A stretch of DNA of 64,000 bases from Bacillota bacterium (GTDB lineage Bacteria > Bacillota > SHA-98 > Ch115 > JABLXJ01), in contig DUMQ01000098.1 in the NCBI GenBank assembly GCA_012839815.1, positions 376-64,375 of the forward strand, given 5' to 3'. The notes under the pieces were generated by a model. The model was not told where the DNA came from and searched no databases. It saw only the letters and a list, made by a program, of their open reading frames with translations. Below are positions 1 to 64,000 of this stretch, in pieces. A program made the translations under genes and the position numbers. The stretch's first letter is position 1, and every line of letters begins with the position of its first letter.

Positions 1-267
1 CTTGGTAGAAATCTAGTTGATATCCGCCTTTTCGGCTCAGTAGCCCGTGGTACGTTTACGGCTGAGTCGGATATTGATATTCTTGTAGTGCTTCATGATG
101 AGGATAGATTATCAAGGGAAACAGTTATCGAGGCGGCAGTGGATATTAATTTAGAGTATGATGTTGTAATATCGCCAGTGATTATGTCGATGCGGCATTA
201 TTCCGACCCCTTACTTCGAGAAACGCTTTTCTACAGGTCCATACAAGGAGAAGGGGTGTCTTTATGA
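1..267 (+). CDS. Nucleotidyltransferase-domain antitoxin (MNT/MntA-like), 5'-truncated by the window edge
   Basis: Frame-1 translation LGRNLVDIRLFGSVARGTFTAESDIDILVV...: the GS-x(9-10)-DID motif of minimal nucleotidyltransferases. Stop TGA at 265-267 overlaps the HEPN ORF start by 4 nt (ATGA coupling). Confidence 0.6.
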   Translation, partial: LGRNLVDIRLFGSVARGTFTAESDIDILVVLHDEDRLSRETVIEAAVDINLEYDVVISPVIMSMRHYSDPLLRETLFYRSIQGEGVSL

Positions 268-662
268 GTGTGAACCTGTGCCGCTGGCGGCTAGAAAAGG
301 CTGAGAAAACCTTTATCGAAGGGGACCAACTCCTGGAGCTAGGTTCTTACAATGGTGCTATCAATCGGTTTTATTATGCTGCATTTCACGCCGTGAGAGC
401 GTTGTTGGCTACCAAGAAGTTGGATGCTGCTAAACATAGTGGCGTTATTGCCCTATTTAACCGCGAATTCGTCAAGACCGGGGTAATAAATAAAAAAGCC
501 AGTAAAACGCTATCCATGGTTTTCGCTTTGCGCTCGGAGGCCGATTATGACGATTTTAGGAATTTTGGTCTACAAGAGGTCAAAGAAGCAAGAAATGCTG
601 TACGTTCCCTGATCGATGAGATCTCCGCATTTTTATCAGGAACCTCTCGCGAAGGATCGTAG
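264..662 (+). CDS. HEPN-domain toxin (HepT-like) of a HEPN/MNT toxin-antitoxin pair
   Basis: 132 aa ORF with a HEPN-like helical signature (RFYYAAFHAVRALL...; R-x(4-6)-H-like motif near ALRSEADYD). Translationally coupled to the upstream MNT gene. Confidence 0.65.
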   Translation: MSVNLCRWRLEKAEKTFIEGDQLLELGSYNGAINRFYYAAFHAVRALLATKKLDAAKHSGVIALFNREFVKTGVINKKASKTLSMVFALRSEADYDDFRNFGLQEVKEARNAVRSLIDEISAFLSGTSREGS

Positions 663-739
663 CGTGAGACAAAGGTGGAATTATGGTGGGCAGTACCAAA
701 AAATGCGGGGAGGATTCCTATAGAGCCCTGGTAATACAT

Positions 740-860
740 CTAATGCATTCACATCTATATCTCCTATGTCTATTCGCATATCTATCATCGGCGTTGCCGC
801 TGCGTCTATCGGCATCGCTGCTGAACCGAGCCCTGCGAATATATCGAGCCCTACGAATAT
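740..860. repeat. Short tandem/direct repeats upstream of lptD (TCTAT iterations; GAGCCCTRCGAATAT x2)
   Basis: Direct reading: catctatatctcctatgtctattcgcatatctatc...; cgagccctgcgaatat / cgagccctacgaatat in tandem. Confidence 0.5.
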
Positions 861-901
861 TTCGTTTCCCGAATCGCTACCTCTCGGCCCCACGGCTTCA
901 A

Positions 902-3607
902 ATGTCTATCATTGTTGCTGTTATCACCGTTGTTACCGTTGTTGCCGCTCAGGGGTTGGGTTTCCCTGTCATCGACATGCCTGCCGTTGGTCACGCTCCT
1001 GCCATCTCTTTCTCCACTGGTCATGCATATGCTGCGGAGGCCACAGAGAGCGGGCAGGGCAGCGCGTCTGACGATTCGAGTGCATCGCAAGCTGGTCCTG
1101 GCGAGGCCAGCGGGGCTGGCCGTTCTGTCAGGTCTGGCGGTCCTGACGGGGGTGTCGAGACTGGCAGGGCCGTCGGGGCCGGCCGCGCCCGGCTTGTGGC
1201 CGGCGAGGTGAGCTTTGACCTTGAAAACAGGATCATCACGGCGCGGTCGAATGTCCGGCTCTTACATGAGGATGTGGAGCTAACCGCCGATTATATGGAG
1301 GTCAATTTGAATACAAACGAGGTCCTGGCGGTTGGCAATGTGTCCATGTCGAAAGAGGGCGACCGGGTCCAGGCGCAGAGCATGAAGTATAATCTCAAGA
1401 GCGAAAAGGGGACCTTTGACCACGCCCTTGCAACTGTAACGGATGAGGATATAAAGGGGGAGCTGTTCGTCTCAGGCAACAGGGTTGAGGTTGATCCCAA
1501 CGTTATAAGGATAGTCTCAGGGAGCCTCACATCGTGCGATCTCGAGGTCCCCCATTATCATATTGAAGCTTCGGAGGTTACCATCTACATCGACGATAAG
1601 GTAATTATTCGGAATGTATCCTACTGGGAGGGGCGGTATAAGATATTCCAATGGCCTTACCTCGTATTCTCATTGAAAGAGGAAAACCAGCTTGAACTCC
1701 CCAGGTTTGGTTACGGCTCCTATGAGGGCTGGTTTATCAAGACCACCTATAATTACTATCGCACCGATGCAAGCCGCGGTAAGCTCTATCTCGACTATTT
1801 CCAGAGGCTCGGTCTCGGAGCGGGTGTGAAACACCTGTATGATCTGGGCAGGATAGGTAACGGCTTCCTTTATTTATACATGCTCGGCAATCGCCTTGTG
1901 GGACATAATGACATTGAGGCCGAGGTGTCGCACGGGCTCACGCTCGGGAGGGATGTTAGAGCCGATCTCGACCTGAAGTATGAGAATACGGGGACCTCAG
2001 GCGGCGGTGAGGATAAGAGCTTCACATCGTCTGTCGCCATAAACCAGAAAGACGAGTCTGGGGCGATGAACCTCTCGTTGAAGAATGTGAGCCGCGATGG
2101 GTCTGTTTACGGCGATACGAGGAGCATATCCTTTTGGGGTGAAAGGTACATTACCGACCGGATCAGGATCGCTGCCGACGCGAGCTATCTTGATGAACAA
2201 GCATCTGACAGGGAGCGAGATAGGTATTTGAACTATAAGATAAGTATAGAAGACCAGCTGCCTTCCCTTACGTTCAACGCGGTTGTAGAGAATTACGTAA
2301 AACCGAAGCAGCCCAGCGAGGAGGAAGGGGAAGAGCTCAAGGAGGAAGAAGAGATTCCCTGGAATGCGCTGGTTCGCCTTCCTGAGATCACGATTACCAC
2401 AAAGCCTCTCACCGTGAAACCCCTGCCCGCGCCGCTCGTCTTGAAGGCTGGTTGGGGCAAGTATTCTGAGAACGCCCTCCATGATGGGTGGACGCCAAGT
2501 ATCTTGACGGCCACGCGGACGGAGGCGGGGGTTGAGGTGCCAACAAGGATCGTCCCGCTTTGGGGAGGGACCTCCGGCGACATCTCGGCATCCCTGACAT
2601 GGGATGGGTATAGCGCCATAGAGAGGCGGGGCCAGTATCTGGACTGGCAGGCCGGCCAGCAGGGTTCAGGAGGGTATGCGGAGTATTATGAACGATATGT
2701 GGCAAATGCGACGGTTGGCCTGAGATCGAGACTCACCCAATCTCTTTCGCTGCGGCTCAGCTATGATTATCAAGGGGTCTGGGGTTGGTCGCCATTCGTG
2801 TTTGACGAGCAGGAGCCCAAGGGACTCGTAGCCGCAACGCTCAGTTTCAGGAACCCCGGCTCTAGCTCTGGTTTTGGCTATGGTCATAATCGTGGTTCCG
2901 GTTATGAATGGAATGCTGAAGTAGGCGCGGGCTATGACCTCTATTATCGCGAGTTTCAAGACATCATAGGCAAATTTACATTGAGCTTCGCCGCCGGTTC
3001 CCCGGCTGGACCGCCTCGTCAGGAAGGCGTATCCGGCCCGGGGGACGCGGCAGACTCAACAGGCCCGGCGAATCCGGCAGATTCAGCAAACACGACAGAT
3101 TCAGCAAACATGACAGATTCAGCGGGCACGGCAAATCCCGTAAGCCCGGCAGAGCAAGCAGGCCCGGCAAACCTGGCAGGTGCTGGTAATTCAGGGAATC
3201 CGGGTAGGAAGTTGTCACTGGACGTGGTTGGTAGGTATGATCCAAACGCATCCCAGATGCGGGACGTGACAGGCAAGATCACATTCACGTCCAGGGAGGG
3301 CTGGGATATAAAGGCCGGGGCGCGTTATAGCTTTGAGAATAAGGCGCTGGACAGGCTCGAAAGCGAGGTAGACGTCCAAGTTAACAAAGACTGGCGCATA
3401 CAATGGACCGTGGTATATGGCGGTGTGGATGAGAAGACGATCAAGCGGGCTGATATAGGCATAACGCGTGACCTGCACTGCAGGGAACTCAGCCTCCTTT
3501 ATAGCTATAAGGACCAGGAGGTGTGGCTCGAATACAGGATCAAGGCCTTCCCGTTTGAGGGCATAAAATTCGGCCTCGGCGACCAGGGGGTGCTTTTGGG
3601 CCAGTGA
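902..3607 (+). CDS. lptD: LPS-assembly outer-membrane protein LptD (OstA N-terminal domain + C-terminal beta-barrel)
   Basis: OstA-like N-terminal region (VSFDLENRIITARSNVRLLHEDVELTADYMEVNLNTNEVLAVGNV...) followed by LptD C-terminal-type sequence (YHIEASEVTIYID...YWEGRYKIFQWPYLVFS...GYGSYEGWFIKTTYNYY). The six-frame ORF begins at 683, but a hydrophobic signal-like Met (MSIIVAVITVVTVVAAQG) at 902 is a more plausible start. Contains an in-frame low-complexity insert (see findings). Confidence 0.8.
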   Translation: MSIIVAVITVVTVVAAQGLGFPVIDMPAVGHAPAISFSTGHAYAAEATESGQGSASDDSSASQAGPGEASGAGRSVRSGGPDGGVETGRAVGAGRARLVAGEVSFDLENRIITARSNVRLLHEDVELTADYMEVNLNTNEVLAVGNVSMSKEGDRVQAQSMKYNLKSEKGTFDHALATVTDEDIKGELFVSGNRVEVDPNVIRIVSGSLTSCDLEVPHYHIEASEVTIYIDDKVIIRNVSYWEGRYKIFQWPYLVFSLKEENQLELPRFGYGSYEGWFIKTTYNYYRTDASRGKLYLDYFQRLGLGAGVKHLYDLGRIGNGFLYLYMLGNRLVGHNDIEAEVSHGLTLGRDVRADLDLKYENTGTSGGGEDKSFTSSVAINQKDESGAMNLSLKNVSRDGSVYGDTRSISFWGERYITDRIRIAADASYLDEQASDRERDRYLNYKISIEDQLPSLTFNAVVENYVKPKQPSEEEGEELKEEEEIPWNALVRLPEITITTKPLTVKPLPAPLVLKAGWGKYSENALHDGWTPSILTATRTEAGVEVPTRIVPLWGGTSGDISASLTWDGYSAIERRGQYLDWQAGQQGSGGYAEYYERYVANATVGLRSRLTQSLSLRLSYDYQGVWGWSPFVFDEQEPKGLVAATLSFRNPGSSSGFGYGHNRGSGYEWNAEVGAGYDLYYREFQDIIGKFTLSFAAGSPAGPPRQEGVSGPGDAADSTGPANPADSANTTDSANMTDSAGTANPVSPAEQAGPANLAGAGNSGNPGRKLSLDVVGRYDPNASQMRDVTGKITFTSREGWDIKAGARYSFENKALDRLESEVDVQVNKDWRIQWTVVYGGVDEKTIKRADIGITRDLHCRELSLLYSYKDQEVWLEYRIKAFPFEGIKFGLGDQGVLLGQ

Positions 3608-4401
3608 CGCGAAGAGTGACACGAGGAGTGATGCGAGGAGCTATAGTTGTCATGGCCTTGGTGCTCATCTCGGGAGCGACTTTCCTGGCGACTAATTGGC
3701 GGCTTAGGGGGTGGCTTGCGGGGCGCTGGGACCTGGCGGGGGAAAGGCAGCCGGACGGGAAGCCGGCCGGGGTGACATCGAGCGCGGCGTCAAATGAGGG
3801 AGGGCAGAAGCCTGGGATTGACATGAGCCGGACGAAGCTCGTGGGGCGCGCCAGGGGCGTGAAACAGTGGGAACTCGAGGCTGCCGAGATTAGGATACAG
3901 GAAGGCGGCAGGGCGTCGAGCGGCACGGGCGGCGGTGGGCGCGGGGGCGGTCCTGCCATTGTAGTGCTTAAGGACATCCGGGGCGGCATGATCTTCCAGG
4001 AGGGTAAGCCCAGGCTCGGGTTTGAGGCCGCGAAGGCTGAAGCCAACCCGGGGACGGGGGATTTCAAGCTCATGGGTGGGGTCTTGTTGACTGCATTGAG
4101 AACTGAGCCAACCGGTCCAAATACAGGGCCGGAGGCGACGCTGGAGGTCCCCGATCTCCGGTGGGATGCGCGGAGCGAGAGGCTCGAGTGTTCGGGCCCC
4201 GTGGAGCTTAGAACTCGTGGAGTAGTCGTGAAGGGCGAGCGGGTGTCGGGCAGCATGAAGGACAAGACGCTTGTAATCGAGGGAAACGTCAGGATATTCA
4301 AGATGAACGGGAGCCTCACATGCAAGCGCGCTATCTACCGGTTTGAGGCGGGGACGCTGGAGATCGTAGGGGAGAGCGAGCTGAACATCGATATGGGTTA
4401 A
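3604..4401 (+). CDS. lptC: LptC-like protein (N-terminal TM anchor + OstA-fold domain)
   Basis: N-terminal hydrophobic helix (GAIVVMALVLISGATFLATNW) followed by a beta-jellyroll-like region resembling the LptC/LptA family. Overlaps the lptD stop by 4 nt. Start (GTG 3604 or ATG 3631) uncertain. Confidence 0.55.
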   Translation: MTRRVTRGVMRGAIVVMALVLISGATFLATNWRLRGWLAGRWDLAGERQPDGKPAGVTSSAASNEGGQKPGIDMSRTKLVGRARGVKQWELEAAEIRIQEGGRASSGTGGGGRGGGPAIVVLKDIRGGMIFQEGKPRLGFEAAKAEANPGTGDFKLMGGVLLTALRTEPTGPNTGPEATLEVPDLRWDARSERLECSGPVELRTRGVVVKGERVSGSMKDKTLVIEGNVRIFKMNGSLTCKRAIYRFEAGTLEIVGESELNIDMG

Positions 4402-4411
4402 ACTCCGGCAT

Positions 4412-4540
4412 AGATCACCCATAGAATCAACCTCGACATAGAATAAACCTCAGCATGGAATAGATCCATGGAGTAAACCTCGGCATGGAATAAACCTCGA
4501 TATAGAATAAATTTCACAGAATAAACCTCGGCGTAGAATA
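4412..4540. repeat. Tandem array of ~7 degenerate 17-bp units (CATAGAATAAACCTCGR) between lptC and lptA
   Basis: Direct reading: catagaatcaacctcga / catagaataaacctcag / catggaatag...gtaaacctcgg / catggaataaacctcga / tatagaataaatttca / cagaataaacctcggcg. Confidence 0.8.
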
Positions 4541-4549
4541 ATCGTTGGT

Positions 4550-5476
4550 GTGGCAACAATGGGGGCGAGAGGAATGGGCAACGGCATAGCTTTTCGTATT
4601 GTTGCACGTCGTATTATTGCGAGTTTTGCGGTCTTGGCCATATTTTGGATGACCGGCGGCATAACCGGCTGCGTGGAGGGATGGTCGGCGGGCGGCCGGG
4701 CTGGCATCTCGGCTGCGGGCGTGGTCGAGGCGGCGGAGAAAGCGATGGCGGGAAAGGCGAAGGAAAAGGTCCAGATAAGAGCCGACAAGAGTGGAGATTA
4801 TGATCTTGAAAAGGACGTGCTAATCCTCGAAGGTAATGTCATCATAACCCAGGGTGAGACCGTCATCAGGGCCGATAGGGTTGAGATCGATATGAATAAA
4901 AAGGTTGCGAAAGTGACTACGGGCGTGAACCTGACCCAGCCCGACCTTGTGTTGACGGGAAAGGTGTTCACCGCATATTTGAATGATAAGCGGGTTATCG
5001 TTGAGGGCGATGTTGTGCTTCAAAAGGACGAGGAGCAGGCTTCAGCGAAACAGGGCCCGGAGAAGCCGGGGGACTCCGGCAAGATGGGGGCGATGGCGGC
5101 AGGGGCTGCAGGAACGGGCACGGGCGGTAAAGGTGAAGCCGCGAGAGGTGAAAGCGCGAGGGTAGAATCAAAGGGCGAAGTTAGCAGCAAGAAGAAGGAT
5201 AGGATCACGTTAAGGTGCGATCGTCTCGAATACTGGACTGAGAAGAAGGAAAGCACCGCGACAGGGAACATTGCCGTTACCAAAGGTGAGACAAGAGCCT
5301 GGGGCGACAAGGCGGTCTACCGCGAAAAAGACAAGCTTTTCATCCTATCCGGAAGAAAGGTCAGGGTGGAAAGGGGTAAAGGCGAGACTATGACCTGCGC
5401 GGAGCTCACCATGTACACGGACCGGGACGTGGTTGTCGCCAGGAATAACGTCGAGATAGAGTTTGAGACAGATTAG
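4550..5476 (+). CDS. lptA: LptA-like periplasmic LPS transport protein (OstA N-terminal domain)
   Basis: Repeated OstA-type motifs (LILEGNVIITQGETVIRADRVEIDM...; DRITLRCDRLEYWTEKKESTATGNIAVTKGETRAWGDKAVYREKDKLFILSGRKVRVERGKGETMTCAELTMY). N-terminal hydrophobic segment. Start uncertain (GTG 4550 or ATG 4559). Confidence 0.7.
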   Translation: MATMGARGMGNGIAFRIVARRIIASFAVLAIFWMTGGITGCVEGWSAGGRAGISAAGVVEAAEKAMAGKAKEKVQIRADKSGDYDLEKDVLILEGNVIITQGETVIRADRVEIDMNKKVAKVTTGVNLTQPDLVLTGKVFTAYLNDKRVIVEGDVVLQKDEEQASAKQGPEKPGDSGKMGAMAAGAAGTGTGGKGEAARGESARVESKGEVSSKKKDRITLRCDRLEYWTEKKESTATGNIAVTKGETRAWGDKAVYREKDKLFILSGRKVRVERGKGETMTCAELTMYTDRDVVVARNNVEIEFETD

Positions 5477-5650
5477 AGGGTCTCTTTATGGCCACCAAAA
5501 GGATACTCCGAAGAGCAAAATGCAAAATAGATAGGAAGATGGGCTTTGCAGATAGAAAGGAGGTCGGACCCGGCTTCGGATTAGAATGATTTTTTGGAAT
5601 GGGCATCATAGATGAGACAAGATTTACATGGCCGTCCCTGGGTTGCAGTA

Positions 5651-5694
5651 TGGTATAATATGGCCCGTAGCAGGCAAATTAGCCCGTAGCAGGC
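5651..5694 (+). promoter_or_regulatory. Extended -10 promoter-like element (TGGTATAAT) followed by a 13-bp direct repeat (GCCCGTAGCAGGC x2)
   Basis: tatggtataatatggcccgtagcaggcaaattagcccgtagcaggcg lies immediately upstream of the 5714 ORF. Confidence 0.4.
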
Positions 5695-5713
5695 GCGAAA
5701 CGGGGGGACGGCC

Positions 5714-8416
5714 TTGCTTGTGTTTACGCTTTTCCGGGAGAGGTTCGCAAAGGACCTGCTCGAACTCCTCGTTGTCAGTATACTTGTGGGATCGTTCATT
5801 GCAGGCATCGTGGCGTTTACGGCGGATACATACTTTGGGAAGACGGTTACGGGGGTGCTCGGCGACTACGGCGAATACGATATTATTTTGCATGTCCGGG
5901 CGGAACGCAAAGCAGAGGCTTTAAAGGAAATCAGGAAGATAGCAGCGCGTGAATTCCCCGGGGCGCGAGTGAAGGAAGGACCAACACTGGTGGACAGGGC
6001 CAATTTCCTCGTGGGGTTGCCTGATTCACTGCGGCGCCGCGAGACCATCGAGAGATTGCCCCGGGTCTTCGGTGATATACCCGGGGCCAGCGGCAGCACC
6101 TATATTATAGAGCCGCGAATCGTTGTGAGCGCGGTGCAGGGCGGGGCTTTTCAGTTTTTAATGGCTCGGATTCAAAAGCTGCCGGGAGTGAGGTTTACCT
6201 TCAGGGACGGCTCGTCGATCGGTGTCGTCTTGAAATCAGTTGATGATATAAAGGGCACTGAAGAAGCGATAAAGGAGATGCTTCGTTCCTACCAAGTGGT
6301 GGAAGTCCGGCTACCTATGGGTGAAGAGATACAGGATTCCATGCGCGCTGGGGCCGCTCTTGCTAAGGAATTTGGTTCCAAACCTGAGTTTGGTTATGCG
6401 AAGGATATAACTGTCAGGTCCCGGAATGATGACATCCGAGACTTGACAGCAACCCTCATGGAGATGAGGGATTTCCTCCAGTACTATGCCGCCCATGTGA
6501 TGGTTATCCCGGATGATATTGAAAGCAAGAGGGTTGGCGATATCCATCCCGGCACCGTTCTTGTCTTACGCGCCGCAACGCGCGCAGCAGCACCTTCCCC
6601 TGGCGGCTCCACCAGGAGCGATACAGGCGTCCTCACAGCCGATGAAACCGACGAGGTTTTAATGGAAGTCAAGGAGGTTGTTAGGGAAGCTAGGGAGGCT
6701 AGTGTTGTTAGTAGGGAGGCTAGTAGAGTTAAGGACGCCAGTGGCGATAAAGCAGGCAATAAGGGTGATAATGATAATAAGGGCTATAAGATAGAAGGCA
6801 TCATTATACAGGGCGATATCTCCCAGCTTCAAGCCCGGCCCCAGTCCGGGTCACAATCGGAGCTCGTGGCGAGGGGCCAGATAAAGGCCGAGGCATACCT
6901 GCTGGGCCCGCAGGATACCATTGGGCCAAGGGTTGGCGTTGCGACCATAACAAGCGAACGGGAGCGGCTTGCCTATATGGTTGATGAGAGTATCAGGCTT
7001 ATGACCGAACTCGATAAGTTCAGCCATGATGCCTACAAGACCGCGCTGGATAGCCTCGACGTCCTGGGACTGTACGAGACCACCGTGGGGCGCCTGGTTC
7101 AGGTGCAGCGCACGCTCGAGGGTATAGATGACGGCCTCCTGATACATGGAAACACGCTGGACCAGCGGGATATAGCGAGGCTTGCGAAGGCTCTCGATGA
7201 CGCTTCAAGGGCTATGAATTCGTTTGCATCGGCCCTTGATAAGGTTAACTTCTTCGAGGCGCAGGTGGACAGGGTCCTGGGCAAGACGAGCGACGTGAGG
7301 CGCATCCTCGAGCAGGAGATACAGGCCACCTCGCCTGAAAGCTCGCCGGGCCTTTACCAGCGCCTGGTGGCGATGAAGGCTGCCCTGGATCTCGTGGAAT
7401 TCAAGGCGAGGGAGCGCGCACGGGCCATCGATAGCTTCCTCGCGGGGCTCAATCCGGCGGCGAAGAATATCGCGTCCTGGCAGGGTAAGTTCAAATCCTT
7501 AAGGAACGGCCTCGAGGACGCTAGGGCGCTGGTCAATAGCGGGAGGGCCCAGGCTATCCTCGGTGACCTGCTGGATGTGACCAACTCCACGCTCGCCCAG
7601 TTGCAGATGCTTGATATCGACAGCATGCGACAAAAGGTCGGGCGAATCTCAAGGGATCTCGAATCGCTCCAGAGTATAGACGTAAGCTCCATGATCGGCG
7701 AGTTAAAATACATCAAGGAATCTCTTCCCAATTTAAGGGATGACCAGGTGGGCCGCTCTATAAGGTTGATCGACCGTTACATCGGGGGCGAGGTTATACC
7801 CGGCGACCAGCTTCAGGTAATGGTCGACGGGCCGCCGGTTACGGTTGCCATGGCGCGCTCAGCCGCCAGGAAGGTCCTCAAGGATGATAATTTCACCGTT
7901 TTTATCACGCCGGTTGGTGTCCTCGAACCCGGCATACGGGGCGAGCTGTTCCGGGTGATGCGCGAGGCCCGGGCTACGATCGCCGCGCTCATGTCCGTGG
8001 TGTTTACCTTGCTGGTGCTGATTCTCGATCACGCTACCCTGGCGAGCGCGCTCAGGTATTTCGCGGGGCGCACAGGCTTCATAGGCTTCGACATAGGCAA
8101 GGTTTATGGCACATTTGCCGGGGCCCTGATTCTTACGCTGACGTATATGCTTTCAGGTGCCCGGATTCCTTATATTCGTCCTGCCCACATTCTCCTTGTG
8201 GGTGCCTTGATGGGTTACGTTGTGAGTTGGCAGAGTGACAAGATCAGCCCGGTTAATGAAGATGAGGTTACAGCTGCCATGGCCCTGGGGCTACCATATT
8301 CGGAAATAATAAGGGAGATAATAATACCGGCTGGAAGGCCCGGGCTGCTGCAGCTCCTGAATAGGCGCCGGATGAGGCTGCGCGCATCTGCCGGAAGCCA
8401 GCCCCGGACGGTTTAA
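5714..8416 (+). CDS. Membrane protein with FtsX/MacB-like topology: TM1, ~750-aa extracytoplasmic domain with a long coiled-coil, three C-terminal TM helices (putative ABC permease component)
   Basis: N-terminal TM (LLELLVVSILVGSFIAGIVAFTA). alpha/beta region reminiscent of FtsX/MacB periplasmic domains (DIILHVRAERKAEALKEIRKIAAREFPGARV; IIEPRIVVSAVQGGAFQFLMARIQKLPGVRFTF). ~450 aa of heptad-like coiled-coil sequence. Three hydrophobic helices at the C-terminus (ALMSVVFTLLVLIL / GALILTLTYMLSG / ILLVGALMGYVVSW). Immediately followed by an ABC ATPase. TTG start. The FtsX-family assignment is an inference from topology. Confidence 0.5.
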   Translation: MLVFTLFRERFAKDLLELLVVSILVGSFIAGIVAFTADTYFGKTVTGVLGDYGEYDIILHVRAERKAEALKEIRKIAAREFPGARVKEGPTLVDRANFLVGLPDSLRRRETIERLPRVFGDIPGASGSTYIIEPRIVVSAVQGGAFQFLMARIQKLPGVRFTFRDGSSIGVVLKSVDDIKGTEEAIKEMLRSYQVVEVRLPMGEEIQDSMRAGAALAKEFGSKPEFGYAKDITVRSRNDDIRDLTATLMEMRDFLQYYAAHVMVIPDDIESKRVGDIHPGTVLVLRAATRAAAPSPGGSTRSDTGVLTADETDEVLMEVKEVVREAREASVVSREASRVKDASGDKAGNKGDNDNKGYKIEGIIIQGDISQLQARPQSGSQSELVARGQIKAEAYLLGPQDTIGPRVGVATITSERERLAYMVDESIRLMTELDKFSHDAYKTALDSLDVLGLYETTVGRLVQVQRTLEGIDDGLLIHGNTLDQRDIARLAKALDDASRAMNSFASALDKVNFFEAQVDRVLGKTSDVRRILEQEIQATSPESSPGLYQRLVAMKAALDLVEFKARERARAIDSFLAGLNPAAKNIASWQGKFKSLRNGLEDARALVNSGRAQAILGDLLDVTNSTLAQLQMLDIDSMRQKVGRISRDLESLQSIDVSSMIGELKYIKESLPNLRDDQVGRSIRLIDRYIGGEVIPGDQLQVMVDGPPVTVAMARSAARKVLKDDNFTVFITPVGVLEPGIRGELFRVMREARATIAALMSVVFTLLVLILDHATLASALRYFAGRTGFIGFDIGKVYGTFAGALILTLTYMLSGARIPYIRPAHILLVGALMGYVVSWQSDKISPVNEDEVTAAMALGLPYSEIIREIIIPAGRPGLLQLLNRRRMRLRASAGSQPRTV

Positions 8417-8447
8417 GAGGTATGGTTCAAGAGGTGGGGATGTGTGG

Positions 8448-9188
8448 ATGGACTATCTACTGGAGATCAAGGGCCTCACAAAGAGGTTTGGCAAGACGCT
8501 CGTGCTGGACGGATTTGACCTGAACGTCGCGCGCGGCGAGACAGTGGTCATCACCGGCCCGAGCGGTTGCGGCAAATCGACGGCCCTGCGCTGCATCAAC
8601 CGCCTGACGGAGCCGGATTCGGGCAGTATAACATTCGCGGGGGTCGATATCACGAGGCTGTCCTACAGCGACCTCCTGAGGGTACGAAGGAGGATAGGCT
8701 TTGTCTTCCAACATTTCAATCTCATCGAGCGGCTCACTGCCCTCCAGAATGTCATGCTCGGCGTTATCTTTGAGGGGGTGCCATACCCTGAAGCACGCGA
8801 TATGGCCCTACGTGCCCTGGCGCGGGTCGGGATAGGCGAGATGCTTGCGTGCCGCAGGCCGTCGGAGCTGAGCGGCGGGGAGCGGCAGAGGGTGGGCATA
8901 GCGCGCGCCCTCGTGATGGATCCCGATCTCATGCTCTGGGATGAACCAACCGCCTCGCTCGACCCGATCCTGGTCGTCGACGTTTTGGACGTCATGGAGG
9001 AGCTTGTAAAGACCTCTGGAAAGACCATGATTATTGTGACACATGAAATGAAGTTTGCATCCCGCGTTGCAGACAGGATTGTGTTGCTCGACCGGGGGCG
9101 GGTAGCCGAGGAGGGGCCGCCGGGTGAGGTCTTCCTAGCCCCCAAATCTGAGATCGGGCGCCGCTATAAGCGGCTCCTGGCGGGGTAA
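8448..9188 (+). CDS. ABC transporter ATP-binding protein (GlnQ/MlaF/FtsE-like single-NBD subunit)
   Basis: Walker A GPSGCGKST, signature LSGGERQRVGIARAL, Walker B LMLWDEPTASLD, H-loop VTHEM. CINRLTEPDSGSI motif. ATG 8448 chosen over in-frame GTG 8442. Confidence 0.9.
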   Translation: MDYLLEIKGLTKRFGKTLVLDGFDLNVARGETVVITGPSGCGKSTALRCINRLTEPDSGSITFAGVDITRLSYSDLLRVRRRIGFVFQHFNLIERLTALQNVMLGVIFEGVPYPEARDMALRALARVGIGEMLACRRPSELSGGERQRVGIARALVMDPDLMLWDEPTASLDPILVVDVLDVMEELVKTSGKTMIIVTHEMKFASRVADRIVLLDRGRVAEEGPPGEVFLAPKSEIGRRYKRLLAG

Positions 9189-9360
9189 GTCAGGAGTTAC
9201 CAGGCCGGCGCGCTAGAGCGTGGTGTTTTCTAGAAGAAGGGAAATGGGCTCAAATGTAGAAGTATTGATTCTGAAACCAGGGGCCAACCCGGTGACCCGA
9301 AGGATACCCGGGCGGCGCCCCGGGCTTTGGTCAAATTACGTCGTAATCTCAAATTAGGTC

Positions 9361-10338
9361 GTGATCATGGTGGGCTATTATAGGCCGGGCGGGTTTCAGG
9401 CAACGCTCGCTAGGGCCGCGGAGTATTGCGGCCCCGGGCTTCATTGCGGAAAATATGTCAACATGAGGATCCTGCCCGCCCCGCCGGGCACGGGCATCAG
9501 GTTCATGCGGGCGGATATCCCGGGGAGCCCTGTGATCCCTGCGCGGCCAGAGAACGTCGTATCGTCGGCCCGCTGCACCTCTATCGGGTCCGGCGAAGGC
9601 GCGCGCGTTGATACAATCGAACACCTCATGGCTGCCTTTCGCGGCCTTGGAGTGGATAATGCCATAGTTGAGCTGGACGGGCCGGAGGTGCCGATGGGTG
9701 ATGGGAGTGCGGCGGCCTTTGTCGAGTTGATTTGTCAGGCTGGCAGGATAATACAGGACGAAGAGCGGCTTAGCCTGGTTTTGGATTCCCCTATCTGGGT
9801 GAGCGAGGGGGACAAGCACCTTATTGCGCTCCCCCTGGGTACGATGCCCCACCTGGATACGAACGGCTCGCTCGTGCCGGGAGATAGGGGAGCGGGTGGC
9901 GGCCCCGGCGAGGGACTGAGGGTGACCTTCACGTTCGTTGGAAATCACCCGGCCGTCGGAACCCAGCACGTGGAATTCGAGCTTGATGGGGAAGGCGACG
10001 ATGGTGGCGTCTTCGTGAGAGAGCTGGCACCGGCGCGAACGATCGGCTTCGTGTGGGAGATTGAGAAACTGAGGGAGGCAGGGCTTGCCCTCGGCGGTAA
10101 CCTTGAGTCAGCTGTGGTCATCGGCCAGGAGGGATATCTTGGGCCCCTGCGTTTTGAGAATGAGGTGGCGCGGCACAAGGTCCTGGATATAGTTGGCGAT
10201 TTCGCCCTGCTCGGCCACGTCTGCGCCCATATTATCGGCATCAAGTCAAACCACGCAATGAACCACATGGCCATACGGGCAATAGCGGAGAGCGCGTCAT
10301 ACATAGACCCGGTGCACCCGGTCCATTATGCGTTATAG
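9361..10338 (+). CDS. lpxC: UDP-3-O-acyl-N-acetylglucosamine deacetylase LpxC
   Basis: LpxC motifs (TIEHLMAAF...; FENEVARHKVLDIVGDFALLGH...; HAMNHMAIRA) and overall collinearity with LpxC. Contains a Gly-rich in-frame insert (DRGAGGGPGEG). Start GTG 9361 or ATG 9367. Confidence 0.9.
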   Translation: MIMVGYYRPGGFQATLARAAEYCGPGLHCGKYVNMRILPAPPGTGIRFMRADIPGSPVIPARPENVVSSARCTSIGSGEGARVDTIEHLMAAFRGLGVDNAIVELDGPEVPMGDGSAAAFVELICQAGRIIQDEERLSLVLDSPIWVSEGDKHLIALPLGTMPHLDTNGSLVPGDRGAGGGPGEGLRVTFTFVGNHPAVGTQHVEFELDGEGDDGGVFVRELAPARTIGFVWEIEKLREAGLALGGNLESAVVIGQEGYLGPLRFENEVARHKVLDIVGDFALLGHVCAHIIGIKSNHAMNHMAIRAIAESASYIDPVHPVHYAL

Positions 10339-10339
10339 A

Positions 10340-10460
10340 CCCCACGCCTGAAGGGATTTCATGTAGATTCGGCATAATTGATCGGTGTCAGCATAATTGA
10401 CCGGTATCGATATACTTTACCGGTATCGGTATAATTTAATTTGCCGGTATAGGTAATTGA
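10340..10460. repeat. Degenerate tandem repeats (~19-20 bp, CATAATTGACCGGTATCG-like, ~6 copies) between lpxC and fabZ
   Basis: Direct reading: ggcataattgatcggtgtca / gcataattgaccggtatcga / tatactttaccggtatcgg / tataatttaatttgccggtatagg / taattgagcggtatagg. Confidence 0.7.
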
Positions 10461-10524
10461 GCGGTATAGGTATTACGGAACGGCATGAGAGGATTGACGG
10501 ACGAGGGGGAGGCTTTTGGTCTGG

Positions 10525-10981
10525 GATGATTGACGCAGTTGGGGTCCAGAAGGTGTTGCCGCATCGTTTCCCGTTTTTGCTGATCGATAGGGTGCTTGAG
10601 GTCGAGCCTGGTAAACGGGCCGTGGCGATCAAGAATGTTACAGTAAATGAGCCCTTTTTTGAGGGTCATTTCCCCAATAAGCCGATTATGCCCGGCGTGT
10701 TGATTATCGAGGCGATGGCTCAGGTCTGCGGGGTCGCGGCCATGTTAAACGGCGAGGAGAAAAGCTGGACGCCCTATTTCGTAGGCATCGACAAGGCGCG
10801 TTTTCGCAGGCCGGTGACCCCGGGGGATCAGCTCAGGATAGAGGTGGAGATCACAAAGGTGAGAGGCAATGTGGGGAGGGCAACGTGCAGCGCCTTCGTC
10901 GACGGACGGCTTGTGGCGGATGGCGAACTGACGTTTGCCCTGGTAGAAGATGAGACGAATGAGCGGAATATTGAGGAATGA
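10525..10981 (+). CDS. fabZ: 3-hydroxyacyl-ACP dehydratase FabZ
   Basis: LPHRFPFLLIDRVLE...NEPFFEGHFPNKPIMPGVLIIEAMAQ: the canonical FabZ hot-dog fold sequence. Start at MIDAVGVQ (10525) within the longer 10457 ORF. Confidence 0.9.
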
Positions 10982-11030
10982 GAATTGAGGAATGAGAATA
11001 ATTGAGGAATGAGGAGCGGGGGCTGTTATA
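10965..11030. repeat. Mini tandem repeat TTGAGGAATGAGAA x3 spanning the fabZ stop/lpxA start junction
   Basis: aatattgaggaatgagaattgaggaatgagaataattgaggaatgagg. Confidence 0.6.
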
Positions 11031-11032
11031 TA

Positions 11033-11896
11033 ATGAAATCTTTTGAGACGGCTACATTCAGGCCCCGGAAGATTCACTCAACTGCAGTGATTCACCCGAC
11101 TGCAAAGCTCGGCCGCGATGTCGAGGTAGGGCCATATTGTGTCATAGGCGCGGAAGTGGTGATCGGTGACGGGACCAGGCTGGCAAGCCATGTTGTCATA
11201 GACGGGCCGGCAATTATCGGGAGGAATTGTCGAATAGCGTCGTTTGCTTGTCTTGGCGGGGACCCTCAGGATGTGAAGTACGCTGGTGAGAAAACCACGT
11301 TGGTGATAGGCGATAATAATCTAATCCGCGAGTATGCCACGATACACCGGGGGACTCCCGGGGGGCGCGGCGAGACGCGGGTCGGTAACAACAACATGAT
11401 AATGTCGTACGCCCACATCGCCCACGATTGCGTGGTCGGAGACAACGTGATCATAACGGGTGGCGCCGCCATCGCGGGCCACGTAACGGTCGAGGACTAC
11501 GCGGTAATAGGCGGTATGGCGGGGGTGCACCAGTTTGTGAGGGTGGGCCGGATGGCCATGGTGGGAGGTATGGCCAAGGTCGTAAAGGATATTCCCCCCT
11601 ATTTCCTGGTCGATGGGAATCCGGCGAGGGCAATCGGGGTGAATATCGTCGGGATGCGGCGCAACGGCGTGGCCCCCGAGGTGAGGGCTGAGATACGGAA
11701 GGCATTCAAGATTCTATATGAATCAAGGCTTAATGCATCGCAAGCCATCGCCCGCATGGAGCAGGAGCTGGTCGAGTGTGAGGAGATCAAACACCTGATC
11801 GACTTTCTAAAGATGTCGTCAAGAGGGATTTGCAGCAGCCGGCCGTGGGAAGGGGGACCGGCGGGCGACGCACGCGAAACGGGTGATCTAGTATAA
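11033..11896 (+). CDS. lpxA: Acyl-ACP--UDP-N-acetylglucosamine O-acyltransferase LpxA
   Basis: Left-handed beta-helix hexapeptide repeats (IHPTAKLGRDVEVGPYCVIGAEVVIGDGTRL...) and C-terminal helical domain typical of LpxA. Gene order fabZ-lpxA. Confidence 0.9.
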   Translation: MKSFETATFRPRKIHSTAVIHPTAKLGRDVEVGPYCVIGAEVVIGDGTRLASHVVIDGPAIIGRNCRIASFACLGGDPQDVKYAGEKTTLVIGDNNLIREYATIHRGTPGGRGETRVGNNNMIMSYAHIAHDCVVGDNVIITGGAAIAGHVTVEDYAVIGGMAGVHQFVRVGRMAMVGGMAKVVKDIPPYFLVDGNPARAIGVNIVGMRRNGVAPEVRAEIRKAFKILYESRLNASQAIARMEQELVECEEIKHLIDFLKMSSRGICSSRPWEGGPAGDARETGDLV

Positions 11897-12696
11897 TGTC
11901 CGGACTTGGACTCATAGCGGGAGAAGGCGAGCTCCCTCTTCTCGTCGCCAGGAGCGCTGCGGATGCGGGGTTGAGGATTATTGCGGTGGCATTGAGCCCG
12001 TCCGTCACTCCCGGCCTCAGCGCGTTTGCCGATAGAGTATACCGGATCGGGCCGGACAGGCCGGAGGATATCGTCGGTGTCTTGAGCTCTGAGGGCGTCG
12101 ACCAGGCTGTAATGGCCGGCAAGGTGTGGAAGGAGCGCATGTTTGAGGATGGCGCTATCCGGGCCGGGGTAGACCTTTGTATGGGCGATAACCCCGCACG
12201 GAATGACGATGCGATTTTACGCGCTTTTGTCGAGAGGCTTGAGGGCGCCGGGATAAATGTAAGGGAGCAGACGGAGTTTCTCGGCCAGGCCATTGCCAGG
12301 ACGGGGCTTCTCGCGTCGCGCGAGCCGGACGCGCGCGAATGGGGGGACATCCTTTTTGGCTTCCAAGTGGCAAAATACATCGCTGGCGCCGATATAGGAC
12401 AGACCGTGGTGGTGAAGAACAGGGTCGTGCTGGCAGTGGAGGCGCTGGAGGGCACTGATGCTGCGATCCTGAGGGGCGGGCGCCTGGGCAGGGAGGGCGC
12501 CGTTGTAGTCAAGGTGAGTAAACCCGCCCAGGATATGCGTTTTGACGTGCCGACGATAGGGAAGGAAACGCTCAGGACCATGCACAGCGTGGGGGCTACG
12601 GTACTTGGAGTGGAGGCAGGGAAGACTTTCATCGTCGACATCGATGGCGTCTCCCGGCTGGCGGATCAAATGGGAATCTCCATTGTAGGGTTATAA
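11896..12696 (+). CDS. lpxI: UDP-2,3-diacylglucosamine hydrolase LpxI (DUF1009 family)
   Basis: N-terminal GLIAGEGELP and C-terminal FDVPTIG motifs characteristic of LpxI. Located between lpxA and lpxB, where lpxI is typically found. Overlaps the lpxA stop by 1 nt. Confidence 0.75.
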   Translation: MSGLGLIAGEGELPLLVARSAADAGLRIIAVALSPSVTPGLSAFADRVYRIGPDRPEDIVGVLSSEGVDQAVMAGKVWKERMFEDGAIRAGVDLCMGDNPARNDDAILRAFVERLEGAGINVREQTEFLGQAIARTGLLASREPDAREWGDILFGFQVAKYIAGADIGQTVVVKNRVVLAVEALEGTDAAILRGGRLGREGAVVVKVSKPAQDMRFDVPTIGKETLRTMHSVGATVLGVEAGKTFIVDIDGVSRLADQMGISIVGL

Positions 12697-12751
12697 ATGT
12701 ATACCATGGCAGGTGGCAACGTGAAAGCTTGTGAAGCTTGAAGGTGGACCA

Positions 12752-13900
12752 ATGAGGATCTTGATAATGGCGGGAGAAGCGTCCGGGGATGCCTATGGTG
12801 CGGCCCTGGCCCGCAAATTGAGGGAGATCGAGCCGGCTCTGGAGTTGGACTTGGCAGGGCTCGGCGGAGCATCCATGGAGAAGGCGGGCGTGAGATTGCT
12901 TTACAACATAGCCGACATGAGCTCCGTCGGGTTCGCCGAGGCCTTGAAAAATGTGGGGATCATGCGCAGGGTGTTGCTGAGGGTGACCAACATCCTCGAC
13001 GATGAGCGGCCGAATTGCATTGTGCTCATAGATTTCCCGGGTTTCAATATGCGGGTCGCTGAGATAGCCAGTCGTATGGATATCCCCGTCGTCTATTTTT
13101 TTGCGCCGACTGCTTGGGCGTGGGGTAAGGGGCGCGCAAAGAAGATCGCCGAAACCGTGACAAAGGTGGCATCCGTTTTCCCGTTCGAGGAGAAGGTTTA
13201 TAAAGAGGCGGGGGCGGATGTGGTCTTCGTGGGACACCCGCTGATAGATATGGTCGATCGCAGCCTGAGCAGGGACCAGGCCCGGTCTGAGCTTGGTATC
13301 CCTCCGGAGCAGGCATTTGTTGGGTTGCTGCCGGGAAGCCGCAAGCAGGAGATTACGGCCCTCCTCCCGGTGATGGTGGGGGCGGCCGGAAGGCTCGCCA
13401 GGGAGGTAAGATCGTTGACATTTGGTCTCGCCCTGGCCCCGACGATCCCGCGTGAGGAGGTCGAGGACCTACTGGGCAGGATACCAGGTTCGAGAACCGT
13501 TCCATTGAGGATACTCGAGGGTGCTACCTATAAGTGCATGGCGGCCGCGGACGCCCTGATTGTGGCGTCGGGGACTGCTACGCTTGAGGCGGCTATGTTT
13601 GGAACCCCGATGGTTATTGTTTATAAGACGTCTACTTCAACCTGGGCGCTGGGACGGCTTCTTGTCAAGATTCCCCATATCGGCCTCCCGAATATCCTCG
13701 CGGGTGAGGAGATTGTGCCTGAGCTGCTTCAGAATGAGGCGACGGTTGACAGGATAAGCACAGAAGTCCTAAAATTCTTAGAGGAGCCCGGATACCGGGA
13801 GGATACGAGGAAAGCGTTACTCGACGTGGCGAGTAAGCTCGGCGCCCCCGGGGCGATCGAGCGGACTGCCAGGTTGATCTTGGATACGGCACGCCTTTAG
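12752..13900 (+). CDS. lpxB: Lipid-A-disaccharide synthase LpxB (GT19)
   Basis: MRILIMAGEASGDAYGAALARKL...LLPGSRKQEI...DALIVASGTATLEAAMFGTPMVIVYK...LPNILAGEEIVPELLQ is collinear with LpxB. Confidence 0.9.
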   Translation: MRILIMAGEASGDAYGAALARKLREIEPALELDLAGLGGASMEKAGVRLLYNIADMSSVGFAEALKNVGIMRRVLLRVTNILDDERPNCIVLIDFPGFNMRVAEIASRMDIPVVYFFAPTAWAWGKGRAKKIAETVTKVASVFPFEEKVYKEAGADVVFVGHPLIDMVDRSLSRDQARSELGIPPEQAFVGLLPGSRKQEITALLPVMVGAAGRLAREVRSLTFGLALAPTIPREEVEDLLGRIPGSRTVPLRILEGATYKCMAAADALIVASGTATLEAAMFGTPMVIVYKTSTSTWALGRLLVKIPHIGLPNILAGEEIVPELLQNEATVDRISTEVLKFLEEPGYREDTRKALLDVASKLGAPGAIERTARLILDTARL

Positions 13901-14019
13901 ACTTGCCTCGGGTGGCGCACCTCTTCTCGCCCGGTCGAAGGGGTGTATCTGGAAGACCCTGCGACGTGAAATGGGCGGGCGGGGCATGCGAAGAGACGCA
14001 GAGGGGGGAGGGAGGCCCG

Positions 14020-15327
14020 GTGGACGTCGTCATCTTGACTAATAGCCCCGGTGAGGTGACAGGCTGGGTCAGGCCTGTTGTCGAGAGGCTTGTAGAGCGG
14101 GATGCGAATTCGAGGGTTTTTGTTTTTCTTTCCCCGTGCGTTTTTGCGAGCAGGCGGGAAGCTCAGGTGTTGCGGGAGATCCCCGGCATTAGCGGGGTAT
14201 TTTCACCACGTGAATATATAGGTTACGCGCTTTTCGGGAGGCGGCCCGCGGGCTTTGCCCCTGCAGGCCCGGGCGTGGTGGTGCATCTCGGCGGGGACTT
14301 TATGCATTCCGCCCGAGTTGCCAAGAGGCTCGGATTCCCGGCGGTGGCTTACAGCGACAGGACCGCCAGCTTTCACGGGAGTTTTAAGGTTATCGCCGTG
14401 GAGGATAATCGGGTGAGGGACAAGCTCATTGCCAAAGGCATCCCCCCGGGCAAACTGAGGGTTATAGGTAACCTTATGGTTGACAGCGTCAAACCCTCGT
14501 TCCCCCGCGACCTGGCGCGCCAGGCGTTTGGTATCCGGGAGGATGCATTTTGTGTGTTGATTATGCCCGGCTCAAGGCCACAGCAGGTAAAGCACATGGC
14601 CCCGTTCTTCCTGGAAGTAGCCGGGTTGATCAAAAAGGTCGAGCGAAGGGCCGAGTTCCTGCTGGCGCTCTCTCCGTTTGTTTCCCGGGAAATGTTTGAG
14701 GCCGCCGTGGGAGAGGCCGCCGTCGAATTCGGCGGCAGGTCCGGAGAAGAGGATGCAGCCCAAGATGCGGCCCGGGAGCATACAGGGGATGCTGAGATGG
14801 CCGGGAAGACCAGGGTGCATATTGTTGAGCCTGATAAGCGTTACGATGCTATGGCCGCCTCGGACCTGGCGATAGTCATGCCGGGGACTTCCACGGCGGA
14901 GCTTGGATTTCTGGGGATTCCCATGGTGGTGGCGGTGCCCCTGAACTGGCCGGGTGAGGTGCCTCTCCCGGGTATCTTGGGGTTGGCCGGCGGGGTCCCG
15001 GTCCTCGGAGGGCTTTTAAAGCGCTATGCCATCAGGGGTTTAATCAACAAGGTTGAATTTACCGCTCTGCCAAATAAAAGGGCCAGGAAGATGATAGTTC
15101 CTGAGGTACGCGGGGTTTTAGACCCTGAGGACGTGGCGATCCAGGCGCTTGAGCTTTTGCAGGACGCAAGCAGGCGTATGACGATTTCGAAGAATCTTAT
15201 TGAGGCCATGGGCGCAGCAGGGGCGGCGAACAGGCTGGTTGACATTATCTTTGAAGCTGCCGGCGGAGGAGGGGACAGGTGTTGGCAGGTAGATTCAGAT
15301 CCACAGGGAGGCCCGGAGCGGGCCTGA
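14020..15327 (+). CDS. Lipid-A-disaccharide synthase-related glycosyltransferase (GT19-like paralog)
   Basis: VDVVILTNSPGEVTGW...LIMPGSRPQQVKHMAPFFLEV...DLAIVMPGTSTAELGFLGIPMVVAV parallels LpxB motifs but is divergent. GTG 14020 is preceded by GGGAGG. The longer ORF from 13903 is possible. Confidence 0.6.
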   Translation: MDVVILTNSPGEVTGWVRPVVERLVERDANSRVFVFLSPCVFASRREAQVLREIPGISGVFSPREYIGYALFGRRPAGFAPAGPGVVVHLGGDFMHSARVAKRLGFPAVAYSDRTASFHGSFKVIAVEDNRVRDKLIAKGIPPGKLRVIGNLMVDSVKPSFPRDLARQAFGIREDAFCVLIMPGSRPQQVKHMAPFFLEVAGLIKKVERRAEFLLALSPFVSREMFEAAVGEAAVEFGGRSGEEDAAQDAAREHTGDAEMAGKTRVHIVEPDKRYDAMAASDLAIVMPGTSTAELGFLGIPMVVAVPLNWPGEVPLPGILGLAGGVPVLGGLLKRYAIRGLINKVEFTALPNKRARKMIVPEVRGVLDPEDVAIQALELLQDASRRMTISKNLIEAMGAAGAANRLVDIIFEAAGGGGDRCWQVDSDPQGGPERA

Positions 15328-15329
15328 GG

Positions 15330-17075
15330 ATGCTTAATTTAATAAGACCCTACCTGCACTACCTCGGAGCCGGGATCGTTTGCACGATCTTCGTCGGCCT
15401 GGCTAATCTGGCTGTCTATTGGATCATAAAGGATGTGATCGACCAGGTATTGACGAGGACGGATTCTGCCGGGGTATCGCACCAGCTCAACCTCATCATC
15501 CTTGGGATACTGGTGCTTTTCTCTCTCAAAGGCCTGTTTTACTACGGCCAGGTCTACCTGATGGCTTTTGTGGGACAACGGGCCGTGGTAGACTTGCGGA
15601 ATAAACTATATACCCACTTGCAACGCCTCTCCATCAGTTTTCACGAGGCAAGGCGCACGGGTGATATGATTTCCAGGATCACCAATGACGTTGCTACGAT
15701 CCAGACGAGCCTGTCAACGGGCATAGCCGACCTGTTGCTCCAGGTTGTAACCCTCGCCGGGATCGTGGGCTTTATGTTTTACCTGGACTGGAAGCTTTCG
15801 CTCGTGACGATTATAACGATACCGGCGGTTGCCGCCGTTGTGTCGAGGGCGGGACACAGGCTGCGCACGATAACCGCGCTTATTCAGGGCAAGATCGCGG
15901 ATATCACGTCGGTGCTGGAGGAGACGTTATCAGGCATCCGGATCGTAAAGGCCTTTACCATGGAGCGCCAGGAAATCAAGAGGTTTGCAAGGGAGAATGA
16001 GGACAGTTTTGCCGTTACCATGAGGGGCGCAAAGGTGAATGCTATCATCGCCCCGCTTGTGGAGCTCCTAGCGGTTCTCGGGACGGCAGCAGTCCTCTGG
16101 TATGGCGGCCACCAGGTCATTAGGGGGTCGCTGACGCTGGGGGAGTTTATGGCGTTTCTTGGGTGCGTTGGAAGCGCTCCAACTCCCATGGGACGGCTTT
16201 CAGCGACATATGCCTCATTCCAGCAGGCCCTCGGTGCCGCGGATAGGGTCTTCGCCCTCCTGGACGTGAAGATTGATGTTGTGGATGATCCCAATGCGGT
16301 TCCGCTCCCTCCTATAAAGGGGCATGTGGAGTTCAAGAATGTATCATTCGCATATGGTGACGGCGAGCTCGCGCTGGATGGTATAAACCTCAGCGCCAGG
16401 CCGGGCGAGGTCATAGCGTTTGTCGGGCCGAGCGGCGCGGGCAAGACGACGCTGGTGAATCTCCTCCTGCGCTTTTACGACCCCCTGTCAGGCTCGGTTG
16501 AGATCGATGGCTATGACCTGCGGAACGTGCAGGTTGAGTCCCTGAGGCGGCAGATAGGTCTGGTGCCCCAGGATGTGGTGCTTTTTGGGGTGACTGTCAG
16601 GGAGAATATTGCCTACGGCAAGGATGATGCGACCCTGGATGAGATCATCCAGGCTGCGAAAATGGCGAATGCCCATGATTTCATAATGAAGCTGCCGGCC
16701 GGCTACGAAACGAGGCTCGGCGAGCGTGGCGTTTCGCTGTCGGGCGGGCAGCGCCAGCGCATCGCGATAGCGCGAGCGATTCTGAGAAACCCGCGCATCT
16801 TGATTCTTGATGAGGCCACGTCATCGCTGGATGCGGAGTCCGAGGCTCTTATCCAGGAGGCCCTGGCGAGATTGGTAAAGGACAGGACAACGTTTATAAT
16901 AGCTCACAGGCTTTCGACCGTCAGGAATGCGGATAAGATCGTAGTGCTCGACCGGGGGAAGATTGTGGAGGTTGGGACCCACCTCGAGCTCCTGGCGAAG
17001 GGGGGCCTCTACAGCAGATTATCGCTCATGCAGTTTTCCCAGGGTGGGCCTGCGGTAAGAGAAGAAGCTATATGA
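15330..17075 (+). CDS. msbA: Lipid A/LPS flippase-type ABC exporter (MsbA-like, TMD-NBD fusion)
   Basis: Six-TM exporter domain followed by an NBD (GPSGAGKTT, LSGGQRQRIAIARAIL, ILILDEATSSLD). Position within the lpx/lpt cluster supports an MsbA role (inference). Confidence 0.8.
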   Translation: MLNLIRPYLHYLGAGIVCTIFVGLANLAVYWIIKDVIDQVLTRTDSAGVSHQLNLIILGILVLFSLKGLFYYGQVYLMAFVGQRAVVDLRNKLYTHLQRLSISFHEARRTGDMISRITNDVATIQTSLSTGIADLLLQVVTLAGIVGFMFYLDWKLSLVTIITIPAVAAVVSRAGHRLRTITALIQGKIADITSVLEETLSGIRIVKAFTMERQEIKRFARENEDSFAVTMRGAKVNAIIAPLVELLAVLGTAAVLWYGGHQVIRGSLTLGEFMAFLGCVGSAPTPMGRLSATYASFQQALGAADRVFALLDVKIDVVDDPNAVPLPPIKGHVEFKNVSFAYGDGELALDGINLSARPGEVIAFVGPSGAGKTTLVNLLLRFYDPLSGSVEIDGYDLRNVQVESLRRQIGLVPQDVVLFGVTVRENIAYGKDDATLDEIIQAAKMANAHDFIMKLPAGYETRLGERGVSLSGGQRQRIAIARAILRNPRILILDEATSSLDAESEALIQEALARLVKDRTTFIIAHRLSTVRNADKIVVLDRGKIVEVGTHLELLAKGGLYSRLSLMQFSQGGPAVREEAI

Positions 17076-17148
17076 AATTATGCCGCCGTTTCCCTGGAGG
17101 TTTTTGCGAGTTGCGCGCGAAGTAAACCCGGGAGAGGAGGTTGGTGCC

Positions 17149-18327
17149 GTGAGGGCTATGGTGATGGCCGCGGGTGTCGGCTCAAGGCTTGAGCCCTTGA
17201 CGTGTAATATTCCCAAGCCCATGGTGCCGGTGGTAAACAGGCCGGCAATGGCGCATATCATTGATCTTTTGAAGCGCCACGGGATATTCGAGGTGGTTGC
17301 CAACCTCTGGTATCTTCCACACGTTATAGAGAATTACTTTGGAGATGGGCGGGATTTTGGCATCCATCTGGAATATTCTAAGGAAGACACACTACTGGGC
17401 ACTGCCGGCGGGGTGCGACAGGCGAGGCACTACTTCGATGGCACCTTCGTGCTGATAGCCGGCGATGCGCTTACAGATATAGACCTGACGGCCCTGGTCG
17501 AATTCCACCGTTCGAAGCGCGCCCTCGCGACCATAGCTTTAAAACCCGTGGATGATCCTTCCCGTTTCGGCGTGGTTGTCACGGAAGGAGACGGCCGGAT
17601 CGTGCGGTTTCAGGAGAAGCCCCGGCCGGGGGAGGCGGCCAGCAACCTGGCGAATACAATGATCTATGTTTTTGAACCGGGGATTTTCGATTTTATCCCC
17701 GGCGAGGGAACCCCTGACTTCGGGCGCGATGTGTTCCCGCTGCTTGTCGCCGAGAGGGTGCCATTTTACGGCTACCCTATCTCCGATTACTGGTGTGATA
17801 TCGGGACGCTGGCTCAGTACCGCCGGGCCCACTATGATGTCCTGGCTGGCAGGGTGAGGATAGAGATGCCGGGCGGGCGCGGAGATGGTAGCCACGGAGG
17901 CGGAGATGTTAGGCACGGAGACGGCGAGAGCGAGAACTACGGAGGTGTGGCGGCCGGCCTGTGGATAGGGGAAGGGGCCAGGATCGCTTCTGATGCCAGG
18001 CTAATGAGCCCTGTCGTCGTAGGTAGGGGCAGCATGATCCGGCCGGGTGCGGTAATAGGCCCCAATACGGTGGTTGGCGACGGGTGCATTATAGATGAGG
18101 GGGCCGTGATATCGGGGAGCGTCATCTGGAGCAATACCCATGTAGGGCGCAATGCCTGTCTCACGGAGTGCGTTGTGGGGAGCGAGTGTTATCTGGGGTC
18201 CGGGGCGTCGGTCGGCGAGGGCGTCGTCCTGAGCGATGAGTGCGTAGTGGAGGACGCGAGCAGGATCAAGCCAAATGTCAGGATCTGGCCCCGGGGGACC
18301 GTGAGGAGCAAAGTTAGCGTGTGGTGA
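17149..18327 (+). CDS. Sugar-phosphate nucleotidyltransferase with C-terminal hexapeptide-repeat (LbH) domain (ManC/GlmU-like)
   Basis: MAAGVGSRLEPLT...KPMVPV (NTP_transferase G-x-G-x-R-L motif) and GDALTDIDL. C-terminal hexapeptide repeats (GARIASDARLMSPVVVGRGSMIRPGAVIGPNTVVGDG...). GTG 17149 with GGAGAGGAGG RBS. Low-complexity insert GGRGDGSHGGGDVRHGDGESENYGG. Confidence 0.8.
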   Translation: MRAMVMAAGVGSRLEPLTCNIPKPMVPVVNRPAMAHIIDLLKRHGIFEVVANLWYLPHVIENYFGDGRDFGIHLEYSKEDTLLGTAGGVRQARHYFDGTFVLIAGDALTDIDLTALVEFHRSKRALATIALKPVDDPSRFGVVVTEGDGRIVRFQEKPRPGEAASNLANTMIYVFEPGIFDFIPGEGTPDFGRDVFPLLVAERVPFYGYPISDYWCDIGTLAQYRRAHYDVLAGRVRIEMPGGRGDGSHGGGDVRHGDGESENYGGVAAGLWIGEGARIASDARLMSPVVVGRGSMIRPGAVIGPNTVVGDGCIIDEGAVISGSVIWSNTHVGRNACLTECVVGSECYLGSGASVGEGVVLSDECVVEDASRIKPNVRIWPRGTVRSKVSVW

Positions 18328-18407
18328 GGGTCGACCACCCCACGCCTGAAGCCGGGGCGCCCATGGGGCACCCGGCACCGCATAATCTTGGTGGTGGGGG
18401 TAGTATA

Positions 18408-19103
18408 GTGAGTGGTGGCGCGCGGTCGCGGCTGGTTGTGCTGCTTAGCTTTATAATTATCGCAAGCGGGGTCTTTGCGGGCCTTCTGGCCAGATATTAC
18501 CTTGCGAGCCGGGCGCCGGCGCCGTCCCGGGCACTCTCCGAGGAGACCGGGGTTAATGGGGCGGGAGATTCACCTGGGGGAGAAGCGCCTCACGAGGGAA
18601 CCGGGGAGGCGAGGGAGCCGAGTGTGATACCAAACCCCAACTTTACGCTGGAGGGGAGCACGATGTTGATCACGGGCCCCGGCGGCGACAGGGAGTGGGA
18701 ACTCGAGGTCGGCGAGGTCCGTATTTCAGAGACGGATAACAAGGCCGAGCTTACCGGCGTTGAGGCGACAAGATTTCAGGGCGGGAAGATCGTTTTCAGG
18801 GTTAAGGCGGGGCGCGCGATCGTGGACTGGAAGACCAGAGACCTGGTTTTCCGGGGCGGGGTCGAGGTCTACGGTGGCGGCGGGGACCGCGCCGGAGCCG
18901 GCCCGGCACCGGTGCCGGTGCCGGCATTGGGGTTCAGGGCGGCGGAGGCCGAGTGGCACGCCGATTCGGAGAAACTGGCGGCCACAGGGGATGTTGAGTA
19001 CTGGAACGGGGCTACCACGATATCAGGCAGGAGCCTCAGTGCGGATGCACGACTGCAGAGGGTACTGGTGGAGGGGCCTGCAAGGCTGGTTGTCAGAAGG
19101 TGA
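18408..19103 (+). CDS. Second LptC-like protein (TM anchor + OstA-fold)
   Basis: RLVVLLSFIIIASGVFAGLLARYY TM, then an OstA-like strand pattern (EWELEVGEVRISETDNKAELTGVEATRFQGGKIVFRVKAGRAIVDWKTRDLVFRGGVEVYG). The six-frame ORF starts at 18321. GTG 18408 (preceded by GGTGGTGGGGG) gives a typical short cytoplasmic N-terminus. Confidence 0.55.
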   Translation: MSGGARSRLVVLLSFIIIASGVFAGLLARYYLASRAPAPSRALSEETGVNGAGDSPGGEAPHEGTGEAREPSVIPNPNFTLEGSTMLITGPGGDREWELEVGEVRISETDNKAELTGVEATRFQGGKIVFRVKAGRAIVDWKTRDLVFRGGVEVYGGGGDRAGAGPAPVPVPALGFRAAEAEWHADSEKLAATGDVEYWNGATTISGRSLSADARLQRVLVEGPARLVVRR

Positions 19104-20476
19104 TGGGGCAAGGTGATGGGGTTTTGATTCTCTTCATCAGCAACGGCCACGGCGAGGATTTGATCGGGGCGATAGTTGCCCATGAGCTACTGGAGCTGAT
19201 GAGACAGGCGGATAGTAAGGCGGCCAGTGATGCGGCCGGCGTCTGCGCCCTTCCCCTTGTTGGCCTGGGGCGCCCTTACCGGGATGCAGGCATCCGGGTC
19301 CTGGGCGAGACCCGCGTCCTGCCGAGCGGTGGATTTGCAAAGCATGGGGTGAGCCTTTTCCTGCGCGACCTGGCGGCGGGCCTTCCTGGCCTGACTCTGG
19401 CCCAGATACGCACGATGCAGGGGGTCAGGAACCAAGTCAGGCTGGCGGTGTGCGTCGGGGATATCTACCCCGTTCTCATGGCAAGGTTGTTTCTGGGCAG
19501 CCCGATCCTGTTTCTTTCTACGGCGAAATCCGAGTATATTAGGGGCCATCTCGGCATCGAGAAACTGGTAATGCGGCGCACGTGTGAGCTTGTGCTTGCC
19601 CGCGATGAGGCCACGGCCATGGCTCTCAGGCGTTCAGGGGTTAGGGCCAGGTTTGTCGGGAATGTGATGATGGACAGCTTCAGCATAACGGGCGAGAATT
19701 TCGGTCTCTCTCTTGAGCGAAAGGTCGTCGGCATTATGCCAGGGTCCCGGGAAGAGGCATACGATAATATGGCCGCTATACTCAATGCCGTCGTAAGGCT
19801 GGATTACCTGAGCGGCGGGGCGCTTGATTTCCTTGCTGCTCTCGCGCCGAGCCTGGACGTGGAGAGACTTGGGAGAAGGGTAGATGCGTGCGGGTGGGAG
19901 TTTGTGAGCGCTCCGGTGCCCGCGGAGTCGGGTGTGGTAGGAGAGCTCCGCTGCCGCAGGCCGGGCAGATCTGGATCTGTATCCGGGTCTGTATGTGGAT
20001 CCGGATTTGGATCTGGACATGGACCGGGTAGAGATGGAGATGAAGCTGGAGCCGGAGCTGGAGCTGGAGATAGAGATAGAGGTGGAGATAGGGCAGCCCG
20101 CGAGATCCGGGTGGTGGTGACACAGGGCAGGTTTGGAGATGTCCTAAACATCGCAAGTATTTTTATCGGCCTCGCAGGCACGGCGAATGAACAGGCGTGC
20201 GGGATGGGCAAGCCCGTCGTGGCCTTTGTGGGGCGCGGTCCCCAGTTTAACCGGAGGTTTGCGCTTGCGCAGAAGAGGCTCCTCGGCGATGCCCTTTCGA
20301 TCGTTGAATCCGATCCTGATATCGTTGCCAGGGAGGTCCTGGCCATACTGAACGATACGTCGCGATATAATGCGGCAAGGAAAACGGGTGCCGAAAGGAT
20401 GGGCGGGCCCGGTGGTGCCAGGCGGGTGGCCGGGCTTATCCGGAATTATCTAGAAAATGGGACATGGGGGGAATAA
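19100..20476 (+). CDS. Second lipid-A-disaccharide synthase-related glycosyltransferase (GT19-like; TIGR03492-type)
   Basis: VLILFISNGHGEDLIGAIVAHEL N-terminus and overall LpxB-like collinearity. Carries a simple-sequence insert (GSGSVSGSVCGSGFGSGHGPGRDGDEAGAGAGAGDRDRGGDR). Overlaps the upstream stop. Confidence 0.6.
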   Translation: MMGQGDGVLILFISNGHGEDLIGAIVAHELLELMRQADSKAASDAAGVCALPLVGLGRPYRDAGIRVLGETRVLPSGGFAKHGVSLFLRDLAAGLPGLTLAQIRTMQGVRNQVRLAVCVGDIYPVLMARLFLGSPILFLSTAKSEYIRGHLGIEKLVMRRTCELVLARDEATAMALRRSGVRARFVGNVMMDSFSITGENFGLSLERKVVGIMPGSREEAYDNMAAILNAVVRLDYLSGGALDFLAALAPSLDVERLGRRVDACGWEFVSAPVPAESGVVGELRCRRPGRSGSVSGSVCGSGFGSGHGPGRDGDEAGAGAGAGDRDRGGDRAAREIRVVVTQGRFGDVLNIASIFIGLAGTANEQACGMGKPVVAFVGRGPQFNRRFALAQKRLLGDALSIVESDPDIVAREVLAILNDTSRYNAARKTGAERMGGPGGARRVAGLIRNYLENGTWGE

Positions 20477-20479
20477 CCT

Positions 20480-21277
20480 ATGCGGAAAGGGTTTCAGACG
20501 CGGGGGGTGGGACTTATGCGCGAGGTGGAGTACATAAAACACATAAAAGTTGAGCGCATGATACCTGCGGGGCGCATAGGGTTAAGATGGCTGGTGTTGC
20601 TCGTCGTTTGGGTGGGATGCATGGGGGCCGTGGCCCCGGGGGCTTCGATCGCAGGACTGGGGCCGGCGTGGGGGCCCGGTGTGGCTTGGGCTGCCTCACA
20701 GGCGGATAGTGCCAAAGCCGCTCAACCGGTCGAGGTGACGGCGAGCGGCAGCATGGAGTATGATGCCCAAAAGAAGATAACCAGGGCTAGCGGCAACGTA
20801 ATTGTAAAATACAAGACGTTTATATTATCCGGCGACTCCGTGGTATTTGAGGAGGGCCCGATGAAGGCCAGCATCCAGGGAAACGCTAGATTCCAGGATA
20901 CGGCCCCGGAGTCTGGCGCTACGATGACGGCCCAGAATATTGTGGCCTTGCTCAAGGATAAAAGGGTGACAGCTATGGGCAGGGTGAATCTCAAGCGCGG
21001 GGAGATGCTCCTTACGGCAGATAAGGTCGATGGTTACCTTAATGAGGATAGGGCCGTTGCCGAGGGGAACGTGAGGATCGTGCAGGAGGATCTTGTAGCG
21101 ACCGGGGATTTTGTTACATATCTGGATAAGGAGAAGAAGGCAGTTATCTCGGGTCACGCTCGCGTCGAGAGCGACGGCAGGGTGTTCACGGGCGGGAAGA
21201 TAACGGTGCTCATGGACGAGAAGCGCGTTATCGGCAGCGAGGGGACGCGGCTTGTCATACCCGTGAAGGAAGAGTAG
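20480..21277 (+). CDS. Second LptA-like periplasmic LPS transport protein (OstA N-terminal domain)
   Basis: Signal-like N-terminus. OstA repeats (VEVTASGSMEYDAQKKITRASGNVIVKYKTFILSGDSVVFEEG...; LLTADKVDGYLNEDRAVAEGNVRIVQEDLVATGDFVTYLDKEKKAVISGHARVE). Lies directly upstream of lptB, as in the canonical lptA-lptB arrangement. Confidence 0.7.
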   Translation: MRKGFQTRGVGLMREVEYIKHIKVERMIPAGRIGLRWLVLLVVWVGCMGAVAPGASIAGLGPAWGPGVAWAASQADSAKAAQPVEVTASGSMEYDAQKKITRASGNVIVKYKTFILSGDSVVFEEGPMKASIQGNARFQDTAPESGATMTAQNIVALLKDKRVTAMGRVNLKRGEMLLTADKVDGYLNEDRAVAEGNVRIVQEDLVATGDFVTYLDKEKKAVISGHARVESDGRVFTGGKITVLMDEKRVIGSEGTRLVIPVKEE

Positions 21278-21377
21278 AAATCCAGGTAGAAATATGAAGC
21301 CGTAAGCTTTATTTACAAGCTTTATAAGGCGGCAAGCTTGCAGAAATATAAAGCAGCAGGCTTGAGGAAGGACACCG

Positions 21378-22097
21378 ATGGGAATCATCGTTGAAAACCT
21401 CGTGAAAGTCTATGGCAGGAGGCGCGTGGTTGACGGCGTGAGCCTCGAGGTGAATGAGGGTGAGGTTGTCGGGCTCCTGGGCCCGAATGGCGCCGGCAAG
21501 ACCACGACCTTCTATATGATTGTCGGCCTTGAGGCTGTTACAGGCGGGAGGATCCTGCTCGGGAAGCGCGACATTACGGGGCTGCCCATACACGTGCGGG
21601 CGAGGCTGGGCATCGGGTACCTGGCCCAGGAGCCGTCTATATTCCGGCGCCTCACGGTCGAACAGAACATCCTCGCTATTCTCGAGTTGATGGGCATGAC
21701 ACAAGAAGAGCGCCTCGAGCGCCTGGAGGAGCTCCTTGTCAAGCTGGATATTGTCCATCTACGGAAGCAGGCGGGCTACATGCTTTCAGGCGGGGAGAGG
21801 CGGCGCGTCGAGATTGCCAGGACCCTCGCGGCCTCGCCGTCTTTTATTCTTTTAGATGAGCCTTTCACGGGGGTGGACCCAATAGCGGTAGCTGATATCC
21901 AGGGCCTCATCGCCCGCTTCCGCGACGAGGGACTGGGCATTCTCATCACGGACCATAGCGTCCGTGAGACCCTTGCCATTGTAGATAGGGCGTATATTAT
22001 GCACCAGGGAAGGATTCTGGTCTCGGGGGACGCAGGCATGGTTGCGCGTGACCCTATTGCGAGGAAATTCTACCTCGGGGAGAGGTTCAGCCTGTGA
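21378..22097 (+). CDS. lptB: LPS export ABC transporter ATPase LptB
   Basis: Near-collinear with LptB: [69 protein letters not shown]. Confidence 0.9.
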
Positions 22098-23173
22098 GAA
22101 CGCTCAACCGTTACATACTTCGTGAACTGATCGAGCCATTTATCTTTGGGGTTGCGGCGTTTACGAGCATCTTCATCGCCGGCGACCTCCTCTTTTCCAT
22201 TGCTCGGCTTCTCGCTGACGGGACGATAAGCGTGAACTGTGCCATCCAGCTTTTCGTCCTGGGGATACCGAGGATTGTTGTCATTACATTCCCTATGTCC
22301 GTGCTTCTCGGAACACTGTTATGCTTCGGGAGGCTTTCGGATTCCAGCGAGATCGTGGCGATGCGGGCCGCAGGTGTGAGCACGCGAAGCATCATCGCGC
22401 CGGCCATCTTGCTTGCCGTTGTGATGAGCCTCTTTACAGTCTTTTTGAATGAGACCATCGTGCCAGCGTCCAATCAGGCCTCCCAGGACATTCTCTGGAG
22501 TGTGACGAATCGGGGGAAGCCCCTTACGGAGAAGGATATCGTCATCAAGACGTTCAGGGACGGGCGGCTGGACAGGCTGGTGTATGCCGAGGAGTTTGAC
22601 GCGGATAAGAAGGAGCTGACCAACGTCACGGTACAGGATTTCAGGAACGGCAAGCTTGTGCGGGTGACAAACGCTCCAAAGGCGATCTGGGACCGGAATA
22701 GATGGTGGTTTATGAACGGGGCCATGTATGACATCGTCGACGGGAACCGGATGGTCTCCGTTACGTTTAAGACTCATGAGAGCCTTATAGCTCAGGCGCC
22801 CGAAGAGATCGCCCGCAGGCAGAAGACCCCGCAGGAGATGGGGATAAGCGAGCTCAGGGCGTATATCAGGATGTTGCGGGAACAGGGCCAGAATGTTTCG
22901 GCACTCCTGGTGGAGCTCTACCTGAAGCTCGCCATTCCCTTCGCGAGCCTGGTATTCGCCCTGGTCGGTGCCCCTCTTGGGATACGGACGAGGAGATCGT
23001 CATCATCGCTTGGCTTTGGGACGAGTATAATCCTAATCTTTATATATTATGTTATAATGAGCATGGGGACAGCCTTCGGACAGCGCGGTAGTGTGCCACC
23101 GTTTATTGGCGCATGGTCGCAGAATTTTATTTTCGGAGGCATAGGCCTCTGGATGGTGCTGCGGAGCGACTAA
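22094..23173 (+). CDS. LPS export ABC permease LptF/LptG (YjgP/YjgQ family)
   Basis: [28 protein letters not shown]-terminus typical of the LptF/G family. Six TM helices plus a periplasmic beta-jellyroll insert. Overlaps the lptB stop by 4 nt. Only one LptF/G paralog is visible in the window. Confidence 0.85.
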
Positions 23174-23358
23174 TAGCGGTAATAGCGGCTAATTGACGGT
23201 CCTGGCTGGCCTCGGGTGAGCATGGAGGTCGCCAGGCGAGCAGGCCGGGCTGGCAGGCAGGCCGATGGGCAAATTAGTACGCAGCCAGGCAGGCAGGTAG
23301 GTAAGCCCCCAGGCGGGGGCGGGCGGATGAGTGGAGTGGGAGTAGGAGTGGTTGTTGA

Positions 23359-24915
23359 ATGTATGGACTGACGCTGGTCCTCGCCCTTATAATCACGGGC
23401 GGGGTCATAGCTTACGTAGGGGATCATATCGGACGAAAGGTCGGGCGTCGCAGGCTGAGCATGTTTGGTCTCCGCCCAAAGTATACCTCGATAATTATCA
23501 CGATCATAACGGGTATCGCCGTTTCAACAACCACGCTCGTTGTGCTGAGCATCGCGTCCGAGGATGTAAGGACCGCGCTGTTTCACATGCACGAGATCCA
23601 GGCCGCGCTCGCCACATCCCAGAAAAACCTCGACCTCGCCGAACTGAGATTGAAGCAGCAGCAAAAGGAGCTCGATGAGAAGGCAAAGCTTGCAGATGAG
23701 CTGGCCGGGCGCATAAATACCCTCACCAGCAGGATAGACCAGCTCACGGCCGAGACCAAGGTGAAGGCCCAGGAGTTGAATGTCTTGACCGCGCGGAACG
23801 CCTCACTAAAGAATGAGCTCGAGGTCGTGATTCAAAAGAGGCGCCAGGCCGAGGCCGACCTCGCGGTCGTGCGGGGAGAGCTCGCCACGTTGAGACAGGA
23901 ATACCAGCGGATAAGCCAGCAATACGAGGCTACAAGGGGACATTACGAGGAAGCCAAGGTAAAGCTTGCGAGCGCCAGCGAGGAAATCAGGCGGCTCGAG
24001 GAGCAGGAAGCCAGGCTCCAGCTGACCATAAAAGGGCTCGAGCAGGAGAAGAAACGGCTAGAGGACGAGACCCTGAGCCTTGAGACGCGGATCCAGGATC
24101 TTACCCAGGGTGCAAACGCCCTGTATTCCTACCTGCAAGGTATGTCCCATTACCTGCAGGGCCTTTCATTGAGCGACCTGACCTACAGGGCGGATGAGAT
24201 TATTCTCTCCACCGTCATCCAGGGCGGCAGGCCACTGGATGAGGTGCAAAGCGACGTGGTTGCCTTCCTGGTCAAGGCCAACCAGCTGGCCCTCGAGAAG
24301 GGCGCGAAGATAGAGGGGAGCAATACCGACGCCATAATCTGGTTTTCGGATAACCTGCAGAATACTTATGAGCAGATTCGTGCGGCCAGGGGCAAGGTTG
24401 TCGTGAGGCTTGTATCAGCCACCAACGCCATGGTCGGGCAGCCGGTATACGCCTACCTGCAGGTATTTGAGAATAAGCGGATATTCCAGAAGGGCGAGGT
24501 CATAGCCAAGAAGACGATAGATGGATCGCTGGGGCCTGACAAGGTGGAGGACGAGATGATGTCGCTCCTGGTGGAGGTCAACGCGGTGGCGATCAAGAAA
24601 GGGATGGTGTCGGACGCCGAGGGTAGGGTCGGTAAGGTGGCGGATTACGCGCAATTCAGAGCCGCCAAGTCCGAGATACTCAACGCCAAGGGTCCTGTGG
24701 AGGTGTCGGCTGTGGCGGCCCAGGATACCTGGAACACAGAGGGCCCCCTCCAGGTGCAGCTTTACGTGTTGCCGGCCAGGGCGTCCAAGGCCGACGGCAC
24801 CCAGCCGGGAGGGGTGGAGGCGCCTGGGAGAGCCGGTGGCCCGAGCCAGGCAGGTGGAAATGAGATTGGTAATGAGACTCGCAGTGGGAGCAGCGGGACA
24901 GGGACTGGTAAATAA
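23359..24915 (+). CDS. DUF3084-like membrane protein (N-terminal TM hairpin + long coiled-coil + C-terminal globular domain)
   Basis: N-terminus LTLVLALIITGGVIAYVGDHIGRKVGRRRLSMFGLRPKYTSIIITIITG matches my recollection of the DUF3084 signature. About 250 aa of heptad coiled-coil follow (QKNLDLAELRLKQQQKELDEKAKLADELAGRINTL...). Confidence 0.55.
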   Translation: MYGLTLVLALIITGGVIAYVGDHIGRKVGRRRLSMFGLRPKYTSIIITIITGIAVSTTTLVVLSIASEDVRTALFHMHEIQAALATSQKNLDLAELRLKQQQKELDEKAKLADELAGRINTLTSRIDQLTAETKVKAQELNVLTARNASLKNELEVVIQKRRQAEADLAVVRGELATLRQEYQRISQQYEATRGHYEEAKVKLASASEEIRRLEEQEARLQLTIKGLEQEKKRLEDETLSLETRIQDLTQGANALYSYLQGMSHYLQGLSLSDLTYRADEIILSTVIQGGRPLDEVQSDVVAFLVKANQLALEKGAKIEGSNTDAIIWFSDNLQNTYEQIRAARGKVVVRLVSATNAMVGQPVYAYLQVFENKRIFQKGEVIAKKTIDGSLGPDKVEDEMMSLLVEVNAVAIKKGMVSDAEGRVGKVADYAQFRAAKSEILNAKGPVEVSAVAAQDTWNTEGPLQVQLYVLPARASKADGTQPGGVEAPGRAGGPSQAGGNEIGNETRSGSSGTGTGK

Positions 24916-24956
24916 ATAGCCGCTGATTAAATGGCCACTAATGAGGGATCCGGGGA

Positions 24957-24980
24957 CCGGGGAGGTACCCCGGTTTTTTA
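24957..24980 (+). terminator. Rho-independent terminator-like hairpin (CCGGGG-aggta-CCCCGG + T6)
   Basis: ccggggaggtaccccggtttttt lies 40 nt downstream of the 24915 stop. Confidence 0.6.
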
Positions 24981-25046
24981 GTACCGGTTTTTGGTGCGCG
25001 CAAGATCGGCTGCACATTGCCCCCTTTCGACAATCGCATGGGGCGC

Positions 25047-25080
25047 CTCGCATCTCTTCTCTCCGCCCGGTGGACGCGGC
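25047..25080. repeat. Copy A of a ~30-bp dispersed repeat (CTCGCATCTCT[TCT]CTCCGCCCGGYGGACGCGGC)
   Basis: Near-identical to 53177-53205, differing by one 3-bp indel and one substitution. Contains the 11-bp palindrome CCGCCNGGCGG. Confidence 0.7.
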
Positions 25081-25672
25081 CAGGGAGGTAGGCCGTTTCG
25101 CTGTGCGCTGATTTGGAGACTGCGGATGCGGCTTGACCGGTGTATAGCTATATGGCTTTATAATATAGCTCTATATAGCCGGTCTATGGTTAGCCGGTCC
25201 ATGGCTGGTAAGTACCGGTAGCGAGCGAGCATGAATAAGGAATAACAAGATTATTCGTGAAAAGATGAATAAATACATAGTATATCCGGCTGGTGCGAGA
25301 AAAAGGCCTGGATGGCGGTGGTAAAAGGTTTTCTAGCACGTTGTAAACATCTTGTAAAAACCAAAAAACTCTGTTTTTATTGGAGGAATTTTGGCGTCTA
25401 TGGAGAAATAGCGTAAAGAAGGCTTGTACTCCCAGGAATATTTGCCAGAAGTATATATGATATGCCGGGAGCATGATATACGGAGCCTGTACCCGTCCAC
25501 GAGGCAGCGACCGGGAGGAGGTGAGATCCCCTAATTCGCAGAGGCCGCGTGGGCGTCCCGATAAAAGCGCTGAGACACGGGTGTGTGTAGCGAGGGAACC
25601 AGGAGGCTCGCTATGTCACCAGTGGACGCGCAGCTATTTTAGCGAGTATGCTTGAAAAGGGGGATTCAGGCG

Positions 25673-28480
25673 ATGAGAAGGCATACGCATTTCATCCTCA
25701 CTGCTGTCCTGGTGCTTGCCCTTGCAGCTCCAGCGATGGCGAGTCCGTTTGCGGATGTCCCAGCGTACCACTGGGCGTATGATGCGGTAAACCAGCTGGC
25801 TGCGTACGGCCTGATTCAGGGCTTCCCGGATGGGACGTTCAAGGGCGACCAGCCTATGACCCGGTATCAGATGGCCATGGTGGTGGCGAGGCTGCTCGTG
25901 CAGCTCGACTCGCAAATCAAGTCCGAGATAGAGTCGGCAAAGGCCAGCATGAAGGCTGAACAGCCGGCTGCGGAGGCCAGCGGCCAGCCCGTGCTCGAGA
26001 AGATCGTCGAGCAGAAGGTGCTCGATACGGCCCAGGCCAAGGCGCTCGCGGAGCGGGCTGACGCGGTCGAAGGACAGGTGAAGGAACTGGGCGCTCAGGT
26101 ATCCACGCTGGGCTCGAAGCTCGATGAGGTTACATCCCAGGCTGGTGCCGCGGCCAAGGTAGATGAGCTCGCCGCGAAGGTTGAAGCGGGCCAGGCTGCT
26201 ATGGATGAGAAGATCGACTCCATGGGCGCCAAGCTCGATGAGGTGGCCTCGAAGGTCGACGTGGTCGACGCGAAGGCTGATACCATAGATGCCAAGGTCG
26301 CAGTCGTCGACGATAAGGTGGCCGAGGTCGATGCTAAGGCCGAGGCGATCAAGAAGGCTGCCGAGGATAAGGCCCTCGAACTGATATCGATGATCGATGC
26401 CCTCAAGGATGAGTTCGCAAAGGAGCTAGATATCCTCGGCGTGCGCACGGGGGCCCTGGACGACCAGCTCGCACAGGTCAACGCCAGGATCGCCGGTCTT
26501 GAGTCCAGGGTCGCGGAGATCGATGCGAAGCTCGCCGAGGTTGATGCCAAGGTCGGCGAGGTCGCAGGCCAGGTTGCTGAGGTCGGCACGAAGCTCGACA
26601 GCCACATCGCCGGCCACGAGAAGGTTACCATCTCGGGGAGCAGCGAGTTGAAGTATGTGAATGTCACGGTCACCGGCAATAAGGCAGTTGCATGGGAGGA
26701 TCCCAACGATATCTTCGCCGATGATGCGGCGGACATTCACCCCGCCGATGCGGGCAAGTTCGAGTCGAAGGCGTACAACCAGCTCAATCTCAATCTCAAG
26801 GCCAACAGCGCGCGCGGCGTCTCCGTGGACGCATCGGTATCCGTGGAGAACCAATTCACGAACGTTTTTGAGCTCGCTGATTTCACCCTCGATGTGAAGA
26901 CTCCGGACGTCGTCCGCCATATCTACGTGGGCGACGTGAAGCTTCCCGAGGGGACCTTCACGCCTTACACCCTTACCGGCGACCAGCTCGTCGATGAGGA
27001 CGGCGAGGCCAAGTACAACGGCGCCTATGCGGAGCTTGCATATGGCGGCCTGACCTCGACGATCCTGGCCCTGAGGCTGCAGGCGGCGGATCCGGGAGAT
27101 AATACTGATCCTAATAATCCGGTCCCTGGTAAATATGATCGCTATGCGATTGCCGCCGATGCGAAGATTGCGCTCAACCCGAGCCTCAAGGTCGGCGCAA
27201 CTTACGTGAAGGCGTTTGATGATGAACGCGCGGTGGAATTCGCTGTTCGCCCGGAGCTGGAGCTCCAGAGCGACGCGGTCGGCAGCGTGAACGCCCAGTT
27301 GACTCTTGCCCCGGGCTGGACTGTTGCGACCGAGGTCGCCAAGCGGACCCAGAGCAAGGACGAGAATGGTTCGGTCAAGGAAGTCACCGGTAGCGCCCTC
27401 GTCCTGGATGCGACGGGCAAGGTCGGCCCGGTCGAGCTCACCGCAGGCATCAAGCGCGTCGAGGATGAGTTCGCGCCCCTGGATGGCTTCGCGCTGATCA
27501 ACACCGATCCGGACAACGGCGGTATCGAGACCAACGTAAAGAGTTACAGCCTCGGCGCGAAGCTGCCCATCGATGCCTTCGGCGGGAAGCTGACCCTGGC
27601 CGGCGGCTACAAGCTCTCGGGTAATGCCAGTGCAGATGGGGACTGGAATACGGCGAAGAGCAGCAACAAGACAGGCAGCGTCGAGTACGCGACGAAGTTC
27701 GCGGGCCTGGATGTGACGGCCAAGGCCGGTGTCGACAGCACCTACTACGAGATCGATGAGACGTATGATCCCAAGACGGACGTCTTCAAACTCAACACGG
27801 GTGTGGAGGTTGGACTCGCGCCCTTCAAGCTGACCTACGATGTGACCAACGCCAAGATCAACCCGAGCGAGGCGGGCACCGAGGACTTCTACCGCGAGGT
27901 GGCCCTTGGCCTCGAGGCCAGCCACAAGGTAGGCGAGAATGTCACGCTCACTGCGGGATATGACTATGACAAGCGGGAGAAGAAGATTTCCGGTAAGGAC
28001 TATCTTGTCGCCCCCGATGTTGACGATCCCGCAGCCGAGAAAGAGGAGTCAACCTTCAAGGCCGGCGTGGACGTGGCGTTCAACCTCAACGCCAACATCA
28101 AGGTCGGCGGCGGCTACAACTACGAGGTCACCAACGACCTGTTGAACGACTTCCGCAAGGTCTACAAGAGCATCCTGAAGGGCAACTTCGAGGGCAAGCT
28201 GAGCGAGAAGGCCACCCTGTCGGGCGATGTGGGGATCTACAAGCTCGATAGGCAGGATTCGGCCGATAAGAATTCTGATATCGACGTGGCGTTAATGGGA
28301 TACGTCCCGATGACGAACGTGATCGGGAACCTCAACTACAGCTATGCTCTGACTTCCAATACGACGCTGAACCTGGGCTACGGTGTCGTGAAGTCGGATT
28401 GCAATACCGATGATCCTGACGACACGACCAAGGACTACACGGCGACCACGCTCAGCGCAGGCCTGAAGGTGACCTTCTAG
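25673..28480 (+). CDS. ompM: OmpM-like outer-membrane protein: signal peptide + SLH domain + ~300-aa coiled-coil + C-terminal beta-barrel
   Basis: Signal peptide MRRHTHFILTAVLVLALAAPAMA. SLH motif (FADVPAYHWAYDAVNQLAAYGLIQGFPDGTFKGDQPMTRYQMAMVVARLL). Long Ala/Asp/Lys/Val heptad coiled-coil. C-terminal region of alternating amphipathic strands ending in the aromatic residue F (GLKVTF), typical of OM barrels. A low-GC leader lies upstream. Confidence 0.8.
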   Translation: MRRHTHFILTAVLVLALAAPAMASPFADVPAYHWAYDAVNQLAAYGLIQGFPDGTFKGDQPMTRYQMAMVVARLLVQLDSQIKSEIESAKASMKAEQPAAEASGQPVLEKIVEQKVLDTAQAKALAERADAVEGQVKELGAQVSTLGSKLDEVTSQAGAAAKVDELAAKVEAGQAAMDEKIDSMGAKLDEVASKVDVVDAKADTIDAKVAVVDDKVAEVDAKAEAIKKAAEDKALELISMIDALKDEFAKELDILGVRTGALDDQLAQVNARIAGLESRVAEIDAKLAEVDAKVGEVAGQVAEVGTKLDSHIAGHEKVTISGSSELKYVNVTVTGNKAVAWEDPNDIFADDAADIHPADAGKFESKAYNQLNLNLKANSARGVSVDASVSVENQFTNVFELADFTLDVKTPDVVRHIYVGDVKLPEGTFTPYTLTGDQLVDEDGEAKYNGAYAELAYGGLTSTILALRLQAADPGDNTDPNNPVPGKYDRYAIAADAKIALNPSLKVGATYVKAFDDERAVEFAVRPELELQSDAVGSVNAQLTLAPGWTVATEVAKRTQSKDENGSVKEVTGSALVLDATGKVGPVELTAGIKRVEDEFAPLDGFALINTDPDNGGIETNVKSYSLGAKLPIDAFGGKLTLAGGYKLSGNASADGDWNTAKSSNKTGSVEYATKFAGLDVTAKAGVDSTYYEIDETYDPKTDVFKLNTGVEVGLAPFKLTYDVTNAKINPSEAGTEDFYREVALGLEASHKVGENVTLTAGYDYDKREKKISGKDYLVAPDVDDPAAEKEESTFKAGVDVAFNLNANIKVGGGYNYEVTNDLLNDFRKVYKSILKGNFEGKLSEKATLSGDVGIYKLDRQDSADKNSDIDVALMGYVPMTNVIGNLNYSYALTSNTTLNLGYGVVKSDCNTDDPDDTTKDYTATTLSAGLKVTF

Positions 28481-28588
28481 GCGCCTTGCTTGCCTTGTGC
28501 GCTACGATGTAGTATGATCGACCCCGGGGGGTATCATCCCATCCCCCGGGGTCTTCATCATCGCCCCGCCTGGAGAGGTGTTGATGTA

Positions 28589-29080
28589 GTGCTAGAGCCT
28601 ACTAAGGTTATCTCGATCGACCCGGGCCGCGAGAAGTGTGGTGTGGCCGTCGTCTCCTCTGAAGGTGAGACCATCTTGAAGACCATCGTCCCTGCCGGGC
28701 GCCTGCTGGATACGGTGCGGGACCTCGTTGCACGCCACGGCGTATCGACGATCGTGATAGGTGACCGGACGGGGTCGAGGGAGCTTGTTCGCGCCATACG
28801 GGAAATGCTGGGCACCGGGGGCACAGGCAACGGAGGCGCTGGCTCACGGGCTGATAAGGCTACCACGGCTACCGGGGCCTTGCACGCCGGTCGTGATATC
28901 GAGGTCGTGCTGGTAGACGAGCACGAGTCCAGCATGGAGGCTCGTCACCGGTACCTCCGTGATCATCCCGGGCGGGGCCTCGAACGACTGTTGCCCGTTT
29001 CCATGCGTGTCCCACGAGAGCCATATGACGATTACGTCGCCGTGATCCTCGCCGAGAGATATTTCGGCAAGATACGGTAA
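28589..29080 (+). CDS. YqgF/RuvC-like putative Holliday-junction resolvase (pre-16S rRNA nuclease family)
   Basis: VISIDPGREKCGVAVV...STIVIGDRTG...VVLVDEHESSMEARHRY...DDYVAVILAERYF is collinear with YqgF catalytic motifs. GTG 28589 with GGAGAGG RBS; the longer ORF from 28490 spans a GC hairpin and is less likely. Gly-rich insert GTGGTGNGGAGSRADKATTATG. Confidence 0.6.
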   Translation: MLEPTKVISIDPGREKCGVAVVSSEGETILKTIVPAGRLLDTVRDLVARHGVSTIVIGDRTGSRELVRAIREMLGTGGTGNGGAGSRADKATTATGALHAGRDIEVVLVDEHESSMEARHRYLRDHPGRGLERLLPVSMRVPREPYDDYVAVILAERYFGKIR

Positions 29081-29104
29081 GCACTTGACCATCACCCGTA
29101 GCCC

Positions 29105-29615
29105 ACCCGGTCACATTTTTACCGGCCACCTGGTAACGTTCTTACCAGCCTGCCCGAGTCGCCCCCATGGGTGGTAAACATTTTGCCGCCCCACGCGCCG
29201 GGCTGGCGAGATTTTTTCCACTTCGCTCACCAGAGTGGTAACCTGTCTGCCACCTGAGCGTTGAGCTGGAAAGTATCTTTCCACTTCCTATGCCGGGGTG
29301 GTAAGTATTCTTCCACTTTTCACGCTGAAGTGGTAAGCTAATTACCACCCATTCGTCGAACTGGCAAGTATCTTACCACTCCGCGCGCCAGGCTGGCAAG
29401 TTAGTTACCACCTGCTTGCTGCACTGGAAAGTATCTTGCCACTTAGCCCGATGAGATGGCAAGTTATTTATCACCTCGACGTCTATCCTGGTAACTTTCT
29501 TACCACCCAACTGTGACCCATCGATGATGGTGGTAAGAATCTTACCACCCTGCGCCGTAAAGGTGGCAACCTGCTTACCACCTCGCCTGCACGACATGGC
29601 AATTTTCTTGCCGGT
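29105..29615. repeat. Phased array of ~16 degenerate 20-bp palindromes (consensus STGGYAAG-N4-5-CTTRCCAC) with ~31-33 bp centre-to-centre spacing and unique 11-12 bp linkers
   Basis: Sites read directly, e.g. CTGGTAACGTTCTTACCAGC, GTGGTAAGTATTCTTCCACT, GTGGTAAGCTAATTACCACC, CTGGCAAGTATCTTACCACT, GTGGTAAGAATCTTACCACC. Approximate centres: 29117, 29140, 29180, 29213, 29244, 29276, 29308, 29340, 29371, 29403, 29434, 29466, 29498, 29539, 29572, 29605. Confidence 0.85.
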
Positions 29616-29959
29616 CGACCCCGATTCCGATCAAGGGCCGGGGTGGTCATACAGAAGTCATACAGAAGGATGGCTATATAGAAAATTGTATACATCCTGA
29701 GATTGAAGAATTTGACACCCGAAATTCTCCGATTTAGAAAAGGATTTTGTTGAGGATTGGAGAAATATATAACGAGGATAGAAGACATATTCCAAATATT
29801 CCAGGCATGAGGTATGGAGCATTATATATTATTGTATCCCGGGCTGGGTATGTATCCAGGACTAGGTGCCGGGAACTGGATCGCCAGCAATGCACCAGCG
29901 ATGTTTTAACGCTTTATGGATGTTGACTGGTTATGGGTACTGAGTGGGAAGGCGATAAA

Positions 29960-31189
29960 ATGAGCAGGCACGGATGGTTTTTCGCCCCTATGGCAGGATC
30001 CACGGTTTTGCTTTTTATCTTCATACTTTTCATCCCGGCGGCGGTCGTTTTTGCGAATCCCTTTACACCGCTCCCGGCCGGGCACTGGAGTTATAGCGCC
30101 GTGGCTGAATTCGCAAAGGCCGGGCTGGTCGACGGTTATTCAAAGTCTGCCTTTACGGATGGCACCGCCATAACCCGCTATGAGATGGGTTGGATCGTGG
30201 CTAGGCTGTCGGCCAAGGTCAATGACCAGGCGTCCGGCGTTGTGCTCACAGCCTATCAGCGTAATTTACTGAAGCGCCTCCAGGCGGAATTTGCCGGTGA
30301 ACTCGCCATGATAGCCTCGCAGGGCGGCCAGACAGGTTCCCAGGCGTGGTCGCCTTCAGACCTCCAGGTCGCGCAGTTGATTTTACGCGATGAGCAGTCA
30401 GGCCTCCCCGCGAAGCAGGGCACGGGGCAGGCGTTTTGGGATTCAAGATCCGCTCCTGCTATCCCCCCTGCTAACCCCTTTGAGGCCATCGGAGGCTCAA
30501 GCGGGATCAGGCTTTCGGATATCCTCAAGGCAGGTGTGCAGGCTGGAAACGAACATAAGGGGTCAAACCCGGGCAAGGCGGATAATTGTGCGGGTAATTC
30601 CGGGGAAGCGCCGCTCCCGCTTGTTATCCCTATTACATTTGAGAACGGGTCCCAGGCTGAAATCCTCATAGGGGATACGGGGCCTGCCGACCCGATTTCC
30701 AGGGCAGCCCGCGGCGAAACCGAGGAGAAGGATGTCGTGGCGTCTGTAGGCATGCAGTATGCCCTGACGAAACTGGCAAGAGTCCGCGCAGGTTACGAGA
30801 TCGCCAGCCTCGATGATAAGGAGGCAAAAGAGACCGGTCAGAGCACCAGGCGAGCGACGGCGTCAGTTGGCGTGGACTACGATGTTATTATCTCCGATGC
30901 CGCCCGCCTTAAAGCAGGGTACAGCTACGCCCGGATGACCGATCTCGCGAGCAGCGGGGATGGCGACAAGAAGGCCGGTCTCATATTCGACTTGCTTGAC
31001 CCCTCAGCCATGGAGAAGATAGGCGAGGGGCAACGAACGACGGCCAGCGTGGGGCTGGGGTATAGTCTCAGCGGAACCACCTCGCTCACGCTGGGCTACA
31101 GCCTTATTGATTTTACGGAATCCGGCGCCGTCGAGGGGGACCATAAGCGATCCAACGTTGCGAGTGCGGAGCTCAGTATAAAGTTTTGA
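29960..31189 (+). CDS. Second SLH-domain outer-membrane beta-barrel protein (OmpM-like, short linker)
   Basis: Signal/TM MSRHGWFFAPMAGSTVLLFIFILFIPAAVVFA. SLH motif (FTPLPAGHWSYSAVAEFAKAGLVDGYSKSAFTDGTAITRYEMGWIVARL). C-terminal amphipathic strands ending ...ELSIKF. Preceded by a low-GC promoter-like region (29640-29930). Confidence 0.7.
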   Translation: MSRHGWFFAPMAGSTVLLFIFILFIPAAVVFANPFTPLPAGHWSYSAVAEFAKAGLVDGYSKSAFTDGTAITRYEMGWIVARLSAKVNDQASGVVLTAYQRNLLKRLQAEFAGELAMIASQGGQTGSQAWSPSDLQVAQLILRDEQSGLPAKQGTGQAFWDSRSAPAIPPANPFEAIGGSSGIRLSDILKAGVQAGNEHKGSNPGKADNCAGNSGEAPLPLVIPITFENGSQAEILIGDTGPADPISRAARGETEEKDVVASVGMQYALTKLARVRAGYEIASLDDKEAKETGQSTRRATASVGVDYDVIISDAARLKAGYSYARMTDLASSGDGDKKAGLIFDLLDPSAMEKIGEGQRTTASVGLGYSLSGTTSLTLGYSLIDFTESGAVEGDHKRSNVASAELSIKF

Positions 31190-31272
31190 ATACCCCGGGC
31201 GCGCTGCCGCAGCGCCGCAATGATGTATATCACGATGATAACAATCTAACCGCGATGAGATGTCGCCACAAT

Positions 31273-31335
31273 GGGATATCGGCTGAAATGATATTGGCTG
31301 AGAGATACCGGCTGAAATGGTATCGGCTGATTGAG
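31273..31335. repeat. Tandem ~15-bp repeats (GATATCGGCTGAAATG-like x4)
   Basis: gatatcggctgaaatg / atattggctgagagat / accggctgaaatggt / atcggctgattgagatg. The overlapping six-frame ORF 31186-31377 is probably not coding. Confidence 0.6.
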
Positions 31336-31444
31336 ATGCTGCGAAAGATTTCGGGGTTTACTGTGATTCGCCGTTGAGGAGTGAGGATCTACAACTTTAT
31401 GGGCAGCCCGGCAGGTGCATAAATACCATGACCCCTTCGAAGGT

Positions 31445-31572
31445 TTTATATAGGGCGTAATGGGTATCTGGCGTAGTGGCTGTCTATATATAGTAGTTTA
31501 TATAGGGCGCAATGAGTATTTTCTTTCTATAGTAGTGGCGGGTATCTATACGAGTAGTGGTTATCTATATCC
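31445..31572. repeat. Interleaved direct repeats upstream of the 31591 gene: TATAGGGCGYAATGRGTAT x2 and AGTAGTGGYKGTCTATATA x3
   Basis: tatagggcgtaatgggtat...gtagtggctgtctatata...tatagggcgcaatgagtat...agtagtggcgggtatctata...gagtagtggttatctatat. Confidence 0.7.
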
Positions 31573-31590
31573 GGAAGAGGGGGCGCTGAA

Positions 31591-32619
31591 GTGAGTAATC
31601 CAGTCGAGAGAGCCTCCCGGGTGACGGGACCCCAGGTGGCGAAGGTATTTATTCTGGGCCTTTTGCTTGCAGGCCTGTCATTGGGGATTTTTTCACTTGG
31701 GACCGGGGCGCAGGGTGCCGGGACGGTCACGGACAAGCTCCGGCAGGTCGAAGTATACCTCTATGGCAGGGAGCAGGCGGGTGCCTTACTTGAGCGAATC
31801 ACCCAGGTCGAGAAGGATATATTCGGGGCCCCTCAGCAGGGTTCGGTTATTGAACGCGTTGAGAGGGCAGCCGATTTCGCAGGCGATACTCCACTCGCCG
31901 GTCCGTCCCTTCTTTTCAAGCTTAAGGCCGTTGAATGGAGTATCTTGAGGACGCAGGGCAGCGAGCCCCTCATGGCGAAGATCGACAAGCTCGAGAAGCT
32001 GGTGACGGGCAAGACCGGCCAGGGATCGGTCGCGGCCAGGGTTGATGCGCTCGTGAAATTATGCATCCCGGGCGGGGCCGTCCAGGCGCGTACTGTAGTG
32101 GTGCCGGCCGGGACGGCGATGCGGATAAAGTTCTTAAGCGGCGTCAATTCCGGGACAGCCAAGAAGGGCGATAAGGTCGAATTTGAGGTTGTACGGGATG
32201 TGATCATCGGGACGGAGTTGATCGTGCCGCGAGGCACGCGCGGCGTCGCGACCGTCAGCAGCGTAACACCTGCAGGCAAGCTTGGGCGGGATGGGAAGCT
32301 CGAGCTTGAAATCAAAGAGGTAAAGGCTATAGACGGCAGCGTTTTGCTGCTCGGCCTCGACGAGAAAACCAGCAAGCTTAATGAATCGCTCCAGCTGGCG
32401 GTCGGCGCGAGTGTGGCGGGCTATATAATCTTCGGGCCCATCGGGGTGCTGGGGGGCCTTTTCATCCAGGGTAAGGACGCTGACATCCCGGCGGGCACCG
32501 AGATGTACGTGGCCACGTCAAAGGATGCCCAGGTGCTGGGGTTGAGCTTCCCGGGTACCGATGCAGGTGATACGTCATCGCCAAGCCTGCCGGCTGTGCG
32601 GATTACCCCCTCTACCTGA
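31591..32619 (+). CDS. Hypothetical membrane-anchored protein with internal ~35-aa sequence repeats
   Basis: GTG start with GGAAGAGGGGG RBS. TM helix (VFILGLLLAGLSLGIFSL). Repeated motif (LLERITQVEKDIFGAPQQGSVIERVERAA / LMAKIDKLEKLVTGKTGQGSVAARVDALV). C-terminal beta-rich region and second hydrophobic segment. No family recognised. Confidence 0.4.
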   Translation: MSNPVERASRVTGPQVAKVFILGLLLAGLSLGIFSLGTGAQGAGTVTDKLRQVEVYLYGREQAGALLERITQVEKDIFGAPQQGSVIERVERAADFAGDTPLAGPSLLFKLKAVEWSILRTQGSEPLMAKIDKLEKLVTGKTGQGSVAARVDALVKLCIPGGAVQARTVVVPAGTAMRIKFLSGVNSGTAKKGDKVEFEVVRDVIIGTELIVPRGTRGVATVSSVTPAGKLGRDGKLELEIKEVKAIDGSVLLLGLDEKTSKLNESLQLAVGASVAGYIIFGPIGVLGGLFIQGKDADIPAGTEMYVATSKDAQVLGLSFPGTDAGDTSSPSLPAVRITPST

Positions 32620-33007
32620 GTTGGAACTTGAATTCAGTTTAAGTGAGTGTGCATCCCAGCCTGCCTATTTTAACTCGAGGCCGCTTCGAGCGGCACCACA
32701 GGCGATGGAAATGTCGCTTGGGAATAACTGGACAATTTTCAGGTTGATAGAGGGCGGCTGGCGCGTCGGGGTGGGATGTGAGACATGAGGCGCGCAACTG
32801 AGGTGGGCAACGACAGCTAAGGCGCGCAACGTGTGATTTGCGCAATGTGGCGCGACGTGATATAACGAGCGGGGGCCACGAGCGGGGGTCGCGAGGGGGC
32901 CCCCTTCCAGTTTTTATTTTGGAGGAGATATTCGGGGAGATGTAATGGAGGAAGGAAGGTCTGGCGCGTCGAATAACATTGAGGGAACGGTAAAATGGGG
33001 TGGTAAG

Positions 33008-34483
33008 ATGCGTTCCGTCGTCGTTCTGGCTGTCATGGTCGTAATTGTTGTATTCGGCGCGGCGGTCCAAGGTTCCGGCGCGTCTCCCCAACCTATCACC
33101 ATCGAAGCCCAGAATTTTGAGTACGAGGCTGACGGCATGGTTGTCATAGCGACCGGCAGCGTAAGGGCGACGCGCGGCGACTTCGTCCTCACAGCGGACC
33201 ACGTTGAAGCTGATCTCCGGAGCGAGACGATTGTGGCTACCGGCAACGTGAAGATCCGGCGAGGCTCTTACGAGGCTCAGGGCGATACCCTGCATTACGA
33301 TTTCAAGCGGGATTTAAGCGAGATCGGGGGCGCAAGCGGCAAGGTTGGAGAGGCCTTGGTTAAGGGGCGAACCCTTCGTGCGGAGCCTGGGAAGCTCACC
33401 CTGGACGACGGGCAGGTGACGAAGTGCAACCTGCCTGAACCATGCTGGCATATAGGCATGCGCCGCGTGGTGATATATCCGGGGGAGAAAATCGTGGCCG
33501 ATGGTGCAGTGCTGTGGATCGGAAGGCATCAGGTCGTACCGTTCCCCCGGCTTGTGCTGCCGCTCCGGCGTAAGGGCGATACCGAGACAGTCCTCTGGGG
33601 CGAGGATATGCCTGTGCCAAGAGCCGGCTACAATAAGGACGATGGCTTCTTTGTAGGGGTGACTTATAAATATCCTACGCTTGATGATGGGAAGATGACA
33701 TACGACGTTGCCTACCTGTCGAAAAAGGGCTATCAGGGCTCGGTGAGCTATAAGAGGGATATGGGCCAGAATCTTGACTTGAAGCTCTCGCTGGTTCACC
33801 AGACGTGGAAGGGTACCGGCGGCGGGGTAGAGCTGGACGCCTCGCTCCCCGGTTATTCCATCGAGGCCAGATTGAAGAGGGAGTTTACCTCCGACGGGAC
33901 CCTGGATTCGATTCCATCGCTGAGGTTGCGTGTTGCCCCGGTGGCGGTCGGTGGTTTGAATTTGACACTCTCAGGGACGGCAGGCTTCGGCCAGTTTTGG
34001 GAGGAGGTAACAGGCTCGCGGGGGACGAGGGTCGACTTCTCGGTCTTGCTCCGGGAAAGGGAGCCCGTGAACCTGGGCCATGGATTTCAGGGGCACTTCT
34101 CGGCTGGCCTTGGGGATTCGAGGTATAGCACGGGGGATGTGATGCGGACGGTCGATGCGACGGTCGGCGTGGCCCGCCCATTCAAAATGGGTTCCATCGG
34201 CGTAGGCTATCACAGGCTGTGGGTCACCGGGAAGACCCCGTTTGAATTCGATGCCGTCGAGGGCGTGGACGAGATCACGGGCAATGCCACGCTGAGGGTA
34301 GGGGCCGGGCCGAACCCATGGGATAAGTGGGAGCTGGGCGTCTCGGCAAACTACGACCTGGCGGCCGGGGATTTTTCCGACGTGGACTGGACCTTGACAC
34401 GTCACATGCATTGCTTCGAGGTTAGCGCCAGGTGGCGGGAGAAGCGTGAGGAGTTTGGCCTTGACATCAGGTTGATACGGTAA
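33008..34483 (+). CDS. OstA-domain protein, short LptD-like paralog
   Basis: Signal MRSVVVLAVMVVIVVFGAAVQG. OstA N-terminal motifs (ITIEAQNFEYEADGMVVIATGSVRATRGDFVLTADHVEADLRSETIVATGNVKIRRGSYEAQGDTLHYD). C-terminal region with LptD-like PGEKIVADGAVLWIGRHQVVPFPRLVLPL. About 490 aa is short for an LptD barrel. Alternative start 32945. Confidence 0.5.
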   Translation: MRSVVVLAVMVVIVVFGAAVQGSGASPQPITIEAQNFEYEADGMVVIATGSVRATRGDFVLTADHVEADLRSETIVATGNVKIRRGSYEAQGDTLHYDFKRDLSEIGGASGKVGEALVKGRTLRAEPGKLTLDDGQVTKCNLPEPCWHIGMRRVVIYPGEKIVADGAVLWIGRHQVVPFPRLVLPLRRKGDTETVLWGEDMPVPRAGYNKDDGFFVGVTYKYPTLDDGKMTYDVAYLSKKGYQGSVSYKRDMGQNLDLKLSLVHQTWKGTGGGVELDASLPGYSIEARLKREFTSDGTLDSIPSLRLRVAPVAVGGLNLTLSGTAGFGQFWEEVTGSRGTRVDFSVLLREREPVNLGHGFQGHFSAGLGDSRYSTGDVMRTVDATVGVARPFKMGSIGVGYHRLWVTGKTPFEFDAVEGVDEITGNATLRVGAGPNPWDKWELGVSANYDLAAGDFSDVDWTLTRHMHCFEVSARWREKREEFGLDIRLIR

Positions 34484-34563
34484 GACAATAATAGGACATG
34501 CAAGATTAAGGAACGAATTGGGACCGATCGAATCAATTGTAGATTGAACTAATCGTAGAGAGG

Positions 34564-35565
34564 ATGGCTGCGCGAGTGCGGATGTTGGTTACCGGCGGGG
34601 CCGGGTATATTGGGAGCCACGTTGTAAAGGAGCTTACGATTGCAGGACACGATGTTGTTGTCTATGATAACCTCTCAAAGGGACATCGCGAGGCGGTCCG
34701 CGGCGGGACGTTCATCCACGGGGATCTTGCTGACAAGGGTCTCCTGAGGGAGACCATGCGCGCCCATGGTGTGGATGTCGTGGTTCACCTCGCGGCGGAC
34801 ACTTCGGTCGCAGAGTCTATGTCGAATCCGGCTGTTTACTACCAGAATAACGTGGTGAACGGCCTGACGCTGCTCGATACCATGCTTGAGTGCGGCGTAA
34901 AGAGGATAGTATTCTCATCGAGCGCGGCTGTATATGGGGAGCCGGAGAAGGTTCCCATTACAGAGGATGCCTCCAAGCGGCCGACAAACGTATACGGCGA
35001 GACCAAGTTGGTGTTTGAGGGCATTTTGGCCGCATACGACCGCGCATACGGTTTAAAATATATCTCACTTAGGTATTTTAACGCGGCTGGAGCCGATGAG
35101 TCAGGCGAGATCGGCGAGGATCACAACCCCGAGACGCAGCTCATCCCCATCGTGCTCCAGACGGCGCTGGGTCAGCGGCCGTATCTCGAAATCTATGGTA
35201 CTGACTACCCCACGAGGGATGGCACGTGCATCCGCGATTATATTCACGTGAGCGACCTGGCCGTGGCGCACATCCTCGCCGCCGAGGCCTTGATGAACGG
35301 CGTGCCGTCCAACGTCTACAACCTGGGGAACGAGTCGGGGCACTCGGTGCGGGAGGTCGTAAGCGTTGCGGAGAAGGTGGTCGGCCACAAGATACCGGTG
35401 AGGGAGGCGGGGCGGCGCCCGGGCGACCCGGCCGTCCTCGTGGCGAGTTCCGAGAAGATCAGGCGGGACCTTGGATGGCGCCCGCGCTACGCAAACCTGG
35501 AGGATATAGTTGCATCCGCCTGGAAGTGGCATAGCCGGCATCCTCGGGGTTACGAAGCAGGGTAG
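34564..35565 (+). CDS. galE: UDP-glucose 4-epimerase GalE
   Basis: MLVTGGAGYIGSHVV (Rossmann GxxGxxG), YGETKLVFE (YxxxK), YFNAAGADESGEIGEDHNPETQLIP: canonical GalE. Start may be the internal GTG 34576 or ATG 34582. Confidence 0.9.
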   Translation: MAARVRMLVTGGAGYIGSHVVKELTIAGHDVVVYDNLSKGHREAVRGGTFIHGDLADKGLLRETMRAHGVDVVVHLAADTSVAESMSNPAVYYQNNVVNGLTLLDTMLECGVKRIVFSSSAAVYGEPEKVPITEDASKRPTNVYGETKLVFEGILAAYDRAYGLKYISLRYFNAAGADESGEIGEDHNPETQLIPIVLQTALGQRPYLEIYGTDYPTRDGTCIRDYIHVSDLAVAHILAAEALMNGVPSNVYNLGNESGHSVREVVSVAEKVVGHKIPVREAGRRPGDPAVLVASSEKIRRDLGWRPRYANLEDIVASAWKWHSRHPRGYEAG

Positions 35566-35651
35566 ATCGAGGCGAGATAGATAGATCGAGATAGATGGAT
35601 CGAGACGGTAGATTGGGACGGTAGATCGAGACGAGATAGATGACGAAATAG

Positions 35652-36593
35652 ATGATGGCAGATGAGGGATTGATGACCCGCCACCCCAGTGTGAGCGTAG
35701 TGATAGCCACCTACAACAGGCGTCATATACTGGAGAAGGTTCTGCGTGCCCTTGCGAACCAAACGTGCCCGAGGGACCGTTATGAGGTGATTGTGGTGGA
35801 TGATGGCTCCACCGACGATACCGGGTCCATGGTATCGTCTATGATGCAGGCGTATCCGAATATAAGGTATGAGCGCATCCCTCACAGTGGGGCCGCCGCG
35901 GCGCGAAACGCAGGGCTGCGTCTCGCCAGGGGCGAGCTCATAATATTTGTCGATAGTGACCTGATAGTGCTCGAAGATTTCATAGAAGCCCACCTGCGGG
36001 AGCACACCGGGCGGGCGGGGTTGATCGTCCATGGTCCCGTGATTCACACGCCAGACCCTGATAATCTGTCAGGGGCGCGCCCGAAGCTCGCAGATATCTC
36101 CCATGCGTTTTTTGCCACGGGGAATGTCTCTGTTTCGAGGGCGGCGCTCTTCGAGGCGGGGCTCTTTGATGAGTCCTTTACGGAATACGGGTGGGAAGAC
36201 CTGGAGCTCGGCCAGCGCCTGAGGAGGCTCGGTCTCAAGGTGCTGCGCTCCAATGGGCCAAGGGGGTACCACATCAAGAAATCGTTCAGCGTAGCGGATC
36301 TCCCGGGGACTCTTGACAGGGAGAGGCAGCGCGGACGCATGGCGCTGGTCTATTATCGTAAGTGGCCGATCTTCAAGGTGCGGATGGAGATACTCCTGAC
36401 GCCGGCATTTTTTGGGCTGGTGAACCTGCTTTGCCTTGGAAATTGGCCCTCACGGCCGGGCACCGTACGTTTTCTGAGGTGGCTCGAAGGGAGAGGACAT
36501 AGGACCATAGTGGCCTTTCTTGTGAAGATCATGATGTACAAGGTTTATGCGGAGGGGATGAAAGAGGGTCTCATGGCTAATCATATAATCTGA
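35652..36593 (+). CDS. Family 2 glycosyltransferase
   Basis: VSVVIATYNRRHILEKVLRAL...EVIVVDDGSTDDT...IFVDSDL (DxD) ...GNVSVSRAALFEAGLFDESF: the GT2 (GT-A) pattern. Confidence 0.85.
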   Translation: MMADEGLMTRHPSVSVVIATYNRRHILEKVLRALANQTCPRDRYEVIVVDDGSTDDTGSMVSSMMQAYPNIRYERIPHSGAAAARNAGLRLARGELIIFVDSDLIVLEDFIEAHLREHTGRAGLIVHGPVIHTPDPDNLSGARPKLADISHAFFATGNVSVSRAALFEAGLFDESFTEYGWEDLELGQRLRRLGLKVLRSNGPRGYHIKKSFSVADLPGTLDRERQRGRMALVYYRKWPIFKVRMEILLTPAFFGLVNLLCLGNWPSRPGTVRFLRWLEGRGHRTIVAFLVKIMMYKVYAEGMKEGLMANHII

Positions 36594-36596
36594 ATC

Positions 36597-37862
36597 ATGA
36601 GCCCAACTCCGGTAAGGCCAATCAGTATAATGTATATTCTCCCCTTTGCGGGCATCGGCGGGACGGAAAGACACGTCTTGGCCCTGGTGCGAAATCTCAA
36701 GCAAAGGCACAGGTTATGCGTCTTGAGCCCACGCGGCCCCGGGGCGGACATGTTCCGGAGCGAGGGCGTGGGGTTCTACGAGATAATGGCCCTCGAATTT
36801 GATAGAAATTTTTTTGCCGCTGTCGCTTCACTGCGCTCGAGGCTGGATCAGGCTATCCGCGAGAGCGGGGTCTCTTTGATTCACGTACATGCAAATATAG
36901 GGCTCGCCTTGCTGTCGAGGCTGATGACGAGGCGCCATCGCCCGGCGGGGCATCGTCTCCCCCTGGTATTCACGGCGCATGGTGCTCATGAAGCGTCCGC
37001 GACCTTGGAATACTATATCGACTGCCGGCTAGCCAATCGCGTTGCCGATGCGGTGATCTGCGTGTCGGGTGCCGAGGCGGCTAGATTTCGGGACCTGGGG
37101 ATCATACCATCCAAGCTTCATTTGATTTATAACGGGATCGACGAGCCGCGATGGAACCTGAGCGCGGGCCAGCTCCGGTCTAGATACGGGATTGCCCGGG
37201 AGGCCGTGGTGATCGGGACGGTGGCCAGGCTCGAGAGAGTGAAGGGCGTTGACCTGCTCTTGCGCGCCTTTGCGGAGGCAGCCGGGGATACCGTGTATGG
37301 GCATAGGAATATTGTTCTCGCCATTATAGGATCTGGAAGCGAGGAATGCGAGCTCAGGGCCCTTGCCAGGGCCCTTGGCGTGGCTGACAGGGTTCTATTC
37401 ATGGGGATGATCCCCGAGGCGTCCGCTTGCCTTCCCATGTTTGATATTTTTGTTGTTCCTTCGCGTCACGAAGCTTTCCCGCTTGCCTGCCTCGAGGCGA
37501 TGGCGGCAGGTAAGGCCGTTATCGCGACGCGAGTCGGTGGCATCCCCGAGGCCGTCGTTGACGGGGAGACGGGGATCCTGGTTGAGAGTGAGGATGTACC
37601 GGGCCTTGCGCGCGCCCTGAGGGGGCTCGTGGCGGACCCGGATAGGCGGCGTGCCCTGGGGGCGGCAGGGCGCGCGAGGTACGAGAAGATGTTCAGGGGC
37701 AGCGACATGGCCGCCAGGACTGAGGGGGTATACTTCCACGTTCTCGCGGGAAGGGACAGCGGTAAGGGGGAGCCTGCCGGGGAAAGGTCGGGGAAGGATC
37801 CGGGAGACCGGAAGATCGAGTTACCGGGAGAACCGGAGATCGGAAGATATGTGACTACGTGA
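36597..37862 (+). CDS. Family 4 glycosyltransferase (GT-B, GT1 superfamily)
   Basis: C-terminal EAFPLACLEAMAAGKAVIATRVGGIPEAVVDGETGILVE is the GT4 E-x7-E signature region. N-terminal Rossmann-like half. Confidence 0.85.
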   Translation: MSPTPVRPISIMYILPFAGIGGTERHVLALVRNLKQRHRLCVLSPRGPGADMFRSEGVGFYEIMALEFDRNFFAAVASLRSRLDQAIRESGVSLIHVHANIGLALLSRLMTRRHRPAGHRLPLVFTAHGAHEASATLEYYIDCRLANRVADAVICVSGAEAARFRDLGIIPSKLHLIYNGIDEPRWNLSAGQLRSRYGIAREAVVIGTVARLERVKGVDLLLRAFAEAAGDTVYGHRNIVLAIIGSGSEECELRALARALGVADRVLFMGMIPEASACLPMFDIFVVPSRHEAFPLACLEAMAAGKAVIATRVGGIPEAVVDGETGILVESEDVPGLARALRGLVADPDRRRALGAAGRARYEKMFRGSDMAARTEGVYFHVLAGRDSGKGEPAGERSGKDPGDRKIELPGEPEIGRYVTT

Positions 37863-37877
37863 GGGTATGGGAGCAGT

Positions 37878-39308
37878 ATGAAAGCGGGAAATCCGGGAGG
37901 GAATTTGGAGGCGGGGTTTACATGGGCTGGCCTCGCAGGGTGGTTCTTGATGTTTGCCGGCATTCCACTTGGGAATGTCGTGCCCGGGCTGGTCTTTCTC
38001 CTTGTGGACGGGGTCATAAGGGCGTTCAAGGCGCGTGGCCATGCCCGGGAGGACCGCAGGCACGCCGGGGAGAAGCGCACGGCCGGGACTGGCACCAGAG
38101 CTGGGACGAGAGACTGCGCCAGGATGCTGGCGACCGCGATCTGGGCCTTCGGCGGCCTGGGGTTGGTGAGCGTGCTCTGGTCCCTCAACAAGGCAGGAAC
38201 GGCCGGCTACTCTGTGACGCTCTTTCTTGTCATACTCCTGAGTTGTTTTGGCGCCAGAAGACTCATACAGAATGAGAGGCTTCTCTTGGGTTTCTTTTTT
38301 CCAGTGCTCGTGGCTGGCACCTTTGTGACATCGATTTATGCTCTCGTGGATTATTTCATGAAGGGAGGCGGCAGGGCGGATACCCTGGGGACCCAATGTA
38401 ACGGCCTTGGGACCGTCCTTATCCTGTCAGTCGCCCTATCCCTCGGATATATAGATCGAGTTCGCGGCAGGTGGCTGCTGGCCAGAGTTCCGCTGGTAGC
38501 CGTATCTGTTGCGGCCCTTCTGGCGAGCATGTCCAGGGGCGCATGGGTAGGTTTTACAGTCATGGGGTTTATATATGCCACCAGGACCCGGCGGGCGCTG
38601 GCCTGGGTCCTGGTGATCGCCTTCCTCACGGTGGCAGTGATTTACGCCACCCCGCCGCTCAAGGCGAGATTCCTCACGATATGGGATATGAGCTTCAATG
38701 GGGCCAACCATGACCGGCTCGAGCTCTGGACCGTGACCCTGAAGATGATCGAAAGACACCCCTTGCTCGGCGTCGGGGTCGGGGCTTATAGGGGCGTTTA
38801 CCCGGCTTTCAAGGGGCTCGTTGGGGGGCAGGAGGATCTTGCATCCGCCCACAACATCTTCCTCCAGGTGCTGGCCGAGTCGGGCATATTAGGTCTCATC
38901 CTTTTCATTTATGTCTTATACCTCCTGGGGCGTGCAGGCGTGGCGCTGCTCAGGACGGGCGACCTCCTATTTCGGGGGCTCTTCGCGGCCCTCGCTGGTA
39001 CCCTTGTACATCAGCTTGTCGATACCACTGTATATTGGGCCGACATCGGCGGGGGATTTTGGCTTGTCGTAGGCCTCATTTTAAGTTACTATGAATCGAG
39101 TTGCCGTGGCATGCCGCAGAAGGAGGGCACCGGCCTCCAACCTCCTGCGCCCACTCCGGGCCGCAAGCGCGAGAAGGGGCTTTACCGGGGTGAGGTCTAC
39201 CAGGACCACCGGGGCCAGGTCTATGGCCGGGATAAGGGCCGGGGTCAGAGCCAGGGCGAGACTGGAGCCGAGGCGCGAGTATCGCTCTCTGTGGTTATAA
39301 CGACCTAA
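37878..39308 (+). CDS. waaL: O-antigen ligase family protein (WaaL/Wzy_C) with an atypical ~70-aa low-complexity C-terminal tail
   Basis: About 10 TM helices and a Wzy_C-like loop (TIWDMSFNGANHDRLELWTVTLKMIERHPLLGVGVGAYRGVY...AHNIFLQVLAESGILG). The tail GRKREKGLYRGEVYQDHRGQ...ARVSLSVVITT reads through into what looks like the start of a GT2 gene. Confidence 0.8.
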   Translation: MKAGNPGGNLEAGFTWAGLAGWFLMFAGIPLGNVVPGLVFLLVDGVIRAFKARGHAREDRRHAGEKRTAGTGTRAGTRDCARMLATAIWAFGGLGLVSVLWSLNKAGTAGYSVTLFLVILLSCFGARRLIQNERLLLGFFFPVLVAGTFVTSIYALVDYFMKGGGRADTLGTQCNGLGTVLILSVALSLGYIDRVRGRWLLARVPLVAVSVAALLASMSRGAWVGFTVMGFIYATRTRRALAWVLVIAFLTVAVIYATPPLKARFLTIWDMSFNGANHDRLELWTVTLKMIERHPLLGVGVGAYRGVYPAFKGLVGGQEDLASAHNIFLQVLAESGILGLILFIYVLYLLGRAGVALLRTGDLLFRGLFAALAGTLVHQLVDTTVYWADIGGGFWLVVGLILSYYESSCRGMPQKEGTGLQPPAPTPGRKREKGLYRGEVYQDHRGQVYGRDKGRGQSQGETGAEARVSLSVVITT

Positions 39309-39958
39309 TGGTAAGCTTCCTTTGCGCGCACCCCGATGTCAGCGGGGTAGCCGGCAAGTTGCTAAACCCTGATCTTTCGCTCCAGAAGATCAGGACCTCC
39401 ATCATCGGCCTTTGGCCGAGGAACTATAATCGCGTTTTCCCGGTCAAGTTCGTGGGGAGCGGATTTCATATGGCCAGGGCATCGGCCTTCAAGGATGTTG
39501 GCCTCTTTGATGAGAACTATTATTTCTACAATGAGGATCTCGACTGGATCGAGCGCGCCAATCGGAGGGGCCACAAGTTCATGTTCTTGCCAGGCGCTCG
39601 CGTGATCCACTATTCGGGTCAGGGTTCGAGGCAAAACTGGCCCGCTATCGAGCGCGAGCTTTACAGGAGCAATATTTATTATTATCGCAAGTTCTACGGC
39701 CCTATCATAACCTTCCTGGCGCTCACTTGCATGAAGATGGAGATATGGATGAAGGTCCGGAGCCTGCGGGCGAAGCTGGTGAGGGCTCAGAGGTCTCAAG
39801 CGCCAGCGGCCTCTGGGCCAGGGGGTGCCAGGCGAGGGAGCGAAGTGGAGGATATCAAGCTCGCTATCGAGAATCTGAGACGCGCGTATGATGCCATGAT
39901 TTACGAATATAACCACGGCAGGTTCCTTGAAACCGTTGACGTGAGACGTGGTATGTGA
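39308..39958 (+). pseudogene. C-terminal ~215-aa fragment of a GT2 glycosyltransferase (N-terminal catalytic region missing; probable deletion scar)
   Basis: ORF begins FLCAHPDVSGVAGKLL... (a degenerate FLDADD-like region) and continues with the GT2 C-terminal half (GGFHMARASAFKDVGLFDENYYFYNEDLDWIERANRRGHKFMFLPGARVIHYSG). The expected N-terminus (VSLSVVITT-) is found instead at the end of the waaL ORF in another frame. Confidence 0.6.
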
Positions 39959-40042
39959 TACCATGTTTGGCAGGGTAGCAGGATGTCCGCAAGTTATAAG
40001 GGGGCTTGAGAAGCTATGACTTCTTCGTGCAGCGCTGGTATG

Positions 40043-41224
40043 AGGCGTCTCTTTACATCCGAATCCGTCACGGAGGGTCATCCTGATAAAATTTGTGACC
40101 AGATCTCTGATGCGGTGCTGGATGCGATTCTGGCTCAAGATCCGCAAGGCAGGGTGGCGTGCGAGACAGCTGTAACAACTGGCCTTGTGGTCGTGCTTGG
40201 AGAGATTTCAACAGAATGTTACGTGGATATCCCGAGGATTGCCAGGGAAACGATAAGGGAGATAGGATATACCAGGGCCAAATATGGCTTTGACTGTGAC
40301 ACATGCGCCGTGATAACCTCCATCGATGAACAATCGCCGGATATCGCCATGGGGGTAAACGAGTCCCTTGAGGTCCGGCAGGTCAAGGCCTCGGGGACCA
40401 TAAACGGCTTCGAGAAGCTCGGCGCCGGGGACCAGGGTATGATGTATGGTTTCGCAACGAGAGAGACGCCCGAGCTCATGCCCCTTCCTATAACCCTTGC
40501 GCACAAGCTAGCGAAAAGGCTTGCCTATGTGCGAAAGAATCATATTATCCCATACTTGAGGCCCGACGGGAAGACTCAGGTCACCATCGAATATGAAGGA
40601 GATAAACCCCTGCGGGCCGACTCGGTGGTTGTTTCGAGCCAGCATGACCCGAATGTCGATTATGAGACCCTTAGAAATGACATTATTGAGATGGTAGTGA
40701 GAGAGGTTGTACCGCGCGAGTATATAGATGAGAACACCCGTTTTTATGTGAATCCGACAGGACGGTTTGTGGTTGGGGGCCCTCAGGGAGACTCGGGCCT
40801 CACCGGGAGGAAGATTATCGTAGATACATACGGTGGGAGCGCGCGCCACGGCGGCGGTGCGTTCTCAGGTAAAGATCCGACAAAGGTCGACAGGTCGGGG
40901 TCGTATGCGGCGCGCTATGTCGCGAAGAACATCGTGGCCGCGGGCCTTGCAGACAAGTGCGAGGTTCAAATCGCCTACGTTATAGGGGTTGCGAGGCCGG
41001 TATCGATCTCTATCGATACGTTCGGGACGGGTAAGATACCCGACGGGGAGATTTCCAGCCTCGTCAAGAAGCACTTTGACCTGAGGCCTGCCGCGATCAT
41101 CGAGACCTTGAACCTCAGGAGGCCTATTTACAAGCAGGTTGCGGCATATGGACATTTCGGAAGGCCAGACCTTGACCTCCCCTGGGAGAGAACGGACATG
41201 GTCGACATCTTGAGACGAGCCTGA
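40043..41224 (+). CDS. metK: S-adenosylmethionine synthetase MetK
   Basis: [39 protein letters not shown] and [34 protein letters not shown] are highly conserved MetK motifs. Confidence 0.95.
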
Positions 41225-41375
41225 GAGCCTGAGGCTCGAAAGCCCGGAATGACAGGAAGAAGAGGGATGAGCAGCTTTTTAACATGCAAGGGGCATAATA
41301 ACTAGAGGAATTTGCGAATCCATGTAGAAAAGTAGTAGTTGGTTGTGCGAGCGTCAGGGGAGGAGGACTTAGCAG

Positions 41376-42566
41376 GTGATTAATGTAGCAATCGTGGGCT
41401 GCGGCAATTGGGGTAAGAATTATGTTCGTAATTTCAGGGAAATCCCGGACGCCAGGTTGCTCGTGTGTTGTGATAAGGATGAGGCAAGGCTCAAGGCTAT
41501 TAAGGAACGTTACCCGTTCGTTCGGGTTACCAGGAATTTTAACGAGGTGGCAAACAACCCCAAGGTCGATGCCGTCGTGATTGCTACTCCGCCGGTGACC
41601 CACTATCCTATCGCGAGGACCTGCCTTTTGCGAGGAAAGCATGTTCTAATCGAGAAGCCTTTTACTGTGTCGACTGAGGAGGCCGACCAGCTCGTGAATC
41701 TGGCCGAAAAGGGCAAACGGGTCCTCATGGTGGGGCATATCCTGGATTATCATCCTGCCTTGAGGCAACTGAAGGAATATATCCAGTCCGGTGAATTGGG
41801 GAGGATTTATTACATCTACGCCAACAGGACAAGCCTCGGGATCGTGCGCGATGATGTGAGCGTGATGTGGGACAAGGCGCCGCATGATATTGCCAGTTTG
41901 CTCTATCTACTGGATGATGAGCCTGTATATGTTGCGGCCAAGGGTCAGGCGTTCATCAACTCAGGTATCGAGGATGTGATCTTCATGACCCTCAAGTTCC
42001 GGAACGACATCATCGCCAATATCCACGTGAGCTGGCTCGATCCATGCAAGGTGAGCAAGACGACCATAATAGGCGAGAAGAAGATGGTTGTCTTCGATGA
42101 CGCCGAGGCCCTTGAGAAGATCAGGATATACAATAAGGGTGTAAACAGGAAAAACGGGAATGGGAACGGGAATGGAAATGAAAACGGGCTTGCCGGCGCG
42201 GTTAACGGGAACTACAGTAATGGTAACGGCGTGCACCCCGACGGTTTGAATGGCTTCCCCGAATTCCAATATACTTACAGTTACGGCGACGTTTATATCC
42301 CCAAGATCAAGATGAGCGAACCTTTAAAGAACCAGTGCCTGCACTTCCTGGAGTGCATAAGGGAACAGAAGAGGCCGATGACGGATGGAATCAATGGCCT
42401 AACGGTGGTTAAGGTCCTCGAGAGGGCGGAGGATTCGCTAAGGTCGAACGGTGAGTATGTAGCCATCGAGGGGACGGGCTACGGCCTCCATTCTATGCAG
42501 AAAGCCAGCTTCGTGGCGCGGGCCAGGTCCCTATGGAGGGGCTTCAGGCTCGAGAAGATATTCTAG
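41376..42566 (+). CDS. Gfo/Idh/MocA family NAD(P)-dependent oxidoreductase
   Basis: VAIVGCGNWGKNYVRNF Rossmann N-terminus; EKPFTVSTEEADQLVNLAEKGKRVLMVGH. GTG start with GGGGAGGAGGA RBS. In-frame Asn/Gly repeat insert (NRKNGNGNGNGNENGLAGAVNGNYSNGNG). Confidence 0.85.
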   Translation: MINVAIVGCGNWGKNYVRNFREIPDARLLVCCDKDEARLKAIKERYPFVRVTRNFNEVANNPKVDAVVIATPPVTHYPIARTCLLRGKHVLIEKPFTVSTEEADQLVNLAEKGKRVLMVGHILDYHPALRQLKEYIQSGELGRIYYIYANRTSLGIVRDDVSVMWDKAPHDIASLLYLLDDEPVYVAAKGQAFINSGIEDVIFMTLKFRNDIIANIHVSWLDPCKVSKTTIIGEKKMVVFDDAEALEKIRIYNKGVNRKNGNGNGNGNENGLAGAVNGNYSNGNGVHPDGLNGFPEFQYTYSYGDVYIPKIKMSEPLKNQCLHFLECIREQKRPMTDGINGLTVVKVLERAEDSLRSNGEYVAIEGTGYGLHSMQKASFVARARSLWRGFRLEKIF

Positions 42567-42609
42567 CGAGGGTGGATATATCCGGTCCGCTTGAGCGGGA
42601 GCGAGGATC

Positions 42610-42813
42610 ATGGAGCGTATCAGGGTTCTGATTGTCGACGACCATGAGCTTTTACGCGAGATGATCCGCGGCATCGTCGAGAAGGAGGCGGATATGGTTG
42701 TCGCGGGCCAGGCTTCGACGTGACGAGCATCCTGCATAAGCTTCGCGCGGATCGGCACGCAGGTGGTGATATTTACGGCGCGGGTGCGATCTAGCGCCGA
42801 CATCTTCCGCTAA
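42610..42813 (+). pseudogene. Remnant of a NarL/LuxR-type response regulator (receiver-domain N-terminus, premature stop, frame change)
   Basis: MERIRVLIVDDHELLREMIRGIVEKEADMVVAGQAST* (42610-42723). A receiver-like ...VVIFTARVRSSADIFR* segment follows in another frame. No HTH output domain is present. Confidence 0.5.
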
Positions 42814-42937
42814 TGGTATAAGACGGCACTATTTATGAGAAATAAGCCTTTAGGCCTATAGGATTATCTCTGAGGTAGTGATAAAATCAATATATAAGTA
42901 TGCTTTGTTCTCCCGATAATGGCAAACTCTCCGAAAG

Positions 42938-43210
42938 GTGAGGACGCAAAGCTACGGGTCTAAGGTCGGGTATGGCTTATATCTGACTATGATCGCCGGG
43001 TTGCCGAAGAGACGGAGATTGTTAAAGCCTGCCCGTTTCCGTGGCAACGTGGAACGTGCAGGTTTTTATTTTGGGACAGGGAGGAGATGGATCACCATCT
43101 TGCAAATTCTGCAGGCGATGCGCCCATTTAAACTCGGCCTGTTTGCTAGAGGCGCTTATTATGCTGTAGAGTTGCCCTGCATCCCATACGCGGATTTAAT
43201 GATAGGTTGA
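42938..43210 (+). CDS. Hypothetical small basic protein (90 aa) in a low-GC island; coding status uncertain
   Basis: ORF lies in an AT-richer region and is followed by a strong terminator at 43274-43303. No recognisable domain. Confidence 0.25.
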   Translation: MRTQSYGSKVGYGLYLTMIAGLPKRRRLLKPARFRGNVERAGFYFGTGRRWITILQILQAMRPFKLGLFARGAYYAVELPCIPYADLMIG

Positions 43211-43273
43211 GGCTTATATAAATTTTATAATTATAAAGAATTTCCCCCCAACACCCAAATCTTCCCCCTTCTA

Positions 43274-43303
43274 GGCATGGCTGTGCTGGCCATGCCCTTT
43301 TTA
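43274..43303 (+). terminator. Rho-independent terminator (GGCATGGC-tgtgctg-GCCATGCC + CTTTTT)
   Basis: 8-bp perfect stem, 6-7 nt loop, followed by a T-run. Confidence 0.7.
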
Positions 43304-43580
43304 GTGCGCCCTTTCGGGTAACAGGTTCAGCAGGCTGCCATGCTTTTGCCTTTTGCACCGCCTCTTCATGATTGCACCGCCCTCTTCATGAGACGCGGAG
43401 CCGCGTGGCCATGTATCTTATAGGGTCTGAGAGATGGGAGCCCCCGGCTGCTAGCTGGGCCACCGGTGAAAATTATGAGATTCCAGGCATTATAAAGCAG
43501 GACTTGCCGGTTCGGCATTGAATTCATCTTAGGGGCCAGGTTGTCAAATTAAAACAAACATGGAAGCGAGGACAAAATAG

Positions 43581-45698
43581 ATGCCAGAACGTGGCGTCCT
43601 GATTGTTGCAGCAGAAAATGATCGCTACCTTAGAGGACTAGGGGACCATCTACGCGATGCAGGCGTTGCGACTGTTTTCGCACAGGACGGAGAGATGGCA
43701 TTCATCAAAGCGCAGAGCATGAAACCGGATCTCATGGTGACCGATATATTGATTCCCAAACTCAATGGGCTTGAACTGTGCAACAGGATAAAAGGGAGCC
43801 CTGAGACCCGTGGTGTCAAGGTTCTCATCTCATCCATGCTCATGGCCAGGGAACGATGCCTTGAGGCCGGCGCTGATGCCTTTTTACCCAGGACCGCGAG
43901 CCGCGCCCAGTTAGCCCGGGCGGTTTTCGGAATGCTGGGCCTTGATGTGGAACGTGACGTTATCCAGGACAAACTCCAGAAACTCATGAAGCTCAGAAAG
44001 GTCATCCGGGCTATGACCTCTTTATCAGATCCCGCATTCATGCTTAAGGAAGTCATAAAACAGGTAGCTGAAATCCTGGATGCAAGCGGGTGCGCCGTGC
44101 TCGTGAAGAGAGGTGCAGATATCCTGGAGCTTGGCCCCTCCGTGGGTGTGGACAAGGAGATGGTCGAGGACTTTACCGGGAACATATCGGACGGTATCGC
44201 CAGGATCGCGAATCGCCTTTGGGGGGCCGGGTCGCTGGCATCTGGATCCGGTACAGCCGCGGAATCTGGATCTCGTGTGGCAACAGGGGCGACGGAAGCA
44301 GCGCAGTGGGAGACATTAATCAGTGCTCCTTTGATAGAGGGGAATGACAGGCTTATCGGCATACTGGTGGCAGTGGCATCAGGGGCGGGTTGCGAAATGG
44401 GCGCCGAGGATGAGGAGGTCATTTCGGCCCTGGCCGATCTATTGACCATAGCCATCAGAATCTCGCGACTGCAGGAGAGGATTGGGGTCGACGCCTTCAA
44501 CAGGGATTCGCTTTGCTCGGAAGAGCCGCAGGGTTCCAATGGGTACCAGGGATACAAGGACGTGATAACCTCGCTTTATGATACGGTGGTCAAGCAGATG
44601 ACTGACGGGATCATAGTCTGCGATGCCACCGGCCGGATAATCCAGGCAAACAGGGCCGCGCAAAGGCTCCTTGGATTGGATGCTGCGTCAATGAGCAAAT
44701 TCACGCTCGACGCCCCGGAGATAGGCTTGACCACGCTCGATGGCAAAAGCCCGCCGCACGATGAATTCCCGGTAAACATATCATTGAGAACCTGCAGGAG
44801 GGTGACGGGTAAGGAATTCAGTTTGAAGAGATGGGGTATAATCATCGAGCTCTCGACGTTCCCGTTGAAAACCGAGGAGTGCAGAGTCGTCGGGGTTGTT
44901 GCGGTTCTCCGGGATATAACCCAGCGCTGGGAGCTTGAAAAGATGAAGACTAATTTCGTGTCAGTGGCCTCTCATGAACTCCGGACGCCGTTGACATCCA
45001 TCCGGGCTTATGTGCAGCTAATGCTGGCAGGCCGGATGGGCCAGGTGGACGAGAAGTGGAGAGGGGCTCTGGAGGTTGTATCACGAAATGTCGAGCGTAT
45101 GACGAATATAATAAACGATATCCTGGATGTCGCAAGGGTCGGCGAGGGAAGGTTGCCTTTGAATAAAACGGAAATCGACCTGGCTGACGTGGCATTTATG
45201 GCTGTGCTTGAAATGGGGACCCTGGCGGCCAATAAGAATATAAATATCGAAACGCAGATTCCCCATGGCGTCATAGGAGAATGGGATAGGCAAAGACTCC
45301 ACCAGGTGTTCGCAAACCTTCTTGATAATGCCATAAAATTTACTCCCCCGGGGGGCAAGATCTATGTACGGGTCAGGGCGGAGGGAGGGGCTGTTCACGT
45401 CGAGGTTCAGGATACAGGTAGGGGCATAAATCCATCGGAGCTGACGAGGATTTTTGAGCCGTTTTATCAGGCAGGGGTGGGAGGTGGAGCGGGCGAGCCC
45501 GACGATAGGGGAGCGCGAGGTGTCGGCTTGGGCCTCGCGATCTGTAAAGGCATTATTGAAGGTCACGGGGGTAGGATTTGGGCGGAGAGTTATGAGGGGA
45601 AGGGCACCACATTTCATTTTACATTACCCCTTAGGGAAGGCGATCCTAAAGATATCAATCCCGGAGATGGAGCGGGAGATCTTGACAGGGTCAAATAA
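43581..45698 (+). CDS. Hybrid sensor histidine kinase (N-terminal receiver + GAF/PAS-like sensor region + HisKA + HATPase_c)
   Basis: Receiver: VLIVAAENDRYL...DLMVTDILIPKLNGLELCNRIK. H-box: SVASHELRTPLTSIRAYVQLM. ATPase: NLLDNAIKFTPPGGKIYVRV...VQDTGRGINPSELTRIFEPFYQ...GLGLAICKGIIEGHGGRIWAES. Confidence 0.85.
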   Translation: MPERGVLIVAAENDRYLRGLGDHLRDAGVATVFAQDGEMAFIKAQSMKPDLMVTDILIPKLNGLELCNRIKGSPETRGVKVLISSMLMARERCLEAGADAFLPRTASRAQLARAVFGMLGLDVERDVIQDKLQKLMKLRKVIRAMTSLSDPAFMLKEVIKQVAEILDASGCAVLVKRGADILELGPSVGVDKEMVEDFTGNISDGIARIANRLWGAGSLASGSGTAAESGSRVATGATEAAQWETLISAPLIEGNDRLIGILVAVASGAGCEMGAEDEEVISALADLLTIAIRISRLQERIGVDAFNRDSLCSEEPQGSNGYQGYKDVITSLYDTVVKQMTDGIIVCDATGRIIQANRAAQRLLGLDAASMSKFTLDAPEIGLTTLDGKSPPHDEFPVNISLRTCRRVTGKEFSLKRWGIIIELSTFPLKTEECRVVGVVAVLRDITQRWELEKMKTNFVSVASHELRTPLTSIRAYVQLMLAGRMGQVDEKWRGALEVVSRNVERMTNIINDILDVARVGEGRLPLNKTEIDLADVAFMAVLEMGTLAANKNINIETQIPHGVIGEWDRQRLHQVFANLLDNAIKFTPPGGKIYVRVRAEGGAVHVEVQDTGRGINPSELTRIFEPFYQAGVGGGAGEPDDRGARGVGLGLAICKGIIEGHGGRIWAESYEGKGTTFHFTLPLREGDPKDINPGDGAGDLDRVK

Positions 45699-45730
45699 GC
45701 AGGGGTGGGTATCATGGGAGGGGCTGCTCT

Positions 45731-46123
45731 TTGAGGCGGATTTTGGTCGCAGATGATGATGCCGACATTCTCGACGTCCTCAGGTTTGTGCTGGCGCAGG
45801 AAGGGTATGAGGTGCTGACCACAATGGATGGGCTGGAGGCCGAACGTATCGCGCTCCAGGAAGCACCCAACCTCATCATCATTGACGCGGTGATGCCCGG
45901 CAAGAGCGGTTGGAGGGTCTGCGAGTCATTGAAGTCATCTCCGGGGATGGGACACATCCCTATTATCATTTTATCAGGCTGGTCCCAGACTAAAGATATC
46001 GAGAGAGGGAAGGAAGTCGGGGCCGACGACGTTGTGGTTAAACCCTTTGATATTGAGGACCTCGTCCGCCGGGTTAAGGCGCTGGAGGAGAGAAGTACCG
46101 GAGGAAGCCGGGAGCAGGGCTAA
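45731..46123 (+). CDS. Single-domain CheY-like response regulator
   Basis: RILVADDDADILDVLRFVLAQEGYEV...LIIIDAVMPGKSGWRVCESLK...VVVKPFDIEDLVRRVKAL shows receiver-domain D-D-D/K residues; no output domain. Confidence 0.85.
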   Translation: MRRILVADDDADILDVLRFVLAQEGYEVLTTMDGLEAERIALQEAPNLIIIDAVMPGKSGWRVCESLKSSPGMGHIPIIILSGWSQTKDIERGKEVGADDVVVKPFDIEDLVRRVKALEERSTGGSREQG

Positions 46124-46276
46124 AGGCTGGAAGTCAGGGGTTGAAAAGGGTATAATTTAAAGGGTAGCATGTAGGGCATCATTTAGTGACGTATGATGTA
46201 GGGATGTATCTTTGTAAATTGAGAATTTAGAGACGTCCTGACGTAAAGAGATATCGGGCGGGGGAATCATGGGCGG

Positions 46277-48679
46277 ATGGCCAGTATTCGCGGGATAGTT
46301 GAACGGATAACTTATCGGAATGAAGAAACGTGTTATACAGTTGCCAGGCTGAGGCGCGACGGAACGAGGGTTACGGATAATCTTACCACAGTGGTGGGGA
46401 TATTCCCGTTTATCACGCCGGGTGAGACCTTGAAGCTCGAGGGGGAGTGGGTTTCCCATCCCGAATACGGCCTCCAATTCAAGGTATCGCGCGCAGAGAC
46501 GGTCGTCCCCGCCACAATCAACGGGATCGAGAAGTACCTTGGCTCAGGCCTTATAAAGGGTATAGGCCCTGTAACGGCGCGCAGGCTCGTAAAGCATTTC
46601 GGCCTGGAGACCCTGGATGTGATAGAAAACAGGCCCGATCGCTTGACCGAGGTTGACGGCATAGGGCCCAAAAAGGCTGAGGTCATCCGGCGCGGTTTCG
46701 CAGAGCAAAGGGAAATCCAAAACGTCATGGTATTCCTGGGAGAATACGGCGTAAGCCCGACTTATGCCGTTAAAATATTCAAAAGGTACGGCAATGATGC
46801 GATCGCCGTGGTTCGGCAAAATCCTTACCGCCTGGCGGATGAGATCTTCGGAATAGGGTTCAAGACGGCGGACAAGATCGCCAGCAAGCTTGGCATCGAG
46901 CCGTCATCCCTTTCGAGGGTAGCTGCGGGGGTGCGGTATTTCCTCAACCAGCGGGCCGAGGATGGCCACGTGTTCTATCCGGTTGAGGGGCTCGCATCGG
47001 AGGCCGCAAAGATGCTTGATGTGCCTGAGGCTCGGGTCGATGAAGCCCTTGAGGGCTTGGAGCGTGAAGGGGTTATAATACGGGAGGGCACGCGGATATA
47101 CCTGGCAGCGTTTTACCATTGCGAGCGGGGCGTAGCTGAGCGGCTCGGCAGGCTTGCGCGTATCGCGCCGAGGCCGCTGCGCGTCGATCTCGATAGGGAG
47201 CTCCTGGAACTTGGCAGTAAGACGGGGGTCGCTCTCGCGCCAGACCAGAGGCGTGCCGTTGAGACGGCTCTCAGGGCGGGCGTTGTGGTCTTGACTGGCG
47301 GTCCCGGCACGGGCAAGACCACAACCGTAAGGAGTATTATAAGGATCTTTGAGGCGCATGGCCTCAAGGTTCTCCTGGCGGCCCCTACAGGCAGGGCGGC
47401 GAAACGCCTATCCGAGGCTACCGGCCGCGAGGCTAAAACCTTGCACAGGCTTCTTGAGGTTGGGTTTTGTGCCACGGGCATAGAGTTTGCCAGGAATGAA
47501 GCGAATCCGCTCGATGCGGATGCCGTAATTGTAGACGAGGTCTCCATGGTTGATATCGTGCTTATGTATGATCTTCTTAAGGCCATAAGGCCGGGCACCC
47601 GGCTCATCCTGGTTGGCGACGCTGACCAGCTGCCTTCGGTGGGCCCGGGCAATGTTCTCCGCGATATAATCGAGTCGGGCGCGGTGAGCGTCGTTAGACT
47701 GCAGGAGATATTCAGGCAAGCCCGTAACAGCATGATTATCGTCAATGCCCACAGGATAAACCGGGGGGAGTTCCCCCTGCTCAACAGGCGCACGGCCGGC
47801 AAGGGAGCGGGTAGCAGGGATGCTGGTAGCAAGGATCTCGGTAGCAAGGATGCCGGCAGTAAAAGTGCCAGTAGCGGGGATGCCGGCATTGCTTGTGGCA
47901 GTATTGCTAGTAGCATTGCTGGTGGTAGGATTGCTGGGGGCATTGCTGACGGCGATACCGGCGGCCGGCCGGTCCCGGGCGACTTCTTTTTTATAGATGA
48001 GGAGGACCCGGAGAAGGTTGCAGGGACCGTGGTGGAGCTCGTAGCAAGGCGCATACCTGGGTACCTGCGGTGTCACCCCATTGATGATATCCAGGTTATA
48101 ACCCCCATGAGGCGGACTGTAACCGGGGTGGACAACCTGAACATCGCGCTTCGTGAGGCGCTGAACCCGCCGGCTCCCGGAAAGGTCGAGATCAGGCATG
48201 GTATGAGCGTTTTGAGACAGGGCGATAAGGTAATGCAGATAAGAAATAACTATAATAAGATGGTGTTTAACGGGGATATCGGCCGGATTGAACACATTGA
48301 TGAAGAAGACAGGGTCATAGTGGTTTCATACCCCGACTCGGATGGGACAAGGAGCGGCGCGAGCGGGACGAGAAGGGTTGAGTATGAACAGCACGAACTG
48401 GACGAGCTCGTCCTGGCTTACGCCATGTCGGTTCACAAGAGCCAGGGCGGCGAGTACCCGGTGGTTGTCATGCCCGTCACGACCCAGCACTATATGATGC
48501 TCCAGAGAAACCTTCTTTACACGGGGATAACCCGGGCGAAACGACTTGTTGTGCTGGTCGGGACGAAAAAGGCCATTGCCATTGCTGTAAAGAACACGAA
48601 GACCGATAGCCGGTATACGGCCCTCGCGGAGGGTTTAAGGGCCATGTGCCAGAGATCGCTCTCGATGGAATTACCTTAA
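46277..48679 (+). CDS. recD2: RecD2-type ATP-dependent DNA helicase (RecD-like, SF1)
   Basis: N-terminal HhH region. Walker A LTGGPGTGKTT; LAAPTGRAAKRL; DEVSMVD (motif II); C-terminal ...YAMSVHKSQGGEYPVVVMPV (motif VI region). In-frame low-complexity insert (GAGSRDAGSKDLGSKDAGSKSASSGDAG...). Confidence 0.85.
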   Translation: MASIRGIVERITYRNEETCYTVARLRRDGTRVTDNLTTVVGIFPFITPGETLKLEGEWVSHPEYGLQFKVSRAETVVPATINGIEKYLGSGLIKGIGPVTARRLVKHFGLETLDVIENRPDRLTEVDGIGPKKAEVIRRGFAEQREIQNVMVFLGEYGVSPTYAVKIFKRYGNDAIAVVRQNPYRLADEIFGIGFKTADKIASKLGIEPSSLSRVAAGVRYFLNQRAEDGHVFYPVEGLASEAAKMLDVPEARVDEALEGLEREGVIIREGTRIYLAAFYHCERGVAERLGRLARIAPRPLRVDLDRELLELGSKTGVALAPDQRRAVETALRAGVVVLTGGPGTGKTTTVRSIIRIFEAHGLKVLLAAPTGRAAKRLSEATGREAKTLHRLLEVGFCATGIEFARNEANPLDADAVIVDEVSMVDIVLMYDLLKAIRPGTRLILVGDADQLPSVGPGNVLRDIIESGAVSVVRLQEIFRQARNSMIIVNAHRINRGEFPLLNRRTAGKGAGSRDAGSKDLGSKDAGSKSASSGDAGIACGSIASSIAGGRIAGGIADGDTGGRPVPGDFFFIDEEDPEKVAGTVVELVARRIPGYLRCHPIDDIQVITPMRRTVTGVDNLNIALREALNPPAPGKVEIRHGMSVLRQGDKVMQIRNNYNKMVFNGDIGRIEHIDEEDRVIVVSYPDSDGTRSGASGTRRVEYEQHELDELVLAYAMSVHKSQGGEYPVVVMPVTTQHYMMLQRNLLYTGITRAKRLVVLVGTKKAIAIAVKNTKTDSRYTALAEGLRAMCQRSLSMELP

Positions 48680-48731
48680 ACTAACTTGGTGATGAAATCA
48701 CTCCAATGGATGTAGTAAATCATTCGAACGG

Positions 48732-50789
48732 GTGATTGAGGAGAGTGCTTCTGTCTGGTATGCTGGGGATGAAGGACGAAGATCGCACGCCCGGGCCCGT
48801 TTGTTAGCCTGGAGGTCGGAGCCCGGGAGAGGTAAGACCGTGCTTCTCGACCCACGTTATCACATCTATGTGGCGGTGGCGACCGGAGGCAGGACCCACC
48901 GCCTGGGCATCACTCATAATCTCTCAATCGATGGAAACTTCTTCGGAGCGAAAGGCTACAGCGAACTTTTTATTGTTTTGGCGGGGCTCCCGCTGGCGCT
49001 GGCGGACTATGCCTTGGCTACGACTTTCGGCCAGGGGGCGTGTCGCAGGGGGCCTCTGGACCTCAGCGATTCCCATTACGATCCCCATTGCGTTCGTCAC
49101 AACCTGTCCCGGATATCGAGACGCCTGGTGGCCTCGTTGCGTAAAATAGGGTACAGGGGCGGGGTATATGGGCGGATGTGCACTGTGAGTAGGAGTAATC
49201 TTACCACTCAGGTTGCGGAGATGTTGTGCGCGCATGGGCAAATCCGGGAAAGCCTGGTCCGGGATGCGCTGGACGGGCGCATCCTGTTTCGTTGGGAGCT
49301 TGTGAGGGCGGTGAGGGAGAATGGGGGTATGCCGGATGCCCCTATCGAGGATATCCTGCAGGTGCTCTGGCTCAAGGGCCAGATTGACCGACTGCCGGCC
49401 GTCGAGATTGGGTTGGATGGTATTCCCAGGTGCAGCAGGTGTGGGGGCACCGGCGACATAGCCCGGGTGGCATGTGCCTCTTGCGGGGACGAACGTTGCC
49501 TCGTGTGCGTTGAGTGCGCGGCGATGGGGGAGGCGAGAGGCTGCAGGGCGCTCTACGCCGGGGTCAAATCCGATCAGGCTCGGGCCCGGGTAGCCGAAAC
49601 CCGGTTGGTAGAGGACGATCACTATGCGGTGAGCGCTTGTCATCTCGTCGGCCCGAATTTCGACTTTGAGCTTACTCCAGCTCAGGAGGCCGCCGCTCGC
49701 GTCATTGTGGACGCTCTTTCATCGCCGGCTCAGACATCGCCCGCCCGGAGGGAATGCCTGGTCTGGGCGGCCTGCGGGTCTGGAAAGACGGAGGTCTCCT
49801 TTGCTGCGATCGGCCGCACCCTAGCCCGGGGTGGGAGGGTGCTTTTCGCCATTCCGCGGAGGGATGTGGTGGTGGAGCTGGGACCGCGGCTACGGCGAGC
49901 CTTTCCGGGCGTTGATATAGCCGTGTTGCATGGGGATGCGGTGAAGCGTTATCCCAGGGCGTCAATTATAATTGCCACGACGCACCAGGTCATCAGGTTT
50001 TACCGTTCTTTCGACCTGGTCGTTCTCGATGAGTTTGACGCCTTCCCTTACCGGGGCAACAGGATGCTCCAATACGCCGTGAGGCGGGCTGTGAGGGAAG
50101 ATGGTTTCATTGTGCTGATGAGCGCGACGCCAGATTCCGCCACAAGATTAAGGGCCAGGTGGGGCGAGATCACGGTCGCTTGGATCCCGGCGCGGCACCA
50201 CGGGAAGCCGCTCCCTGAGCCGGAGCTTGTTATTGAGGAGTTTTGGAGGGCCGGGACAATTGAGGGAAGGGCGGCAGGAATCATAGAGGAGTGTGTGCTC
50301 CGGCGTGGAGTTCAGGTTTTCGTCTTCGTCCCCACCATACAGCTTGCGGAGGATGTGGCCCGTAGCCTTGATGCGAGCCTTCGGTCCCGGCTTGCGGGAC
50401 TTGGGACTCACCATGCCGGGGAGGGGTGCTCCGGCCTGCTGGTGGGATACAGCCATTCCAGGGACCCGGCTCGGGGCGAGAAAATCAGGCTTTTTAAGGA
50501 GGGAAAGCTTCGGGCTCTTGTCTCGACGACCATCATGGAACGCGGCATTACAGTCACCTTCGCCGATGTTGTGGTTCTATTCGCCGATTATGAGGCCATA
50601 TTCGACGAGGCGGCGCTCGTTCAGATGGCAGGAAGGGCGGGCCGGAGTGGAGCTTATCCTGATGCCAGGGTATGGTTTGTCGCGAGAAGGGAAACGGGTG
50701 CGATGCGGGGCGCCCTGCGAGCGATCAGGGAGATGAACGCTAGGGCAATGGAAGCGGGTTATCTGGATGAAGCTCCTTGCCCTCGATGA
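48732..50789 (+). CDS. comFA: ComFA-like DEAD/DEAH-box helicase with 4-Cys zinc-finger (competence protein ComFA family), long N-terminal extension
   Basis: Cys cluster (CSRCGGTGDIARVACASCGDERCLVCVEC). Walker A AACGSGKTEV. Motif II LVVLDEFDAFPY (ComFA-type DExD-AFPY). Immediately upstream of comFC. Confidence 0.7.
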   Translation: MIEESASVWYAGDEGRRSHARARLLAWRSEPGRGKTVLLDPRYHIYVAVATGGRTHRLGITHNLSIDGNFFGAKGYSELFIVLAGLPLALADYALATTFGQGACRRGPLDLSDSHYDPHCVRHNLSRISRRLVASLRKIGYRGGVYGRMCTVSRSNLTTQVAEMLCAHGQIRESLVRDALDGRILFRWELVRAVRENGGMPDAPIEDILQVLWLKGQIDRLPAVEIGLDGIPRCSRCGGTGDIARVACASCGDERCLVCVECAAMGEARGCRALYAGVKSDQARARVAETRLVEDDHYAVSACHLVGPNFDFELTPAQEAAARVIVDALSSPAQTSPARRECLVWAACGSGKTEVSFAAIGRTLARGGRVLFAIPRRDVVVELGPRLRRAFPGVDIAVLHGDAVKRYPRASIIIATTHQVIRFYRSFDLVVLDEFDAFPYRGNRMLQYAVRRAVREDGFIVLMSATPDSATRLRARWGEITVAWIPARHHGKPLPEPELVIEEFWRAGTIEGRAAGIIEECVLRRGVQVFVFVPTIQLAEDVARSLDASLRSRLAGLGTHHAGEGCSGLLVGYSHSRDPARGEKIRLFKEGKLRALVSTTIMERGITVTFADVVVLFADYEAIFDEAALVQMAGRAGRSGAYPDARVWFVARRETGAMRGALRAIREMNARAMEAGYLDEAPCPR

Positions 50790-51138
50790 CCGAAATTCAG
50801 CCGGCGCAAGCCCCGCCCTCCAGGGCTGGGGATAAGGCGGATTGCATTATACTATGCCACGCAGTATAATGTTACCATGAAACGCGAGTTCGAGTCGAAC
50901 AAGAACATCGTCTACTCGTGCAAGTACCATGTGGTGCCGACCTTATGGACACAGTTATCTGGCCGGGTGCGGAACGGCTCCTGCGGGCGGCGTGGCGGCG
51001 GGCTGTAGTAGAGAACCAACCTGCGAGTGGAAGGATTCCTTCCTCCTTCGGGTATACCCGGAGTCAGAGCGGGGCGTCCGCAGAATGGAAGACAACCGAG
51101 GCTACAAAGAGACTCCGGGAGGGTGACTTCCAAAAACC

Positions 51139-51963
51139 ATGATATCGTTCGTGGATGCGCTCTTAGAACTCCTTTTCCCTCCGGCGGCGCTGTGCGGACT
51201 ATGCGGAAGGCCGCTTGCTGGCAAGCGTTTGAGTGTGGCTGGCGTAGGCCGGAACTGGCTAATCGACCGGAGCATAATGTGGGAGGCCCGGGGAACTATA
51301 TGCTCTACCTGTTTGAGGCGGATACCGTTTGTCGTCGCGCCATTCTGTATAAAGTGCGGAAAGCCTCTGCGTGCCGCGGCTCGAGATAATGAGAGCACTT
51401 GTTTAGATTGCCGGTCCTGGGGGCGATTCTTCCGGAAGGCCCGGGCCGTGGGGGTTTATGATGGGATCTTGCGCGAGCATATTCATGCCCTAAAATACCA
51501 GGGGCAGCGTAGGGTGGCCGGGGCCCTCGGCTTCCTTATGGCCGGTGTAGCCAGCAGGGAGCAGGGCATGGATTCGGTCGACCTTATAGTACCGGTACCT
51601 CTTCATAGCCGGAGATATGTGGAGCGGGGATTCAACCAGGCCGAGCTGATTGCCGGATCTGTTGGCAGGTATCTGGGTGTGCCTGTAGCCGGGCACGTGC
51701 TTTTTCGCTTGCGGCAGACCCGGTCGCAGAGTAGGCTCTCCCGGGGGGACCGGAGGGACAACTTGAGGGGGGCGTTTCAGGTTGCAAATCCAGGTGACGT
51801 GGCGGGCAGGTCAGTCCTCGTGGTAGATGACGTCTTGACGACGGGCGCCACGGCTGATGAATGCTCGAGGGTCTTGTTGAGGGCGGGCGCCCGGGAGGTC
51901 TACGTGCTGACCGCGGCCGCCGGTGCAATGGAACGGGAATGGAGGACTGATTCAAAAGGCTGA
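51139..51963 (+). CDS. comFC: ComFC/GntX-family phosphoribosyltransferase-domain competence protein
   Basis: N-terminal Cys pairs (CGLCGRPL...CIKCGKPL...CLDC). PRTase motif SVLVVDDVLTTGATADE. Confidence 0.8.
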   Translation: MISFVDALLELLFPPAALCGLCGRPLAGKRLSVAGVGRNWLIDRSIMWEARGTICSTCLRRIPFVVAPFCIKCGKPLRAAARDNESTCLDCRSWGRFFRKARAVGVYDGILREHIHALKYQGQRRVAGALGFLMAGVASREQGMDSVDLIVPVPLHSRRYVERGFNQAELIAGSVGRYLGVPVAGHVLFRLRQTRSQSRLSRGDRRDNLRGAFQVANPGDVAGRSVLVVDDVLTTGATADECSRVLLRAGAREVYVLTAAAGAMEREWRTDSKG

Positions 51964-52054
51964 GAGAGCAAAAGGACGAGAGATATCTTCTCAGAACCCC
52001 CCTGGCCTTAGCCATGGGGAGGTTCAGACCTTGAGAAACGGGGGAAACAGTAAT

Positions 52055-53083
52055 ATGAATTCTTATGAGCGCGTAGTGACCACCTTGTCGGGGGAGATCC
52101 CGGATAGGGTGCCGACCTTTGAGCTTCTGGTGGACCCCGGGGTCATGAGGCAGATCACCGGTAGCGATGATTACCTCGATTTTTGCGAGCAGGTTGAGCT
52201 GGATATAGTATTGACGAACACGCCCTCAAAGCTTTATGAGGAAAAGGTGCTTGATGCCGGGAAGGGCCTGGTCATAAACGAGTGGGGGGTAGTGCGCCGT
52301 TACGGCGAGCAGGCTGTCTCCATTCCCGTAGAAGGTCCCATCAAGGACCCTCATGATCTGGATTCATATCGACCCCCGGATCCCTATGCCGAGAAGCGTT
52401 ACGAGCAGCTTAGAGCCATCGTCAAGCGCTTCAAGGGAAAGAAGTTCATCGGCATGCACCTTCATGATGCCTTCAACTATCCCTTCTATTTGCGCGGCAT
52501 GGAGCAGTTCTTCATGGATACGGTCGAGAATCCGGAGCTTGTGCACCGTCTTGTCCGGTTGTCCGTTGACCATAACATAGCCATAGCCGAGCGTGCCATC
52601 GACCTTGGCGCGGACTTCATCATCCTTGGTGATGATTACGGGAGCAGCGGCAACCTACTGATGTCCCCCAAGACATTTCGTGAGTTTATAATCCCCGGGC
52701 TCAGGGAGGTCGTCCAGGCGGTCAAGGCCAAGGGCGCTTACTGCTTCAAGCACTGCTGCGGCAATATCAACGCCATCCTCGATGATGTGGTGGGCTCTGG
52801 CATCGACGCCCTGCACCCGTTTGATGCCGCCGCCGGCATGGATATCGTGGGCGCCAAAGCCCGGTACCCCAGGCTGACGGTGATGGGCGGCATAAACTGC
52901 GGCGCGCCCTTGAGCGATTACCCGGTGGAGGACCTGGTGGAGGAGGTCAAGCGGACACTGGCCGCTTTAATGCCTGGCGGCAGGTATATCCTCTCGTCCA
53001 GCAACACTATCCACAATAAGGTCAGGCCTGAGAACGTCCTCGCCATGTGGAGGACGGTGCGCGAGTTCGGGGTTTATCACTAA
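52055..53083 (+). CDS. Uroporphyrinogen decarboxylase (URO-D) family protein, possibly MtaA/CmuA-like methyltransferase
   Basis: Approximately 340 aa with a URO-D-like profile (YERVVTTLSGEIPDRVPTFELLVDPGVM...; ...FIILGDDYGSSGNLLMSPKTFREFIIPGL...HCCGNINAILDDVVGSGIDALHPFD). GGGGGAAACAG RBS upstream of ATG 52055. Confidence 0.7.
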   Translation: MNSYERVVTTLSGEIPDRVPTFELLVDPGVMRQITGSDDYLDFCEQVELDIVLTNTPSKLYEEKVLDAGKGLVINEWGVVRRYGEQAVSIPVEGPIKDPHDLDSYRPPDPYAEKRYEQLRAIVKRFKGKKFIGMHLHDAFNYPFYLRGMEQFFMDTVENPELVHRLVRLSVDHNIAIAERAIDLGADFIILGDDYGSSGNLLMSPKTFREFIIPGLREVVQAVKAKGAYCFKHCCGNINAILDDVVGSGIDALHPFDAAAGMDIVGAKARYPRLTVMGGINCGAPLSDYPVEDLVEEVKRTLAALMPGGRYILSSSNTIHNKVRPENVLAMWRTVREFGVYH

Positions 53084-53176
53084 AATATTCGCAAGAATAT
53101 TCTCGGCTAAAACCTATGATATAGTAAAAACAAAAAGCTGATTCTGGCTTTCCTTTTTGGCACTCGCATAGGGAGT

Positions 53177-53205
53177 CTCGCATCTCTCCGCCCGGCGGAC
53201 GCGGC
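53177..53205. repeat. Copy B of the ~30-bp dispersed repeat (CTCGCATCTCTCCGCCCGGCGGACGCGGC)
   Basis: Matches 25047-25080. A CTCGCAT half-copy also lies 15 nt upstream at 53162-53169. Confidence 0.7.
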
Positions 53206-53236
53206 TAAGTGTAAGTTCGAAGATTATCGCCCTTTT

Positions 53237-53361
53237 CCCAGGGGTTGCCGGTGCTTGCGTAACGGGGCCTTTTGAAATTTGGCAAGGCCCTCGCGCCAAA
53301 TTTCAACGGAGGTGCGCCGCAAGCGCGCCGTCCCCGGAACGCAACACCGGCAACCCCTGGG
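53237..53361. other. ~125-nt nested inverted-repeat element (24-bp outer stem CCCAGGGGTTGCCGGTGCTTGCGT / ACGCAACACCGGCAACCCCTGGG; inner perfect 12-bp IR TTGAAATTTGGC / GCCAAATTTCAA); candidate structured RNA or MITE-like element
   Basis: Inverted repeats read directly from the sequence. No T-run follows. Confidence 0.6.
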
Positions 53362-53535
53362 ACGTGCTGGTAAACTGGCGCAAATTAAGGAACCTACACT
53401 TAGCTGTTTAATGGCATTACCATCAACATGCTACTGTCCTTGAAGTTGCGCGTATAATTTGTATTATGTTATGAAATTTATGTGCATCAGGAGGAATTTT
53501 ACCGATATTTGTAGAATATTTATCTACAGGAAATC

Positions 53536-53590
53536 CAAACTGGTTTGCATAAACCGATTTGCATGCACTGGCTAAACCGGTTTGCAACAA
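53536..53590 (+). promoter_or_regulatory. Three direct copies of a LacI-family operator-like half-palindrome (AAACYGRTTTGCA) upstream of the LacI-family gene
   Basis: caaactggtttgcat / aaaccgatttgcatg / aaaccggtttgca. TGCAAACCGGTTTGCA-type palindromes resemble LacI/PurR/CcpA-family operators. Confidence 0.4.
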
Positions 53591-53628
53591 GATAATGCTG
53601 GTTTTATTCTCCGGAGGCATTGATACCA

Positions 53629-54648
53629 ATGACTACTATCAGAGAGGTGGCGCGATATGCCGGTGTGAGCAAGACTACAGTGTCACACGCTCTAAGCGGC
53701 AGGCGGCCAGTTGCAGAGAAGACGAAGGCTAAGATCGCTCAGGTCATCGAAGAGCTAGGTTATCACCCCAATAGCGCGGCACAGAGCCTCGCAACCAAGA
53801 GAACAGGGATACTTGGAATGGTCTACCCTCTACCGGAGTTGAGCGGCTCTGACCGGTCAGTAGTCGAATTCATCTTCAGCGCTGCGGATAAAATGGCCTC
53901 CTTTGGGTACAAATTCTTGCTGTTGACAATGGCATATGAGGAGACTCAAGAGCTTCTAAGAGTTGTCCGCGGGGGGCATGTAGACGGACTGATACTCATG
54001 GATGTCAGGCTGGAGGATGAGCGTGTACGCTTACTGCTGGAGGAAGGTTTTCCTTTTGTCATGATCGGGAGGTGCAAGAGAAACGCGGGACTCGATTACG
54101 TTGACATTGATGCCACATCGGCGATCTATGAGGGGACGAAGCACCTTATCGACCTGGGGCACAAACACATCGTATTCATAGGTATTTCGCCGTGGGATTT
54201 CGGCTACACTCACAGAGGCCTGCTCGGCTACAGGAGGGCGTTGAGGGAGGCCGGCCTTCCCTACGATAAGACGCTAGTCAAAGCCTGTCCGTCTGCGGAG
54301 GGTTACGGTCGCAAGTTGATGAAGGAGCTTCTCGGTGATGGCAGGCATTTTTCGGCGGTTATTACATGCGGGGATTTGATCGCCGCGGATGTCATGAGCA
54401 TGCTACATGAAGAAGGTGTAAGAGTTCCCGGCGATATTTCACTGATAAGTTTCGGCGATTCCCCACTTTGTTCGCTTACCATCCCTCCATTGACAGCATT
54501 GACGATTCATGCCAGGGAAATGAGTGAGATAGCCGTTGACATGCTGGTAAGAAAACTTAGGGGCGAGCGTCTAAGACAACACCAGGTGTTACTGAGGCCC
54601 GAACTGATAGTTAGGGAAACCACCGGGCCAATGTCCCATAGCGGTTAA
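53629..54648 (+). CDS. LacI-family transcriptional regulator
   Basis: HTH N-terminus MTTIREVARYAGVSKTTVSHALSG...; periplasmic-binding-fold C-terminal domain. Confidence 0.9.
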   Translation: MTTIREVARYAGVSKTTVSHALSGRRPVAEKTKAKIAQVIEELGYHPNSAAQSLATKRTGILGMVYPLPELSGSDRSVVEFIFSAADKMASFGYKFLLLTMAYEETQELLRVVRGGHVDGLILMDVRLEDERVRLLLEEGFPFVMIGRCKRNAGLDYVDIDATSAIYEGTKHLIDLGHKHIVFIGISPWDFGYTHRGLLGYRRALREAGLPYDKTLVKACPSAEGYGRKLMKELLGDGRHFSAVITCGDLIAADVMSMLHEEGVRVPGDISLISFGDSPLCSLTIPPLTALTIHAREMSEIAVDMLVRKLRGERLRQHQVLLRPELIVRETTGPMSHSG

Positions 54649-54682
54649 CTACAAGACCTTTTCAACTCATCTACGCGGGAAT

Positions 54683-54991
54683 GTGAATGAGACATGGGAG
54701 TACATTAAATGGACTCAGGATCGTCAGCGGGTCGAACAGCATTATATTGCCGGAGGGCGGACACCTTCACGGATTGATGTGGCCACCGAATCATCTTACT
54801 GGGCGAAGGATCCCGCTTACTCTGTCTTCCTAAAGCAACTGGAATTTGCAAGACCCCGCGGGCCACATCCGCGATGGCCTGAGATTTCCAATGCTATTCA
54901 GATCGCAATTCAGGAGGCCTTGACGGGACAGCTGACGGCGAAAGCGGCGCTGGCGGCTGCTGCAAAAAAGGTAAACGCCATTCTCAAGTAA
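54683..54991 (+). pseudogene. C-terminal ~100-aa remnant of a sugar ABC transporter substrate-binding protein (family 1 SBP); N-terminal ~300 aa absent
   Basis: ...YSVFLKQLEFARPRGPHPRWPEISNAIQIAIQEALTGQLTAKAALAAAAKKVNAILK is the conserved SBP_bac_1 C-terminus. It begins only 35 nt after the lacI-family stop. Confidence 0.65.
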
Positions 54992-55069
54992 GCAGGAATG
55001 AGATGGCTGAATATTAATGAATATCTAGGGGGGCGAGGGAAAGCCCCCCTAGCCAGGAGGTAAGTTACA

Positions 55070-56011
55070 GTGGCTTCCCCCACTAGCCTTATTTTCCGAA
55101 CCCGTAAAGAGTTCTTGAAAAGTCGGAGGTCTGAACAATTCGTCCTATATTTGTTCTTGATACTCCCCATACTTTTTATCCTAGTCTTCACGGGGTATCC
55201 GGTTATCTATAATCTCATCTTAAGCTTCCAACAGGCTGATGTTACTACCCTAAGCGCAACCAGACGGCCGTTTATCGGTTTCGCCAATTATAGCATTTTA
55301 TTGCGGGATAACCTGTTTTGGACGGTATTGAAAAACTCGTTATTATTTACTGCGGGAAGTATCACTTTCCAATTTATCTTAGGATTGATACTAGCTATCT
55401 TCTTTGAAAAAAACTTCTCTATGGCCCCCTTCCTTAGGGGCTTAATTGTAGCTGGTTGGATGGTTCCATCTCTTGTTGTTGGAACGGTATGGAAGTGGCT
55501 TTTGAACACTGATTTTGGTATCATAAACTACCTTTTAATGATGTTACATCTGATCCATAGTAAGGTGTCTTGGCTTGTCTCGCCCGGTTCGGCGTTGTTC
55601 AGTGTGATCTTAGCAAACATTTGGTTTGGTATACCTTTCAATATGCTTTTACTCTCGGCTGGTTTGGCGGGCATACCGGCTGAAATCTACGATGCCGCCA
55701 AAGTAGATGGGGCGAGCGGTATAAAACAGATCAGGCATATAACGCTTCCTATGTTGAAGCCAACCATTTTCGCTGTCCTAATCCTGGGATTAATCTATAC
55801 TCTAAAGGTTTTTGATCTTATCTGGGTTATGACGCGGGGAGGGCCAACAAATGCCACGAATGTCTTGCCAGTATGGTCCTACCAGTTATCCTTCGAATTC
55901 TTTAACTTCGGCCAGGGAGCCGCGATAGCCAATGTATTATTCTTAATCCTTTTAGCCTTGGCTTTTCTTTACGTCACATTTGCGGTCCAAAGAGAGGAAG
56001 AGCTATTATGA
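55070..56011 (+). CDS. Carbohydrate ABC transporter permease (MalF/UgpA-like, BPD_transp_1)
   Basis: Six TM helices with an EAA-like loop (IYDAAKVDGASGIKQIRHITLPMLKPT). Confidence 0.9.
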   Translation: MASPTSLIFRTRKEFLKSRRSEQFVLYLFLILPILFILVFTGYPVIYNLILSFQQADVTTLSATRRPFIGFANYSILLRDNLFWTVLKNSLLFTAGSITFQFILGLILAIFFEKNFSMAPFLRGLIVAGWMVPSLVVGTVWKWLLNTDFGIINYLLMMLHLIHSKVSWLVSPGSALFSVILANIWFGIPFNMLLLSAGLAGIPAEIYDAAKVDGASGIKQIRHITLPMLKPTIFAVLILGLIYTLKVFDLIWVMTRGGPTNATNVLPVWSYQLSFEFFNFGQGAAIANVLFLILLALAFLYVTFAVQREEELL

Positions 56012-56859
56012 AAATGGAGACTTATCCTCTACGAATGCCGAGCCAAAAATCGAAAACCTTCATGAGTATCATAGGTCTCTCAGCTACTGTGATTTACCTC
56101 TTTCCGGTATACTGGATGATAGTCACGTCCTTGAAACGCAGGAGTGAACTTTTCGCAAACCCGCCTACTTTATGGCCACTGCATCCTGTTCTCGATGGTT
56201 ATCGAAGGGCTGTCGAGGTAAATGCATTGGGATACATCCGGAATAGCCTCATAATCGCCCTATTCGTCACAATACTCACCGTCGCGCTCGCTACGGTTGG
56301 ATCCTATGCCATGACAAGGATCAAGAGTAAATGGGCCAAGTGGTCGTTAATGATATTCCTCGTGGCTCAAATGATTCCATCGGTTCTCCTAGTCACTCCG
56401 ATTTATGTTATTTTCCGTAACTTGAATTTGTTAAATACCTATGTAGGCGTCATAATCGCGGATACCACTCTCACATTGCCCCTGGCCGTCATAATCATGC
56501 GTACGGCGATGCTACAAGTCCCCTTGGAAATCGAAGAGGCCGCGCGAATTGACGGAGCTTCATTTCTCCAATTGTTACCCCGAATCGTAACTCCCATGGT
56601 GAGGCCCGGGCTTATCGTAGTGGCCACTATTTCCTTTTTAAATTCCTTTGGCGAGTTCGTATACGCTGTATCGCTCATTAATTTACAAAACATGTATCCT
56701 GCCACAGCCGGTCTGTACGTTTTCACTACGGGCCTGTATGGGCAGGAATGGAATAGTGCCATGGCATATTCCACAATGCTTGTTATACCTATCCTGATCA
56801 TCTTTGTCGTCTTTCAAAAAAGTATCGTGAAGGGTATTACCTCAGGGGCGCTCAAGTAG
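56008..56859 (+). CDS. Carbohydrate ABC transporter permease (MalG/UgpE-like)
   Basis: EAA loop (IEEAARIDGASFLQLLPRIVTPMVRPGL). Overlaps the upstream permease by 4 nt. Confidence 0.9.
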   Translation: MKMETYPLRMPSQKSKTFMSIIGLSATVIYLFPVYWMIVTSLKRRSELFANPPTLWPLHPVLDGYRRAVEVNALGYIRNSLIIALFVTILTVALATVGSYAMTRIKSKWAKWSLMIFLVAQMIPSVLLVTPIYVIFRNLNLLNTYVGVIIADTTLTLPLAVIIMRTAMLQVPLEIEEAARIDGASFLQLLPRIVTPMVRPGLIVVATISFLNSFGEFVYAVSLINLQNMYPATAGLYVFTTGLYGQEWNSAMAYSTMLVIPILIIFVVFQKSIVKGITSGALK

Positions 56860-57056
56860 GCTAATCTACATTCTCGGCTTCGCGGCCGGGACGGTATGTC
56901 CTTCGTTTTAACGGTATAGCTTTCGCCCAAGAGGTCTTAATCGATGGAAATACACTCTTGCATGTCGATGGAGAGGATAACCTTGCTGACGCAGAGGTAG
57001 ATGGTTGGATGATATCTGATAAAGTTAGACTGATAAAATACGAGGGGTGATTTATC

Positions 57057-60000
57057 TTGGCTTTATTTGATTCAGTAGAAAAGTTCACGCAAACACCCAC
57101 GGGAATGCTCTTATCCAGCGGCGAAAAGCTCTTGGAGATTCGGTTCGTTGCAGACGATATCTTGAGAATCAGATTGGCTCCTAATGGTATTTTTTCGGAG
57201 GAGCCTTCCTTCGTCGTCGAGGATTGCCCTACCGGCGCTACCCAGGTCAGGGTGGTCGAGAGGGGTGATAGGATAGAAGCGGCCACCCAAAAGGTAAAAG
57301 TGGTCATCGGCCGCAATCCGTTCTCGCTATCAATTGAGGACCTCTCCGGCCGGGTGATCGTCGACACGCCCCGGAACTCACTTGAGGTCGCCAACGGCCG
57401 GGCGATCCAGCGGTTTAGATTATTTGCGGACGAAGGCATTTACGGCCTGGGGCAGGGCACATACCCGCACTTGAACCTGCGGGATCGGGAGCGGAGGATG
57501 TGGCACGAGTGGCGCGGCTACAGCCAGAGTGGACCGGCTGGTATCCCGCTGATGCTCAGCACCAGGGGTTATGGGTTCTTGCTCAACTCGTCATGGCCGT
57601 CCCGTTTCGCTATCGGCAGGGCCGAGCTTGCACCGCCTCCCGACCCGGCAACGGCCAGGACATGGGCACCAGCGCCCTGGCCGCCGGAGGAGCATTCGGG
57701 CGAGGATAACCCGGATGATATAGCCATCCTTTTAGATAATGAACAACTGGACTATTTCCTGATCATCCGCCGGACATTTCCGGAGATCCTGGGCGGCTAT
57801 GCCGAGCTTACTGGCGCAAGCCCTATCCCGCCCCAATGGGCACTGGGATACATCCAGTGCAAGAACCGCTACCGGGGCCTCGAGGAGATATTAGAGGTGG
57901 CTCGCGGTTTCAGGAAGCGGGGCATTCCCGGTGATGTGCTCGTTATCGACTGGTTGTGGTTTAAGACCTTCGGCGACCTCACATGGGACAGGAAGACCTG
58001 GCCCGATCCCGGGGCGATGGCCCGCGAGCTGGCCAGCATGGGCTTCAAACTTATGCAGGCGCAGCACCCCTTTATCGATGAGGGAGCTCTGACATGGGAT
58101 GAGTTCTCGGATAAAGGGTACCTGGTGAAGTTCACCGACGCGGACCAGAGCGGCCAGCTCATCAGCCATCAGAGCATCTACGACTTCACGAACCCCCAGG
58201 CCAGGGCGGACTGGTGGAAAAAGGTCCAGAAGCTATTTGATGATGGGATCCGGGGCTACTGGACCGATATGGGGGAGCCCGAGCTTCACCCGGTTGGCTG
58301 CAGGCACTACCTCGGAAGTAGGGAACGGGTGCACAACATCTATTCCCTCCTCTGGGTCAAGGGTCTGTATGAAGGCCAGCGCTCCTACACGGACCAGCGG
58401 GTCTTCAGCCTGCCCCGGACAGCTTATGCAGGGATCCAGCGCTACGGCGCCGCTTTGTGGTCGGGCGATATAAGCTGCACCTGGGAAGTCCTGCGCAACC
58501 AGGTTATCATAGGACAGCAGGTGTGCATGTCCGGCCAGCCCTACTGGACAACGGATATCGGCGGTTTTATGCTGCCATCGTTTTATGAGCCGGAGCTCTA
58601 CGTCCGCTGGCTGCAGTGGGGTATGTGGTGCCCTATTTTCCGCACGCATGGCACGCGGCCGGCCAACGAACCCTGGTCCTTCGGACCGGACGCTGAAGAG
58701 ATCATAACCCGGTTTATCAAACTACGCTACGAGCTGATGCCTTACATCTACGCCCAGGCCTGGCATACTCACAAGACGGGAGTGCCTATGATGCAGGCCA
58801 TGGTCATGCGCTATCCTGGCGACCGAAAAGCGGTTCAAAGCGAGCTTCAATTCATGTTTGGGCCGAGCTTCCTGGTGGCGCCCGTGGTCGAGCGGGGTGC
58901 CCGCGCCCGGAAGGTCTACCTGCCGGAGGGGAAATGGTACGACTACTGGACGGACCAGGAGGTGTGCGGCCCGGTGGAGATCGAAGCCTTCGCTCCTCTG
59001 GAGCGCATACCGGTTTATGTTAAAGCCGGGTCGATCGTCCCAACGGTGGCCGGGATGCTCCATACGGGGGAGAAGGCCTGGGACCCTCTGCTCATCCACG
59101 TCTACCCCGGCGGCGACGCCGAATTTGTGCTTTACGAGGATGACGGCGCCACCTATGGTTATGAACGGGGCGAATCTGCCAAGACGGAGATCGAGTACCA
59201 CGAGGCAACCCGGTCTCTGGTTATCAACGGCGTTGAGGGTAGATACCCCGGTCAACCCCGGGCCCGGTCGTACCAGGTGATATTCCATGATCAGGAACGC
59301 CCGGAGAAGGTTATCCTGGATGGGAAACCGGTTACTGGTTTATCTGATTATGACGGCAGTTATGACGGCAGCTACGTGGATGACGAACATGAGCCCGGTT
59401 GGCGCTACTACGCGAGATCTAGGAGGCTCGTCGTCAGTGTGCCACACCGGCCCCTGGAGCAGGTGACCTCCATCCTGGTGGTCTCGCAAGCCGCCCCGCA
59501 AGTTTCGCAAGCCCCGCTAGCGGTGGACGCGGTGGGCGCGTTGGCGGCGGGTGAGGGCGCAGGCGCGCCGCGCGAGGAGAAAGCCGCTCCAGGGCCGGAG
59601 GCTGGCAGGATTGGCAAAATTGGTGTGGATGTATCCCGGCCCGGCCCCAGGACGGCCATTGTCTACGCTTATATCGAAAAGAGCTCCGAAAAGGGCTTCA
59701 TGGGAGATGAAGGGACCCCGGTGATCTGGGAATTAAGCGCCCCCCTCGGGTGGCGTTGTTCAAGATTGAACATTCGTCCGGAAGAAACCCCGGTCGGTGT
59801 GGCGGCCTTTGCCGCCTGGGAGCTGGAGGTGGAGGGGGATGAGTTTACGCCCGGCAGCGAGGCGACGGTTACGGCCTCACTTGCTGGTGGCGATGGCGGC
59901 GGAGGGCAAAGCAAGTTGAGCAAGACCGTCCAGCTGCATAGCAAATATCATACCCACTGGTACATCCTCGGCCCGCTGCCCGGTGACGGGGGCGCTGGCT

Positions 60001-60500
60001 TCGACAGGGTCTATCCACCGGAAATGGAGGAATACCTGGACGTGGCGGCCACCTACGAGGGGGTGGAGGGGCAAGCGGTGACCTGGCGGCGCTACGACGG
60101 TTTCGATTGCTTCGGCTACGTGAACCTCCGGGGGATTACGAGTGAGAGGAAAGAGCCCTGGGAGATACGGAGGCCTGAGTATTGGCTGGCTTACGCAGCG
60201 GGCAAGGTCTGGTCGCGGGAAGCGCGCCATGCTTATATCGAACTTCTGGGGGAAGACCGCTTCAAGGTGTGGGTCAATGGAGAATTGGTTATCCTGGCTT
60301 CCGACCGCCCGGCTTTCAGGCCCGTCAGGGCACGTGTCGAGTTGAGGCAGGGGTGGAATACCATCCTGGTCAAATCCACCCAGGATGCGACCAGGGAGTG
60401 GGGCGGCCGGTCCTGGGGCTTTTACTTGAGCATCGTCGACGACGAGGGGCGCGTGATGAACGACCTGCGCTATGCGGCCGCGGTTGGGCAAGATAGGTAG
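57057..60500 (+). CDS. GH31-family alpha-glycosidase (alpha-glucosidase/alpha-xylosidase-like) with ~400-aa C-terminal beta-sandwich extension
   Basis: GH31 catalytic region: ...VLVIDWLWFK... and GYWTDMGEPE (WiDMnE-like nucleophile motif). VHNIYSLLW. C-terminal region (...KVWVNGELVILAS...RQGWNTILVK...) resembles a carbohydrate-binding jelly-roll. TTG start. Ala/Gly-rich linker. Confidence 0.8.
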   Translation: MALFDSVEKFTQTPTGMLLSSGEKLLEIRFVADDILRIRLAPNGIFSEEPSFVVEDCPTGATQVRVVERGDRIEAATQKVKVVIGRNPFSLSIEDLSGRVIVDTPRNSLEVANGRAIQRFRLFADEGIYGLGQGTYPHLNLRDRERRMWHEWRGYSQSGPAGIPLMLSTRGYGFLLNSSWPSRFAIGRAELAPPPDPATARTWAPAPWPPEEHSGEDNPDDIAILLDNEQLDYFLIIRRTFPEILGGYAELTGASPIPPQWALGYIQCKNRYRGLEEILEVARGFRKRGIPGDVLVIDWLWFKTFGDLTWDRKTWPDPGAMARELASMGFKLMQAQHPFIDEGALTWDEFSDKGYLVKFTDADQSGQLISHQSIYDFTNPQARADWWKKVQKLFDDGIRGYWTDMGEPELHPVGCRHYLGSRERVHNIYSLLWVKGLYEGQRSYTDQRVFSLPRTAYAGIQRYGAALWSGDISCTWEVLRNQVIIGQQVCMSGQPYWTTDIGGFMLPSFYEPELYVRWLQWGMWCPIFRTHGTRPANEPWSFGPDAEEIITRFIKLRYELMPYIYAQAWHTHKTGVPMMQAMVMRYPGDRKAVQSELQFMFGPSFLVAPVVERGARARKVYLPEGKWYDYWTDQEVCGPVEIEAFAPLERIPVYVKAGSIVPTVAGMLHTGEKAWDPLLIHVYPGGDAEFVLYEDDGATYGYERGESAKTEIEYHEATRSLVINGVEGRYPGQPRARSYQVIFHDQERPEKVILDGKPVTGLSDYDGSYDGSYVDDEHEPGWRYYARSRRLVVSVPHRPLEQVTSILVVSQAAPQVSQAPLAVDAVGALAAGEGAGAPREEKAAPGPEAGRIGKIGVDVSRPGPRTAIVYAYIEKSSEKGFMGDEGTPVIWELSAPLGWRCSRLNIRPEETPVGVAAFAAWELEVEGDEFTPGSEATVTASLAGGDGGGGQSKLSKTVQLHSKYHTHWYILGPLPGDGGAGFDRVYPPEMEEYLDVAATYEGVEGQAVTWRRYDGFDCFGYVNLRGITSERKEPWEIRRPEYWLAYAAGKVWSREARHAYIELLGEDRFKVWVNGELVILASDRPAFRPVRARVELRQGWNTILVKSTQDATREWGGRSWGFYLSIVDDEGRVMNDLRYAAAVGQDR

Positions 60501-60646
60501 GGTAGCGGTGAAGATAGTTCATGGTTTTTGGCTTGATCCCCTTATCAGCAGGATATTATCAGCCGCGTGGAGAATGAGTTATAGACGAGAATGGTTTACA
60601 GACCGGCTTTGAGATAAAGTGCCCGGGTAGATGGGGGATCAAAGGG

Positions 60647-62185
60647 ATGCATTACTTATTGGGGATCGACCTTGGAACATCGAGCGTGCGGGTTATCTTG
60701 ATAGACACGGACGGGAATATCCTGGGACTCGCGGGCGAGGAATATCCTATATTGATTCCGAAACCCGACTATGCCGAGCAGGACCCCGGAGCCTGGTGGG
60801 ATGCGACGAAACGGACCATCAGGCGGGTGCTGGTCAAAGCAGGTATTGACCCGCGGAATATAAAGGGGATCGGGCTATCCGGGCAGATGCACGGTACGGT
60901 ATTCGTTGATGAGGCCGGCTGTCCTCTGCGGCCGGCCATCATCTGGCCCGATAAGAGGAGCGCGCGCGAATGCCAGGAGCTCAATGAAAAGGTGGGCATG
61001 GAGCGGCTCTACCGGATCGCGGGCCTGCCTACGGCGACGGGCTTTATGGCCCCCTCGGTCTTCTGGGTGAAGCATAACGAGCCGGACATCATCAGGGGGG
61101 CTTCGAAGGTCCTCCTACCCAAGGACTACATTCGCTTGAAGCTTACGGGGAAGATGGCCACGGACGTGACCGACGCCACGGGTACGCTTTTCCTGGATAT
61201 AACGAAGAGGGCGTGGTCAGAGGAGGTTATCGAGGCAGTTGGTGTCGCGCCGGATATCCTGCCGGATCTGCTTGAATCGTCCGATATCGCAGGCGAGGTG
61301 ACGCCGCAGGCGGCCGGGGAAACGGGGCTTGCGGCTGGTACCCCTGTTGTCGCGGGAGGCGGGGACCAGGCCATGGGCGCCATCGGTAGCGGGGTCGTGC
61401 GTGATGGCATCGCGGCCTCGACCATCGGGACAGGGGGGCAGCTGATCACGTGCATATCCAGGCCCATTCTCGACCCGAGGCGCAGGGTGCATACCTTGTG
61501 CCACGCCATCCCGGGGAAGTGGATCTTGATGGGCGCGATGCTGGCTGCAGGGCTCTCGCTGCGCTGGTTCAGGGACAACTTCGGCCAGATGGAGAAGCTC
61601 GCGGGCGGCTTCAGCGGCACCGACCCGTACGAGATCCTGTCGAGGGAGGCGGAAAAGGTCCCCGCGGGCTCGGACGGCCTGGTGTTCCTGCCGTATCTGT
61701 CGGGTGAGCGCACGCCCCATATGGACCCCCAGGCGCGCGGCGTCTTCGTTGGGCTCATGCTCCAGCACGGCAGGGGGCACTTGATCCGGGCCATTATGGA
61801 GGGCGTGAGCTTTGCCATGAAGGAGTCGTTTGAGATATTCAAGGAGCTCGGGGTATCCGTCGACACGATGCTCTGCTCGGGTGGAGGGGCAAGGAGCCCG
61901 GTCTGGCGGCAGATCCAGGCTGATATCTATGAGATGCCCGTTACTACGGTCAGCAACGAAGAACACTCATCCTACGGGTGTGCCCTCCTTGCCGGGGTCG
62001 GTGTCGGCATATACCGCGATGTCGACGAGGCGTGCAGGGGGAGGGTGCGGTATACACGACCTGCGGGCCGGGAGGGCGGCGCGGTAAATGCCGAGGTAGC
62101 CGCCAGATACCGGAGGCTATTCGAGGTATATAAATCCCTTTATCCGCGATTAAAGGATGTATTCCCAAAGCTCGCGGACGTGTAA
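60647..62185 (+). CDS. xylB: FGGY-family carbohydrate kinase (xylulokinase-like)
   Basis: MHYLLGIDLGTSSVRVILID...; GIGLSGQMHG...; GGGDQAMGAIGSG...; LCSGGGARSPVWRQIQADI. Confidence 0.85.
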   Translation: MHYLLGIDLGTSSVRVILIDTDGNILGLAGEEYPILIPKPDYAEQDPGAWWDATKRTIRRVLVKAGIDPRNIKGIGLSGQMHGTVFVDEAGCPLRPAIIWPDKRSARECQELNEKVGMERLYRIAGLPTATGFMAPSVFWVKHNEPDIIRGASKVLLPKDYIRLKLTGKMATDVTDATGTLFLDITKRAWSEEVIEAVGVAPDILPDLLESSDIAGEVTPQAAGETGLAAGTPVVAGGGDQAMGAIGSGVVRDGIAASTIGTGGQLITCISRPILDPRRRVHTLCHAIPGKWILMGAMLAAGLSLRWFRDNFGQMEKLAGGFSGTDPYEILSREAEKVPAGSDGLVFLPYLSGERTPHMDPQARGVFVGLMLQHGRGHLIRAIMEGVSFAMKESFEIFKELGVSVDTMLCSGGGARSPVWRQIQADIYEMPVTTVSNEEHSSYGCALLAGVGVGIYRDVDEACRGRVRYTRPAGREGGAVNAEVAARYRRLFEVYKSLYPRLKDVFPKLADV

Positions 62186-62337
62186 TCGACAGTTCATAAC
62201 GGAGTCACGAGTTTATGACGGAGTCGCGGGGTTATGACGGAGTCGAGCGGGGCAGGCAGGGGATAGGCAGGGGAGAGCGATATGAGCGTGCCATGCGGCA
62301 TGAGGACATCGCGGGGGGCCGTCGGGGGGGGGGTATA

Positions 62338-63975
62338 ATGGAGGTGCTAGTTTCTTTGGACAATTCGAATAATCTGAATCCAGATGCCCTGGATAGTGGA
62401 TACATACTCGCCCACGACCTGGGGACCTCGGGCAATAAGGCATCATTGTATGACGCGTCTGGAAAACTTGTCGCCTCGTCATTTTATGGTTATGAGCCGG
62501 TCTACCTTAGTGTTACGTGGGTCGAGGAGGACCCGGGGGATTGGTGGGAGGCTGTATGCAGTTCTACGCGAGCCCTGCTGCGCGACTCGGGGATCCCGCC
62601 GAGCGCTATAGCTTGTATTACATTTAGCGGCCAGATGATGGGGTGCCTCCCGGTGGACGCGGGGGCGAGGCCATTGAGAAGGGCTATAATCTGGGCTGAT
62701 CATCGGGCAACTGAGCAGGCGATGAGGCTCGAGGATTCCCTGGGAGGGATCGAGGCTATTTACGGCCTGACGGGGCACAGGGTAAACGCGGGCTATTCCA
62801 TTCCCAAGATCATGTGGATACGAGATAATGAGCCTGACATTTACGCCAGAGCGCGTAAGTTCCTCAATGCCAAGGACTTTATCGTCGCGAAGCTGACTGG
62901 CAGGTTTGCGACAGATTACTCTGATGCATCCGGTATGGGGGCTCTTGACCTCAGGACCAGGAGCTGGTCTGTGCAGGTCCTTGATGCGGCTCATATTGAC
63001 GTTGACAAGCTGCCTGATCTCCATGCTTCCAGGGATGTCGTTGGCGAGGTCACGGCGGGTGCGGCGGAGGAGACGGGGCTTGCGCCGGGGACCCCGGTTG
63101 TGATCGGGGGAGGCGACGGCGTGTGTGCAACGGCCGGTGCGGGTGTGGTCCGCGAAGGGGAAGGCTATATCTGCATTGGTTCCTCCTCATGGGCTGCTCT
63201 CGCAACTGGTGAGCCGATACTGGATGCCAGGATGCGGACCTTCACCTTTGTCCACCTGGACGATAGGATGTATTCACCCTGCGGCCCTATGCAGGCGGGC
63301 GGTGGGTCATATAATTGGGCCCGGCACGTCCTGTCGCCTGTGGAGAGCATTGTTGCGGCGGATCTGGGGTTGAGCCCTTATGAGGTTATGAATGAGGAGG
63401 CCAGGACCGTGCCGGCCGGTGCGGAGAGGTTGGTCTACCTGCCGCACCTGATGGGCGAGCGCAGCCCCTATTGGAATCCGCAAGCCCGCGGGGCTTTTGT
63501 AGGGTTGACCTCAAAACATGGGCGACCTCATATGATAAGGGCTATTCTGGAGGGCGTTGCATTTCACTTGCGAATGATCATGGATGCCTTCGAGGAATAT
63601 ACCCACGTAGACAGGGTGCGCGTGATCGGCGGTGGGGCGAGGAGTGAACTCTGGCGGCAGATCATGGCGGATGTTCTTAGGAAGCCGGTGTTGCGGCCAA
63701 GGTTCCTGGAGGAGGCCACCTCCCTGGGGGCGGCCATCGCCGGGGGCGTCGGGGTTGGGATTTTCAAGGATTTCAGTGTAGCCGAAGATTTAGTGGAGAT
63801 AGTTGATATTCAGGAACCAAATCCTGATAATGCAGAAATTTACGACGGCCTCTACAGGGTATTCAAGGATACATACAGGGCTCTGGAGCCGATTTACCGG
63901 GAGTTGGCGGAGCTTCCCGGGACTTATTCCCAAGTCCCACCACATCCTTCACCTCTTCCCGGTTTTTGCACATAG
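62338..63975 (+). CDS. Second FGGY-family carbohydrate kinase
   Basis: ILAHDLGTSGNKASLYD...; ITFSGQMMGCLPVD...; GGGDGVCATAGAG...; VIGGGARSELWRQIMADV. Start ATG 62338 preferred over the long upstream extension from 62215. Confidence 0.85.
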   Translation: MEVLVSLDNSNNLNPDALDSGYILAHDLGTSGNKASLYDASGKLVASSFYGYEPVYLSVTWVEEDPGDWWEAVCSSTRALLRDSGIPPSAIACITFSGQMMGCLPVDAGARPLRRAIIWADHRATEQAMRLEDSLGGIEAIYGLTGHRVNAGYSIPKIMWIRDNEPDIYARARKFLNAKDFIVAKLTGRFATDYSDASGMGALDLRTRSWSVQVLDAAHIDVDKLPDLHASRDVVGEVTAGAAEETGLAPGTPVVIGGGDGVCATAGAGVVREGEGYICIGSSSWAALATGEPILDARMRTFTFVHLDDRMYSPCGPMQAGGGSYNWARHVLSPVESIVAADLGLSPYEVMNEEARTVPAGAERLVYLPHLMGERSPYWNPQARGAFVGLTSKHGRPHMIRAILEGVAFHLRMIMDAFEEYTHVDRVRVIGGGARSELWRQIMADVLRKPVLRPRFLEEATSLGAAIAGGVGVGIFKDFSVAEDLVEIVDIQEPNPDNAEIYDGLYRVFKDTYRALEPIYRELAELPGTYSQVPPHPSPLPGFCT

Positions 63976-64000
63976 CGATGCGAAGGATGCACGGGAAGCG

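Follow-up and report, generated by a model that had tools for sequence, protein, structure and literature searches.

The Lpt system of diderm Firmicutes, as described in Negativicutes and Halanaerobiales (Antunes 2016, Poppleton 2017), consists of a four-gene lptC-lptA-lptB-lptF/G cluster and a short LptD; the four-gene module of Negativicutes is published (PMC5007114). Diderm Firmicutes are reported to lack LptE (PMC10665443, PMC13018214). It is also already known that Acetonema longum has two LptD-like proteins, reported in 2026. Of these, F7NLY8 is 480 aa long with 16 strands and F7NII2 is 729 aa long with about 26 strands (PMC13018214). In both Acetonema and Veillonella, the LptD that is detected and works is reported to be the short form (PMC13018214, PMC5491611). 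No description of a complete second Lpt module was found in the literature searched.

The stretch of DNA analysed here (64 kb, hereafter the window) is an outer-membrane biogenesis supercluster, and its host is an uncultured diderm Bacillota related to Limnochordia-like lineages. An ORF survey of the window found that all ORFs named in the original prediction are real + strand ORFs, located at the assigned positions or close to them. The window encodes, as HMMs, comparison of profiles and structure modelling confirmed, four proteins with the OstA fold, two of LptD type and, besides canonical LpxB, two GT19-like paralogs of full length. Among the small OstA proteins, each of the four gene positions corresponds to one sequence family. 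Paralog pairs are 23%, 29% and 26% identical, the value for LptA1 and LptA2 being 29%. By sequence and synteny, the additional Lpt genes make up two modules of old paralogs and are not stray duplicates. Module A comprises long LptD2, lptC2 and lptA2. Module B comprises lptC1, a TIGR03492 gene, lptA1, lptB and lptF/G, together with a short LptD (LptDs) farther downstream. The features are as follows.

1-263, + strand: C-terminal end of an MNT-type nucleotidyltransferase, read directly from the sequence
264-662, + strand: HEPN gene (Pfam HEPN, 81 bits)
902..3607, + strand: LptD2, long LptD-type outer-membrane protein, 901 aa (family profile, AF2 model, Foldseek)
3604..4401, + strand: LptC2, membrane-anchored OstA-fold protein (TIGR04409, hhalign, TM helix)
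4550..5476, + strand: LptA2, secreted OstA-fold protein, 308 aa (Pfam LptD_N, 56.5 bits vs 20.4)
5714..8416, + strand: X, inner-membrane protein, 900 aa (AF2 pLDDT 72, topology by DSSP)
8442..9188, + strand: ABCx, ABC ATPase, partner of X (Pfam ABC_tran, 124 bits)
9361..13900, + strand: lpxC, fabZ, lpxA, lpxI and canonical lpxB (Pfam LpxC 277, FabA 133, Acetyltransf_11 and Hexapep, LpxI_N/C, LpxB 295 bits)
12731-13900, + strand: canonical LpxB (Pfam 295 bits; TIGR00215 288 vs 190)
13903..15327, + strand: LpxB2, 474-aa GT19-like glycosyltransferase, divergent, immediately downstream of lpxB (Pfam LpxB 54.7 bits vs 22.6, partial)
15279..18327, + strand: msbA-like ABC flippase and sugar-1-phosphate nucleotidyltransferase (TIGR02203 540 bits, below cut-off, ABC_membrane and ABC_tran; NTP_transferase 167 bits)
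18321..19103, + strand: LptC1, membrane-anchored LptC (Pfam LptC 32.6 bits vs 21; TIGR04409 39.3 vs 38)
19100..20476, + strand: LpxB-related glycosyltransferase of the TIGR03492 family (317.1 bits vs 219.2)
20480..21277, + strand: LptA1, secreted OstA-fold LptA (Pfam LptD_N, 61.5 bits vs 20.4)
21378..23173, + strand: lptB and single lptF/G, B-type (TIGR04406 344 bits; TIGR04408 243.5, TIGR04407 185.8)
29933..32619, + strand: 418-aa predicted beta-barrel outer-membrane protein and 342-aa secreted protein, upstream of the short LptD (OMP_b-brl and porin matches)
32945/33008..34483, + strand: LptDs, short LptD-type protein, 512 aa, or 491 aa from 33008 (Pfam LptD_N, 34.1 bits vs 20.4)

LptD2 consists of a signal peptide, a disordered linker, a beta-jellyroll and a large barrel. 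The window protein does not reach curated LptD models: as a single sequence it scores 19.0-19.2 bits with Pfam LptD_N (cut-off 20.4) and 24 bits with NF002997 (cut-off 683), and it has no match to PF04453, which is matched by 4 of 15 family members. The family profile retrieves solved LptD and LptA chains in PDB with best E of 1.2e-15, which places the jellyroll. In the AlphaFold (AF2) model (mean pLDDT 73), the jellyroll is contiguous with a large C-terminal barrel and is followed by roughly 30 strands, a number to be read as approximate. The top 37 PDB matches of this model in Foldseek are all LptD (best E 1.8e-22, about 900 aligned columns, TM 0.38-0.46), in line with the prediction of a full-length LptD at this position. 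Two cysteines, Cys212 after the jellyroll and Cys860 close to the C-terminal end, do not vary among 15 homologs; judging from their conservation, the pair may be equivalent to the E. coli interdomain disulfide.

The first 4 bases of lptC2 are also the last of lptD2, its stop codon included. LptC2 falls just under the cut-offs (Pfam 20.3 vs 21; TIGR04409 29.8 vs 38, E 3.8e-7), its N-terminal TM helix is kept across 28 homologs, and its family, a sequence family of its own by position, matches the LptC1 family with hhalign probability of 98.1%. LptA2 contains two LptD_N-type stretches and its homologs have cleavable signal peptides; it is below the TIGR03002 equivalog cut-off (60.6 vs 71.7) and its family matches that of LptA1 at 99.8%. 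Upstream of LptD2, the toxin-antitoxin-like MNT-HEPN pair (1..662) fills the slot that in relatives is held by a module-A LptF/G paralog, here designated LptF/G'. GC content of this region is 0.51, vs about 0.57 elsewhere.

In module B, LptC1 has the OstA fold and a TM anchor and passes the curated LptC cut-offs. LptA1 scores below the TIGR03002 cut-off (63.1 vs 71.7), and signal peptides occur in its family too. The transporter core in the window is of LptB2FG type, with a single LptB (344 bits, cut-off 240) and a single LptF/G (243.5 bits, cut-off 240); the latter we assume to be a homodimer, following the A. longum report. HMM scan of every window ORF did not find a second LptF/G. The claim that lptB and lptF/G are single is thus correct within the window, but lptF/G is not single in the lineage, as relatives carry the second paralog. 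Gene overlaps in the window indicate co-translation within each module.

The profile of LptDs finds PDB LptD with E of 3.9e-10 over the jellyroll and the first barrel strands, which identifies a jellyroll-plus-barrel protein, its barrel presumably smaller than that of LptD2, and it aligns with LptD2 at 99.9% (hhalign) over 437 columns. C140, after the jellyroll, and C469, near the C-terminus, are invariant in the family. At E<=1e-30, its homologs number 418 representative clusters, with lengths of 450-530 aa in many; in other lineages, homologs are found beside ArnT-like and Wzy_C genes as well as LpxB-MsbA. LptDs is likely to be the outer-membrane end of module B. The original prediction took the long protein for LptD and the short one for its paralog; these roles are likely inverted, since studies of Acetonema and Veillonella regard the short protein as the functional LptD. 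The 418-aa and 342-aa proteins encoded upstream appear to resemble the two unknown outer-membrane proteins whose genes precede lptD in V. parvula (PMC5491611). The same pair also comes after OmpM and a RuvX-like gene in loci L077 and L002.

HMM scan detected no lpxD, lpxK, waaA or kds genes in the 64-kb window. LpxB2 finds PDB LpxB with E of 1e-9 and aligns with LpxB over full length (hhalign 99.9%). Since it misses the LpxB equivalog cut-off (TIGR00215, 63.5 vs 190) and lacks the WAW segment, we call it GT19-like and not a demonstrated LpxB. The TIGR03492 gene is translationally coupled between lptC1 and lptA1, with a 4-base overlap with lptC1, and its product also aligns with LpxB over full length (98.9%). 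A literature search retrieved no paper on this family. In both paralogs, PGSR and GT..E in the C-terminal half are shared with LpxB, whereas motifs of the N-terminal half differ, GE(A/T)SGD being altered and the WAW segment absent; LpxB2 has conserved motifs of its own. LpxB2 and the TIGR03492 protein probably use a lipid acceptor other than that of LpxB, or catalyse another step. The nucleotidyltransferase encoded after the msbA-like gene has a left-handed beta-helix domain with hexapeptide repeats, and the gene order MsbA-NTP-LptC1 is kept in relatives.

The original prediction was therefore sound in its family assignments, the extra OstA-fold ORFs being Lpt-type and the extra glycosyltransferases GT19-like, but it overlooked an adjacent, unannotated ABC system. 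X and ABCx directly follow module A and are conserved across diderm Firmicutes. In X, as predicted by AF2 and DSSP, TM1 is followed by an ectodomain of roughly 690 aa and three more TMs, with an EAA-like coupling motif at the C-terminus. The modelled ectodomain contains alpha/beta domains and long helical stretches. X gave no Pfam or PDB sequence match and no convincing PDB fold match. We rejected its assignment as a type I ABC importer permease: BPD_transp_1 scores 17.1 bits (cut-off 26.4) over the C-terminal 75 residues only, and the model has four TMs instead of at least five. The same profile weakly matches the C-terminus of 9 of 15 X homologs. ABCx is of GlnQ/PhnC/MetN type, not LptB; its best NCBIfam matches are importer-type ATPases, all below cut-off.

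We examined the distribution of both modules at 80 loci with X, each from a different species; almost all carry labels of diderm-Firmicute lineages or of unclassified Bacillota. Presence and absence were judged at the locus, within 10 kb either side of X (about 22 kb). ABCx comes after X in nearly all loci. Module A is directly upstream of X in 27 of the 80. LptD2 is visible in 23 of these 27, with LptF/G' directly upstream in 18 and fused to it in two more. These fusions are single ORFs of 1103 and 1115 aa (loci L065 and L067), and a 54-member protein cluster contains several full-length 1100-aa LptF/G'-LptD2 fusion copies. LptF/G' and the LptF/G encoded after lptB form two separate tree clades, neither of which is specifically LptF or LptG; the window gene belongs to the B clade. 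In Hydrogenispora-like loci, lptC, lptA, lptB and lptF/G follow one another downstream and module A is missing next to X; in Negativicutes it is also missing there, within the reach of the locus. Conversely, L065, L067 and L077 contain module A and lptB, and no LptC1, LptA1 or B-type LptF/G at the locus. They also keep X-ABCx and one GT19 paralog, while lpxC, lpxA, lpxI, lpxD and msbA are absent there; the LpxB copy of L077 has altered motifs. L072 (Limnochordia) carries full lpx genes, both LptF/G paralogs, lptB and only the module-A LptC/LptA pair.

Since some lineages have only module B beside the cluster and others only module A, we favour two parallel Lpt-type bridges, both drawing on LptB, over a single longer one; considering the gene families and their arrangement, we put the probability of this reading at roughly 55%. 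Module B would carry lipid A-based LPS: MsbA would flip it, LptB2 with LptF/G would extract it, and LptC1 would pass it via LptA1 to the short LptD. Module A would constitute a second bridge in parallel, also powered via LptB; its cargo may be LPS, another glycolipid or another lipid. As the window has no second LptF/G, module A here would depend on the permease of B type or on a gene beyond the window. The longer heteromeric bridge raised by the original prediction assumes one composite machine, in which the LptF/G paralogs form a heterodimer like E. coli LptF/LptG, and four OstA proteins with one or both LptDs build a single longer or branched bridge over an unusually wide periplasm. The single lptB, the length of LptA1 and LptA2, both exceeding one jellyroll, and the OmpM coiled coil of about 255 residues in the window, vs about 50 in V. 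parvula OmpM1 (PMC10628300), agree with such a machine. So does L072, which resembles one canonical machine with an F/G heterodimer and thus blurs the line between modules. We nevertheless consider it unlikely. The longest OmpM proteins (818-1232 aa) occur in L065, L067 and L077, which have one LptC/LptA pair in the cluster, so the number of bridge genes does not track OmpM length. One LptF/G with one LptC/LptA pair suffices in the published Negativicutes system (PMC5007114, PMC13018214) and is also what Hydrogenispora-like loci carry. Moreover, the fusion ties LptF/G' specifically to LptD2, and a single chain needs no two different LptD barrels.

A second substrate or route for module A is compatible with the data. 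That module B alone serves LPS and module A conducts something else (surface lipoproteins, membrane lipid in bulk, or a glycolipid whose synthesis involves LpxB2 or the TIGR03492 enzyme) is a tentative alternative, somewhat less improbable than the composite machine. It draws on the gene content of L065, L067 and L077 and on the altered LpxB motifs of L077. LPS-less Thermotoga maritima has a fused LptF/G-LptA-LptD proposed to move lipid to the toga (PMC10160955), which parallels the fusions found here. The Acetonema authors suggest a different role for the long LptD-like protein, and they cite a Borrelia LptD homolog as reportedly required to flip surface lipoproteins through the outer membrane (PMC13018214). 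On the other side, LptD2 is by sequence profile and fold the copy nearest to canonical 26-strand LptD, module A lies inside the lpx cluster, and at L072, where the lpx genes are complete, no other LptC/LptA pair is present; the absence of lpx genes from L065, L067 and L077 was moreover judged within about 22 kb. Finally, module A in the window might be a decaying remnant, its permease gene displaced by a mobile toxin-antitoxin pair and the three leftover genes non-functional. The MNT-HEPN pair is found exactly where LptF/G' is expected and has lower GC, and LptD2 has long low-complexity insertions, which are modelled with low confidence. This we regard as very improbable, given that all three ORFs are intact, family-invariant residues including both cysteines are retained, the lptD2/lptC2 overlap is undisturbed, and the contig continues about 2.2 kb past the window, leaving room for LptF/G' upstream of the insertion.

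Module B agrees with the diderm-Firmicute Lpt system in gene order, in having one LptF/G only and, going by the literature, in lacking LptE. Its short LptD likewise lies at a distance, downstream of two unknown envelope proteins, and DUF3084, OmpM and the RuvX-like gene are shared neighbours. Peculiar to the window are the TIGR03492 gene between lptC and lptA and the complete second set, module A. A. longum similarly combines a short with a long LptD-type protein, both encoded near LPS genes, and its long form matches LptD HMMs weakly; the likeness is one of layout. Going by a term search of the paper (PMC13018214), no dedicated LptC, LptA or LptF/G paralog is described with that long form. 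In T. maritima G4FGC1, the fused LptF/G-LptA-LptD "pABC permease" (PMC10160955), an inner-membrane permease is joined to the outer-membrane end, as in L065, L067 and protein cluster P0201, whose fusions are also found at loci without lpx genes. This comparison concerns architecture alone: the window genes are unfused, and the Bacillota fusion leaves LptC2 and LptA2 separate. With E. coli LptB2FGC-LptA-LptDE, the window shares folds and logic, i.e. an ABC extractor, anchored LptC, soluble LptA and jellyroll-plus-barrel LptD, and solved LptD structures align with the predicted LptD2 model over its full length. It differs in having no LptE (going by the diderm-Firmicute literature), LptF/G paralogs that are not F/G orthologs, longer LptA proteins and two versions of each bridge component.

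The Lpt components of the window fall into two sets, which with a probability of about 0.55 represent two parallel Lpt bridges sharing LptB. All relevant window genes lie on the plus strand. Using HMMs and profiles, each element named in the original prediction was recovered: OstA-fold proteins, both LptD types, LpxB with its paralogs, lptB and lptF/G. As predicted, the last two are single; an HMM scan of all window ORFs found no further LptF/G. What had been overlooked is an ABC system, X-ABCx, at 5714-9188. We designate LptD2 (902-3607), LptC2 (3604-4401) and LptA2 (4550-5476) as module A, and LptC1 (18321-19103), a TIGR03492 gene (19100-20476), LptA1 (20480-21277), lptB, lptF/G and a short LptD (32945-34483, start probably at 33008) as module B. 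Other features needed below are the following.

1-662, plus strand: end of an MNT-type nucleotidyltransferase gene and a HEPN gene, with lower GC (0.51)
5714-8416, plus strand: X, a 900-aa membrane protein; a TM at the N-terminus precedes an ectodomain of ~690 residues, after which come three further TMs, and an EAA-like motif lies at the C-terminus
17080-18327: sugar-1-phosphate nucleotidyltransferase that includes a hexapeptide-repeat domain; its place between msbA and lptC1 is conserved
23359-24915 and 28490-29080: DUF3084 coiled-coil protein and RuvX-like (COG0816) gene, respectively
25652-28480: OmpM, 942 aa, SLH domain plus ~255-residue coiled coil

The gene content (lpxC, fabZ, lpxA, lpxI, lpxB, msbA, lpt genes, DUF3084 coiled-coil protein, SLH-anchored OmpM and RuvX-like gene) is that of the outer-membrane supercluster of diderm Firmicutes, where the DUF3084 and RuvX-like genes are conserved unknowns (Antunes 2016, PMC5007114). 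Family scans detected no lpxD, lpxK, waaA or kds genes anywhere within the window. In Negativicutes, msbA is followed by waaA, lpxK and kdsB; in the window, the sugar-1-phosphate nucleotidyltransferase, lptC1 and the TIGR03492 gene are found there. After the short LptD, an epimerase, GT2 and GT4 glycosyltransferases and a Wzy_C (O-antigen ligase-type) gene (34564-39958) look like a block for polysaccharide or O-antigen attachment.

LptC1 scores above the curated LptC cut-offs. LptC2 stays just below them (Pfam, 20.3 vs 21; TIGR04409, 29.8 vs 38, E 3.8e-7); a membrane anchor is present at its N-terminus, and hhalign gives a probability of 98.1% for the match between its family and that of LptC1. 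LptA2 and LptA1 both pass Pfam LptD_N (56.5 and 61.5 bits, respectively), and cleavable signal peptides occur in both families. The idea that LptA2 is a lipoprotein was rejected, since the lipobox-like "ITGC" of the window copy is not conserved among homologs. The single-sequence match of LptD2 is marginal. A profile of 15 homologs matches solved LptD chains with E 1e-15. Its AlphaFold model (mean pLDDT 73) consists of a jellyroll followed by ~30 strands, and the best 37 PDB matches are all LptD, with ~900 columns aligned. The short LptD (512 aa) passes LptD_N; its profile matches PDB LptD with E 4e-10, and 437 columns align to LptD2. In both LptD types, one cysteine past the jellyroll and another close to the C-terminus are invariant, a placement expected for the LptD interdomain disulfide, which these residues may form.

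Identity between paralogs is 23% for the LptC pair, 29% for the LptA pair and 26% for the LptD pair (N-terminal 227 residues). With identities of just 23-29%, the paralogs are old, and a recent tandem duplication was rejected. With X as anchor, 80 loci were retrieved from a one-genome-per-species collection and mapped by phmmer and custom HMMs. By their labels, nearly all belong to Sporomusaceae/Selenomonadales, Limnochordia, Hydrogenispora, Halanaerobiales or to unclassified Bacillota; the records of four MAGs name other phyla. Window relatives (27 loci) display the order lpxD ... lptF/G' - lptD2 - lptC2 - lptA2 - X - ABCx - lpxC - fabZ - lpxA - lpxI - lpxB - lpxB2 - msbA - NTP-transferase - lptC1 ..., where lptF/G' is a permease paralog belonging to module A. 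In Negativicutes, lpxD, a YjbH-like gene and lpxL are followed directly by X-ABCx, and module A is absent there. Hydrogenispora-like loci have X - ABCx - lpxC ... lpxI - lptC - lptA - lptB - lptF/G - DUF3084. The four gene positions of small OstA proteins correspond to four sequence families. In two loci (L010, L013), an opposite-strand block of ~4 kb is inserted between lptD2 and lptC2; module A tolerates being split. By sequence, ORFs of the L013 insert resemble sugar-type ABC transporter genes.

LptD2 could be seen in 23 loci: 18 of these have an lptF/G gene immediately upstream, often overlapping, and in two it is fused to lptD2. In the tree, these upstream LptF/G' copies form a clade apart from the LptF/G encoded after lptB, to which the window copy belongs. 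LptF and LptG models score about equally in both clades, which are thus lineage-specific paralogs rather than proteobacterial F and G. The fusions come from independent assemblies (L065:4669-7980 and L067:3325-6672; single ORFs of 1103 and 1115 aa) and keep the former signal peptide as a linker helix. Protein cluster P0201 (54 members) includes several full-length 1100-aa fusion copies from different sources. Another fusion of LptF_LptG and LptD_N is P0052 (L086:1542-4748). The LptF/G'-LptD2 fusion is strong evidence that both proteins work in one machine. In the slot where relatives have lptF/G', the window carries a toxin-antitoxin-like insertion (1-662); the LptF/G' of the source genome may lie just upstream of the window or elsewhere, or may be lost. 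The contig of a 73%-identical relative begins at lptA2. The neighbourhood of P0050, a distant LptD2 match, gave no informative genes.

The multiplicity of Lpt components had been predicted to reflect either a longer bridge or a second lipid or glycolipid substrate. The multiplicity itself holds; its interpretation finds partial support, in that a second route is more likely than a longer bridge. Hydrogenispora-like loci possess only the lptC-lptA-lptB-lptF/G run, i.e. the module B type without module A; Negativicutes loci lack module A beside X, and their four-gene module has been published (PMC5007114). Conversely, L065, L067 and L077 have only module A and lptB in the loci examined, and the fusion ties LptF/G' specifically to LptD2. 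The long OmpM coiled coil, also predicted, is correct: it spans residues ~80-335 (~255 residues) in the window vs ~64-113 in VpOmpM1 (PMC10628300), which makes it ~5x that of V. parvula OmpM1, and homologs in L065 and L067 reach ~1200 aa. Yet L065, L067 and L077, with the longest OmpM (818-1232 aa), have one LptC/LptA pair. Separate occurrence of the modules, the fusion and OmpM lengths together argue against a single chain driven by periplasm width, and we regard one composite machine or extended chain as improbable. In its favour speaks Limnochordia locus L072, where only the module A LptC/LptA pair accompanies a full set of lpx genes, lptB and both LptF/G paralogs; this locus resembles a single canonical machine in which F and G would form a heterodimer. 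A 204-aa ORF between lpxA and lpxI, the one ORF of that stretch of L072 left without an assignment, was considered as a hidden OstA protein and rejected, being a polytopic membrane protein by sequence. Such proteins of 204-220 aa occupy this position in two Limnochordia-like loci (L072:16895-17509, L075:14326-14988); by eye they resemble isoprenylcysteine or phospholipid methyltransferases and could be lipid-modifying enzymes.

The cargo of module A may be LPS: LptD2 is the more canonical LptD, module A lies inside the lpx cluster, and in L072 it supplies the only nearby bridge proteins. On the other hand, L065, L067 and L077/L002 retain module A, X-ABCx, one GT19 paralog, lptB, DUF3084 and OmpM while lacking lpxC, lpxA, lpxI, lpxD, msbA and the module B OstA and LptF/G proteins within ~22 kb; they may represent LPS-less diderm Bacillota. 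Retention of module A in loci without these lpx genes in this ~22-kb view, together with altered motifs in the LpxB copy of L077, may point to a cargo other than LPS. Precedents with non-LPS cargo exist in Thermotoga (PMC10160955) and Borrelia (cited in PMC13018214). We tentatively consider, at rather low odds, that LptF/G'-LptD2-LptC2-LptA2 forms an independent trans-envelope conduit, possibly together with X-ABCx and one of the GT19 paralogs, and that its lipid cargo is not lipid A-based LPS. If true, module A persists in relatives in which lipid A synthesis appears to have been lost and corresponds in Bacillota to the fused Lpt-like protein that LPS-less Thermotoga possesses, and Lpt-type bridges in Terrabacteria would serve as general routes for lipids and not be restricted to LPS.

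We also asked which type is the working LptD. Two LptD-like proteins are described in the 2026 Acetonema study (PMC13018214). There, the 480-aa form (16 strands) is the only one with a significant LptD HMM match, is consistently detected in proteomics and is called functional LptD; the 729-aa form has ~26 low-confidence strands, and the authors of the study suggest another role for it. Matched by size, the former resembles the short LptD of the window and the latter LptD2. V. parvula LptD lies outside the main cluster, with two conserved OM proteins of unknown function ahead of it (Poppleton 2017, PMC5491611), just as two envelope proteins precede the short LptD of the window, which is located in the cluster after OmpM. 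These two (29933-32619) are an OMP of 418 aa, predicted to be a barrel, and a secreted protein of 342 aa; the same pair follows OmpM and the RuvX-like gene in L077. They may correspond to the V. parvula pair, whose members were proposed as LptE substitutes. Exhaustive profile search shows the short LptD family to be large, with 418 representative clusters at E<=1e-30. Organism names obtained for representatives were only Armatimonadota, where short and long forms are both present, and unclassified Bacillota. In other lineages, short-LptD homologs are found beside LpxB-MsbA, Wzy_C and ArnT-like genes.

Canonical LpxB (12731-13900) was assigned unambiguously. Both GT19-like paralogs, LpxB2 (13903-15327) and the TIGR03492 protein, align to it over full length (hhalign 99.9% and 98.9%, respectively). 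In LpxB2, PGSR and GT..E are preserved, the WAW segment is missing and ~20 aa are inserted C-terminally; motifs of its own, strongly conserved in 23 homologs, speak for an active enzyme. Its gene follows lpxB in window relatives and occurs without canonical lpxB in view in two Hydrogenispora-like loci. LpxB2 could therefore work together with LpxB, act on another lipid or provide an alternative disaccharide synthase. The TIGR03492 protein scores 317 bits against a cut-off of 219. Its gene overlaps lptC1 by 4 bases and sits between lptC1 and lptA1, and in L072 its counterpart lies between lpxB and lptB; from position, a role in core glycosylation may be guessed. A literature search for TIGR03492 or "LpxB-related" retrieved nothing relevant.

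X-ABCx occurs in the 80 loci (one per species), nearly all of diderm-Firmicute lineages. The ectodomain of X comprises alpha/beta domains and long helices; no relative was found in Pfam, among PDB sequences or among PDB folds. BPD_transp_1 matches the C-terminus of X homologs weakly (9/15). X was rejected as a hidden LptF/G (hhalign probability 2%). Its ATPase partner ABCx (8442-9188) resembles importer-type NBDs, not LptB. A role as a second LptB was rejected on two grounds: importer-type ATPases are its top matches, and nearly every locus with X also has it, even where module A is missing. Because X-ABCx lies upstream of lpxC in nearly every locus retaining lpxC, with or without module A, it is probably an independent envelope system and not part of module A.

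It is an open question how an outer membrane is built in diderm Firmicutes, which do so without LptE, Lol or the Bam lipoproteins, and this question is linked to the debate over the origin of one-membraned bacteria. A lineage that has kept two complete Lpt-type modules of ancient divergence allows a natural comparison, extended by relatives with one module beside the cluster and by fusion relatives, in which the role of each LptD type, non-LPS cargo and ancestral parts can be addressed. New steps of envelope-lipid metabolism or transport may be represented by X-ABCx and both GT19 paralogs, as candidates. Our search for a second Lpt system or LptD paralogs retrieved nothing relevant beyond the Acetonema paper (PMC13018214), and no publication was found that describes a complete second module equipped with LptF/G, LptC and LptA of its own. 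The closest published systems are the four-gene Lpt cluster of diderm Firmicutes, the LptD-like pair of Acetonema and the fused LptF/G-LptA-LptD protein of LPS-less Thermotoga maritima, which is proposed to move lipids to the toga (PMC10160955) and parallels the LptF/G'-LptD2 fusions of Bacillota.

What the first reader, a model, noticed from the sequence alone, without database searches (positions are those of the whole stretch)
5714..9188. FtsX/MacB-topology permease with a ~450-aa built-in coiled-coil, plus ABC ATPase, embedded between lptA and lpxC
The 900-aa protein has TM1, then an alpha/beta region reminiscent of FtsX/MacB periplasmic domains. A very long heptad coiled-coil follows, long enough in principle to span a wide periplasm, and the protein ends in three TM helices. 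A single-NBD ABC ATPase follows it. FtsEX normally acts through a separate coiled-coil partner such as EnvC, PcsB or CwlO. Here the coiled-coil is fused into the FtsX-like protein, and no hydrolase domain is visible. Its position inside the LPS/OM cluster suggests a role in OM or cell-envelope assembly, for example as a mechanotransmission or extraction device analogous to MacB, LolCDE or FtsEX. The architecture is not one I recognise as characterised.
Basis: partly seen in the sequence, partly recalled or inferred. Interest (0 to 1): 0.7.

Follow-up and report, generated by a model that had tools for sequence, protein, structure and literature searches.

The report
Truncated importer-type ABC machine beside lpxC
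This is a real, conserved and so far undescribed two-gene ABC machine of outer-membrane-bearing Firmicutes, found next to the lipid A gene lpxC in 73 of 83 loci, whose membrane subunit has the helix layout of FtsX/MacB but is by sequence a cut-down nutrient-importer permease carrying a roughly 700-residue periplasmic insert.

Summary
Both genes are real: a 900-aa membrane protein ('X', 5714-8416) and a 248-aa ABC ATPase (8442-9188), between an lptA-like gene and lpxC.

X has one TM helix, alpha/beta modules, a helical region and then three TM helices. The 'coiled coil' is about 200-275 aa of helical bundle, not about 450 aa.

The FtsX/MacB assignment fails on sequence:
- No member matches the FtsX or MacB_PCD models.
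- The C-terminus is a canonical EAA coupling loop of binding-protein-dependent importers (glycine and proline invariant in 133 relatives).
- A 48-sequence TMD profile finds six sequences in the whole PDB at E <= 10. Five are type I importer permeases (ArtQ-type, PotC, MetI).
- The ATPase is closest to GlnQ/HisP-type importer ATPases.

X looks like a six-TM importer permease that lost TM5-6 and gained a huge insert in its first periplasmic loop.

The pair works together. In 83 loci the ATPase follows X in 81, and it is fused to X in Carboxydochorda subterranea. lpxC follows in 72, plus that fused locus.

I found no annotation or literature on it. The most likely role, which is inferred, is an ATP-driven periplasmic mechanotransducer in lipid A/LPS envelope biogenesis. 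I rate it a new variant of a known kind.

The parts
5651..5659 (+). Candidate extended -10 promoter element TGgTATAAT in the 238-nt gap upstream of X
   Evidence: Read directly from the sequence. The consensus scan did not report it because it has no -35 hexamer. Weak evidence.
5702..5708 (+). Ribosome-binding site GGGGGGA, 5 nt before the TTG start of X
   Evidence: Sequence.
5714..8416 (+). Gene X: 900-aa membrane subunit (TM1, periplasmic modules, helical bundle, TM2-4, C-terminal EAA loop)
   Evidence: ORF and translation. Full-length homologues with E down to 0. 83 syntenic loci.
5756..5824 (+). TM1 (aa 15-37). The AlphaFold helix runs on to aa 54 as a periplasmic stalk.
   Evidence: Hydropathy 2.53. 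Helix 11-54.
5882..6310 (+). Two tandem ferredoxin-like (beta-alpha-beta-beta-alpha-beta) periplasmic modules, aa 57-130 and 135-199, carrying the motifs GDYGEYD and GVRFxFRD
6338..6511 (+). Third alpha/beta segment (aa 209-266) with the motif EMxxFLxxYA
6557..6952 (+). Beta-rich domain (aa 282-413) interrupted by low-complexity inserts. The insert at about aa 326-356 is specific to this genome.
   Evidence: AlphaFold strands and segments with pLDDT below 50. Alignment gaps. No heptad signal.
6956..7783 (+). Helical bundle / coiled-coil region (aa 415-690): three helices of 55-64 residues plus four shorter ones. Its length varies among relatives.
   Evidence: DSSP. (3.5-residue periodicity above the 95% null in 51-100% of windows across the three segments of aa 415-610). 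(helical-bundle matches). (length variation).
7724..7804 (+). Most conserved periplasmic motif, LPNLRDDQVGRSIRLIDRYIGGEVIPG (aa 671-697)
   Evidence: Invariant columns P672, L674, D676, S682, I690, G692, I695, P696.
7808..7927 (+). Small beta-alpha-beta-beta module (aa 699-738) just before TM2
7976..8044 (+). TM2 (aa 755-777) with the conserved Asp-His pair (D772 invariant in 48 diverse members). The AlphaFold helix spans aa 741-787.
8102..8158 (+). TM3 (aa 797-815)
8180..8236 (+). TM4 (aa 823-841)
8246..8350 (+). C-terminal cytoplasmic EAA loop (coupling helices), SPVNEDEVTAAMALGLPYSEIIREIIIPAGRPGLL. The protein ends 21 residues later, so there is no TM5 or TM6.
   Evidence: Motif statistics in 133 relatives. 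Pfam BPD_transp_1 below threshold. PDB profile hits ArtQ/PotC/MetI aligned in register. hhalign against true permeases, P 1.3e-4 to 2.5e-5.
8431..8436 (+). RBS GAGGTG for the ATPase gene
   Evidence: Sequence.
8442..9188 (+). ABC ATPase (NBD) partner of X, 248 aa. The start is GTG 8442 or ATG 8448.
   Evidence: PF00005 E 9e-36. Best NCBIfam matches are GlnQ/TcyN/EhuA/PhnC/HisP. 49% identical over 241 aa to the NBD fused to X in Carboxydochorda. Only 31% identical to the window's LptB.

Best explanation
X (5714-8416) and the ATPase (8442-9188) are the two subunits of one ABC machine, most likely X2-NBD2.

What X is. X descends from a binding-protein-dependent (type I, polar-amino-acid-like) importer permease. 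It keeps TM1-TM4 and the EAA coupling loop that plugs into the ATPase. It has lost the two helices that normally follow that loop. It has gained about 700 residues in its first periplasmic loop: ferredoxin-like modules, a beta domain, a helical bundle of about 9 nm (estimated from 60-residue helices) and a small module before TM2.

How it probably works. With only 4 TM helices per subunit and no binding-protein gene nearby, it probably does not carry a solute across the membrane. ATP binding and hydrolysis would move the EAA loops and the TM2-4 bundle. The long TM1 and TM2 helices, which run on into the periplasm, would pass that movement to the periplasmic modules, which then act on a partner or lipid in the envelope. 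This is the same working principle as MacB, LolCDE and FtsEX, reached from a different ancestor.

Likely process. Its near-constant position directly upstream of lpxC, inside the lipid A/LPS/OM cluster, points to lipid A/LPS or outer-membrane biogenesis.

Shown versus inferred. Shown: gene reality, topology, the EAA loop, importer-type ATPase, obligate pairing and fusion, synteny and restriction to Bacillota. Inferred: dimer stoichiometry, mechanotransmission and the substrate or process.
For: Pairing:
- The ATPase lies directly downstream of X in 81 of 83 loci.
- X and the ATPase are fused in one polypeptide in five full-length cluster representatives (944-996 aa) plus one N-terminally truncated 506-aa fragment. 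One of the five, P0160, is Carboxydochorda subterranea CP141615.1, where the fusion sits in the same slot before lpxC.
- The window ATPase is 49% identical to that fused NBD and 31% identical to LptB.
- A paralogous copy stands alone as a two-gene unit among unrelated genes.

Importer ancestry:
- The EAA motif positions match: A at -5 in 127/133, G at 0 in 133/133, I/V at +10 in 131/133, P at +13 in 133/133.
- The strict EAA regular expression hits only 2 true permeases and 1 family member among 1592 ORFs.
- The 48-sequence TMD profile finds 6 of 177,635 PDB sequences at E <= 10. Five are type I importer permeases (4yms_D 0.014, PotC 0.054, MetI 0.069). The PotC alignment spans TM2 through the EAA loop.
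- hhalign gives probabilities of 54% and 75% against true permeases.
- 12 of 18 members hit BPD_transp_1 below threshold.
- JGI's pipeline named two C-terminal fragments 'ABC-type amino acid transport system permease subunit'.
- The ATPase is closest to GlnQ/TcyN/HisP.

Truncation is a family trait: all members end 15-25 residues after the loop or continue into the NBD.

Topology and stalk helices.

Context:
- lpxC follows the ATPase in 72 loci. It also follows the fused gene in L081, which makes 73 of 83. In four further loci the contig ends first.
- Very divergent members keep the order X-NBD-lpxC, in one case with overlapping stop and start codons.
- In Sporomusa ovata the pair sits inside lpxD-yjbH-like-lpxL-X-NBD-lpxC-fabZ-lpxA-lpxI-lpxB-msbA.
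- No binding-protein gene is adjacent in any inspected locus.
Against: - Each similarity to importer permeases is individually weak: Pfam 17.1 bits against a cut-off of 26.4, and PDB E-values of 0.014-0.07.
- An exhaustive profile search of 1.84 billion proteins returned only 143 family members and no ordinary permeases at E <= 0.001. The homology therefore rests on the motif and on the consistency of weak hits.
- The AlphaFold models are of moderate confidence (pLDDT 71-72, pTM 0.40-0.42). No complex could be modelled, so the stalk helices, domain packing and dimer are unverified.
- No experiment, expression data or interaction partner links the pair to LPS. Synteny alone cannot separate a biogenesis role from a regulatory or unrelated one.
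- Five loci lack an adjacent lpxC.
Confidence: 0.5

Rival explanations
1. X is a divergent member of the FtsX/MacB (type VII) permease family with a built-in coiled coil replacing EnvC/PcsB-like partners.
Against: - No PF02687 or PF12704 hit in 18 members at E <= 1.
- No FtsX, MacB or LolCE sequence appears among PDB profile hits, while importer permeases do.
- The conserved coupling element is a C-terminal EAA loop. The TM2-TM3 loop is variable and poorly conserved.
- The ATPase scores 236 bits against GlnQ versus 170-173 bits against FtsE and LolD.
Confidence: 0.08
2. The pair is still a genuine importer. The periplasmic modules would act as a fused substrate-binding domain, as in GlnPQ or OpuA, and the 8-helix dimer would carry a small molecule into the cell.
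For: It has importer-type EAA loops and an importer-type ATPase, closest to polar-amino-acid systems. ACT-like modules typically bind small ligands (general knowledge). Fused binding domains are known in this importer family (general knowledge).
Against: - The two helices after the EAA loop, which help line the pathway in MetI-, ArtQ- and MalG-type permeases (general knowledge), are missing in every member.
- The periplasmic modules are ferredoxin-like, not periplasmic-binding-protein folds.
- A helical bundle of 200-275 aa has no role in such a model.
- The fixed position in the lipid A cluster has no parallel among nutrient importers.
Confidence: 0.1
3. The pair is a sensor or regulator rather than a mover of material. 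The periplasmic domain would sense LPS, lipid or envelope state, and the ATPase cycle would adjust lipid A synthesis (LpxC level or activity). This would be analogous in logic to YejM/LapB-FtsH control of LpxC or to BceAB-type flux sensing.
For: Linkage to lpxC is very tight. It follows the ATPase in 72 loci, and in the fused locus as well. In L083 the stop and start codons of X, NBD and lpxC overlap.
Against: - X has almost no cytoplasmic mass beyond the EAA loop: a 14-residue N-terminus and a variable basic TM2-3 loop. Any output would therefore have to go through the NBD.
- No kinase, protease or adaptor gene is conserved nearby.
- The paralogous copies are not next to lpxC.
- Adjacency may simply reflect a conserved operon order.
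Confidence: 0.15
4. The 900-aa ORF is an artefact: a chimera from misassembly, or a decaying pseudogene.
For: A low-complexity insert (about aa 326-356) is unique to this genome.
Against: - Colinear homologues covering 98-99% of the query occur in many independent assemblies, including complete genomes.
- Invariant motifs are conserved across all domains.
- Other members carry different low-complexity inserts at the same loop.
Confidence: 0.01

Closest known systems
MacB / LolCDE / FtsEX (type VII ABC mechanotransducers; Pfam FtsX PF02687, MacB_PCD PF12704)
   Same: Four TM helices per subunit. A large extracytoplasmic domain between TM1 and TM2. TM1 and TM2 predicted to extend as stalk helices. 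Ferredoxin-like ('Porter'-like) periplasmic modules. A separate or fused single NBD. A probable periplasmic site of action in envelope biogenesis.
   Different: No sequence relationship to PF02687 or PF12704. The coupling element is a C-terminal EAA loop, not a helix between TM2 and TM3. The ATPase is importer-like rather than FtsE/LolD-like. It has a built-in helical bundle and no Sabre-type subdomain was detected. The resemblance is probably convergent.
Type I ABC importer permeases of the polar-amino-acid / PotC / MetI kind (Pfam BPD_transp_1 PF00528; e.g. ArtQ-type 4YMS, PotC 8Y5F, MetI 3DHW) with GlnQ/HisP-type ATPases
   Same: A canonical EAA loop (EAA-x3-G-x9-I-x-LP followed by PG). The TM2-TM4 region aligns in register. 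The partner ATPase family is the same. The N-in topology of a six-helix permease is retained for TM1-TM4.
   Different: It lacks the two helices after the EAA loop. It has about 700 residues inserted in periplasmic loop 1. There is no binding-protein gene. It scores below the Pfam gathering threshold. Its genomic context is lipid A/LPS, not nutrient uptake.
GlnPQ / OpuA-type importers with substrate-binding domains fused to the permease
   Same: Extracytoplasmic domains fused to a type I permease of the same ATPase family.
   Different: The fused domains here are ferredoxin-like modules plus a helical bundle, not class II binding-protein folds. They are inserted between TM1 and TM2 rather than attached to a terminus.
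LptB2FG (and MlaFEDB), the ABC systems known from LPS/OM gene clusters
   Same: Encoded in the same cluster as lptC, lptA and lpx genes. ATP-driven inner-membrane complexes acting on envelope lipids.
   Different: The window has its own LptB (21378-22097) and LptF/G (22094-23173). The X ATPase is only 31% identical to LptB. X has no LptF_LptG or MlaE/MCE domain.

Membership tests
FtsX/MacB type VII ABC permease | Match to the FtsX domain model (PF02687) over TM2-TM4 | tested here: not met
   No hit in the window protein at E <= 0.01, and none in 18 members at E <= 1. No FtsX, MacB or LolCE chain appears among PDB hits of the TMD profile.
FtsX/MacB type VII ABC permease | Four TM helices with a large extracytoplasmic domain between TM1 and TM2, with both termini in the cytoplasm | tested here: met
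   AlphaFold helices and hydropathy peaks. The EAA loop and, in fused relatives, the NBD place the C-terminus in the cytoplasm.
FtsX/MacB type VII ABC permease | Periplasmic domain homologous to MacB_PCD (PF12704) or FtsX ECD | tested here: inconclusive
FtsX/MacB type VII ABC permease | Conserved major coupling helix in the TM2-TM3 cytoplasmic loop | tested here: not met
   The TM2-TM3 loop varies in length and sequence. The conserved cytoplasmic element is the C-terminal EAA loop.
FtsX/MacB type VII ABC permease | FtsE/LolD/MacB-type ATPase partner | tested here: not met
   NCBIfam scores are GlnQ 235.8, TcyN 218.6 and HisP 209.5 bits, against LolD 172.8 and FtsE 169.7 bits. None reaches its equivalog cut-off.
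Type I ABC importer permease (BPD_transp_1, PF00528) | EAA loop motif EAA-x3-G-x9-I-x-LP in a cytoplasmic loop | tested here: met
   Position-by-position match in 133 relatives. 8 of 134 fit the strict pattern and 121 of 134 fit a relaxed pattern. The loop aligns in register with true permeases.
Type I ABC importer permease (BPD_transp_1, PF00528) | Score above the Pfam gathering threshold | tested here: not met
   17.1 bits against a cut-off of 26.4. The best E-value among 18 members is 0.0047.
Type I ABC importer permease (BPD_transp_1, PF00528) | Core of at least five TM helices, two of them after the EAA loop | tested here: not met
   The protein ends 21 residues after the loop. All relatives end there or continue into the NBD.
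Type I ABC importer permease (BPD_transp_1, PF00528) | Cognate substrate-binding protein (separate gene or fused binding-protein fold) | tested here: not met
   No binding-protein gene is next to the pair in the window or in L029, L046, L081, L082 or L083. The periplasmic modules are ferredoxin-like. The rest of each genome was not searched.
Type I ABC importer permease (BPD_transp_1, PF00528) | Importer-type ATPase partner | tested here: met
   Best NCBIfam matches are GlnQ, TcyN, EhuA, PhnC and HisP.
ABC ATPase (PF00005) | Walker A, Q-loop, signature, Walker B with catalytic Glu, and H-loop all present | tested here: met
   PF00005 E 9.3e-36 over the full model. The motifs can be read in the translation.
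LptB2FG LPS exporter | LptF_LptG permease domain (PF03739) and LptB-type ATPase | tested here: not met
   X has no PF03739 hit. The window encodes a separate LptB and LptF/G at 21378-23173. The X ATPase is 31% identical to that LptB.

The most novel reading that the evidence does not exclude
The pair is the founding example of a new structural class of ABC machine. An importer-type, EAA-loop half-permease has been converted, by loss of TM5-6 and a giant insertion in loop 1, into a periplasm-directed mechanotransducer. This class would be an ancestral, dedicated component of lipid A/LPS or outer-membrane biogenesis in diderm Firmicutes (Limnochordia, Sporomusaceae-type Negativicutes, some Halanaerobiales), with no counterpart in Proteobacteria.
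Probability: 0.35. Interest if true: 0.8.

Novelty: new variant of a known kind. Interest (0 to 1): 0.64.

Why it matters
Outer-membrane biogenesis has been worked out almost entirely in Proteobacteria. Diderm Firmicutes lack several of those systems (no Lol in Negativicutes, no Lpp or Pal-type tethers), and their conserved OM gene cluster still contains unexplained genes.

This pair is one of the most tightly linked genes to the lipid A operon in these lineages. It is missing from the published catalogue of OM-cluster markers (PMC5007114, Supplementary file 1) and has no domain annotation.

It would also show that the 'mechanotransmission' layout of MacB, LolCDE and FtsEX can arise independently from an importer chassis. 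That bears on how ABC transporter classes are defined and how they evolve.

It gives a concrete, genetically testable candidate for a missing step or control point in LPS/OM assembly in Terrabacteria.

Tried and rejected
- Foldseek of the full-length model against the PDB gave only helical-bundle noise (MCPs, ClyA, designed bundles). It says nothing about the TMD or the alpha/beta part.
- A PDB sequence search with the full-length profile returned coiled-coil noise only. Restricting the profile to the TMD was what worked.
- An exhaustive HMM search of 1.84 billion representatives with the TMD profile was intended to bridge to ordinary permeases. It returned only the family itself (143 hits), but it revealed the NBD-fused members.
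- The search for homologous proteins with an N-domain alignment returned a single hit, probably because the candidate list was swamped by low-complexity words. With a C-terminal fragment it returned mostly short fragments. Neither settled the taxonomic range.
- The afdb50 fold library was unavailable.
- An Rfam scan of 5300-9500 found nothing credible.
- The 13-nt direct repeat upstream of X is not conserved in any of 83 related loci, so it was not pursued as a regulatory element.
- LptB identity for the ATPase was considered and rejected.
- Five full-text literature searches and the supplement of PMC5007114 gave no description of the pair.

Full report
**1. What is there**

The + strand carries an ORF at 5714-8416 (TTG start, 900 aa) with a G-rich ribosome-binding site at 5702-5708. 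Twenty-five bases after its stop codon begins an ORF at 8442-9188 (248 aa).

The second ORF is a complete ABC ATPase with all catalytic motifs (PF00005, E 9e-36).

The surroundings are the outer-membrane/LPS cluster typical of diderm Firmicutes:
- Upstream lie an LptD_N-like 974-aa protein (683-3607), an LptC-like protein (3604-4401) and an LptA-like protein (4550-5476).
- Downstream lie lpxC (9361-10338), fabZ, lpxA, lpxI, lpxB, a second lpxB-like gene, msbA, another lptC/lptA set, lptB (21378-22097) and lptF/G (22094-23173).
- Further on are a DUF3084 protein, an SLH coiled-coil protein, a RuvX-like protein, an OMP barrel and an O-antigen ligase.

The ATPase is not LptB. The window has its own LptB, which is only 31% identical to it.

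**2. Anatomy of the 900-aa protein ('X')**

The description rests on an 18-sequence alignment, a full-length AlphaFold model (pLDDT 71, pTM 0.40), a model of aa 38-420 (pLDDT 72) and hydropathy and periodicity calculations. In order:
- TM1 covers aa 15-37, within a helix that continues to aa 54.
- Two tandem beta-alpha-beta-beta-alpha-beta modules follow (aa 57-130 and 135-199, pLDDT 85-93), carrying the family motifs GDYGEYD and GVRFxFRD.
- A third alpha/beta segment covers aa 209-266.
- A beta-rich domain covers aa 282-413. It is broken by low-complexity inserts, one of them unique to this genome.
- A helical region covers aa 415-690. It comprises three helices of 55-64 residues plus four shorter ones.
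- The most conserved periplasmic motif, LPNLRDDQVGRSIRLIDRYIGGEVIPG, lies at aa 671-697.
- A small beta-alpha-beta-beta module covers aa 699-738.
- TM2 covers aa 755-777 within a helix spanning 741-787. It carries an Asp that is invariant in 48 diverse members.
- A variable basic loop is followed by TM3 (aa 797-815) and TM4 (aa 823-841).
- A conserved cytoplasmic tail (aa 845-879) ends the protein 21 residues later.

**3. It is not an artefact**

Homologues colinear over 98-99% of the protein occur in many independent assemblies. They include complete chromosomes of Sporomusa ovata, S. acidovorans, S. rhizae, S. aerivorans and S. malonica and of Carboxydochorda subterranea. Other members carry different low-complexity inserts in the same loop.

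**4. What family is the membrane domain?**

*The FtsX/MacB idea fails on sequence.*
- No member hits PF02687 or PF12704, even at E <= 1.
- 12 of 18 members hit BPD_transp_1 (PF00528) below threshold, always over TM3-TM4 plus the tail. Three much more divergent members do the same.

*The tail is a textbook EAA loop.* Aligned on its invariant glycine, 133 relatives show the following:
- E is the commonest residue at -6.
- A occurs at -5 in 127 of 133.
- G or A occurs at -4 in 124 of 133.
- G occurs at 0 in 133 of 133.
- I or V occurs at +10 in 131 of 133.
- I, V or L occurs at +12.
- P occurs at +13 in 133 of 133.
- The motif is followed by x-x-R-P-G-L-L.

This is EAA-x3-G-x9-I-x-LP, the signature by which binding-protein-dependent permeases dock their ATPases (established knowledge). 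A strict regular expression for this motif hits only two ordinary permeases and one family member among 1592 ORFs of the window and 83 loci.

*Profile searches point the same way.*
- A profile of 48 diverse TMDs was searched against all 177,635 distinct PDB sequences. It returns six sequences at E <= 10.
- Five of them are type I importer permeases: an ArtQ-type amino-acid permease (4yms_D, E 0.014), PotC (two entries, E 0.054) and MetI (E 0.069, plus a second MetI sequence at 8.7).
- The PotC alignment runs from TM2 to the end of the EAA loop.
- hhalign against the window's own sugar permeases aligns the loop in register. P improves from 7.6e-4 to 2.5e-5 as the profiles deepen.
- The ATPase scores best against GlnQ, TcyN, EhuA, PhnC and HisP, about 60 bits above LolD and FtsE.
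- JGI's pipeline independently named two C-terminal fragments 'ABC-type amino acid transport system permease subunit'.

*Caveat.* Each of these hits is individually weak. An exhaustive profile search of 1.84 billion representatives recovered only the family itself (143 hits). The relationship is therefore remote and is argued from the motif plus the consistency of the hits.

*Most economical reading.* X is a six-helix importer permease that kept TM1-TM4 and the EAA loop. It lost TM5-TM6 and acquired about 700 residues in periplasmic loop 1.

**5. The alpha/beta modules**

'Reminiscent of FtsX/MacB' is therefore true only in the generic sense that many transporter periplasmic domains use this fold. 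Homology is neither shown nor excluded.

**6. X and the ATPase are one machine**

- Among 83 loci the ATPase lies directly downstream in 81. In one more the contig ends first.
- In the remaining locus, from Carboxydochorda subterranea L945T, the two are fused into a 967-aa polypeptide in the same genomic slot. This organism is a cultivated Limnochordia member shown by TEM to be diderm (PMC11456536).
- In all, five full-length cluster representatives (944-996 aa) are fused in this way, the 967-aa protein among them, and a 506-aa N-terminally truncated fragment shows the same fusion.
- The window ATPase is 49% identical over 241 residues to the fused NBD.
- Second copies in two Sporomusaceae genomes stand alone as two-gene units among unrelated genes. 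No third component is obligatory in cis.

**7. Genomic association**

- lpxC follows the ATPase in 72 loci and follows the fused gene in L081, which makes 73 of 83. In four further loci the contig ends first.
- The exceptions are the two paralogous copies and three loci where fabZ, lpxB or lptB follow instead.
- Members sharing only 17-33% identity in the N-domain keep the order X-NBD-lpxC, once with overlapping stop and start codons.
- The upstream neighbour varies. It is lptC/lptA-like in Limnochordia-type loci.
- In Sporomusa ovata the order is bamA-?-skp(x3)-lpxD-yjbH-like-lpxL-X-NBD-lpxC-fabZ-lpxA-lpxI-lpxB-msbA. There the pair sits inside the lipid A operon.
- All named members come from Bacillota: Limnochordia, Sporomusaceae and relatives, Hydrogenispora, one Halanaerobiales MAG and many unclassified MAGs. 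They are annotated 'hypothetical protein', or once 'ABC transporter permease'.

**8. How it most likely works**

*Shown:* an intact ATPase, an EAA docking loop, four TM helices per subunit, no helices after the loop, no adjacent binding-protein gene, long TM1/TM2 helices continuing into the periplasm in the model, a large modular periplasmic domain, and fixed linkage to lipid A genes.

*Inferred:* an X2-NBD2 complex with only eight TM helices is unlikely to form the importer-type translocation path. ATP-driven closure of the NBDs would instead be passed through the EAA loops and the TM2-4 bundle to the TM1/TM2 stalks. From there the movement would reach the periplasmic modules, which would act on an envelope lipid or partner protein. 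This is the working principle of MacB, LolCDE and FtsEX, reached here from an importer ancestor.

The context suggests that the process is lipid A/LPS or OM biogenesis. I put about 0.95 on 'one ABC complex', about 0.8 on importer ancestry and about 0.4-0.5 on the mechanotransducer/envelope role.

*Rivals:*
- A true FtsX relative (0.08).
- A still-functional importer with a fused ligand-binding domain (0.10).
- A sensor controlling LpxC or lipid A flux (0.15).
- An artefact (0.01).

**9. Novelty**

Pfam (2025), NCBIfam (2026) and PDB sequence searches give no family. Five full-text searches found no description of the pair. Nor did the OM-cluster catalogue of Antunes et al. 2016 (main text and Supplementary file 1) or the 2026 Acetonema proteome study.

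It belongs to the ABC superfamily but has an unreported subunit architecture, so I rate it a new variant of a known kind. There is a fair chance (about 0.35) that it defines a new structural class with a dedicated role in diderm-Firmicute envelope assembly.

Noticed in passing
window 5663-5675 and 5682-5694: An exact 13-nt direct repeat, GCCCGTAGCAGGC, occurs twice 19 nt apart between the candidate -10 element and the RBS of X. Chance expectation is 0.1 matches per window. It is absent from all 83 related loci.
   Followed up: yes
window 264-662: A HEPN-domain ORF (E 1e-22) sits at the left edge, where the closest relatives (L001-L012) carry an lptF/G gene upstream of the LptD_N-like gene. This may be a local insertion or rearrangement.
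   Followed up: no
window 683-3607: A 974-aa protein shows only a weak LptD_N/OstA match (E 1.7e-3) and no recognised LptD barrel domain. It is conserved upstream of lptC/lptA-like genes in Limnochordia-type loci (736-800 aa in L081 and L082). It may be the LptD equivalent.
   Followed up: partly
window 13903-15327: A second, 474-aa gene with only a partial LpxB match (aa 186-266, E 1e-14) directly follows the true lpxB. The same lpxB / lpxB-like pair recurs in L081 and L082. Its function is unknown.
   Followed up: partly
window 3604-5476 and 18321-21277: The cluster contains two separate LptC-like / LptA-like gene sets. A 458-aa ORF without any Pfam hit (19100-20476) lies between the second lptC and lptA.
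   Followed up: no
window 23359-24915 and 28490-29080: A DUF3084 protein and a RuvX/COG0816-like protein are present. These are two of the three 'new OM-related proteins' pointed out by Antunes et al. 2016 (PMC5007114). A 942-aa SLH plus coiled-coil protein (25652-28480) lies between them.
   Followed up: no
window 6689-6781 (aa 326-356 of X): A charged low-complexity insert (EVVREAREASVVSREASRVKDASGDKAGNKGDNDNKGYK) is unique to this genome. Relatives carry Ala/Pro/Ser-rich inserts of other lengths in the same loop of the beta domain.
   Followed up: partly
L029 7944-11114; L043 about 8001-11058: Some Sporomusaceae genomes carry a second X+ATPase copy away from the LPS cluster. In L029 it lies among collagen-like, Ada/Ogt, HD-GYP, MCP, NUDIX and Ddl genes.
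   Followed up: partly
L004, L030, L032 (PRJNA950955 bins): MAGs labelled Betaproteobacteria, Bacteroidota and Patescibacteria carry the Firmicutes-type X-ATPase-lpxC cluster with 31-44% identity to the window protein. These bins are probably mislabelled.
   Followed up: no
window 53620-56859: A LacI-family regulator and two ordinary sugar-type BPD_transp_1 permeases (55070-56011 and 56008-56859) are present. They served as in-window controls for the EAA-loop comparison.
   Followed up: yes
aa 772-773 of X (window 8027-8032): An Asp (invariant in 48 diverse members), usually followed by His, lies inside TM2 near its cytoplasmic end. A buried charged residue so conserved is likely to matter mechanistically.
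   Followed up: no

Follow-up and report, generated by a model that had tools for sequence, protein, structure and literature searches.

Iterons are usually direct repeats set about 22 bp apart in 3-9 copies; the palindromic iterons of lambda are occupied by dimers of the O protein, which wraps the DNA. The enterobacterial REP/BIME and the Neisseria dRS3/NIME elements are scattered in hundreds of copies and serve as hairpins or as sites of recombination. The sopC site of the F plasmid is built of 12 tandem units of 43 bp with one inverted repeat each, and is bound by the dimeric helix-turn-helix (HTH) protein SopB (PMC3177203). Regulators of the Lrp/AsnC (FFRP) type occupy clusters of 2-6 sites, and Lrp wraps approximately 100 bp around three dimers (PMC2995911). 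The DnaA-box clusters found outside oriC in B. subtilis are intergenic, about 0.5 kb long and work by titration (PMC3245932); the EDxHD/Vsr-like enzyme I-Bth0305I is an intron-encoded homing endonuclease with one target in its host gene (PMC3239194).

The window (the whole 64-kb stretch of Bacillota DNA that was analysed) contains a non-coding array of 16 copies of a 17-bp palindrome, TGGyAAs-www-sTTrCCA, separated by unique linkers (29108..29613, no strand assigned to the array or its sites); 15 copies are strong and 1-2 are weak. Each site was scored by its matches out of 14 to TGGTAAG-N3-CTTACCA. From left to right the sites read CGGTCACattTTTACCG (site 1, weak, 29108..29124), TGGTAACgttCTTACCA (site 2, 29131..29147), TGGTAAAcatTTTGCCG (site 3, 29172..29188), TGGCGAGattTTTTCCA (site 4, 29204..29220), TGGTAACctgTCTGCCA (site 5, 29236..29252), TGGAAAGtatCTTTCCA (site 6, 29267..29283), TGGTAAGtatTCTTCCA (site 7, 29299..29315), TGGTAAGctaATTACCA (site 8, 29331..29347), TGGCAAGtatCTTACCA (site 9, 29362..29378), TGGCAAGttaGTTACCA (site 10, 29394..29410), TGGAAAGtatCTTGCCA (site 11, 29425..29441), TGGCAAGttaTTTATCA (site 12, 29457..29473), TGGTAACtttCTTACCA (site 13, 29489..29505), TGGTAAGaatCTTACCA (site 14, 14/14, 29531..29547), TGGCAACctgCTTACCA (site 15, 29564..29580) and TGGCAATtttCTTGCCG (site 16, 29597..29613). 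After site 2 comes a linker of 24 nt that has homologous counterparts in the corresponding position of two related arrays (L050 and L054), and after site 13 one of 25 nt that produces a 42-bp spacing; start-to-start distances along the array are (23), 41, 32, 32, 31, 32, 32, 31, 32, 31, 32, 32, 42, 33 and 33 bp. A further degenerate site, CGGTAAGcacTTGACCA (11/14), lies at 29075..29091 with no strand assigned; the RuvX-like gene upstream has its stop codon in the TAA of this site. The centre triplets are mostly A/T and are T-rich on the + strand; this strand asymmetry is not explained by a perfectly symmetric dimer.

A sequence-only reading of the same DNA had reported a regular array of about 16 palindromes here, and the statistics confirm it: 15 sites score at least 10/14 within 29101-29620, where 0.16 would be expected from the rate elsewhere in the window and 2000 first-order Markov simulations yield a mean of 0.2 and a maximum of 2; no site with 12/14 or more matches occurs outside the array in the 64-kb window. 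The autocorrelation check proposed in that reading upholds the phasing of about 32 bp, with maxima at lags 32, 63 and 95 (identity 0.40-0.44 against a background of 0.25 +/- 0.04) and a two-site super-period of 63 bp. The unit itself had been drawn as a 20-mer with an N5 centre and linkers of 11-12 bp (two of 21-22 bp), and needs revision; the literal N5 pattern has no match anywhere in the array, the actual build is 7-3-7 with a 17-bp core and a 3-bp centre, and the linkers between cores measure 14-16 bp, with two of 24-25 bp.

The array sequence recurs at 100% identity in an independent ENA biogas-fermenter assembly and is therefore not an assembly artefact. The array is preceded by a RuvX/YqgF-like gene (28589..29080, + strand; start as called in the identical ENA contig, with the ORF open from 28490) and followed by the conserved non-coding promoter/leader (29700..29806, + strand) of an OmpM-like outer-membrane beta-barrel gene (29933..31189, + strand, from ORF annotation); the genes on both sides are all on the + strand. 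Homology to the corresponding locus of one relative (L001) ends at 29071 and restarts at approximately 29700, with about 80 unrelated bp between in L001, and the C-terminal tail of the RuvX-like gene has been replaced by the insertion. Relatives sampled at five loci (L001, L179-L182) have the same gene order and lack the array, which therefore sits in a lineage-specific indel of approximately 625 bp (29072..29699, no strand assigned, from the comparison with L001); this comparison shows a recent insertion of the array between the RuvX-like and OmpM-like genes. A comparison of orthologous loci had been suggested earlier, and in the relatives sampled gene order is kept at all five loci and the array at none. 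As none of the relatives examined carries the array in this intergenic region, the earlier proposal of a tie to outer-membrane (OM) biogenesis or of a chromosomal housekeeping role at this locus is not upheld; the array is a passenger inside the diderm-Firmicutes outer-membrane cluster, which matters to anyone interpreting that locus. No regulator, par gene or transposase was found near the array in the window.

Arrays homologous to that of the window are located at unrelated loci in two other Bacillota MAGs; of 185,579 species genomes scanned, just two contained the motif array. Three arrays (L054, L038 and L050) have site order and some linkers in common with the window array; stretches of 51-154 bp are 69-82% identical to it, and this homology ends at the array borders. 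The window array is collinear with L038 and L050, the two arrays of the genome MAG303, and the homology places its left end at the end of the MAG303 array nearest to the gene. The protein flanking the L054 array has no close relatives with arrays, and L183 has the intact operon instead. A blastn search of the array against PLSDB plasmids and INPHARED phages gave no match, pattern scans of viral contigs gave chance matches and coding repeats only, and a pattern scan of metagenomes gave, among the matches listed, unrelated perfect tandem repeats such as a 32-bp termite-gut satellite.

Across 47 distinct sites from four arrays, ten positions of each site (TGG.AA.....TT.CCA) are near-invariant. 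In the alignments, linker divergence is 14-19% for L054 against L050/L038 and 32-44% for the window against L054; this comparison, which is partly circular since the ten fixed positions were picked from the same 47 sites, shows half-sites that are under selection while the linkers drift. The window sites are still good despite their diverged linkers, which implies that this lineage still has a binder. Watson-Crick pairing at the variable position pairs 4/14, 7/11 and 0/18 equals the shuffled expectation, with 130-215 of 500 shuffles reaching the observed values; the lack of covariation between arms argues against hairpins or RNA. The 54 spacings from six array loci fall at 31-33 bp (37), 41-42 bp (8), 51-52 bp (4), 62-63 bp (3), 74 bp and 126 bp, and the 17 spacings outside 31-33 bp have a phase concentration of R=0.95 at 10.5 bp/turn (nominal p ~2e-7, the spacings not all being independent). 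The main classes of 32, 41 and 52 bp correspond to 3, 4 and 5 helical turns, an unusually clean spacing rule, and the earlier statement that the sites occupy one face of the helix holds. Taken together, the phasing, the selection on half-sites and the missing arm covariation fit protein binding at the DNA level; cooperative binding by a dimeric HTH protein, among the explanations offered from the start, is the best one, and comparative genomics has added a winged helix-turn-helix (wHTH) candidate partner.

The MAG303 array adjoins the gene for this candidate (L038, 3839-4729), a protein with an N-terminal wHTH domain and a C-terminal Vsr/EDxHD-like endonuclease-fold domain. An array of 7-3-7 palindromes precedes the family gene in six of the seven lineages examined, the array-bearing loci besides MAG303 being L272/273, L274, L275/276, L277/278 and L280-283; this linkage was examined in the close subfamily, the wider family comprising at least 376 clusters at 50% identity and its C-terminal domain being without Pfam, NCBIfam or PDB annotation. 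Spacings of 32/41/52 bp recur in the arrays of L272-L276; L277 differs, with top autocorrelation lags of 30 and 108, and L280 has a weak 32 lag only. The seventh lineage (P0266, L279) has no clear array, and carries a single TGGTAA-gaa-TTACCA ahead of the start codon. Half-sites are lineage-specific (TGCCCAG, TGGCGAG, TGGTCGA, TGTATAG and TGGCTAG), with no further sites at 11/14 matches or better in the respective 7-21 kb loci, and the recognition helix differs along with the half-site (SRQVVRQQ, SRESVRGH, SRDSVREQ, YRHGVRKH and SRFVVSQA); the centre triplets are A-rich on the gene-sense strand in four of six lineages.

The AF2 model of the family protein has a pLDDT of 91, and the motif LE.DR.Y..AFE.NG.QHY..RD..K is near-invariant across the family. 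Searches with the protein gave PHROG 'homing endonuclease' matches down to 3.6e-9, weak PHROG matches of the wHTH domain to O-like/DnaD-like initiators, weak wHTH matches only among PADLOC defence models, nothing in NCBIfam and no full-length match in the PDB by Foldseek; the array-linked wHTH gene has no Rep_3/RepA Pfam match. No family homologue is encoded in the 64-kb window (tblastn), and no family gene lies directly downstream of the window array, whose gene-proximal end adjoins the RuvX-like gene; the window array is therefore considered an orphan copy. It nevertheless displays the features proposed to define this class of array, namely the 7-3-7 build, an A/T centre, 32/41/52 spacing, at least 10 copies and homology to an array adjoining a family gene.

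Judged from sequence comparison, the array is probably an orphan copy of a cooperative docking array for a protein of this uncharacterised wHTH and Vsr-like nuclease family. The array would be a cis-acting DNA element on which numerous dimers of a single sequence-specific protein dock along one face of the helix; each 17-bp site, with two 7-bp half-sites whose centres are about 10 bp apart and an A/T-rich 3-bp middle, could be read by a symmetric dimer, and as the sites are 3, 4 or 5 helical turns apart the bound dimers would align and could touch one another or wrap the DNA. The protein that reads the sites most likely belongs to the wHTH and Vsr/EDxHD-fold family, whose gene lies directly downstream of the array in related genomes; the array-adjacent protein is thus the candidate binder of the sites, and may nick or cleave at the site centre. 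A family protein is presumably encoded in the window organism, and with only the array in the window it must act in trans from elsewhere in the genome. The array and the gene point to an undescribed module of protein plus array that is unrelated to the OM locus.

The arrays could instead be the multi-site terminal inverted repeats of a mobile element that has the wHTH-nuclease as its enzyme, with a solo end left over in the window; this is an unlikely explanation. It draws on MAG303, where two arrays of 93% identity in inverted orientation flank the wHTH-nuclease gene together with a trehalose/ABC cassette, on the occurrence of arrays at unrelated loci and on the homing-endonuclease-like fold of the protein. 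However, no second, downstream array lies within the flank of approximately 5-10 kb in L272, L274, L275, L277 or L279, the window array has no partner within 29 kb on one side and 35 kb on the other with synteny intact on both, and neither a target-site duplication nor a common terminal sequence was seen.

A selfish palindrome cluster of the REP/BIME or NIME kind, i.e. hairpins spread by a RAYT-like or other transposase or serving as IS110 landing sites, with no dedicated host function, seems distinctly unlikely. The imperfect palindromes, their intergenic position, their sporadic distribution and the recent insertion at this locus would suit such an element, as would growth by tandem duplication, visible in super-units of 63 bp and 105 bp (the latter of three sites, in L050 and L054), and the IS110-family copies that occupy palindrome centres in MAG303. 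However, no scattered singletons are present in the 64 kb here or in approximately 95 kb from relatives; the array is confined to two of the genomes scanned, stem pairing is not maintained beyond what column composition gives, integral-turn spacing is not expected of hairpin elements, and the arrays are specifically linked to one protein-coding gene.

It is also quite improbable that the array is a cluster for a host regulator or nucleoid protein (e.g. an octamer of the Lrp/AsnC type) controlling or insulating the strong promoter of OmpM, which lies 90 bp downstream. The position directly upstream of the OmpM promoter region is suggestive, and the 17-bp imperfect palindromes with A/T centres, clustered, degenerate and on one face at about 3 turns, are as reviewed for Lrp (PMC2995911); however, the promoter/leader is conserved and appears functional in relatives without the array, homologous arrays adjoin unrelated genes, no Lrp/AsnC gene is present among the ORFs screened beside arrays, and the consistently linked gene belongs to a different wHTH family.

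A DnaA-box cluster (datA/DBC-like titration), in which the DnaA of this lineage reads Thermotoga-type boxes and each palindrome is two inverted boxes, is very improbable. The right half-site plus flank, CTTACCAC, equals DnaA box 2 of T. maritima, ACTTACCAC, with the consensus ACCTACCAC (PMC10316083), and clusters of about 500 bp outside oriC are known from B. subtilis (PMC3245932); the T. maritima match, however, came from a text search for the motif, and the flank base (C18/G0), which is part of the 9-mer, is conserved at only about 50-85%. The half-sites of sister arrays are quite different (TGGTCGA, TGTATAG) although DnaA is conserved, the array is absent from close relatives, and the strictly symmetric 7-3-7 build with its fixed 3-bp gap indicates a dimer. 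The canonical DnaA-box motif (TTATCCACA, as against the TTACCAC type) was not apparent in the sites on inspection, and the array is not placed as an oriC would be, i.e. beside dnaA/dnaN, at a switch of strand bias or at a position conserved in relatives (five relatives' loci, all genes on the + strand); in keeping with the earlier exclusion of an oriC, the oriC and DnaA-cluster reading is without support.

A structured non-coding RNA (a multi-hairpin protein sponge or 3'-UTR stabiliser) or a mini-CRISPR-like array has hardly any likelihood, for although each unit can fold into a 7-8-bp hairpin with a U-rich triloop, the centre is strand-asymmetric and the layout is one of repeat plus unique linker, Rfam yields nothing at E<=1 for either strand, and nothing at gathering score for the window, L038, L050 or L054, no compensatory change is seen and many stems have A-C or other mismatches, array orientation relative to neighbouring genes varies between loci and linker lengths step by about 10 bp, while for a CRISPR the linkers are conserved between genomes and just 14-16 nt long and no cas genes are present in the 64 kb. 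Promoter and operator motifs were rejected in turn. A sigma-54 promoter array (TGGCAC-N5-TTGC) would need an invariant GG at -24 and GC at -12; the sites keep the GG throughout but have the GC in just 4 of 15 cases on the + strand and 5 of 15 on the - strand, which rules this reading out. A scan for tandem sigma-70 promoters (TTGCCA-N18-TGgTAAGAT) found a single match, and the operators of LacI/CcpA, GlnR/TnrA, GntR, DtxR and NrdR differ in spacing or key bases. The ParR/TubR type of partition system, offered earlier as a parallel, is not borne out, as no par operon with an NTPase (ParA, ParM or TubZ) and a centromere-binding protein lies beside any of the arrays and the candidate binder has a Vsr-like nuclease fold.

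Beyond docking, it is tentatively proposed that array and gene form an undescribed two-part system, in which a wHTH-Vsr-like site-specific nickase or endonuclease would assemble as a phased filament on 10-16 palindromes and act at their A/T centres on one strand, orphan arrays being trans targets or products. Possible roles include starting the replication or transfer of a DNA segment, a polar barrier to forks or transcription, and homing-like copying of the array. If the link between gene and array holds, the cis/trans pair is testable at once with purified protein and a 17-bp duplex of the palindrome, TGGTAAGAATCTTACCA, and the natural divergence of specificity across lineages could serve as a source of orthogonal DNA-docking parts.

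Among described systems, CRISPR is rejected, as the sequence-only reading had already done; CRISPR repeats are near-identical, 23-50 bp long and separated by spacers of similar or greater length that differ between genomes, whereas here degenerate 17-19-mers alternate with linkers of 14-16 nt that are homologous between genomes. The B. subtilis DnaA-box clusters are likewise intergenic, about 0.5 kb long and composed of (here candidate) sites for one DNA-binding protein; however, DnaA boxes are asymmetric 9-mers without regular phasing, while the array sites are symmetric, phased and lineage-specific. The REP/BIME and dRS3/NIME elements are also intergenic clusters of imperfect palindromes with variable linkers, in which IS110-family recombinases target palindromes, but the present arrays are few, with no singletons found, no arm covariation, strict helical phasing and one linked gene. 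Iteron origins and the lambda O-some similarly place several phased sites by or within the gene of a winged-helix protein, there an initiator; unlike them, the arrays have no unwinding element, DnaA boxes or replication genes seen beside them, and the C-terminal domain of the linked protein is nuclease-like.

Lrp clusters resemble the array in their 13-17-bp imperfect palindromes with an AT-rich centre, clustered, degenerate and on one face at 2-3 turns centre-to-centre (PMC2995911), and the wrap of about 100 bp around three Lrp dimers compares with the 105-bp three-site super-unit of L050 and L054; however, Lrp clusters have 2-6 sites as opposed to 10-16 here, and the array-linked gene has another domain make-up and is not of the Lrp family. 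I-Bth0305I has DNA-binding modules of another kind, whereas the family gene is free-standing, relies on a wHTH to contact DNA and lies next to 10-16 candidate sites that are intact; the candidate nuclease motif of the family is E-x-N-G-x-x-H, compared with the EDxHD/Vsr-like I-Bth0305I. A close parallel in layout is sopC, with tandem units (12 vs 16), one inverted repeat per unit and a unit of integral helical turns (43 vs 32/41/52 bp) (PMC3177203), and, as in the relatives' arrays, a cis site beside the gene of the (here candidate) binding protein. The sopC units are near-identical including their linkers, whereas here half-sites alone are kept; SopB, of the ParB family, has the SopA ATPase as its partner, whereas no NTPase is near the arrays and the candidate protein combines a wHTH with a Vsr-like fold. 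The anatomy fits phased repeats that a dimeric protein would bind cooperatively, as in partition centromeres; if the link between gene and array holds, it would be a new architecture among bacterial high-order nucleoprotein platforms, alongside centromeres, iteron origins and Lrp wraps.

The array in the window (29105-29615) is built from a 17-bp palindrome, TGGyAAs-www-sTTrCCA, whose copies start at 29108 (a weak site), 29131, 29172, 29204, 29236, 29267, 29299, 29331, 29362, 29394, 29425, 29457, 29489, 29531, 29564 and 29597; site spacings along the array are 41, then 31-32 eleven times, then 42, 33 and 33 bp, and a two-site super-unit of 63 bp is discernible. Scored against TGGTAAG-N3-CTTACCA, 15 sites inside 29101-29620 reach 10 or more of 14 matches, compared to 0.16 expected from the rate in the rest of the window and a maximum of 2 per run in 2000 Markov simulations; no site with at least 12 of 14 matches is found outside the array in the 64 kb. 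Autocorrelation maxima occur at 32, 63 and 95 bp. The regular array with its ~32-bp phasing, proposed in the sequence-only reading, is thereby confirmed; the N5 centre and 20-bp length assigned there to the palindrome are wrong, and that pattern has no match in the array. An independent ENA biogas-fermenter assembly carries the array with 100% identity, so it is not an assembly artefact.

In 47 distinct sites, ten positions of the site hardly vary, whereas divergence at the remaining site positions and in the linkers is 14-23% for close arrays and 32-46% for the window against L054, a homologous array locus; the comparison of half-sites with linkers is partly circular, since these very sites served to define the strong positions, though the contrast is still plain. 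Watson-Crick pairing of the variable arm pairs equals the shuffled expectation (observed counts are reached in 130-215 of 500 shuffles), and an Rfam search of the array gave no match. The 54 spacings measured in six array loci fall at 31-33, 41-42, 51-52, 62-63, 74 and 126 bp, integral multiples of ~10.5 bp. Together the held half-sites, independent arms and quantised spacing point to duplex DNA that would be read by a symmetric protein, rather than an RNA hairpin; they also support the general idea, put forward earlier, that the sites of the array line one face of the helix for binding by a dimeric HTH protein.

The window carries an outer-membrane (OM) cluster of lipid-A, Lpt and O-antigen genes, all on the + strand, and the array is flanked by a RuvX/YqgF-like gene and a gene for an OmpM-like barrel. 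L001, from a relative whose LptG shares a 90%-identity cluster with that of the window, has the same gene order without the array; homology ends at 29071 and restarts at ~29700, and L001 has in this place ~80 unrelated bp that encode an extended C-terminal tail for its RuvX-like protein. In L179-L182, four loci sampling three further syntenic relatives, 97-266 bp separate the RuvX-like and OmpM-like genes where both are called, and no motif copies occur in ~20 kb of each. The AT-rich region upstream of OmpM (29700-29806) is conserved whether the array is present or not. The array is therefore a recent, lineage-specific insertion and no component of the OM locus, contrary to its earlier assignment to OM biology.

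Within the inserted segment, outside the array, GTCATACAGAA stands twice as a perfect direct repeat at 29646-29668, followed by a small palindrome (GGATG...CATCC); the repeat is missing from L001. The insertion swapped out a 26-aa C-terminal tail of the RuvX-like protein and provides its stop codon. In these diderm Bacillota (window 28589-29080; also L001 and L179-L182) the RuvX/YqgF-like paralogue, which has homologues in Negativicutes, always has the SLH coiled-coil gene(s) on one side and the OmpM-like gene on the other; the genes 5' of it for a large SLH and coiled-coil protein (25652-28480) and a DUF3084 coiled-coil protein (23359-24915) are kept in all relatives, and their products are possible OM-tethering components. 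The non-coding stretch 5' of the OmpM-like gene (window 29700-29806, L001 6575-6680) is ~95% identical between the two species, against ~85% for the flanking coding DNA; a TTGACA hexamer lies within this stretch, which resembles a strong, conserved promoter with its leader. A c-di-GMP-I-GGC riboswitch aptamer (42912-43009, + strand; RF03167, 70.8 bits, E 1e-14) precedes the gene for a hybrid histidine kinase/receiver protein (43581-45698).

A three-site pattern scanned across 185,579 species genomes returned mostly single chance matches, with real arrays in two other MAGs: L054 (13 sites, on a contig labelled Symbiobacterium sp.) and L038 and L050 (a single contig of Bacillota MAG303). These are collinear with the window array, having a common site order and several common linkers, such as the 24-nt linker after site 2, at 69-82% identity over 51-154 bp. 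Homology stops at the array borders, the neighbours are unrelated (a PyrK-like oxidoreductase with a toxin-antitoxin pair; a trehalose/ABC cassette), and a relative of the L054 locus has the operon intact without an array; the whole ~0.5-kb array is therefore a unit that appears at different loci. The two MAG303 copies (L038 1194-1567, L050 1968-2900) are 93% identical, inverted and ~6-9 kb apart, and enclose genes for a winged helix-turn-helix (wHTH)-nuclease, a sugar ABC transporter and a trehalose synthase; the arrangement may represent a mobile cassette or a segment that can invert. One palindrome is interrupted at its centre by an IS110-family element (L038 ~1570-3430) whose DEDD transposase is frameshifted, and a remnant of the element, with ~90-bp tandem repeats, sits in another (L050 2493-2800); the left non-coding end of the element contains CTCTTCTAG, a match to the flanking half-site and a possible bridge-RNA guide targeting array palindromes. 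Four termite-gut metagenome contigs (L102, L117, L132, L154) carry a long near-perfect 32-bp satellite, GTGGTAACAGGATTACCATTTGTATTGACCCT, which has the half-site letters and period of the array and switches to a 30-bp variant; it probably surfaced merely through the search pattern used.

The MAG303 array adjoins a 296-codon ORF whose product gives a weak MarR-type wHTH match; used as query in a word-indexed search, this protein brought up 25 clusters of ~250-aa hypothetical proteins from Bacillota MAGs. Among the loci inspected, L272/273, L274, L275/276, L277/278 and L280-283 have no other gene in the few hundred bp to 1.4 kb 5' of the family gene, a stretch that the contig start truncates in L278 and L283; where the contig covers it, this stretch contains an array of 7-3-7 palindromes, with the same 32/41/52 spacing in L272-L276. 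The half-site differs lineage by lineage: TGCCCAG-aat-CTTGGCA, TGGCGAG-att-TTCGCCA, TGGTCGA-aaa-TCGACCA, TGTATAG-aat-CTATACA (period ~30) and TGGCTAG-aaa-CTTGCCA; the predicted recognition helix varies together with it, and no lineage motif occurs outside its own array at 11 or more of 14 matches in those loci. The L279 lineage has no clear array and a single TGGTAA-gaa-TTACCA immediately 5' of the start codon. Several family genes lie on 1-2-kb contigs starting inside the array, as expected if repeated arrays break short-read assemblies. The L274 array is preceded by another short tandem repeat of a different kind (L274 8640-8800), with ~20-bp units like GGTATGCTGCC and GGCATGCCG. One MAG (locus tags GX795_) encodes two paralogues of the family from different subclusters, P0292 and P0299, which hints at several orthogonal protein/array pairs in one genome.

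AlphaFold, given the family alignment, predicts with confidence (pLDDT 91) a winged helix at the N terminus and an alpha/beta domain at the C terminus. Even in members with 28-37% identity the motif LE.DR.Y..AFE.NG.QHY..RD..K hardly changes, which suggests that the active site is functional. At least 376 family clusters at 50% identity (E<=1e-30) came out of an exhaustive profile search, many with one or two additional wHTH domains; none of ten members scanned against Pfam had a further annotated domain. I-Bth0305I is a homodimer with specificity centred on a 14-bp pseudopalindrome across the cut (PMC3239194); by analogy, each half-site would be contacted by a wHTH domain of a family dimer, and the nuclease-like domains would sit above the A/T centre.

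We lean towards the window array being an orphan docking array of this family. Many dimers would line one face of ~0.5 kb of DNA at 3-, 4- or 5-turn intervals, with neighbouring dimers probably interacting. The left end of the window array is the counterpart of the gene-proximal end in MAG303, yet adjoins the RuvX-like gene; no family gene is present in the 64 kb, so the protein would act in trans. The window sites are well kept despite diverged linkers, which argues that a binder exists in the lineage. Candidate purposes of the module are a replication/transfer origin, a polar barrier, homing-like array spread or nuclease storage; the centre triplet is asymmetric (T-rich on the + strand in the window, L050 and L054), which, speculatively, would fit strand-specific nicking.

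Partition of the ParR/TubR type, suggested earlier, fails the membership tests, as no NTPase is present. The half-site is identical to T. maritima DnaA box 2 (PMC10316083), but because sister arrays have divergent half-sites the match is most reasonably regarded as coincidental; the array position is neither conserved nor oriC-like, in agreement with the earlier rejection of an oriC. A REP/BIME element fails the stem-pairing test, and no dispersed copies of such a palindrome were found in the DNA examined. CRISPR, already dismissed in the sequence-only reading, fails its membership tests. No published account of such an array or of the wHTH-nuclease family was found in the literature searched. 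In the proposed reading, the window array would work like sopC/SopB (PMC3177203), Lrp wraps (PMC2995911) or iteron/initiator pairs, in which phased sites are bound cooperatively; a phased cis array with a cognate DNA-binding protein is a known kind of system, and the nuclease-fold partner is what is unusual here.
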